Source: an uncultured Deinococcales bacterium | Lineage (GTDB): Bacteria; Deinococcota; Deinococci; Deinococcales; JAAFIG01 | Direction: 5' to 3' | Assembly (NCBI GenBank): GCA_964247135.1 | Contig: CAXTTL010000073.1 | Coordinates: 1 to 19,873, forward strand | Length of the DNA stretch: 19,873 bases | Part shown: piece by piece, positions 1 through 19,873 of the stretch | Position numbering within the stretch: the first letter of the stretch is position 1 | Layout: the number at the start of each line of letters is the position of its first letter | Program-made: the position numbers and the translations under genes | The notes under the pieces: model-generated | The model's input: the letters and a program-made list of their open reading frames with translations, nothing else | What the model was told of the DNA's origin: nothing | Databases searched by the model: none

Positions 1-219
1 GGAGCCCTTCTGCGGAGAGAGGCGATTTATTCTTCAACGCTCGCTTCCTTTCGAAAGCAATACGAGGAGGGAAAACTCCTCGCCAAAAACGCCCCCCTCC
101 GGGCAAAGCAGCGCAAGGACAGACAAGCCAAACGTCAGCACGACCAGCGGGCTTTCCAAGCCTTGCAACTCGAGGCACAAAACCTACTCGAGGCTCAGGG
201 TCAAGAAAAATTGGGTTAA
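1..219 (+). mobile_element. IS3-family transposase OrfA-like C-terminal fragment (5' end outside window; probably a remnant)
   Basis: Frame +1 is open from base 1: GALLRREAIYSSTLASFRKQYEEGKL...QEKLG*, TAA at 217-219. It matches the GALLRREGLYSSxLxxWRKQ motif of IS3-family OrfA HTH proteins. No OrfB/DDE ORF is recognisable downstream. Confidence 0.6.
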
Positions 220-493
220 AGCAGCTCTGCCCGAATTTGAGTACGCCAGAATTTTTTCCAGGGCGCGTTTGGTGCTTGCCCCAAGGTCGACCGTGTTCTC
301 AAACCGGAAGGCGATCAGCAACGCCGTGCTGGCTCGGCTCGCGCCGTTGTTCTTGCGTCCGGTCATGGCTGCCAGTTGGGTTTCACCGCCCGAGCCGTTC
401 CAAAACCGTCGGTTGCGCGGCTGAAACGCCTCGCCGCATGACTGCACGACGCAGATTGACGGGTTGTGAAAGCCAAATCAGATGACCAAGTTA

Positions 494-529
494 AAAGCCA
501 CAACGGTTGTTGCGTTTTTTCCTGTTTTT
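494..529 (+). terminator. possible weak intrinsic terminator
   Basis: Imperfect stem GCCACAAC-G-GTTGTTGC followed by TTTTTT and TTTTT runs. Confidence 0.3.
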
Positions 530-586
530 CCCCGCTCGAGCCTGCTAATCTAAGCTTGATCTTCCATTCAAGCCCGATTTAGAACC

Positions 587-1030
587 ATGACCACCACTTT
601 ACCCATGCCCAGTCTCGAGTTTGGAGCGCTGCAAAAAGCGCTCAGGCGTGCTTTATCGGACCACGAGATGACTTGGGAAAAGTTTGAGCTTGGCGCTCAA
701 CTCGCCAAACTCGAGGTCAGCGCTCAACTCGAGGATTTTTTGGAGGCGTTTGTGGCATCGCATCCGCGCCTTCGGGGCGGTCTGAAACGTTTTGAAGCCA
801 CCCGCGCTTGGGTTTCGCATCTGATTCTGGCATTGCTGCTCGCCTGGCACGCCCAGAACCATCCCGAACCTCGAGCCGATTGGGAGGCGCGTCCGTTCTC
901 GGTACGTGAATCGAGCCAATCAGAACGTGCGTTAATCACAGCTCGAGTCACGAATTTTTGGGGATTAAGTTTAAACTCGAGGTTGGTTCGTGTGCGTTCC
1001 TGTGTGGTTTGGGCGCAATTTTTGAGTTGA
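587..1030 (+). CDS. hypothetical protein
   Basis: 147-aa ATG ORF with a helical-looking N-terminal two-thirds. No family motif and no clear RBS; the C-terminal part looks non-coding-like. Confidence 0.4.
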   Translation: MTTTLPMPSLEFGALQKALRRALSDHEMTWEKFELGAQLAKLEVSAQLEDFLEAFVASHPRLRGGLKRFEATRAWVSHLILALLLAWHAQNHPEPRADWEARPFSVRESSQSERALITARVTNFWGLSLNSRLVRVRSCVVWAQFLS

Positions 1031-1085
1031 AATGCAGAGATGATGCTGGATTTCGATTCATCTTAAAACCGCGTTCAAGTCAGGA

Positions 1086-1111
1086 GTTGTCATGATTTGC
1101 ATCATGGCAAC
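1086..1111. promoter_or_regulatory. inverted repeat (operator or RNA hairpin) just upstream of the RBS of the flavoenzyme gene
   Basis: GTTGTCATGAT-ttgc-ATCATGGCAAC: 11-bp arms with one mismatch (G-U compatible). RBS GAGGGA at 1115-1120. Confidence 0.5.
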
Positions 1112-1129
1112 CTCGAGGGAGCAGTACAA

Positions 1130-2566
1130 ATGATTCAAAACGACCAGACAAGCCATTCAGATTTACCCCGCATCATTCAAGGTGGCATGGGCGCCGCCGT
1201 CTCCAACTGGAAACTGGCTCAAGCCGTCTCGAGCACCGGACAGCTCGGCGTGATTTCTGGCACGGCGCTGGACACGATCATCGTGCGGCGCCTGCAAGAC
1301 GGCGATCTCGACGGCAGCACACGGCGGGCGCTCGAGCATTTCCCGTACCCAGAATTGGCGCGGTACGCGCTCGAGACGTATTACAAACCGGGCGGACGGG
1401 CGGCTGGTGAGCCGTACAAGCGTTTGCCGTTGCAGGTTGGTCTGGGCAGTCAAAATGCCAGGGTCATGATGGTGGTCGGCGGTTTTGTCGAGGTATTTTT
1501 GGCGAAAGAGGGTCACAACGCGCCCGTGGGCATGAACTTATTGACCAAAATTCAAACCCACACGCTTGGCACGCTGTACGGCGCAATGCTGGCGGGTGTG
1601 GATTATATTTTGATGGGTGCTGGCATTCCCAGAGACATTCCTGGCGTGCTCGACAAATTCGCCTTGGGTGAAGCGGCATCCTTAAAATTGGATGTGACGG
1701 GCGCAACCGAAACCTTTTCCATGAGTCTCGAGCCGAGTGAGTTTGGCACGCCAATGGCGCTCAAGCGCCCAAAATTCTTGCCGATCATCGCCTCGAATTT
1801 GCTGGCGACCATGCTGATGCGCAAGTCAAATGGTTCGATTGAAGGTTTTATCGTCGAAGGTCCGACCGCCGGCGGTCACAACGCCCCGCCGCGCGGTCAA
1901 ACCACGTTCGACGAGCGCGGTCAACCGATTTACGGCGAACGCGATGTGGTCGATCTGGCGGCGCTGAAAGCCCTTGGCTTGCCCTTCTGGTTGGCGGGGG
2001 GCACCGGAACGCCCGACGCCCTGCAACAGGCGCTCGAGCACGGTGCGGCGGGCATTCAGGTGGGAACACTTTTTGCCTACAGCCGCGAATCTGGTTTGAC
2101 CCCAGAGATCAAAGCCACCGCCCTGACTGGCGTGCAAAACGGCAGCGTCGGCATTTTTACCGACCCTCTGGCTTCACCGACGGGCTTTCCGTTCAAGGTC
2201 GTCGAAATTCCTGGAACGCTTTCCGAGGACAGCATTTACCAGGCGCGGAGGCGCGTGTGTGACCTGGCGTACCTGCGTGAAATGTACCAGACCGATCAGG
2301 GCAAACTCGGTTTTCGTTGCGCCTCCGAACCCCATGAGGCGTTCCTGTCCAAAGGCGGCAAACTCGAGGAGACCATCGGACGCAAGTGTTTGTGCAATTC
2401 CCTGATGGCGGATGTCGGCATGGCGCAGGTGCAACGCAACGGCGATGTCGAACATGCGCTGGTGACCAGCGGCGATGATCTCTTAAAATTGGGTCGGTTT
2501 ATCGAGCGTTACTCGAGCGATTACAGCGCAAGCCAGGTGATTTCGTACCTGTTGGCACAAGCCTGA
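1130..2566 (+). CDS. nitronate monooxygenase / 2-nitropropane dioxygenase family FMN oxidoreductase (long form with Cys-rich C-terminus)
   Basis: Motifs IIQGGMG, MGAGIP, VEGPTAGGH, LAGG, GAAGIQVGTLF and SPTGFPF, then CDLAYL...RC...CLCN. ATG 1130 with RBS GAGGGA is preferred over TTG 1097. Confidence 0.9.
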   Translation: MIQNDQTSHSDLPRIIQGGMGAAVSNWKLAQAVSSTGQLGVISGTALDTIIVRRLQDGDLDGSTRRALEHFPYPELARYALETYYKPGGRAAGEPYKRLPLQVGLGSQNARVMMVVGGFVEVFLAKEGHNAPVGMNLLTKIQTHTLGTLYGAMLAGVDYILMGAGIPRDIPGVLDKFALGEAASLKLDVTGATETFSMSLEPSEFGTPMALKRPKFLPIIASNLLATMLMRKSNGSIEGFIVEGPTAGGHNAPPRGQTTFDERGQPIYGERDVVDLAALKALGLPFWLAGGTGTPDALQQALEHGAAGIQVGTLFAYSRESGLTPEIKATALTGVQNGSVGIFTDPLASPTGFPFKVVEIPGTLSEDSIYQARRRVCDLAYLREMYQTDQGKLGFRCASEPHEAFLSKGGKLEETIGRKCLCNSLMADVGMAQVQRNGDVEHALVTSGDDLLKLGRFIERYSSDYSASQVISYLLAQA

Positions 2567-2588
2567 ACCCTTAGGAAAGATGACATTC

Positions 2589-3107
2589 ATGGCAAATCAC
2601 GTCAGCCTTGAGCAGTCCAAGCTTGCCGATTTACAGATGAGCAACGGTGGAACGACGGTATTTCTGAGTGTTTTATTGCTGGCAGGAAGTGATCTTGCCA
2701 GCAGCGACTGGGAAAAAACCTTGATGGTTTGGCTCGCCGAAAAAGACCAAGCCGTGACCGGTTCGGGCGTTGTCGGCTTTGATCTTTCACAGATCAAATG
2801 GGATGCGGTTTCGTTTCTCGAGCAACAATCTTTTTTGTTAAAAGTGATCGATCTGGCACTCGAGCGTCACCGTTGGAGCGTTTTGGGTTACGAGCCTGGA
2901 CCAGACCAAGGTCAACCGTGGGTGCTGGATGATTTGCGGCATTTCAAAGTTCTTGTGACAGCTTTCAAACTAGAATACATCGAGGCTCGAGATTGGGATT
3001 TTAACGTTCAAGAAACCGATTTTCAAAAATGCCCCAAACATCAAATCTATCTGCATTCTTTAAACTCCGATCCGCTCGAGTGTTGCCTGATCTGCAATGA
3101 TTGTTAA
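2589..3107 (+). CDS. hypothetical protein with C-terminal CxxH...CxxC putative Zn site
   Basis: Closely follows the upstream gene. AGGA at 2573-2576 fits ATG 2589 (alternative 2580). Ends CPKHQIYLH...CCLICNDC. Confidence 0.75.
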   Translation: MANHVSLEQSKLADLQMSNGGTTVFLSVLLLAGSDLASSDWEKTLMVWLAEKDQAVTGSGVVGFDLSQIKWDAVSFLEQQSFLLKVIDLALERHRWSVLGYEPGPDQGQPWVLDDLRHFKVLVTAFKLEYIEARDWDFNVQETDFQKCPKHQIYLHSLNSDPLECCLICNDC

Positions 3108-3151
3108 GTTCTCACTTGCTCGAGTTGAGGGTTTTCTTTAGACTTGAAGCG

Positions 3152-3886
3152 GTGACCAAACTTCATCTTCAAAGTCTGCGGTTTAACGATTCAAGATGGC
3201 GTGACGACCTTCACCCGTTTCGAGTGCCTGCGGTGCAACACGTTAAAAAACATGGTTTAAAGTTTCAGACGCCAATCACTTTTTTCGTTGGCGAGAACGG
3301 TTCGGGCAAAACCACGATTCTCGAGGCGTTGGCGGCGCGTTATCCAAGGATTGGTTCGGTTTCGCCATTCAGCAACCGCACCGGAACGTTGCTGTCATTC
3401 GAGGATGTCCCGCTGGCTTGGAATGCTGATTTGGGTCTCTCGAGTCAAGCCAGCACCGAAGGTTTTTTCTTGCGTGCCTCAACGCTTGGCTCTTTGATCG
3501 GTGACCTTGACCGCGAAGCCAAACCCGCACCCAGGGCGGGTGAACGCCCATTGGCACGGCGTTCGCACGGCGAGGGTTTGCTGGGTTTACTGAATTCGCA
3601 TTTTGAATCCAAAGGCATGTACTTTCTGGACGAACCCGAAACCGCGCTGTCGTTTAACGCCACGCTCGGACTGGTGGGTTTGCTGGCGACGCTGGCTAAG
3701 AACGGCTCGCAGGTGATTGCCGCGACGCACTCCCCCATTGTGCTGTCCGTTCCTGGGGCAACGATTCTCGAGTTTGGCGATTTTGGTATTCGGGAGGTTG
3801 CCAGGGCTGATCTTGACCTGTTGCGCGACTGGCAGAGTTTCCTCGAGCGCCCCGAGGTCTGGTTGCGACACGTGCTCGAGGAATAA
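3152..3886 (+). CDS. AAA/ABC-type ATPase (COG3910-like predicted ATPase)
   Basis: PITFFVGENGSGKTT (Walker A), GFFLRA, SHGE signature, YFLDEPE (Walker B), ATHSP (H-loop). GTG 3152 lies 7 nt after a TAGACT -10-like box. Confidence 0.88.
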   Translation: MTKLHLQSLRFNDSRWRDDLHPFRVPAVQHVKKHGLKFQTPITFFVGENGSGKTTILEALAARYPRIGSVSPFSNRTGTLLSFEDVPLAWNADLGLSSQASTEGFFLRASTLGSLIGDLDREAKPAPRAGERPLARRSHGEGLLGLLNSHFESKGMYFLDEPETALSFNATLGLVGLLATLAKNGSQVIAATHSPIVLSVPGATILEFGDFGIREVARADLDLLRDWQSFLERPEVWLRHVLEE

Positions 3887-3969
3887 AAACGTAGCGTCAG
3901 ACTTTGGGCAAAACAAACGGCGGACTGATAACATAATCGTTCAATGAACAAGCGAACAGGAATTGATTG

Positions 3970-5019
3970 ATGCGTTTTGGTTTTACGGTTTTGCTGTTGC
4001 TGGCGCTTCAAAGCAATGTTTTTGCCCAAAAGACCTTGATTGTCGCCATCAAACCCTTGACACCGTTTGTCATGCCAGCAGGCTCGGGTTTTGAAGGTTA
4101 CAGCATTGACTTGTGGAACGCGATTGCCACCAAAAACGGCTGGACAACCCAGTACAAGTATCTTAAAACCGTCAAAGAGGTCTTGAATGCCGTGGCAAAC
4201 AAACAAGCCGACGTTGGCATTGCGGGCATCAGCATCACCAAAGAGCGCGAACAAATGGTTGATTTCAGTTTGCCGATGTTTAACTCTGGGCTTCAGGTGC
4301 TGGTTCCAGTGCGTTCAAGTTTCAACCCCATGACGGCGTTTCGCAACCTTTTCTCGCCACAATTGGCTTTTGTTGCCCTGATGATTGTCTCGAGCATCGT
4401 GATTGCAGGGCATCTGATGTGGCTGGTCATGCGTCACCGCCCCGATTACCCCAAAGGTTACCTTAAAGGGGTCACTGAGGGCATCTGGTGGGCTGCCATG
4501 AGCTTTCCGCAAAACGACCTGGGCGAGAAAAACCCCAGGTCGGTCATCGGGCGTCTTGCAGGCATGTTTTGGATGGTGGTCAGCGTGGTGCTGCTGGCAA
4601 ATTTTACCGCCAGCGTGACCGCCAATTTGACGGTACAACAAATCCAAAGCGGGATTCGCGGCATCAGCGATCTGCCAGGGAAACGGGTCTTGACCGTTGC
4701 GGGCACAACTTCCGAGGCTTACCTGGCGCAAAATGCGGTGCGATTTCAAACCGCGCCAACCATCGAACAAGCCATTTCTCAACTCGAGCGAGGCGAGGCA
4801 GAAGCCGTCGTTTATGACGCGCCAGTCTTGCAATACCAAGCCAGCCATGAGGGCAACGGCACGTTGACGGTGGTCGGCGATGTCTTCAAACCCGAATATT
4901 ACGGCATTGCGATTCCGCTCGGCAGTCCAAACCGCAAAGCCATCAATGAAACCCTAACCGAAATGATTGGCGCTGGCGAACTGACCCAAATTCAACAGCA
5001 TTGGTTTGGCACGAAGTAA
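3970..5019 (+). CDS. GluR0-like prokaryotic ligand-gated ion channel (family-3 SBP domain split by an M1-P-M2 channel domain)
   Basis: Signal peptide; S1 (PFVM...GYSIDLW...ADVGIAGISITKEREQMVDFSLPMF); TM1; pore helix GIWWAAMSF...PRSVIGR; TM2 LLANFTASVTANL; S2 (DLPGKRV..GTTS...VVYDAPVLQY...EYYGIA). RBS AGGA at 3958-3961. Confidence 0.88.
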   Translation: MRFGFTVLLLLALQSNVFAQKTLIVAIKPLTPFVMPAGSGFEGYSIDLWNAIATKNGWTTQYKYLKTVKEVLNAVANKQADVGIAGISITKEREQMVDFSLPMFNSGLQVLVPVRSSFNPMTAFRNLFSPQLAFVALMIVSSIVIAGHLMWLVMRHRPDYPKGYLKGVTEGIWWAAMSFPQNDLGEKNPRSVIGRLAGMFWMVVSVVLLANFTASVTANLTVQQIQSGIRGISDLPGKRVLTVAGTTSEAYLAQNAVRFQTAPTIEQAISQLERGEAEAVVYDAPVLQYQASHEGNGTLTVVGDVFKPEYYGIAIPLGSPNRKAINETLTEMIGAGELTQIQQHWFGTK

Positions 5020-5171
5020 AGCCCATTTGGCAGTCGTGGCTCGAGCGCTGGCAATAACATTTGCAAACCAGCCGCACACCCTCGAGCCGCGTTGGGGCGC
5101 TAGCGCAACTTCATCTCGAGAACTTCGGGGCGTATGCCATTTGGCGTATCTCGTGATTGCCAATTTTTGCT

Positions 5172-5204
5172 GTCACAGCCTGGTCACAGCAATCTTCGTA
5201 CCCT
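5172..5204 (+). promoter_or_regulatory. tandem direct repeat with 11-bp period (OmpR/PhoB-type box) plus -10-like TACCCT
   Basis: GTCACAGC at 5172-5179 and 5183-5190; TACCCT at 5199-5204; RBS AAGGAG at 5233-5238. Confidence 0.5.
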
Positions 5205-5246
5205 GATCTCGTTGCGAGCAGATTGCAACCTCAAGGAGACAAAATC

Positions 5247-6020
5247 ATGTTTAAACCTGGCATTATTTCAGTATTGTTCGCCGTGGCTTTGACCGCTTGT
5301 CCTGTTGGCGAAAGTTCCCCCGCAGGCAAAAACAGCATTTCGGGACGGGCGCTCGACGCTCGAGGAAAGCCAGTCGTTGGGGCGTTGGTCTGGGTCAAAC
5401 CTGCCATTACCACCGGTTTGGTCACGGCGCACACGGACGCGAACGGTCAGTATCGGGTGACGGGTTTGATTGATATTCCGTACAAGGTTTACGCCTGGGC
5501 GCAACCCGAGTTTGGCGGCAAACGCCAGTGTTTGCGACTCGGGCATGACCAGATCGCCGATTACGACGCGGTTGTCCCCTCGCAGGGGGTGATGCGTGAT
5601 TTTCGTTGGAAACTCGAGGGTCTGATTGCAGACCGTGGCGCTGAGACGTATTTTGGTGGCGAGCTGCGTTTGATGCCAGTGTACCGCCACGACGGCGATT
5701 TTGACATTCACGGCAACTTAAAAATTGAACTCAAACTTGTACCCACGGGCGAACTGGTCGATGGCAGCGCTGGCAAGACAATCGTCCGCACCCTGAACTG
5801 GAACGACACCAGTTTGGCAACCGATATTCCGCTGGGTTCGTACCAAGTCAGCGCCACACAAATTGCCCAGGATGGAACCCGCTCTCAGCTTGAGGTTGGT
5901 CCAAACGAAACGGGCTTGACCAGCCAATCGGGCTTAAGTTTCAAAGCCGTTTCGGGCGCTTGCGGCGGCAACTTTGGCAACGGCACCGAACGCGCTTTTG
6001 TCTCCATTGCCCGCCCTTAA
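5247..6020 (+). CDS. lipoprotein with carboxypeptidase-regulatory-like (transthyretin-fold) domain
   Basis: RBS AAGGAG then ATG 5247; lipobox LTAC; ISGRALDARGKPVVGALV...HTDANGQYRVTGL is typical of CarboxypepD_reg domains. Confidence 0.8.
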   Translation: MFKPGIISVLFAVALTACPVGESSPAGKNSISGRALDARGKPVVGALVWVKPAITTGLVTAHTDANGQYRVTGLIDIPYKVYAWAQPEFGGKRQCLRLGHDQIADYDAVVPSQGVMRDFRWKLEGLIADRGAETYFGGELRLMPVYRHDGDFDIHGNLKIELKLVPTGELVDGSAGKTIVRTLNWNDTSLATDIPLGSYQVSATQIAQDGTRSQLEVGPNETGLTSQSGLSFKAVSGACGGNFGNGTERAFVSIARP

Positions 6021-6041
6021 AAACCCGAGGAGGTTTAAGCG

Positions 6042-6848
6042 ATGTCAGAATGTATTCTTGAACGTCACGGCTGCCCGATTCACTATTGGCTCGAAGGTGA
6101 TCCAAACCAAGCGCTGGTGGTCTTCACGCACGGGGCGGGAGCGGACCATCGGATGTTTGAGGACCAAATATCGGCGCTTCAAAATCACTTTTCGACACTG
6201 ACCTGGGATGTGCGTGGGCACGGTCAGTCAAGACCGGTGGGCAAGTTCAATTTGCAACTTGCGCTCGAGGATTTGATATCGATGCTTGATGCAATCGGTC
6301 GGCGCGAGGCGGTTTTTGTCGGGCAATCGATGGGCGGCAATATTTTGCAAGAACTGGTGCGCCAACATCCAGACCGTGTGCGTGCCTTGGTGTTGGTGGA
6401 CTGCGTTTGCAACAGTACACCGCTCGGTTGGTTCGAGCGATTTGCGCTTAAAATCACCCCCGCGATGCTTGCCTTGTACCCGTACAATACCCTGATTTCG
6501 CAAAGTGCCAAAGCCTCGGCGTTGCGTCCCGAAGTGCAACAATATTTGGACCACGCAATGCGGGTCATGACCAAATTTGAGCTTGAAACCGTTTTGCTCG
6601 AGACGACCAACATCTTGCGTGACGACCCCGAATACCGTATTGCCAAGCCTTTCTTGCTGTTGCGCGGCGACCACGACAATGCCGGAGCCATCGCCAAACA
6701 AGCCAAAACCTGGGCATCTCGAGAAGCCCAGTGCCAGGATTACATCATTGTTCCAAAGGCTGGGCACTGCTCGAATCAAGACAACCCAGCGTTCTTTAAC
6801 CGTGTGCTGCTCGAGTTTCTGGGTCGTATGAATCAAATGCCAGTTTGA
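6042..6848 (+). CDS. alpha/beta fold hydrolase
   Basis: RBS GAGGAGG; FTHGAG oxyanion loop, WDVRGHGQS, GQSMGG nucleophile elbow, GDHD acid, AGHCSN catalytic His. Confidence 0.92.
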   Translation: MSECILERHGCPIHYWLEGDPNQALVVFTHGAGADHRMFEDQISALQNHFSTLTWDVRGHGQSRPVGKFNLQLALEDLISMLDAIGRREAVFVGQSMGGNILQELVRQHPDRVRALVLVDCVCNSTPLGWFERFALKITPAMLALYPYNTLISQSAKASALRPEVQQYLDHAMRVMTKFELETVLLETTNILRDDPEYRIAKPFLLLRGDHDNAGAIAKQAKTWASREAQCQDYIIVPKAGHCSNQDNPAFFNRVLLEFLGRMNQMPV

Positions 6849-6882
6849 TTTTAGGTCCACACGGCTCGAGCTTTAATCTCTG

Positions 6883-7569
6883 TCACAATAGGGTTCGCAA
6901 ACGCTCGAGTCCCTCGAGAATCAGGTCAAGCCCAATTTCAAACTCGCCCGCGTAACTGTAACCAGGTTTGAGCACGTGTTCAACGGCGATTTCCATCAGG
7001 TAGGGATATTCGCTTGGGGTCATCTGGACCATCATGGTTTCCAGAACATCGGCGGCTTGATCGGCGGTCTGAAATGGCAGGTTGATTTGCCCTAGGGCAA
7101 AGCCGTAAATGTAACTGTCCAGAATCGAGTAGGCGTGTGCCGTCGCCGCCACCGAGAAGCCGTTCGCCCTGAGACACTCCAGCACCGCGTTGTGATGTCG
7201 CAGGTTGGCAGCACCTGGGGCGGAGCGCGATTCCATCAGGCTGAGTGCCCATGGGTGCGCGATCAGTACCTTGAGGGCTGAAATCGCACGGTCACGCATG
7301 GCGCTTTTCCAGTTGTTTTCTTGGGTTGGCAGCTCGATCTGGGCAAACACCAGGTCGATCATGCCGTCCAGCAGCTCGACCTTGTTGGCAACGTGATGAT
7401 AGAGCGACATCGCCTCGACCCCAAGCTTCTGGGCAAGTTTGCGCATGGTCAGCGCATCGATGCCGTCTCGGTCTGCAAGCTCGAGGGCGGTTTTCAGCAC
7501 GGTTTGGCGGTTGAGCCTTGGGCGGGTTGCGGTCTTGGGGCTGCTCGGTTTTGTTGTCTTGCGTTGCAT
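6883..7569 (-). CDS. TetR/AcrR family regulator with TetR_C-type C-terminal domain
   Basis: [74 protein letters not shown]. Start is ATG 7569 or 7578, not 7617. Confidence 0.92.
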
Positions 7570-7585
7570 GTTCACCATTTCCCTC

Positions 7586-7638
7586 TTGACAATCTTACAA
7601 AGTAAGGCTACCATCAATTACAACCTTACAACGTAAGG
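7586..7638. promoter_or_regulatory. divergent promoter with two TetR-type operators CTTAC-N3-GTAAG
   Basis: CTTACaaaGTAAG at 7594-7606 and CCTTACaacGTAAGG at 7624-7638. TTGACA at 7586-7591 and TACCAT at 7609-7614 (17-nt spacer) point toward the oxidoreductase. Confidence 0.8.
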
Positions 7639-7667
7639 ATAGTAAGAAAACCCGAGAGGAAACAAAA

Positions 7668-8720
7668 ATGAACCCAACTGCCCAAAGCACCCCCAATTCG
7701 ATTGATGCCGCAACCAACCAAGAACTGACCGACCGCCGCACCATGAAAGCCGTCGTGCGCGACCGATACGGCTCGGCTGAAAACTTGCAAATCAGAAACC
7801 TCGAGGTTCCCCAGATCAACGACGATCAAGTGCTCGTCCAGGTTCGTGCCGCAGGACTCGACCGTGGCGCTTGGCACCTCATGACGGGGCGACCATACCT
7901 GCTCCGAATCGCGGGATACGGCTTTTTAAAGCCCAAAAACCCCGTGCTGGGCATGGACTTGGCGGGTCTGGTGCAGGCGGTCGGCAAGAATGTCAGGACC
8001 TTGCGACCAGGAGATCGGGTCTTCGGCATCGGCAACGGCTCGTATGCCGAGTACACCAGCGCTCGAGCCGACAAGCTCGCCCTGATGCCCGCCAACACCT
8101 CCTTCGAGCAGGCAGCCGTCGTACCCGTCTCCGCCTTGACCGCCCTGCAAGCCCTGCGCGATCACGGGCGCGTCCAGTCTGGAGAGCGCGTGCTGATCGT
8201 CGGGGCATCGGGCGGCGTTGGCAGTTTCGCGGTGCAAATCGCCAAGGCATTGGGCGCAACCGTCACCGGTGTTTGCAGCACCGCGAAGCTAAACTTGGTG
8301 CAATCCCTTGGCGCCGACGAGGTCATCGATTACACGCTCAGCGACTTGGGCAAATTCCAGGCGCGTTACGACCTGATCATCGACACTGGCGGCAACCGAC
8401 CGCTGTCACAACTGCGTCGGCTGTTGACTGACACTGGAAGGCTGGTGATCGTCGGGGCTGAGGGGGGCAATCAATTTTTTGGCGCGATGGGTCGCGTGCT
8501 GCAAGCCATGCTGCTCGCGCCATTTGTCCGTCAGCGCCTGGTGACTTTCATCTGCAACGAAAACAACCAAGACCTCGAGACGCTCGCCAAGATGATCGAA
8601 CAGGGCGCACTGACACCAGCGATTGACAGAATCTGTCCACTCTCAGCCCTTCCAGACGCGATGCGTGACCTCGAGGCGGGGCGGGTGCGCGGCAAGGTCG
8701 CCGTTGCGGTTTGGGCATAA
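7668..8720 (+). CDS. NAD(P)-dependent MDR-superfamily oxidoreductase (zinc-independent, quinone-oxidoreductase-like)
   Basis: MKAVVRDRYGS, LGMDLAGLV, GSYAEY, VLIVGASGGVGSFAVQIAK (nucleotide binding), LGADEVIDY, GRVRGKVAV. No catalytic Zn Cys. RBS GAGAGG. Confidence 0.92.
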   Translation: MNPTAQSTPNSIDAATNQELTDRRTMKAVVRDRYGSAENLQIRNLEVPQINDDQVLVQVRAAGLDRGAWHLMTGRPYLLRIAGYGFLKPKNPVLGMDLAGLVQAVGKNVRTLRPGDRVFGIGNGSYAEYTSARADKLALMPANTSFEQAAVVPVSALTALQALRDHGRVQSGERVLIVGASGGVGSFAVQIAKALGATVTGVCSTAKLNLVQSLGADEVIDYTLSDLGKFQARYDLIIDTGGNRPLSQLRRLLTDTGRLVIVGAEGGNQFFGAMGRVLQAMLLAPFVRQRLVTFICNENNQDLETLAKMIEQGALTPAIDRICPLSALPDAMRDLEAGRVRGKVAVAVWA

Positions 8721-8824
8721 TTTGGTCTTAAAACCAAAGTACAAACAATAATGCTTTCAAACAAAAATTCGACGCCATTTACCGGTATTTCACCTCACAG
8801 CGCCGCATTCCAGGACGAGGCTGC

Positions 8825-8859
8825 ACCCGAGTCATGGGCAGGCAATGACTCGGGTTTTT
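8825..8859 (+). terminator. intrinsic terminator between convergent genes
   Basis: ACCCGAGTCAT-9nt-ATGACTCGGGT perfect 11-bp stem followed by TTTT. Confidence 0.7.
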
Positions 8860-8871
8860 ATCACAGGACAA

Positions 8872-9294
8872 CTACGCCGTTCTCAGCGATTCAGCGTGCT
8901 TCTTAAAATGCTCGAGGATCGCTTGCCAACCATTTTTTTGCAATTCCGAACTGTTTTGATCTTCGGCTTCAAAATCTTCGGTGATCTTGGTCTGCTCGCC
9001 ATTGATTCGCTCGAATCTGACGCTGACGGTTCGATCACCAATGGTGTAATCAATTTGCTCGAGCACAACGACTTTGTTGTACGTGCCCGCAAAATCAAAG
9101 CCCATGCTGCCGTCTTTGGCTTGCATTCTGTACGAGAACGCGCCGCCAACGCGCAAGTCGTTGCTGGCGGTGGGGCACTCCCAAGTGTCGGAAGCAAAAT
9201 TCCATTGGGTGATGTGTTCGGGTTGGGTGAAGGCTCGCCAAACGAGGTCAATCGGGGCGTTAACGGTGCTCGAGACGGTTAAAATCGTGGACAT
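8872..9294 (-). CDS. SRPBCC / AHSA1 (CalC-Aha1-like) family protein
   Basis: VNAPIDLVWRAFTQPEHITQWNFASDTWECP...DLRVGGAFSYRMQAKDGSMGFDFAGTY...QKNGWQAILEHFKKH; RBS GGGAG. Confidence 0.92.
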   Translation of the reverse strand: MSTILTVSSTVNAPIDLVWRAFTQPEHITQWNFASDTWECPTASNDLRVGGAFSYRMQAKDGSMGFDFAGTYNKVVVLEQIDYTIGDRTVSVRFERINGEQTKITEDFEAEDQNSSELQKNGWQAILEHFKKHAESLRTA

Positions 9295-9309
9295 GATTCT
9301 CCCAAAAAC

Positions 9310-9732
9310 TTATTGAACGGCGCAGTTGAGCATCCATTGAATACCGTATCGGTCGGTTAAAGACCCAAAAACCGCACCCCAGACCATTTTCTCGAGCGGC
9401 ATTCCGATTTTGCCGCCTTCGGACAGCGCCGCAAAAAGCCGTTCGGTTTCTTCTAAAGTGTCCGGCTCGAGGTTGATGTGCACGTTGTTGCCCTGCGCCA
9501 AACCAAAACCCATCGATTCTGGCGCGTCTGTGCCCATCAGGATATGACCGCCCACAATCGGCAGGGCAACGTTCATGACCAGGTTTTGGTCGGCTTCACT
9601 CAGGTCTGGTGCGCCGCTGGCGCTCATGCGGGTGATTGGTGCCAGAAATTCGGTGCCGAAAACGCTTTTATAAAACAAGAATGCCTCTTCGGTGTTGCGC
9701 TCAAAGTTTAGGTAGGTGCTGGTTCTTGACAT
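9310..9732 (-). CDS. VOC family protein (PhnB / 3-demethylubiquinone-9 3-methyltransferase-like)
   Basis: YLNFERNTEEAFLFYKSVFG...LMGTD...LFAALSEGGKIGMPLEKMVWGAVFGSLTDRYGIQWM; RBS GGAGG. Confidence 0.92.
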   Translation of the reverse strand: MSRTSTYLNFERNTEEAFLFYKSVFGTEFLAPITRMSASGAPDLSEADQNLVMNVALPIVGGHILMGTDAPESMGFGLAQGNNVHINLEPDTLEETERLFAALSEGGKIGMPLEKMVWGAVFGSLTDRYGIQWMLNCAVQ

Positions 9733-9753
9733 GCTTTTAAATCCTCCGTCAAA

Positions 9754-9781
9754 ATTATACGGCGTTTTGTCAGCGTGTCAT
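9754..9781 (-). promoter_or_regulatory. sigma70-type promoter for the VOC-SRPBCC operon
   Basis: Minus strand ATGACA-16nt-TATAAT, ending about 20 nt before the ATG. Contains a TGACA-N3-TGACA repeat. Confidence 0.55.
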
Positions 9782-9820
9782 ATGCAACGTTTCTGTCTCA
9801 AATTGCAGACTCGAGTCTTC

Positions 9821-9858
9821 AAACAAAAAACAAGAACACCAATTTAAATTGGTGTTCT
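9821..9858 (-). terminator. intrinsic terminator of the multidomain GH8 gene
   Basis: Perfect 26-bp palindrome AGAACACCAATTTAAATTGGTGTTCT at 9833-9858, followed on the minus strand by TGTTTTTTGTTT. Confidence 0.8.
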
Positions 9859-9898
9859 CGAGAATCGTTTGGCTTTAAGGTCTAAAAGACTTCGTGGT

Positions 9899-12304
9899 TT
9901 AAGGTGTGAATCGAAGCCAATTGATTTTGGCTGCACCCGTTACCGTGACATAAACATCCTGCAATCCTGTGGGTTTGGTCGGCAGAAAACAGGTGTTCGA
10001 TTTGGTTTCCCAAGTGCCGCCACCTGCGGGGTAGACAGTGCAAAATACCGTGGCGGTTTGGCTGCCAATGCGAATTTGCAGGTTCGTGCCAAAACCTGGC
10101 GTGTTGGTGCGAAATTCGACCGAACTTGCACCCGTCGTTCCAAAGTTCACAGCGTTCAAAACAATGTAGCTGCTCGAGCTTGCCAAATTCGCCACGCTGC
10201 CGCCGTCGCCTGCTTCAATGGTCGCACCTGATTGCGCGTTAAAACTTTCTGCCTCGAGCACACTGTAGGCATCGCGGTTGCTGGTGTTCACGCTCGAGGT
10301 GGTGGCGCTGGTTTCGTTGCTGTAACCCGAATCGCCCGTGGCGTTGGTGGCGCGAACGCGGTAGGTGTATGTGGTGCTGGCGGTCAAGGCAGAATTATTG
10401 TAGGCGGTGACGCCTGCACCCACCGTGGCAATTTGGGCATACGCGCCCGTACCCGTTTTGCGCTCGAGCTTAAACCCGATTTCGTTGCTACTGTTGTCCA
10501 CCCAAGTCAAATTGATTTGGCTCGAGGATGCCGCACTGCCGGTCAAACTCGAGGGCGCGGCGGGAATGGTATTTGTTACTGTACCTGGAGCGTAAATTTT
10601 AAAATTGCCCGTGATGTGCAACATGCCCATAAACGCCAGCAAGTCGTTGTAATAACGGTACGCGCCAGTCTCGAGGTTTGAGTTCCAGAAGGCTTCAACA
10701 AATTTCCAAGCCACGGCATTGTTGCTCGAGAGTGTGCTTGCGGCGTTCATGGCAACCAATCCCACGGAGTGGTCGGTGTTGAATGGCGTGCTGTCCGTCC
10801 ACTTAAAATTGTTGCCGTAAGTGTTGACCCCTTGCGCATCAAAAAAATTCAGAATGCGGTTGGACAGCGTGACTGCATTGTTGCCGCTCGAGGGATTCTT
10901 TGCCCACCAGGCGTTGTCTACCGCCCAGTTCATGGCGGTGCGCCAAGCATCGAACCTGAAGTCTTGATGGTCGCCGCAACAGTGTGGTGCGCCGTTAAAA
11001 TCGGCATAATCTGGGGCTAAACCGTTGGCGTTGGTGGTCTGCGAAAAGTACAGTCGGCTGCGAGTAGCGGCATCTTTCCAGAATTGGCGGTCTTGGGTTT
11101 GTTGTCCATTGTATCCCGTTGCCCACAATCCCCAGAGTTCGTAAAAGGCTGGCAAATGATACGACGGGTCGGAATAACTGGCGCTGAGGTTGTCTGGACT
11201 GAACACTGCCATCTTGTTGGTTGGGTCAAACAAATTGTGATAGCTGTTGACCACGCCGCCGTTCTGGTCTTCTTTGTGCAACATGGCGTTCAAAATAGTG
11301 TTGGCTTGAGCCGTGTAATTGTAAATACCCGTGCCATTGCCCCAACGGTTGCCCGCAAAAAACAAAGCGGTCGTATAATATTCTTCGCCGTCTGGGGCAG
11401 GGTTGGGATCAATTACGCTGTGGTCTGGTCGCACGCGCCAAGCAAAATGTCCAGCGCGGTATCCGGTGGTGTTGAGCATGTAACTTTGCGACCAATTCCA
11501 GATTGCGTCAAACACGGCTTTTTGGTTCATCTGCACGGCGATCATCATGCCGTAAGACATGCCCTCGCTGCGCACGTCCATGTCTGTACCCGCGCTTTGC
11601 CCTTCGTTGTAAATATAACCCAGTGCGCCATTGGCATTGCTACCATCGGGGTAATACACGCGTTTGGTGTTGTCGGTGCTGACAAACAATTGATCCCAAT
11701 AGGCACTAAGTTTTGCTGTGATCTGCGCATCGGTGATGCTCGAGTTCCATTCTTTGACCATGTTGCGGTAGACACCGCTGGCATACGCGCCCGTGCTCGA
11801 GGGTGTGGGTGGTGGCGGTGGTGGCGGTGTTGTCCCCTCGTAAGCGATTTCGTACCAGTCGATGAACGTGTCGTTGCTGCCGTTGTCCGTCTCGAGCTTC
11901 AGCCGAATTTCTTTGCTGCCAGAGGTGGCAAGGTCAAAACTTTGGCTGGCACTGGCGAATGCCGTGCCTATAAAATTCAGGGCTGCCACTTTTGCCCCAG
12001 CCACGTAAACGCTGATGCCTGCGGCGGAAGCGTTGCTCGAAGCGCCGCGAACCGTGACTGTAAAGCGTCCCGTTTGCGCGAAAGTGTACGAATTAAAAGT
12101 TGCATCGTTGTTGCAGTAATACGAGACGGTGGTTGCGCCAATGCCCGTGCAACCGCCACCGTTGGTCATGGTTTCGGCTTCTTGATGCGTTAATAAAGTT
12201 GCTCGAGTTTGAACGGTGATGCTCGAGTTTTGGGTTTGCTGTCCGCAACCGACCAATACGAGTGTGCCGATTGCCATGCCGAGAATCCAGGTTCGTAGCT
12301 TCAT
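9899..12304 (-). CDS. multidomain GH8 glycoside hydrolase lipoprotein (CBM36-like / Pro linker / GH8 / FN3 / CBM6-like), probable xylanase
   Basis: Lipobox LVGC; CBM36-like EAETM...VRGASSN...TDNGSNDTFIDWYEI; PPPPPPPTP linker; GH8 motifs DVRSEGMSYGM, PAPDGEEY, DPSYHLPAFY, FRFDAWR and YRYY; FN3 (PAAPSSL...LTWVDNS...YTYRVRATN); CBM6-like RDAYSVLEAESF...VNFG. RBS AGGAGG. Confidence 0.93.
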   Translation of the reverse strand: MKLRTWILGMAIGTLVLVGCGQQTQNSSITVQTRATLLTHQEAETMTNGGGCTGIGATTVSYYCNNDATFNSYTFAQTGRFTVTVRGASSNASAAGISVYVAGAKVAALNFIGTAFASASQSFDLATSGSKEIRLKLETDNGSNDTFIDWYEIAYEGTTPPPPPPPTPSSTGAYASGVYRNMVKEWNSSITDAQITAKLSAYWDQLFVSTDNTKRVYYPDGSNANGALGYIYNEGQSAGTDMDVRSEGMSYGMMIAVQMNQKAVFDAIWNWSQSYMLNTTGYRAGHFAWRVRPDHSVIDPNPAPDGEEYYTTALFFAGNRWGNGTGIYNYTAQANTILNAMLHKEDQNGGVVNSYHNLFDPTNKMAVFSPDNLSASYSDPSYHLPAFYELWGLWATGYNGQQTQDRQFWKDAATRSRLYFSQTTNANGLAPDYADFNGAPHCCGDHQDFRFDAWRTAMNWAVDNAWWAKNPSSGNNAVTLSNRILNFFDAQGVNTYGNNFKWTDSTPFNTDHSVGLVAMNAASTLSSNNAVAWKFVEAFWNSNLETGAYRYYNDLLAFMGMLHITGNFKIYAPGTVTNTIPAAPSSLTGSAASSSQINLTWVDNSSNEIGFKLERKTGTGAYAQIATVGAGVTAYNNSALTASTTYTYRVRATNATGDSGYSNETSATTSSVNTSNRDAYSVLEAESFNAQSGATIEAGDGGSVANLASSSSYIVLNAVNFGTTGASSVEFRTNTPGFGTNLQIRIGSQTATVFCTVYPAGGGTWETKSNTCFLPTKPTGLQDVYVTVTGAAKINWLRFTP

Positions 12305-12527
12305 AAAACCTCCTGATGTTTTGTGGCTCGAGATTGAAATGCTCTTTGAGTAACGGATTTAATTTGATTGAATACTCGAGTTTTGACAATGGTTGACCAC
12401 AACCTCAAAACTTGAAGCTCGAGATTCTTGTTGGTTGTTCGTGCGTTAAATGATTTGAAATAAGAATAATTTTGCTCTTGGAATATATGAAAACCTTGCA
12501 ATACCCATGCCTCGAGTTTTAAAGAAC

Positions 12528-13850
12528 CTAAATGTTCTTGGGGGCGTAAATCTTGTACGCTCCCGCATTGTTCAGCAAGCCAAAAAAGTACAGCAAACCA
12601 GAGTAATAACGGTATTTGCCCGTTGGAATTTGGGCTTCCCACAACGCTTGGCTAAACTTGTAAGCTCGAGCATTGGTGGCGGCAAGGCTGGCGGTGGCGA
12701 GCATTCCAATGTGCCCAGCGTCGTGATAATTGTCTTGTGCGACGCCAGTCAGGGTGTAGACGTTGTGAAAGCTGTTGATGCCCTCTTTGTCCATGAAGGT
12801 TTGAATACGATCTGCCCAGGTTTTCTCGAGGTCTTGGGCTGCAAACCAGGCGTAATCCACAGCCCAGTTCATGGCGACCCGCCAGGCATCGTAGGCATAA
12901 TTGTTGTTGCCGTCGTTGGGGTTAAGTTGTTTGGGTGTGCCATCAAAATTGCTGTAATTTGGGCTTAAACCAGTGCTTGGGTGAACCGCTTTGCCAAACA
13001 ATTCGTTGCGGCTGGTGCTGGCGATGCTTGCCCAACGCGCACGGTCTGATTGTTGGTCGGTATAACCAGCCGCAAACCTCGAGAACAAATCGTAAAACGC
13101 GGCGACATGATAGCTCGGGTCGGTAAAACCATTCAGGTTGGCGTTGGTGCTGGGCACAAAAACGACTTGGTTGGCAGTTCCAAACATGTTGCTGATACCG
13201 CCGACAATGCCGCCGTTCATGTCTTCTTTATGCAGCATCACATTTAAAATGTTATTGGCTTGGGCTTGATAATCGAAAATGCCAGCGCCATTGCCCCAAC
13301 GACCTGCCGCAAAAAACAATGACATTGCAAAGTATTCCTCGCCGTCGGGGGCGGCATTGTTGTCTAGTTTTGTGCCCTCAGGGCTGCAATGCCAAGCAAA
13401 ATAACCTTGGCTCGAGCCACTGGCGTGCTGCATGTTGGTTTTTGCCCAGTTCCAGATGGCGTTAAACTGAGTTTGCTTGTCCATCTGCACCGAGATCATC
13501 ATGCCGTAAGACATGCCTTCGGTACGCACGTCGTTGTCGGCTGGGTTTAAAATATAGGCGAGAGCGCCGTTGCTGTTGCTGCCTGCTGGGTAATACAGGC
13601 GCTGGTTGTCGTCGGTGCTCTCAAAAAATTGATTCCAGGTATCAACAAGTCTGGTTTGGATTTGGGCTTGGCTCAAACTCGAGTTCGACTCTTGAAACAA
13701 ATTGCGGTACACGCCCGTGCTGAATGCGCCTTGGCTTGGTGGTATCGGCTCGAGCACGCTGGGCTTGGAATTGACGGCACAGGCGCTCAAACTCGAGATC
13801 ATGATTGCCCCGATCAGTTGGAAAAAGTGGTTTGAAGCTTTGAATTTCAT
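12528..13850 (-). CDS. single-domain GH8 glycoside hydrolase lipoprotein (xylanase / oligoxylanase clade)
   Basis: Lipobox LSAC; DVRTEGMSYGM, AAPDGEEY, DPSYHVAAFY, YAYDAWR and KYRYY; RBS GGGAG. Confidence 0.93.
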   Translation of the reverse strand: MKFKASNHFFQLIGAIMISSLSACAVNSKPSVLEPIPPSQGAFSTGVYRNLFQESNSSLSQAQIQTRLVDTWNQFFESTDDNQRLYYPAGSNSNGALAYILNPADNDVRTEGMSYGMMISVQMDKQTQFNAIWNWAKTNMQHASGSSQGYFAWHCSPEGTKLDNNAAPDGEEYFAMSLFFAAGRWGNGAGIFDYQAQANNILNVMLHKEDMNGGIVGGISNMFGTANQVVFVPSTNANLNGFTDPSYHVAAFYDLFSRFAAGYTDQQSDRARWASIASTSRNELFGKAVHPSTGLSPNYSNFDGTPKQLNPNDGNNNYAYDAWRVAMNWAVDYAWFAAQDLEKTWADRIQTFMDKEGINSFHNVYTLTGVAQDNYHDAGHIGMLATASLAATNARAYKFSQALWEAQIPTGKYRYYSGLLYFFGLLNNAGAYKIYAPKNI

Positions 13851-13877
13851 GTTTCACTCCCGCAATACAACTTTAAT

Positions 13878-13897
13878 TTTTGAAAACGTTGTCAAAA
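13878..13897. promoter_or_regulatory. LacI-type operator upstream of the GH8 genes
   Basis: TTTTGAAAACGTTGTCAAAA, a near-perfect palindrome with central CG, 28 nt upstream of the GH8 start. Confidence 0.8.
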
Positions 13898-14120
13898 TCT
13901 TAGGTGGTCAAATTCACAACGCGAAAGACTCGGATAGAGGGTTTGACTTTAAAGGCTCGAATTGAGATTGCCTGAGACCCAACACATTTACGTGTCTATA
14001 TAGACGCATATACGATGAATTCCGAACGAAATCGGTTCTTCAAGCCATTTGATTTTGGTGCTGTCGCCCAATATACATACCAAAAGGCTCAAGTGCAAGC
14101 CCCGATCTTCTCGAGAAGTC

Positions 14121-14136
14121 TTGACAACGATTTCAA
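14121..14136. promoter_or_regulatory. LacI-type operator upstream of the first LacI gene (degenerate)
   Basis: TTGACAACGATTTCAA fits the TTGAMARCGNTKTCAA consensus of the other sites. Confidence 0.6.
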
Positions 14137-14207
14137 GATTCGTTAAACTCTCCCCAGCCAAAAAAACAACATCCTGCTTCGCAATGCTTTGTGCTCTAAA
14201 CTGACGT

Positions 14208-15227
14208 ATGTCTGAAAGGTCTTTCGTGTCCAATCCTGTCACCCTTACCCAAGTTGCTCGAGCCGCTGAGGTTTCACCCAGCACCGTCTCGAGAATTTTG
14301 AACGGTACGGCAGTTGTCAACGAAGCCAAACGACGGCGCGTTCAAGAGGTGATTGCACGTCTTGGCTACAGCCCAAATGTCATGGCGCAAAGCCTCAAAA
14401 CTGGGCAGAGCATGAGTATTGGCGTATTAACCCAAGAACTCGATAGTTTGTTTTACGGCAAAACCCTCAAAGGCATCGAGATCGGTTTGTCCGAAAGCAG
14501 CTACCACCCGCTTTTTGTTGGTGGTCACTGGCAAGAACGCGACGAACTCGCGTCACTCGAGGCTTTAAGTCGCCGTCGGGTCGATGCCCTGATTGTGCTC
14601 GGTGGTCTGACCAGCGATGCGCAACTCTTAACACTTTCAAAGAACCTGCCTGTGGTGGCGGTCAGCCGAGTGATTCCAGGACTCGAGGCGCAGTGCATCA
14701 GCATCGACAACAAACACGGCGCGTTCGAGGCGACCAAGCACCTGCTCGAGTTGGGGCATCGGCGCATTGCGCATCTGACTGGTCCTTTAAGCCGTCAAGA
14801 TGCCCGAGAGCGACTTGAAGGTTACAAGTTGGCGTTGGCTCAGGCTGGGGTTTCTTTTGATGAAAGCTTGTTGTGCGAGGGCGATTACAACGAACAATCT
14901 GGGGTACTGGCAATGGATGCCCTCTTGGCTCGAGGTTCGCGGTTTACAGCGGTTTTTGCCGCCAATGACGGCATGGCACACGGCGCAAGACTGACCTTGT
15001 TCAGACGTGGGATTCGCGTTCCAGAAGACATTTCACTGATTGGTTTTGATGACCTTCCAACCGCACGTTTTTCGATTCCGCCGCTCACCACCGTGCGTCA
15101 ACCAATGTTCGAGATGGGACAGGCGGCGGCACAACTGATTTTGATGTTGCTCGAGGGTCGTGAGCCAAAATTGCCAAAGCTTTCCACCGAATTGATCGTC
15201 CGCGAGTCCACAACTTTACCCCGCTAA
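14208..15227 (+). CDS. LacI family transcriptional regulator
   Basis: TLTQVARAAEVSPSTVSRILNG HTH, LGYSPNVMAQSL hinge, LGHRRIA, RVPEDISLIGFDD, PPLTTVRQP, LIVRES. TAAACT lies 5 nt before the ATG (leaderless-like). Confidence 0.95.
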   Translation: MSERSFVSNPVTLTQVARAAEVSPSTVSRILNGTAVVNEAKRRRVQEVIARLGYSPNVMAQSLKTGQSMSIGVLTQELDSLFYGKTLKGIEIGLSESSYHPLFVGGHWQERDELASLEALSRRRVDALIVLGGLTSDAQLLTLSKNLPVVAVSRVIPGLEAQCISIDNKHGAFEATKHLLELGHRRIAHLTGPLSRQDARERLEGYKLALAQAGVSFDESLLCEGDYNEQSGVLAMDALLARGSRFTAVFAANDGMAHGARLTLFRRGIRVPEDISLIGFDDLPTARFSIPPLTTVRQPMFEMGQAAAQLILMLLEGREPKLPKLSTELIVRESTTLPR

Positions 15228-15266
15228 ACAAGCTGTTTTTTGAAGTGATCAATATTTTTTTGCAAT

Positions 15267-15290
15267 AGTTTTGAAAACGTTTTCAAAACT
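15267..15290. promoter_or_regulatory. LacI-type operator upstream of the beta-barrel/lipoprotein operon
   Basis: Perfect 24-bp palindrome AGTTTTGAAAACGTTTTCAAAACT. Confidence 0.85.
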
Positions 15291-15394
15291 GTGTTGGACA
15301 AGGAGAACACTACAAGAATTTGACTCAAAACCATTGACCCTCGAGAAAGCCAAATCATCAAGCGTCAAAAGAACCAATTCAAACAAGGAGCACC

Positions 15395-16171
15395 ATGAAA
15401 TTAAAAATCAGCCTACTCGTAAGTATCATCGTCCTGATCGGCTTGTCCACGTCAGGTTATGCCCAACGCATCGACGGTTTTGCCCAAGTTGGCATCTCGA
15501 AGGGTTACAGCATTTTTGGAGCCTTACAAATCGCCTTTGATCTGGTCAAAGACGTGACTTATGGCACACGCATCGAACTGGCATTTGTCGATGGAAACAA
15601 CAACTCAAACGACAACCCGAAACTCGAGCTTCAACCCTACATCTCTTACGACACACCCATTGCCAGCGATGCCAGCTATTACGTCTCTGGCGGCGTGACC
15701 TTGCGCACTTATGCTCGGGTGTTCTCGAAGATCAGCAACAATACCGTGGGCGTGGATTACGACCTGTCATTGCGTTTACAACCGTCCATCAACGCCAACA
15801 TTGCCATTGCTCCAGGCTGGCGGGCTTATGGCGGCACGGGCGCAGGCTTGCAATTTGGTTTGCTGCCCAACCCAGGCATTCTGTACTCGTTCATTTACGT
15901 TTACGGCTTTGCCAAAGGTGACCTCTCGAGCTTGCTGCCCAATTTGGAGGCGGTCATTGGTGGCGGCGCGAGCAGCAGCTTTGACAGCAATTTCAAACTC
16001 AACGACCCCGCCATTGGCGCGTCTGTTTACGGGGCACTCGAGTATCAACTCGGAGGCGGTTTGGCACTGCGCTTTGAAACTGGTTATTCGACGGGCAACA
16101 GCAGCGTCAGTTATGACACCGTGGAATCAAACGGTTTTTACGTGTTCTTGCGCGGATCATTCCGCATTTAA
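15395..16171 (+). CDS. secreted hypothetical protein, predicted outer-membrane beta-barrel
   Basis: RBS AAGGAG; SPI signal peptide ending GYA-Q; many alternating amphipathic strands rich in G/Y/F (YGTRIELAF, LELQPYISY, WRAYGGTGAGLQF, ASVYGALEYQL, LALRFETGY); terminal strand FYVFLRGSFRI. Confidence 0.75.
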   Translation: MKLKISLLVSIIVLIGLSTSGYAQRIDGFAQVGISKGYSIFGALQIAFDLVKDVTYGTRIELAFVDGNNNSNDNPKLELQPYISYDTPIASDASYYVSGGVTLRTYARVFSKISNNTVGVDYDLSLRLQPSINANIAIAPGWRAYGGTGAGLQFGLLPNPGILYSFIYVYGFAKGDLSSLLPNLEAVIGGGASSSFDSNFKLNDPAIGASVYGALEYQLGGGLALRFETGYSTGNSSVSYDTVESNGFYVFLRGSFRI

Positions 16172-16181
16172 AGGAGTATTT

Positions 16182-17087
16182 ATGAAAAGAATTTCTGTTT
16201 TAGCCCTGGCATTCGCCACCATCCTTAGCGCCTGCGGTCAAGATGTTGTGACCGTCGGTAAACTCACCGTTAACATTTCTGGATTGCCTGGTGGTTCTGC
16301 CCCAAGCGTTGCCGTGACTGGACCCTCGAGCTTCACCAAAACCCTTACCGCAACCGTCACCCTCGAGAATCTGACTCCTGGCACGTACACGATCACGCCA
16401 GCCAAAGTCGCGGTTGCCGCCGACAATTACACGGCTGCCACCGCCACCGCCTCCGTCACGGCTGGGAACACCGCCAGCAGCAATGTGGTCTACTCGAAGG
16501 CTGCCCCAGTTGAGGTCACGCTGGCTTTTGCCGACTTTACGGGCGGCGCAGCAGACTCGAGCACCCAGGGTGGGAAATTCACAAATTACAGTTATCACGG
16601 CAGTGGTGTTGCCACAATTGCCACAGGTCAACCAGTGAAAGGCACAGATAAGTTATCGGCTGATTACACCCTCGGAGCAGGTGATTTTGGTGGCGTTGCG
16701 CTGGGCGTAGATGCCAACGCGACGGCTCAACCAATCGATTTGACTGGCTATACCAAACTCCGAATCAAAATGGCACGCTCTGGTGGCGGCTCTCTCAGCA
16801 TTAAAGTCGTCGGTAATGAAAAAGCTGTTCAAGACAGCGGTTGTTATCCTGTCTATCAAGCCACACCTGGCGATGACGGCGGATTTGCAGTCACAAACAC
16901 ATTGGCTGAATACACACTCGATTTGAGTCAATTCAATTACCGCAGCTATTGCAGTGCTCCAAATCGCAAGACTCTTGCCGAAACCATTAATAACGTCATC
17001 CGCGTCGAAGTCGAGGATCGTTTCTTGCCAAGCACTGGCAGCGAAAACCGCACGATAACCTTGGGCAGCATCACGTTCGTGAAGTAA
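16182..17087 (+). CDS. lipoprotein: Ig-like spacer plus CBM11/CIA30-like carbohydrate-binding domain
   Basis: RBS AAGGAG then ATG 16182; lipobox LSAC; GKLTVNISGLP...VTGP...LENLTPGTYTIT (Ig-like); jelly-roll motif FGGVALG...IDLTGYTKLRIKM...GCYPVY...YTLDLSQF...TLGSITFVK. Confidence 0.82.
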   Translation: MKRISVLALAFATILSACGQDVVTVGKLTVNISGLPGGSAPSVAVTGPSSFTKTLTATVTLENLTPGTYTITPAKVAVAADNYTAATATASVTAGNTASSNVVYSKAAPVEVTLAFADFTGGAADSSTQGGKFTNYSYHGSGVATIATGQPVKGTDKLSADYTLGAGDFGGVALGVDANATAQPIDLTGYTKLRIKMARSGGGSLSIKVVGNEKAVQDSGCYPVYQATPGDDGGFAVTNTLAEYTLDLSQFNYRSYCSAPNRKTLAETINNVIRVEVEDRFLPSTGSENRTITLGSITFVK

Positions 17088-17100
17088 CCAAAAACGTTTG

Positions 17101-17126
17101 GTTGTGGAATCTCGAGATTCCACAAC
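17101..17126. repeat. perfect 26-bp intergenic palindrome centred on CTCGAG
   Basis: GTTGTGGAAT-CTCGAG-ATTCCACAAC. Confidence 0.9.
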
Positions 17127-17150
17127 TGACAAACCTTGAAGGAGGTTTTT

Positions 17151-17873
17151 ATGAAATATGCCGTTCTCATCGCAATCGGCGCTGTGAGCCTCGCCTCGTG
17201 CGCTCCAATGAATGCCAAACCTGCAACGCCTGCTGCCGCACCAACTTCGGTGGCAACAGCACCAGCAACTCCAGTCGCCCCAGCCGCAACGACCACTCCT
17301 GCGGCAACTCCTGTCGCATCAGACGCCAACGTTTTAACTTGGGCAACTTTCGAGAATAGCGACGCCAACGCAACCGCTCAGGCGGGTAAAATCGAAACCA
17401 ATGCTTACAGCGAAAAACCGAACGATGCCAGCAAAGAAAATCCAGTTCGAGAGAACAGCAATGCCGTTTTGAATTACATGCTGACCAAAGCGGGCGGCAG
17501 CAGTTTCTTGGGCGCAGGCATGACGATCAACGCACCAAAAAATGGCACGTTTGACCTCTCGGGCTTTAAAAGTATGCGCATCAAACTTTCCTCGAGCGCC
17601 AGCACCGTGGTGCGTTTGCGGATTTCTGGGGCGGACACGGCAACCCAAAACAACGGCTGCTATCCGGTGCGTTACACCAAAGTCACGGACAAACTCGAGT
17701 CGTACACGGTTGCGATTTCGGAATTTGCGCCAGAATCGTATTGCAGCGCGAACGCCCGCAGCTTGGCGCAAACCCTGCCTGGTGGCGCGGTGGTTGAGAT
17801 TGCCGACAACGAAGTGCCGAGCAGCCCACGCAAGGGCAAAATCAGCATCTCGAGCATCGAATTTTTGAAGTAA
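17151..17873 (+). CDS. lipoprotein: Pro/Ala/Thr linker plus CBM11/CIA30-like domain (paralogous to the upstream lipoprotein domain)
   Basis: RBS AAGGAGG then ATG 17151; lipobox LASC; PATPAAAPTS... linker; FLGAGM...FDLSGFKSMRIKL...GCYPVRY...YTVAISEF...SISSIEFLK. Confidence 0.82.
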   Translation: MKYAVLIAIGAVSLASCAPMNAKPATPAAAPTSVATAPATPVAPAATTTPAATPVASDANVLTWATFENSDANATAQAGKIETNAYSEKPNDASKENPVRENSNAVLNYMLTKAGGSSFLGAGMTINAPKNGTFDLSGFKSMRIKLSSSASTVVRLRISGADTATQNNGCYPVRYTKVTDKLESYTVAISEFAPESYCSANARSLAQTLPGGAVVEIADNEVPSSPRKGKISISSIEFLK

Positions 17874-17892
17874 TTTGGATTTTTTAAGGACA

Positions 17893-17920
17893 GAGAATTG
17901 AAACTCGAGTTTCAATTCTC
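17893..17920. repeat. perfect 28-bp intergenic palindrome centred on CTCGAG (possible terminator)
   Basis: GAGAATTGAAA-CTCGAG-TTTCAATTCTC, 20 nt after the lipoprotein stop codon. Confidence 0.9.
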
Positions 17921-17937
17921 CATATGTTCCAAAACTC

Positions 17938-17953
17938 TTGACAGCGCTTTCAA
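17938..17953. promoter_or_regulatory. LacI-type operator overlapping a -35 TTGACA upstream of the second LacI gene
   Basis: TTGACAGCGCTTTCAA; GATACT -10-like box at 17961-17966 (17-nt spacer). Confidence 0.75.
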
Positions 17954-18082
17954 AACCTGCGATACTTCGCTCATCGTTTGATTCAAAACACGTTGCCGCC
18001 TTAAACCAAATTGGTTTCAGCACGGCTTGCGCCCTCGAGAAATCGCGTCTTTCACGGCTTAAAGCCGTCTTACGGAGTTTGT

Positions 18083-19099
18083 GTGCCTGAAGTCAAAACC
18101 CTCAGTGATGTTGCCACCATCGCCCAAGTTTCACCGAGTACCGTCTCGAGAATCTTGAACGGTACGGCGGTGGTTGCCAAGGACAAACGCGAACGGGTTT
18201 TGAAAGTGATTCAAGAACTCAATTACCGTCCAAACGTGATCGCCCAAGGTCTGGCACGCGGGCAATCGATGACCATCGGTGTGGTCACGCAAGCCATCTC
18301 GAGTCCGTTTTACGGCGAGGCGCTGGCGGGGGTCGAGGAGGGTTTGGAGGGCAGCGGTTATCATGCGCTGTTTGCCAGCGGACACTGGCGGGTCAACGAA
18401 GAGCGCGAAGCCCTCGCCTTGCTGACCAGTCGTAGGGTAGACGCGATTATTTTGACCGGCTCGAGCATTCCAGACCTTGAATTGCAGCAACTTGCCAAAA
18501 CCTTGCCGGTGGTCATTGTCGGGCGAACCGTTCCAGGCTTGGAGAACAACTGCATCAGCGTTGACAACCGTGTCAGTGGCGCTTTGGGCATCCAGCATTT
18601 GATCTCCTTGGGGCATCGCCAAATTGCTTACATCTCTGGTACGGCGACAGTACAGGGCGATGCCACCGAAAGGCTCGAGGCGTACCGTTCGACGCTGAAA
18701 AAAGCGGAGATCAAATACGACCCCAATTTGGTGATTGAAGGCGATTATCAAGAGCGATCTGGTTTGTTTGGAATTGAAACGCTGTTTGCCAGGGGCGCGA
18801 TTTTTACCGCCGTCGCCTGTGCCAACGATCAGTCCGCCTACGGGGTGCGCCTGGCATTGTACCGCCGAGGAATTCGTGTTCCAGACGATGTTTCCTTGAT
18901 CGGTTTCGATGATCTGCAAGCCTCGGCGTACACCACTCCCCCACTCACCACGGTACGTCAACCGATTGTCGAAATGGGTAAACTCGCCTCGAGAATGGCG
19001 CTTTCAATTTTGCGCGGCGCACCGTTCAAACCAAGTCCAATTCCTGGCGAACTGGTGATTCGTGAATCAACCGCCGTCCTGCGCGGCGCTCGAGCTTAA
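18083..19099 (+). CDS. LacI family transcriptional regulator (paralog of 14208-15227)
   Basis: GGAG RBS at 18074-18077 then GTG 18083; TLSDVATIAQVSPSTVSRILNG, NYRPNVIAQGL, LGHRQIA, RVPDDVSLIGFDD, PPLTTVRQP, LVIRES. Confidence 0.95.
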   Translation: MPEVKTLSDVATIAQVSPSTVSRILNGTAVVAKDKRERVLKVIQELNYRPNVIAQGLARGQSMTIGVVTQAISSPFYGEALAGVEEGLEGSGYHALFASGHWRVNEEREALALLTSRRVDAIILTGSSIPDLELQQLAKTLPVVIVGRTVPGLENNCISVDNRVSGALGIQHLISLGHRQIAYISGTATVQGDATERLEAYRSTLKKAEIKYDPNLVIEGDYQERSGLFGIETLFARGAIFTAVACANDQSAYGVRLALYRRGIRVPDDVSLIGFDDLQASAYTTPPLTTVRQPIVEMGKLASRMALSILRGAPFKPSPIPGELVIRESTAVLRGARA

Positions 19100-19157
19100 C
19101 CGAGATTGTCAACAAGGGAGGGGTTATGAACTTCAAAAAGTTGGATTCTTCATAATT

Positions 19158-19171
19158 TGAAAGCGCTTTCA
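19158..19171. promoter_or_regulatory. LacI-type operator upstream of the ABC binding-protein gene
   Basis: Perfect palindrome TGAAAGCGCTTTCA, directly after a CATAAT -10-like box at 19151-19156. Confidence 0.85.
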
Positions 19172-19231
19172 CAACCATTCGGCATGTCAACACCCCGCCC
19201 TCTCAGTCCACTTTAGACACAGGAGACAGAA

Positions 19232-19873
19232 ATGAAAAAAGCAATTGCCCTGGGAAGTATCGGATTTTTGATTGCCGCAGGCGTCGCCACGCTGGCATTG
19301 GCACAAAACAACAAAATTGAACTGACCGTTGCCGCTTTCCCAAGCTTGGATGATTCGGTCAAAGTTGCCCTTGCGGGCTTTGCCAAGAAATTCCCCAACA
19401 TCGAAATCAAACTGACCGCCCTGCAATACGGCGATCACCACGCCGCCCTGACCACCGCACTGGCAACCGGTCAAGGCTTGCACGATGTCGAAGCCATCGA
19501 AATCGGTTTTGTCGGCAAATTCGCCGAATCACAAGGCTTGGAAGACCTGAATGGACCCAGCTACAACGCCAATCAATACAAGAAACTGCTCGTGCCTTAC
19601 ACCGTCGCCCAAGCCACCTCGAGCGACGGACGCTTTATCGCCATGCCCTGCGACATCGGTCCTGGAACCACCTTTTACCGCAAAGACATTCTGGACAAAG
19701 CTGGCATCAAACCGAGCGACCTGAACACCTGGGAAGGTTACGTCGAAGCCGGCAAGAAATTGCACGCCAGCAACAACAAAATTTTCATGATTAACAGTGC
19801 AGCCAGCGCCGCGAACTTGATCATCCGCTCGAACTTGGCTTCTGGCGAGGGCATTTACTTTGATTCCGCCAAC
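19232..19873 (+). CDS. carbohydrate ABC transporter substrate-binding protein (family 1), truncated by the window end
   Basis: Not in the ORF track because it has no stop codon. RBS AGGAG, then MKKAIALGSIGFLIAAGVATLALAQNNKIELTVAAFPSLDD...FAKKFPNIEIK...YGDHHAALTTALATGQGLHDVEAIEIGFVGKFAESQGLEDL...AMPCDIGPGTTFYRKDILDKAGI...TWEGYVEAGKKL. Resembles beta-glycoside/cello-oligosaccharide-type SBPs. Confidence 0.9.
   Translation, partial: MKKAIALGSIGFLIAAGVATLALAQNNKIELTVAAFPSLDDSVKVALAGFAKKFPNIEIKLTALQYGDHHAALTTALATGQGLHDVEAIEIGFVGKFAESQGLEDLNGPSYNANQYKKLLVPYTVAQATSSDGRFIAMPCDIGPGTTFYRKDILDKAGIKPSDLNTWEGYVEAGKKLHASNNKIFMINSAASAANLIIRSNLASGEGIYFDSAN

Follow-up and report, generated by a model that had tools for sequence, protein, structure and literature searches.

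HIP1 (GCGATCGC) and the alternate highly iterated palindromes (HIPs) of cyanobacteria are dispersed, GC-rich palindromes that are not part of a longer repeat and that are reported to be 15- to 300-fold over-represented in their hosts (Elhai 2015, PMC4390886; Xu, Lawrence and Durand 2018, PMC5861425; Rodriguez-Cruz et al. 2026, PMC13756078). Their density is given as near one per kb (Elhai 2015, PMC4390886), the chromosomal distribution of HIP1 is described as having a 10-90 kb periodicity (Xu et al. 2018, PMC5861425), and DmtA and DmtC are named as HIP1 methylases in a study that now proposes HIP1 itself as an uptake signal (PMC13756078). The hexamer CTCGAG of an uncultured Deinococcales bacterium resembles HIP1 in several traits: it is a dispersed, GC-rich palindrome outside any longer repeat, it lies both within and between reading frames, it is conserved beyond background and lineage-wide, and it has no established function. 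It differs in its host, which belongs to Deinococcota and not to Cyanobacteria, in its length (6 letters versus 8), in its density (~6.7 per kb versus near one per kb), in its large effect on the proteome, and in that no candidate cognate methylase was found to be common to the family. At short range its placement is Poisson-like, whereas the periodicity of HIP1 concerns the 10-90 kb scale.

Other systems share some of these traits. The uptake words of Pasteurellaceae (USS) and Neisseriaceae (DUS) are short words that build up across the whole genome, in genes as well as spacers, bias the peptide composition and are enriched after genes; they are asymmetric, 9-12 bp long and present about once per kb. 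According to Maughan, Redfield and colleagues, uptake words can reportedly accumulate by molecular drive alone, through biased uptake and recombination. CTCGAG is like these words in its presence in genes and spacers, its peptide bias, its enrichment after genes and the occurrence of ComEC in its host, but it is a 6-bp palindrome found at 6.66 per kb. To our knowledge, Thermus and Deinococcus are competent without an uptake word. In E. coli, Dcm/Vsr very-short-patch repair at CCWGG corrects mismatches in a way that shifts word frequency towards the methylase target; it acts at a single position, depletes T-containing neighbours and has an effect far smaller than that seen for CTCGAG, of which all positions behave alike and of which the neighbours CTTGAG/CTCAAG are not depleted. 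Finally, CTCGAG is the very word recognized by the XhoI and PaeR7I restriction-modification systems. Restriction normally leads to avoidance of the recognition site, an expectation that fits a Deinococcus-like sister family (f3; 128-457 sites per genome), whereas the family studied here shows the opposite bias.

The stretch of DNA analyzed (19,873 nt; hereafter, the window) contains 106 CTCGAG sites, or 5.3 per kb, in agreement with the ~105 counted by hand in the initial annotation. Dinucleotide-preserving shuffles of the window gave a mean of 3.01 sites (sd 1.89, maximum 10), and 0 of 200 shuffles reached 106. The over-representation described in the initial annotation is therefore real, while its magnitude had been set too low: 20-fold with about 5 sites expected has become ~35-fold with 3.01 expected. 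Sites occur in all three codon frames, as had been observed; using approximate gene calls, we assigned 46 to CTC GAG, 29 to xxC TCG AGx and 13 to xCT CGA Gxx, with 18 outside called genes. The three intergenic clusters singled out earlier are all real as well, with 3, 2 and 4 sites in the respective spacers (Table 1). The last of these would be expected to hold ~0.02 sites by arithmetic from its composition. The base of the best terminator-like hairpin of the window coincides in part with the site at 9857, and the spacer at 5020-5156 follows a solute-binding/ligand-gated channel gene (3967-5019). The accessory block has only short, weak matches in five genomes of the same genus, yet it is rich in the word.

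Table 1. CTCGAG features of the 19,873-nt window.
Feature	Coordinates	CTCGAG sites	Context
Full CTCGAG span	169..19623	all 106 window sites	
Spacer cluster	5040..5120	5040, 5081, 5115	137-bp spacer 5020-5156
Close pair	6904..6918	two sites 9 bp apart	within a minus-strand TetR-family gene (6883-7617)
Spacer cluster	9810..9862	2 sites	166-bp spacer 9733-9898, 39% GC, flanked by two minus-strand genes
Accessory block	9760..17760	45 sites in 8.0 kb	two GH8 glycosidases, LacI regulator, unknown genes
Spacer cluster	12327..12516	12327, 12375, 12418, 12511	223-bp spacer 12305-12527, 36% GC, between two GH8 genes

Across the whole genome, 33,925 CTCGAG sites were counted, i.e., one per 150 bp. The genome-wide hexamer comparison proposed in the initial annotation showed CTCGAG to be the commonest of all hexamers, at 24.75 times its zero-order expectation, and every contig longer than 5 kb (297/297) carries the word, at 2.6-10.5 sites/kb. 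In coding DNA, as delimited by approximate gene calls made within the analysis, we found 27,507 sites compared with 3,866 +/- 38 in a shuffle that preserves protein sequences and per-gene codon usage, and the excess thus does not vanish under such a null. All three frames lie 5.7-13.9 times above this synonymous-shuffle null (CTC GAG, 17,252 versus 3,030; xxC TCG AGx, 6,211 versus 544; xCT CGA Gxx, 4,044 versus 292). Short spacers (n=2,076) are the densest compartment, with 9.35 sites/kb at 46% GC, or 45 times expectation. The over-represented unit is the bare hexamer, without a longer repeat; its flanks are only weakly informative, with no single base exceeding 39% at any flank position, and the commonest 12-mer around the site has 218 copies among the 33,925 sites. 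We are highly confident of the descriptive part of this analysis.

The excess of CTCGAG has shifted protein composition in favour of Leu-Glu. This dipeptide is more over-represented in the proteome than any other, with an observed/expected ratio (O/E) of 2.35 compared with 1.02 for Glu-Leu, and 77% of Leu-Glu dipeptides (17,252/22,438) are encoded as CTCGAG. By arithmetic, ~13,000 Leu-Glu dipeptides are present beyond the composition-based prediction.

All 18 other genomes of this uncultured Deinococcales family carry 4.3-6.8 CTCGAG sites/kb, and one of them is a closed contig of 5.09 Mb, which rules out an assembly artefact. The best FtsZ matches are to Deinococcus (66-69% identity), Truepera/Trueperaceae (62-64%) and Meiothermus (59%). 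The suggestion that enrichment may be lineage-wide, Meiothermus-like genomes included, holds in part: in sister families, Meiothermus and Trueperaceae among them, the same DNA-level excess is present in weaker form (1.4-3.1 sites/kb), and Deinococcus-like genomes avoid the word. Over the sister families there is a gradient from near-total avoidance through 4-9x to 25x. Thermus-like genomes and high-GC viral contigs have 1-6 sites/kb with GAGCTC equally common, a pure codon effect. We found no published report of CTCGAG hyper-abundance in this clade in the literature searched. These data constitute an independent and denser HIP-like case in a second phylum, HIPs having until now been confined to cyanobacteria.

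Sites are retained and gained more often than the background would predict. In a relative with 85% overall identity, 1,603 of 2,050 sites (78.2%) are identical, compared with 45.3% for all hexamers, and CTCGAG ranks first in conservation among 1,151 hexamers. The comparison with HIP1 made in the initial annotation is borne out in this respect too: both are dispersed, hyper-abundant palindromes in all frames and in spacers, and CTCGAG is the most conserved hexamer at orthologous positions. Turnover was polarized with three genomes over 72.7 kb, by parsimony on a star-like three-taxon tree in which parallel changes are miscounted, and 129 of 1,059 ancestral instances were lost compared with 411.9 expected (0.31), the loss model's own calibration being 0.85 in coding and 0.71 in non-coding DNA. 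Loss proceeds at ~0.35 times the background rate, or about three times more slowly, in genes and spacers alike (non-coding, 12/111 versus 48 expected). Gains exceeded expectation at each distance from the ancestor: 14 versus 6.2 at one difference, 13 versus 1.43 at two and 8 versus 0.18 at three, a rate of 2-45 times background, whereas eight unrelated control words had 0-3 gains at distance 2. New copies also arose via two or three simultaneous changes and via amino-acid changes. Both retention and accelerated gain were therefore seen in the ortholog comparison that had been suggested. The bias derived from these rates (gain x2.3, loss x0.35) is ~6.6, below the standing excess of 25-45x.

With respect to placement, each copy appears to be favoured independently of its neighbours. 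The number of sites per kb follows a nearly Poisson distribution (Fano factor 1.11), density is even along CDS, and the O/E is steady at 24-26 across 2-kb windows ranging from 35% to 70% GC; these are short-range statistics, the largest contig seen in the assembly being 66 kb. Spacings divisible by 3 are enriched (15,577 versus 8,988 and 8,974 for the other two classes). Lost and kept sites have the same distance to their nearest neighbour (median 89 versus 90 bp, p = 0.40). Gained sites lie slightly farther from existing sites than do random positions (median 76 versus 61 bp, p = 0.03), with a random-position control that is biased because sites cannot overlap; a requirement for spacing might lie behind this. 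Genome-wide, 12-14 sites/kb are found in the 40 bp that immediately follow stop codons, roughly double the usual density, a feature that uniform drive does not predict.

We tentatively favour, at a little short of an even chance, the interpretation that CTCGAG is a HIP-type iterated palindrome, maintained by directional pressure at the DNA level that would be either molecular drive or very weak per-site selection. Slow loss, fast gain, Poisson placement and constant enrichment together form the pattern of such a process. A CTCGAG-reading protein that acts in DNA exchange or repair may impose the bias, by one of two routes that we consider about equally likely. Heteroduplexes or mismatches would be corrected towards the motif (biased gene conversion), or motif-rich self DNA would be preferentially taken up or recombined. 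We infer both routes, having identified no candidate CTCGAG-reading protein. Judging by gene content, the pressure appears to be independent of any conserved XhoI-type methylase. A ComEC domain is present in the genome (E 4e-45, in a 768-aa open frame); for the uptake route this is no more than a necessary condition, and the domain is also found in the Deinococcus and Thermus controls. Thermus is not known to show sequence preference in DNA uptake, and this would make the uptake route less likely in the order. Between drive and selection, the positional conservation of HIP1 has been read as favouring selection over replenishment through biased repair (Xu et al. 2018, PMC5861425); as CTCGAG positions are conserved, that argument could apply here too.

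The sites might instead be bound by an abundant nucleoid or chromosome-organising protein and kept by ordinary selection for a cellular function, which we regard as unlikely. A 6-bp palindrome would suit a dimeric DNA-binding protein, one site per 150 bp would be a plausible density for a nucleoid protein, and a nucleoid role has been argued for HIP1 (Xu et al. 2018, PMC5861425). The top rank of CTCGAG in hexamer conservation, non-coding DNA included, and the slightly wider-than-random distance of gained sites would also be consistent with this role. Spacing is irregular, however, losses show no preference for redundant sites, enrichment over the local expectation stays at one constant factor and leaves GC-poor DNA uncompensated, and no candidate nucleoid protein was identified.

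An orphan methyltransferase of XhoI specificity, with biased repair, had been put forward in the initial annotation; methylation would then create or exploit the sites, either by way of methyl-directed or biased repair or as an epigenetic mark, and we consider this improbable. The idea has been proposed for HIPs, where an abundant HIP is said always to be accompanied by a methylase of matching specificity (Elhai 2015, PMC4390886), and hot-spring methylomes are described with methylated CTCGAG and TCGA common to one host-phage group, whose phylum is left unnamed in the text available (10.64898/2026.06.24.734251). Enzymes of CTCGAG type do circulate in the order, with the XhoI endonuclease family PF04555 and a beta-class SPPY methylase partner in 5/23 genomes of sister family f4, and the present genome encodes ~12 methylases whose specificities are not readable from sequence. 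Gene content within the family is nevertheless unsupportive. PF04555 was found in 0/19 family genomes, the present one included, and so was an ortholog of the XhoI-partner methylase (best match, 43% identity over 86 residues). No methylase class or ortholog group was found common to all 19 genomes, 18 of which are incomplete. Among the 18 other family genomes, G015 lacks beta-class, C5 and gamma-class methylases, the closed genome G011 lacks the beta class, G008 lacks C5 and G006 lacks D12 methylases, and the TaqI-type recognition domain occurs in 6/18. Apart from a gamma-class protein of 1,499 aa on C112, each predicted methylase of the present genome has an endonuclease partner or a patchy distribution in relatives. 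The genome has NgoPII, Eco29kI, MvaI/BcnI, SacI-like and NotI-like pairs, together with MmeI-like enzymes and an HsdM-like protein. The C36 methylase has clear orthologs in 2/18 other family genomes, the C207 methylase has orthologs in 4/18, and the C4 SPPY methylase has orthologs in 3/18, two of them with stop codons. Only one D12 group has been inherited across genera, as a restriction cassette; in the present genome, the NgoPII pair takes its place at the same locus. A Vsr-type, single-position repair drive was rejected, given that it needs depleted CTTGAG/CTCAAG. These deamination-type neighbours have an O/E of 1.17 (TTCGAG/CTCGAA, 1.74), and differences between genomes at the sites are spread equally over positions 1-3.

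Chi sites are likewise short, genome-wide over-represented words that separate self from foreign DNA, and a Chi-like signal that tames a RecBCD/AddAB-type nuclease would protect motif-rich self DNA while motif-poor foreign DNA is degraded. A protein of ~935-990 aa with a PD-(D/E)XK domain occurs in the present genome and some relatives, but PDDEXK_1 was found in only 10/18 other family genomes; the closed genome G011, G007 and G008 have no match at E <= 1e-5. Chi sites known to date are asymmetric words that follow the direction of replication, as a palindrome cannot do, and we know of no Chi site near 25x or one per 150 bp; a Chi-like role is thus very improbable. Lastly, a by-product of codon and amino-acid usage (CTC for Leu and GAG for Glu being preferred), of a longer repeat or of assembly has virtually no chance of being correct, for although the CTC GAG frame accounts for 63% of CDS sites and codon effects alone give the densities of Thermus-like genomes and viral contigs, it is already refuted by the shuffle (the other two frames lying 11-14x above their nulls), the weak flanks and 12-mer counts, the density of spacers, the 0 occurrences of the mirror word GAGCTC, which uses the same codons, and the recurrence of the trait in nineteen independent assemblies.

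The role of HIP1 has been open for about thirty years. To this question the CTCGAG system adds three features missing from HIP1: a gradient from avoidance to 25x, measurable turnover and, as no cognate methylase is obvious, a means of telling an iterated palindrome apart from a methylase target. The gradient enables one to ask which gene families vary along with motif density within the order, and in the family, motif density distinguishes resident from recently imported DNA. With an XhoI site every 150 bp, the word is also a practical concern when cloning from these genomes. The Leu-Glu excess shows how far a DNA-level pressure can rewrite proteins. In a more far-reaching and rather doubtful scenario, the palindrome would be independent of methylation: a dedicated CTCGAG reader protein would bias repair or DNA exchange and spread the word family-wide by drive, Thermaceae-like and Trueperaceae genomes would tolerate a weaker form, and Deinococcus-like genomes would purge it, presumably by CTCGAG-specific restriction, such that the word would also hinder the flow of genes from one family to another. 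If this is true, restriction in Deinococcus-like genomes would shred the DNA of their motif-rich relatives, and the order would provide the first system in which the origin of a HIP-like word can be studied along a gradient.

The palindrome CTCGAG occurs 106 times in the window, between positions 169 and 19623, whereas in 200 dinucleotide-preserving shuffles of the window the mean was 3.01 (sd 1.89) and the observed count was never approached. According to approximate gene calls, 46 of these sites are read as CTC-GAG, 29 as xxC-TCG-AGx and 13 as xCT-CGA-Gxx, and the remaining 18 fall outside the genes called. Each of the three spacer clusters singled out by the initial annotation was found; one of them puts four sites into a spacer of 223 bp and 36% GC. 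The gene content is that of an ordinary heterotroph (GH8 glycosidases, LacI and TetR regulators, solute-binding proteins and a dehydrogenase) and offers no clue to the abundance of the motif. Positions 9760-17760 are accessory DNA in which the motif is almost as dense as usual, with 45 sites over 8.0 kb, and neither this block nor 5050-6890 had a long match in any of five same-genus genomes. Elsewhere in the window, the start of a 261-aa ATPase gene overlaps the end of a 175-aa ORF of unknown kind, and the two could form a small defence or toxin-antitoxin-like pair.

The source assembly, G000, comprises 5.09 Mb in 386 contigs, with a rated completeness of 84%, and the window is its contig C73. 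CTCGAG is the commonest hexamer of this genome, with 33,925 occurrences (one per 150 bp, 24.75 times the zero-order expectation), and every contig above 5 kb (297 in all) has it, at 2.6-10.5 sites per kb. The repeated unit is the bare hexamer: no single base exceeds 39% at any flanking position and the most frequent 12-mer has 218 copies. A maximal-order Markov model gave an observed/expected ratio (O/E) of 1.24, an uninformative value, since most occurrences of the constituent 5-mers come from the motif itself.

A simple model based on codon statistics called 4,475 genes (83% coding), and synonymous codons were shuffled within each gene so that protein sequences, all dipeptides and the codon usage of the gene were kept. 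Coding sequences contained 27,507 CTCGAG sites compared with 3,866 ± 38 after shuffling, and the excess was seen in all three frames (CTC-GAG, 17,252 vs. 3,030; xxC-TCG-AGx, 6,211 vs. 544; xCT-CGA-Gxx, 4,044 vs. 292). The motif has already inflated the codon usage kept in the shuffle, which makes this null a generous one. In 2,076 short spacers of 30-300 bp, the density was 9.35 per kb at 46% GC, or 45 times expectation. The initial annotation had named a codon- and dipeptide-preserving null as the comparison under which the excess might disappear; given the results in coding sequences and spacers, the enrichment does not vanish.

The turnover of sites was followed in alignments with other genomes of the family. 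When 400 kb of the same-genus genome G005 was aligned with G000 (313.5 kb at 85.2% identity), CTCGAG was identical at the orthologous position in 1,603 of 2,050 cases (78.2%, vs. 45.3% for all hexamers), ranking first in conservation among the 1,151 hexamers that occurred 100 times or more, and its one-step neighbours CTTGAG and CTCAAG were among the least stable (17.6% and 11.8% conserved). Single differences at the sites were nearly all transitions, with 54, 71 and 51 at positions 1, 2 and 3, so that no one cytosine stands out. Addition of syntenic contigs of G004, a third species and likewise of the same genus, produced a three-way alignment of 72.7 kb with a star-like tree, all pairs being 86-87% identical, in which 310 sites were common to all three genomes, 129 were missing from just one and 94 were present in just one. 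The state shared by two genomes was taken as ancestral, and the changes expected were computed using background rates for the same base, substitution type and codon position. Losses affected 129 of 1,059 ancestral sites against 411.9 expected, or 0.31 of expectation, whereas the same model gave ordinary hexamers a ratio of 0.85 (coding DNA) or 0.71 (non-coding DNA); relative to these, CTCGAG is lost at about 0.35 in both compartments (non-coding losses, 12 of 111 vs. 48 expected).

Gains were also in excess, with 14 of 277 ancestors one difference away converted to CTCGAG (6.2 expected), 13 of 2,726 two differences away (1.43 expected) and 8 of 13,246 three differences away (0.18 expected). 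At distance two, each of eight unrelated control words had 0-3 gains where 0.9-2.8 were expected, and words overlapping or flanking CTCGAG showed motif-like gain behaviour. Several gains altered amino acids, such as CGCCAG to CTCGAG, which occurred three times. The flanks of multi-step gains were more divergent (0.105 vs. 0.070), but the same held around multi-step losses (0.094); the difference reflects rate heterogeneity and does not serve as evidence for import.

Along genes, site density is flat (6.05-7.36 per kb across 20 bins), and it about doubles, to 12-14 per kb, in the first 40 bp past stop codons. A role in building terminators was discarded, since of the window's 23 terminator-like hairpins just 1-2 touch the motif. 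Counts per kb are near Poisson (mean 6.66, variance 7.42), and enrichment relative to local composition is constant at 24-26-fold in 2-kb windows from 35% to 70% GC. Gaps of at least 1.3 kb without a site numbered 32 against 5.3 expected and were mostly low-GC islands of 27-40% GC. Five motif-free stretches of 1.7-2.6 kb and 27-33% GC, in a genome of 52.6% GC, are probably recently acquired DNA; a self-BLAST of the assembly for IS copies returned no repeats of at least 500 bp. Lost and kept sites had the same distance to their nearest neighbour (median 89 vs. 90 bp, p = 0.40), and gains tended at most slightly toward sparse regions (76 vs. 61 bp, p = 0.03, with a control that is skewed since sites cannot overlap). 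This is the pattern of a pressure by which every site has its chance multiplied independently of the others, with no requirement for a fixed spacing.

FtsZ was used as the taxonomic marker, RNA polymerase beta being absent from the assembly. Its identity was 66-69% to Deinococcus, 62-64% to Truepera/Trueperaceae, 59% to Meiothermus and near 50% to all else, and these marker identities therefore place the source organism in an uncultured family of the Deinococcus-Thermus group. Within that family, the 18 other genomes, from five genera, all carry 12,028-35,442 CTCGAG sites (4.3-6.8 per kb), including 23,515 in the one closed genome, G011. Around ftsZ in named relatives, the O/E was 0-1.4 in Deinococcus, 3.1-7.5 in Trueperaceae and 4.5 in Meiothermus luteus. 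Samples of 80 kb were also compared from each of five genomes in the four other families (f2-f5). Those of f5, f4 and f2 had 1.4-3.1 sites per kb (1.5-3.7 times the synonymous shuffle), 1.2-1.95 per kb in non-coding DNA and a Leu-Glu O/E of 1.18-1.53. The Deinococcus-like family f3 had a single site in its 80-kb sample and just 128-457 per genome in G020, G024 and G028; as the XhoI endonuclease family was found in none of 26 f3 genomes, this avoidance would presumably have to be enforced by another enzyme. The suggestion that the enrichment may be lineage-wide was thus partly right, in that a weaker DNA-level excess extends across the order, but the study family is extreme and f3 does the opposite. 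A closed 2.3-Mb genome of f4 (G021) encodes an XhoI-family endonuclease convergent with a beta-class SPPY methylase and has 2.2 CTCGAG per kb, 6.5 times expectation, so enrichment coexists there with the presumed cognate restriction system.

About twelve DNA methylase genes were found in G000, most of them in recognizable systems (Table). Its restriction pairs fit its word statistics, GGCC (380), CCGCGG (11) and GAGCTC (0 in 5.09 Mb) all being scarce. GAGCTC, the mirror word, occurs 3-25 times in most genomes of the family, and no new instance arose from 495 one-off ancestral instances (11.8 expected). The SacI-like pair is 72-81% identical in the closed genome, of another genus, and looks like a restriction system kept over a long time. 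In all three of G000 (whole), G005 (400 kb) and G004 (about 130 kb), 25 palindromes had an O/E below about 0.1, among them CTAG, GGCC, GGATCC, CTGCAG, CAGCTG, CGTACG, GCATGC, AGATCT, GTCGAC and TCGCGA, a number far exceeding that of the restriction systems in any one genome.

Features of the window and of the genomes compared (G000, genome holding the window; G004 and G005, aligned genomes of the family; G011, closed genome of the family; G021, closed genome of family f4; L, genome region)
Feature	Location	Content	Recognized word
ATPase gene	window 3101-3886	261-aa AAA_21/AAA_15 ATPase, AbiEii-like family match	
Accessory block	window 9760-17760	two GH8 glycosidases with CBM6/fn3 domains, LacI regulator, genes without known function	
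Cassette site, G000	C14:36003-37983	NgoPII endonuclease and C5 methylase	GGCC
Cassette site, G005	L203	D12 methylase and 397-aa endonuclease-like protein, ESK motif	
Cassette site, G004	L205	D12 methylase and 397-aa endonuclease-like protein, ESK motif	
Eco29kI pair	G000 C178	Eco29kI and C5 methylase	CCGCGG
MvaI/BcnI pair	G000 C189	MvaI/BcnI and beta-class methylase	
SacI-like pair	G000 C320:1061-2985	SacI-like endonuclease (29.7 bits) adjoining D12 methylase	GAGCTC
NotI-like pair	G000 C207	NotI-like endonuclease (25.4 bits) and beta-class methylase	
MmeI-like enzymes	G000 C192, C21	two enzymes	
HsdM-like protein	G000 C169		
Gamma-class protein	G000 C112	1,499 aa	
Neighbour of C36 methylase	G000 C36	1,002-aa protein	
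C4 methylase (P0001)	G000 C4:28577-29977	466-aa DNA amino-methyltransferase	
Motif-free stretch	G000 C13:11892-14536		
Motif-free stretch	G000 C70:14167-16418		
Motif-free stretch	G000 C13:4757-6745		
Motif-free stretch	G000 C20:7985-9673		
Motif-free stretch	G000 C1:102560-104482		
C5 methylase operon	L062, G011:C1:4978000-4988000	C5 methylase, HD-CE protein, ORC/Cdc6-like ATPase, 313-aa unknown protein	
XhoI-type pair	L058, G021:C1:73699-77256	XhoI-family endonuclease, SPPY beta-class methylase	

No methylase class was present in every one of the 18 other family genomes, in a set of 19 of which 18 are incomplete. Gamma-class methylases were found in 17 (none in G015); the TaqI-type recognition domain in six; beta-class in 16 (none in G015 or the closed G011); C5 in 16 (none in G008 or G015); and D12 in 17 (none in G006). 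As a family-wide driver, the C36 beta-class methylase was rejected for a distribution limited within the family to clear orthologs in G002 and G007, the others belonging to two outside genera, g13 and g6; the C207 enzyme for having 80-81% orthologs in four of 18, beside its NotI-like neighbour; and the C4 SPPY methylase for being found in three of 18, two of the copies (L212 in G005, L213 in G012) having internal stop codons. In the C4 protein, the AdoMet motif comes first and SPPY about 200 residues on, and Pfam DNA-methylase models just graze the sequence. Recurrent proteins of ~500 aa with weak Eco57I-family matches, which at first resembled a conserved orphan, proved to be type I HsdM subunits with 24-29% mutual identity, and a ~650-aa gamma-class group with the TaqI-type domain, from six genomes, has an overlapping partner of ~250 aa and no match in G000. 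A ~285-aa D12 group is inherited vertically across genera (88%, 69% and 58-62% identity by genus); it was discounted because it has a conserved partner of 365-397 aa with an ESK motif, and the NgoPII pair takes its locus in G000, which has one of the highest CTCGAG densities of the family. Flanked by sua5 and a gene for a nucleoside hydrolase, this locus is a site of swappable restriction-modification cassettes. Among words depleted just in carriers of the D12 cassette, the lone result was GGCGCC, which has no adenine and so permits no inference on the target.

The XhoI endonuclease family was found in none of the 19 family genomes and in five of 23 from f4, where its partner is a 340-aa beta-class SPPY methylase; the best match to this partner in the family was 43% over 86 residues, not an ortholog. 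In the closed G011, the methylases comprise one C5 and one Type ISP enzyme, three HsdM proteins and two enzymes of the D12 class; one of the last two adjoins a SacI-like endonuclease 72% identical to the G000 copy. Its C5 enzyme lies in an operon that looks like a defence system rather than a plain restriction-modification pair. With patchy candidates and no universal class, the predicted gene content lends no support to a conserved form of the orphan XhoI-type methylase that was one proposal of the initial annotation.

As far as the accessible portions of the sources go (PMC4390886, PMC5861425, PMC13756078), the closest known system is HIP1 of cyanobacteria, together with the alternate HIPs. 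CTCGAG shares four descriptive properties of HIPs, but differs from HIP1 in phylum, word length and density, in the apparent lack of a cognate methylase and in its Poisson placement, and it is therefore classed as a variant of the HIP kind, not a member. A full-text search of main texts outside subscription journals found no prior report of CTCGAG hyper-abundance in bacteria; the nearest items were a 2026 preprint (10.64898/2026.06.24.734251), whose accessible part lists CTCGAG as methylated in communities of hot springs, and an m5C motif of Halorubrum. The novelty is to be taken with care. Viral contigs with tight CTCGAG triplets were set aside: the matches listed were mostly of 63-72% GC with GAGCTC as common as CTCGAG, and so give no information on phages of the Deinococcales lineage.

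Taken as a whole, CTCGAG is under a directional, DNA-level pressure that acts per site, by which it is both retained and gained at an accelerated rate, independently of coding constraints and of neighbouring sites. Such a pressure could arise by molecular drive, or by selection that acts very weakly on each site, through a protein that reads CTCGAG in repair or DNA exchange; heteroduplexes might be corrected towards the motif, or motif-rich DNA might be preferentially taken up and recombined. We hold this class of mechanism tentatively, at a little short of an even chance. Its weak points are that no candidate for the reading protein was found in this analysis, that the bias calculated from turnover rates (about 6.6) is below the standing excess, and that it does not account for the excess past stop codons. 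A selected role in protein binding, as in the nucleoid, is rather unlikely, and a role linked to methylation appears somewhat less likely again, but may still apply, as sequence alone does not give the specificity of a methylase. An uptake signal would need competence genes, and ComEC is present in G000, but equally in Deinococcus and Thermus controls. A Chi-like role would need RecBCD or AddAB, whereas PD-(D/E)XK matches were found in 10 of the 18 other family genomes and not in G011. Vsr-type repair towards CTCGAG would deplete the T-neighbours, which are not depleted (O/E 1.17 for CTTGAG/CTCAAG and 1.74 for TTCGAG/CTCGAA).

Of the 22,438 Leu-Glu dipeptides encoded in G000, 17,252 (77%) are spelled CTCGAG, whereas codon usage predicts about 11%. 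The Leu-Glu pair is also the most over-represented dipeptide, with an O/E of 2.35 against 1.02 for Glu-Leu. The pressure on CTCGAG extends to the proteome.

Follow-up and report, generated by a model that had tools for sequence, protein, structure and literature searches.

A 19,873-nt stretch of DNA from an uncultured Deinococcales bacterium (the window) carries a gene which, judged by its sequence, encodes a bacterial channel of the iGluR type with the minimal GluR0 architecture. The K+ signature TXVGYG is absent from its pore loop and QNDLGE stands in those columns. Prokaryotic iGluR homologues without the filter are already a known class; the gene falls within it, in a small clade at the level of one genus, and is not a new kind. 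We consider it likely that it encodes a functional, minimal amino-acid-gated channel of the 'Group 2' type that is not K+-selective and whose Gln-tipped loop is independent of eukaryotes, taking these statements together as one joint reading.

Architecture of the gene and its clamshell

The open reading frame of this GluR0-type prokaryotic iGluR homologue occupies 3967..5019 on the forward strand and encodes 350 aa from a TTG at 3967. The true start is probably the ATG at 3970 (349 aa): AGGA is found 8 nt 5′ of this codon, and in the clade alignment the 349-aa homologues start with MRFG. Three Pfam models each scored above cut-off, namely SBP_bac_3 (E 4.8e-23, residues 25-348), Lig_chan (PF00060; E 1.9e-14, residues 138-238, 54.2 bits with a gathering cut-off of 30.8) and Lig_chan-Glu_bd (E 1.1e-10). 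The Lig_chan match is nested within that of SBP_bac_3, i.e. a channel module (M1, re-entrant pore loop, M2) interrupts a class-3 solute-binding domain, with S1 on one side and S2 on the other. Relatives carry the database name 'polar amino acid transport system substrate-binding protein', an ABC-transporter annotation that we rejected because the Lig_chan module splits the binding domain. No NCBIfam model passed its cut-off, the top one being GlnH (136.9 bits versus 303).

All features of the protein are encoded on the forward strand. A putative Sec signal peptide (3970..4029), a hydrophobic helix ending VFA/QK and modelled by AlphaFold2 (AF2) as a helix over residues 2-15, precedes the S1 clamshell half (residues 22-120, 4030..4326), which was delimited by alignment to the 2pyy ligand-binding domain (LBD) and GlnBP and contains G87, S89, T91 and R94. 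The M1 transmembrane helix (residues 131-155, 4357..4431; pLDDT 85-93 in AF2) is joined by an M1-P linker rich in R/K/H, as seen in the sequence and the AF2 model, to a pore helix (residues 165-179, ending GIWWAAMSF, 4459..4503) that is helical in AF2 and aligns with the M2 pore helix of GluA2. The pore loop or filter region (residues 180-192, FPQNDLGEKNPRS, 4504..4542) is non-helical in AF2 (pLDDT ∼59), so that its geometry is modelled with low confidence. It is followed by M2, the M3-equivalent helix (4543..4647; AF2 helix 193-227), which aligns with the SYTANLAA helix of GluA2 and GluN2D and bears the putative gate motif NFTASVTA (N212-A219) and LTVQQ. The S2 half (residues 229-350, 4651..5016), with T247, T248 and D284, was again placed by alignment to 2pyy and GlnBP.

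The AF2 model, built on 96 relatives, had a mean pLDDT of 89.4 and a pTM of 0.76, and placed M1, the pore helix, the loop and M2 as an insertion in the clamshell. In a Foldseek search the model matched LBD-TMD chains of GluD2, GluA1, GluA2 and GluA4 (E ∼1e-24, TMq ∼0.7). An ATD was looked for in the Pfam search, which gave no PF01094 (ANF_receptor) match, and there is no M4, since the protein stops at the end of S2 and the AF2 model has no helix after S2. Homology with iGluRs and GluR0 leads us to infer a tetrameric assembly. A four-copy complex prediction of the TMD (residues 118-232) scored 0.28, with the mark at 0.42, and counts neither for nor against a tetramer.

The closest PDB match of the protein was the ligand-binding core of Nostoc punctiforme GluR0 (2pyy, E 9.3e-47), followed by glutamine-binding proteins and then by GluN2A-D, which matched residues 72-347 in one stretch (∼1e-24). 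The 2pyy structure, which has L-glutamate bound, shows a clamshell with the same fold as the model (Foldseek TMt 0.79). By our own count 92 of 216 aligned LBD positions (∼43%) are identical to those of the window's protein; 2pyy is the soluble core alone, and this likeness covers the LBD and not the pore. A relative with an ASNSIGER loop (P0029, 51% identical) was considered as the Nostoc protein of 2pyy and rejected, as its similarity to 2pyy was only at the level of the query's own.

In the alignment to E. coli GlnBP, G87, S89 and R94 stood opposite G68, T70 and R75, and D284 opposite D157; R94 and D284 were also aligned to 2pyy. By the residue roles in GlnBP, we take R94 to be the Arg that binds the α-carboxylate and D284 the Asp that binds the α-amino group. 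T91, R94, T248 and D284 were invariant across 96 relatives. In the account of Ger et al. (2010, PMC2950845), an Arg in S1 together with an Asp in S2 is the criterion for amino-acid binding in prokaryotic iGluRs, and the window's protein has, by alignment, this pair in R94 and D284.

Among the nearby genes, two encode GH8 enzymes and two LacI regulators; the others encode an NMO-like protein, an AAA_21 ATPase, a lipoprotein with CarboxypepD_reg, a hydrolase, an ADH and a TetR regulator. Synteny in four relatives extends to the NMO-like and AAA_21 genes, which lie upstream, and not to the downstream genes; among the neighbours we saw no functional link to the channel gene. Scans of 3700-5300 gave no sigma-70-like promoter site and, for terminators, one weak minus-strand site inside the gene, fewer than in shuffled sequences. 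The sequencing runs that shared words with the window were five DNA metagenome runs (shares 0.05-0.20) and no RNA run.

The pore loop and its counterparts

The codons caa aac gac ctg ggc gag at 4510-4527 encode QNDLGE, exactly as read in a preliminary description of this DNA. They lie in the segment W174-R196 (WWAAMSFPQNDLGEKNPRSVIGR), with Q182 at 4510-4512. TVGYGD of K-type relatives aligned to QNDLGE column for column and gapless, and the loop has the length of theirs. Of the five TVGYG positions the first four have changed, T, V, G and Y having given way to Q, N, D and L. Retained are G186, at the second Gly of GYGD, and the acidic E187, at its Asp. In K+ channels, the first Gly and the Tyr of TVGYG shape the carbonyl cage. 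In agreement with the earlier claim that the K+ signature of a bacterial iGluR-type channel had been replaced here, Ion_trans_2, the Pfam K-channel family, reached 17 bits, below its cut-off of 22.5.

The isolated TMD (P0001, 122 aa) matched GluA2 chains in the PDB (E 2.4e-9), and its resemblance to iGluR pores is, by sequence comparison, homology rather than chance. In the HMMER alignment to GluA2, Q182 faced the first Gln of MQQG, E187 the Asp four residues on, PRS faced PRS and NFTASVTA faced SYTANLAA (3/8 identical), with one one-residue gap. In the alignment to GluN2D (query residues 160-300) the pore was gapless, Q182-N183 stood opposite both Asn of FNNS, and KNPRS stood opposite ENPRG with NPR identical. 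GluN1 was matched as well (5uow_A, E 7.6e-7), and the relatives' alignment placed Q182 opposite the Gln of a lamprey GluD1-like protein. We take the GluA2 and GluN2D columns that face Q182 to be the Q/R/N site. The '+4 aspartate' as described in PMC12226733 fits this assignment.

The proposal that a Gln occupies the animal Q/R/N site was thus borne out, Q182 facing a Gln in GluA2 and an Asn in GluN2D. The accompanying proposal of a gap-free alignment with NMDA-like spacing holds for GluN2D, because the pore alignment is gapless there; the GluA2 alignment contains its one gap, and the residue-level spacing was shown for GluN2D, where the proposal had named GluN1. Likewise, the suggested resemblance to the animal gate stands in that the helix is homologous, but the 'TANL' echo in ANFTASVTANL (A211-L221) is out of register. 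The window's protein therefore shares with animal AMPA and NMDA receptors the LBD-TMD fold, the Gln at the Q/R/N-site column, an acidic residue at the +4 position of GluA2, the N-P-R spacing of GluN2D and a homologous gate helix. It differs from them in lacking an ATD, M4 and a C-terminal tail, in an overall identity of ∼20% and in the limited identity of the gate motif.

GluR0 (Slr1257 of Synechocystis PCC 6803) and the other K-type (Group 1) proteins have the same minimal architecture, pore-loop length and NFTA...LTV helix, and the difference is TVGYGD there and QNDLGE here. Reportedly, a functional test of GluR0 was made by Chen et al. in 1999. GluR0 is a glutamate-gated K+ channel that, according to a report of 2026, takes part in regulating volume under K+ stress (PMC13099474). 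We consider it unlikely that the window's channel has kept a selectivity or preference for K+ and serves K+ and volume homeostasis as GluR0 does. Its TMD resembles K-type GluR0 modules most closely, it has kept G186 and the acidic E187 from GYGD, and the K+ uptake and volume regulation described for GluR0 (PMC13099474) would offer it a role. Motif and selectivity are also separable, according to the description of AvGluR1, in which TXVGYG is present yet Na+ passes and selectivity is not readable from the motif (PMC3483616). Against these points stand the replacement of four signature positions, including the first Gly and the Tyr, and the sub-threshold Ion_trans_2 score. With the K+ carbonyl cage gone and a Gln and polar or acidic residues at the tip of the loop, a non-K+-selective cation current is the most likely outcome.

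Non-K pore loops and the descent of the Gln tip

A family search returned 1188 proteins at E ≤ 1e-5. Among the best 120 of these, 28 had Gln at the Q182 column (57-91% identical, by our own reading of the alignment), and the other loops included TGGFGD/ER, SNSIGER, PIASIGER, GGSDK, ANEPVGR and TANMADE. We pooled 259 relatives, of which two shorter than 260 aa after trimming were dropped; in the remaining 257, a sample biased towards the query, the pattern [TS][VIL]G[YF]G was present in 94 and missing in 163. A scan of 1.84 billion representatives with the TMD alone gave 1942 clusters at E ≤ 1e-3, 553 at ≤ 1e-10 and two at ≤ 1e-30, both of the latter in the query's clade. The best 150 of the 1942 TMD clusters plus the query comprised 105 K-type and 46 non-K sequences (of 151). 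Gln at the Q182 column was found in eight of these rows: three in the query's clade (query included), four in an unrelated MTQRGIGQ group and one other.

Non-K pore loops are, from these sequence surveys, common in bacterial iGluRs, and they have been catalogued since 2010. Ger et al. (2010, PLoS One 5:e12827, PMC2950845) sorted 22 prokaryotic iGluRs into Group 1, whose 12 members have a K+ filter, and Group 2, whose 10 members have none, and argued that Group 2 is nearer to eukaryotic iGluRs. In BLAST, Group 2 members are nearer to human iGluRs than K-type members are. As described there, Group 2 proteins share with the window's protein the order S1-(M1, P, M2)-S2, a P region without the K+ signature, and the conserved S1 Arg and S2 Asp. 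The ten proteins listed as Group 2 in that account come from Nostoc/Anabaena, alphaproteobacteria and Vibrio/Photobacterium, and none is from Deinococcota. The window's protein has the iGluR topology without a recognisable selectivity signature that defines Group 2, a likeness by description and not by loop sequences. Our literature search found non-K prokaryotic iGluRs catalogued and no recordings from any of them; in the literature found, functionally tested prokaryotic iGluRs are of the K+ type only (including the GluR0 work in PMC13099474).

The P-R/K-S/G motif and the NFTA...LTVQ helix also occurred in TVGYGD members, and are therefore family features and not eukaryote-like novelties. The preliminary description's treatment of the non-K loop, the PRS motif and the following helix as specially eukaryote-like is thus not supported: loss of the filter is common, and motif and helix accompany intact TVGYGD filters.

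That description had also called for homologues sharing a non-GYG filter and for a phylogeny. Other homologues with non-GYG filters were found, and two maximum-likelihood trees, both unrooted, were built. For the first we used FastTree with 103 representatives clustered at 72% identity and the pore columns kept. For the second we used IQ-TREE in quick mode (LG+G4) with the pore columns removed and 66 rows, comprising all 25 rows of the neighbourhood, four eukaryotes and every second of the other 74. The eukaryotic sequences on the trees were three plant GLR3-like proteins and one lamprey GluD1-like protein, with no AMPA or NMDA sequences. Both trees recovered the Gln-tipped clade, with support of 100 and 99, and gave it an ASNSIGER sequence as its sister; in both it was nested in a 25-row group of bacteria that contained three TVGYGD members. 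The plant GLR3-like and lamprey GluD1-like rows lay, in both trees, across a branch of support 92-96. The K/non-K label changed at least eight times on the FastTree tree and at least six times on the IQ-TREE tree, with four and two of these changes forced by starred branches. In agreement, the nearest TMDs outside the clade among the best matches from the 1.84 billion representatives were TVGYGD types (41-50% identical). Within the order, 20 of 201 genomes had a match at E ≤ 1e-30, and the loops in other genera of the order were TVGYGD or TGGFGD.

These results suggest that the Gln-tipped loop derives from a bacterial pore of the K type and evolved separately from eukaryotic iGluRs, an origin that is favoured, not proven. 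If instead the clade's pore were a direct relative of the eukaryotic iGluR pore (sister or ancestor-like), with the Gln and the NMDA-like spacing inherited, the gene would speak directly to the loss of K+ selectivity in iGluRs. Such a relationship would account for the alignment of Q182 with the Q/R-site Gln of GluA2 and for the gapless match to the N/N+1 pair of GluN2D with its identical NPR, and it would accord with the argument of Ger et al. that the non-K Group 2 stands closer to eukaryotic iGluRs (PMC2950845). An AU test in which the Gln-tipped clade and the four eukaryotes were joined in a single clade also did not reject it (delta lnL 26.4, p-AU 0.087), a result for a group that was named after the tree was seen, that includes four long-branched eukaryotic rows only, and that was obtained on unrooted trees. 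Nevertheless, we hold this inheritance to be quite improbable. Both trees nest the clade among bacteria that include TVGYGD members, with the eukaryotes beyond a supported branch; the nearest TMDs and the relatives in the same order are K-type or TGGFGD; K/non-K status switches repeatedly; the loop length and the P-R/K motif are common to K-type bacteria and not specifically eukaryotic; and the ATD and M4 are absent. The earlier suggestion that the gene is relevant to the loss of K+ selectivity in iGluRs is accordingly kept by analogy, because the trees put the clade beside K-type and half-degenerate filters and not beside eukaryotes, while the AU test leaves the eukaryotic link standing.

Constraint on the pore and proposed function

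The closest genomic relatives of the gene were 84-90% identical and the next best 47%. Orthologues were present in all five other genomes of the window's genus, in one case divided between contig ends; four of the five are evidently the same assemblies as the relatives L006-L009. The source genome (386 contigs, completeness 84%) carries one further copy of the gene, on its contig 81; this paralogue is 61% identical and has the pore FPQSSLGSENPKS (FPQSSLGSE).

In an alignment of 18 sequences of the clade, W174, W175, Q182, L185, G186, P190, S192, G195, R196 and L209-A215 were invariant, as was the gate-helix motif, and variation was seen at D184 (D or S) and E187 (E, D or S). We estimated selection by the Nei-Gojobori method for the window against four orthologues. 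Omega ranged over 0.12-0.20 when the whole gene was compared and over 0.02-0.11 when the TMD was. Residues 170-198, the pore region, showed 7-14 synonymous differences and 0-2 non-synonymous ones, with an omega of 0-0.05. No part of the gene is more constrained than the pore loop, which is under purifying selection. This constraint contradicts a dead channel, and the check set out beforehand for one, that close homologues would all retain TVGYG and the gene would be under relaxed selection, came out the other way, with the Gln motif conserved. A non-conducting protein, either a membrane-anchored amino-acid sensor or binding protein or a decaying channel, would suit the database name of the relatives and the absence of an NCBIfam model at cut-off, but is very improbable given a frame that is intact in all orthologues, an invariant gate-helix motif and a TMD, above all its pore loop, more constrained than the rest of the gene, which would be odd for a mere anchor.

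The reading that we prefer is thus that of a functional amino-acid-gated, non-K+-selective channel. The two-lobed clamshell of S1 and S2, presumably exported, would bind an amino acid, and its closure on the ligand would pull on the M2 helices. This pull would open the bundle-crossing gate at NFTASVTA, and ions would then pass a loop that is devoid of the TVGYG carbonyl filter and presents a Gln, followed by polar or acidic residues, at its tip. Ca2+ permeability, for which the preliminary description had argued from the Asp in the filter, is speculative because D184 varies within the clade: the residue two positions after the Gln is D in 19 of the 28 Gln-tipped sequences and S in the other nine, and the argument thus leans on a residue that is not constant.

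It is also possible, if doubtful, that a small Deinococcales clade has convergently rebuilt an animal-like loop, with its tip Gln, acidic residue and NMDA-type spacing, on a two-helix GluR0 scaffold. If such a loop gave non-selective, Ca2+-permeable and perhaps polyamine-blockable conduction, the channel would serve as a naturally occurring bacterial model for the Q/R/N-site filter, and the neighbours on the tree with TGGFGER and ASNSIGER loops would be living intermediates of the transition from K+ to cation conduction. On this view the 61%-identical paralogue might even enter into heteromers with the window's protein.

The gene in the window leaves what is known of the origin of iGluRs unchanged. 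For the family, the clade provides a compact candidate (349 aa) with which the non-K class of prokaryotic iGluRs could be put to its first functional test, with a strongly conserved loop, a residue-for-residue alignment to the Q/R/N region of animal receptors and graded intermediates nearby on the tree.

A second channel homologue, and matches with in-frame stops in the order

The genome of the window encodes a second iGluR homologue (contig 81, 14147-15187; locus L002:1300-2553), which is 61% identical to the window's channel, carries an N-terminal extension of ~60 aa and has the pore loop FPQSSLGSENPKS. For this second homologue, a search of six genomes of the genus gave a match at E ≤1e-30 only in the window's genome. 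It is conceivable that the two proteins assemble as a heteromer. Elsewhere in the order, iGluR-homologue matches in two other genomes (G105:C1:16303-17307 and G109:C83:492-1406) each contain a single in-frame stop (TGA, TAG), and may be pseudogenes or sequencing errors.

Genes surrounding the channel gene

Directly upstream of the channel gene lies an AAA_21/AAA_15 ATPase gene (3101-3886, + strand; 261 aa; 'AbiEii-like' Pfam family), which is kept in relatives at 86-92% identity and may encode a defence- or OLD-type ATPase. Between it and an NMO-like gene is a 175-aa ORF (2580-3107, + strand) without a Pfam match, which overlaps the start of the ATPase gene. This ORF is not present in four syntenic relatives, where the NMO-like and AAA_21 genes are separated by ~110 nt, and it looks like an insertion peculiar to the window's genome. 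Further downstream (9899-13850, - strand; 14208-19099, + strand) is what looks like a polysaccharide-utilisation cluster, in which a pair of glycoside hydrolases of family GH8, one of them also carrying fn3 and CBM6 domains, is found next to an SBP_bac_1 gene and genes for two regulators of the LacI family.

Pore types and architectures among bacterial relatives

In Mycobacterium and Mycobacteriaceae MAGs, iGluR-homologue genes occur in tandem arrays of two to four (loci L066, L056, L021, L057, L060, L062, L065, L067, L072, L077 and L081), and their pore loops are short and lack the TVGYGD K+ signature (AAPFD-PPRRW or AQPDE-MPKHW). A separate group of representatives from the TMD-only scan (P0232, P0252, P0279 and P0307) has the pore loop VAMTQRGIGQxGPRT, whose Gln shares an alignment column with Q182, the pore-loop tip Gln of the window's channel; this appears to be a further independent Gln-tipped loop. 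Forty cyanobacterial proteins of 676-734 aa (P0122-P0161, from the longer-protein search) have an N-terminal ProX/OpuAC glycine-betaine-binding domain (PF04069) fused to a GluR0 module with the K+ signature. This fusion is a bacterial analogue of an additional amino-terminal binding domain.
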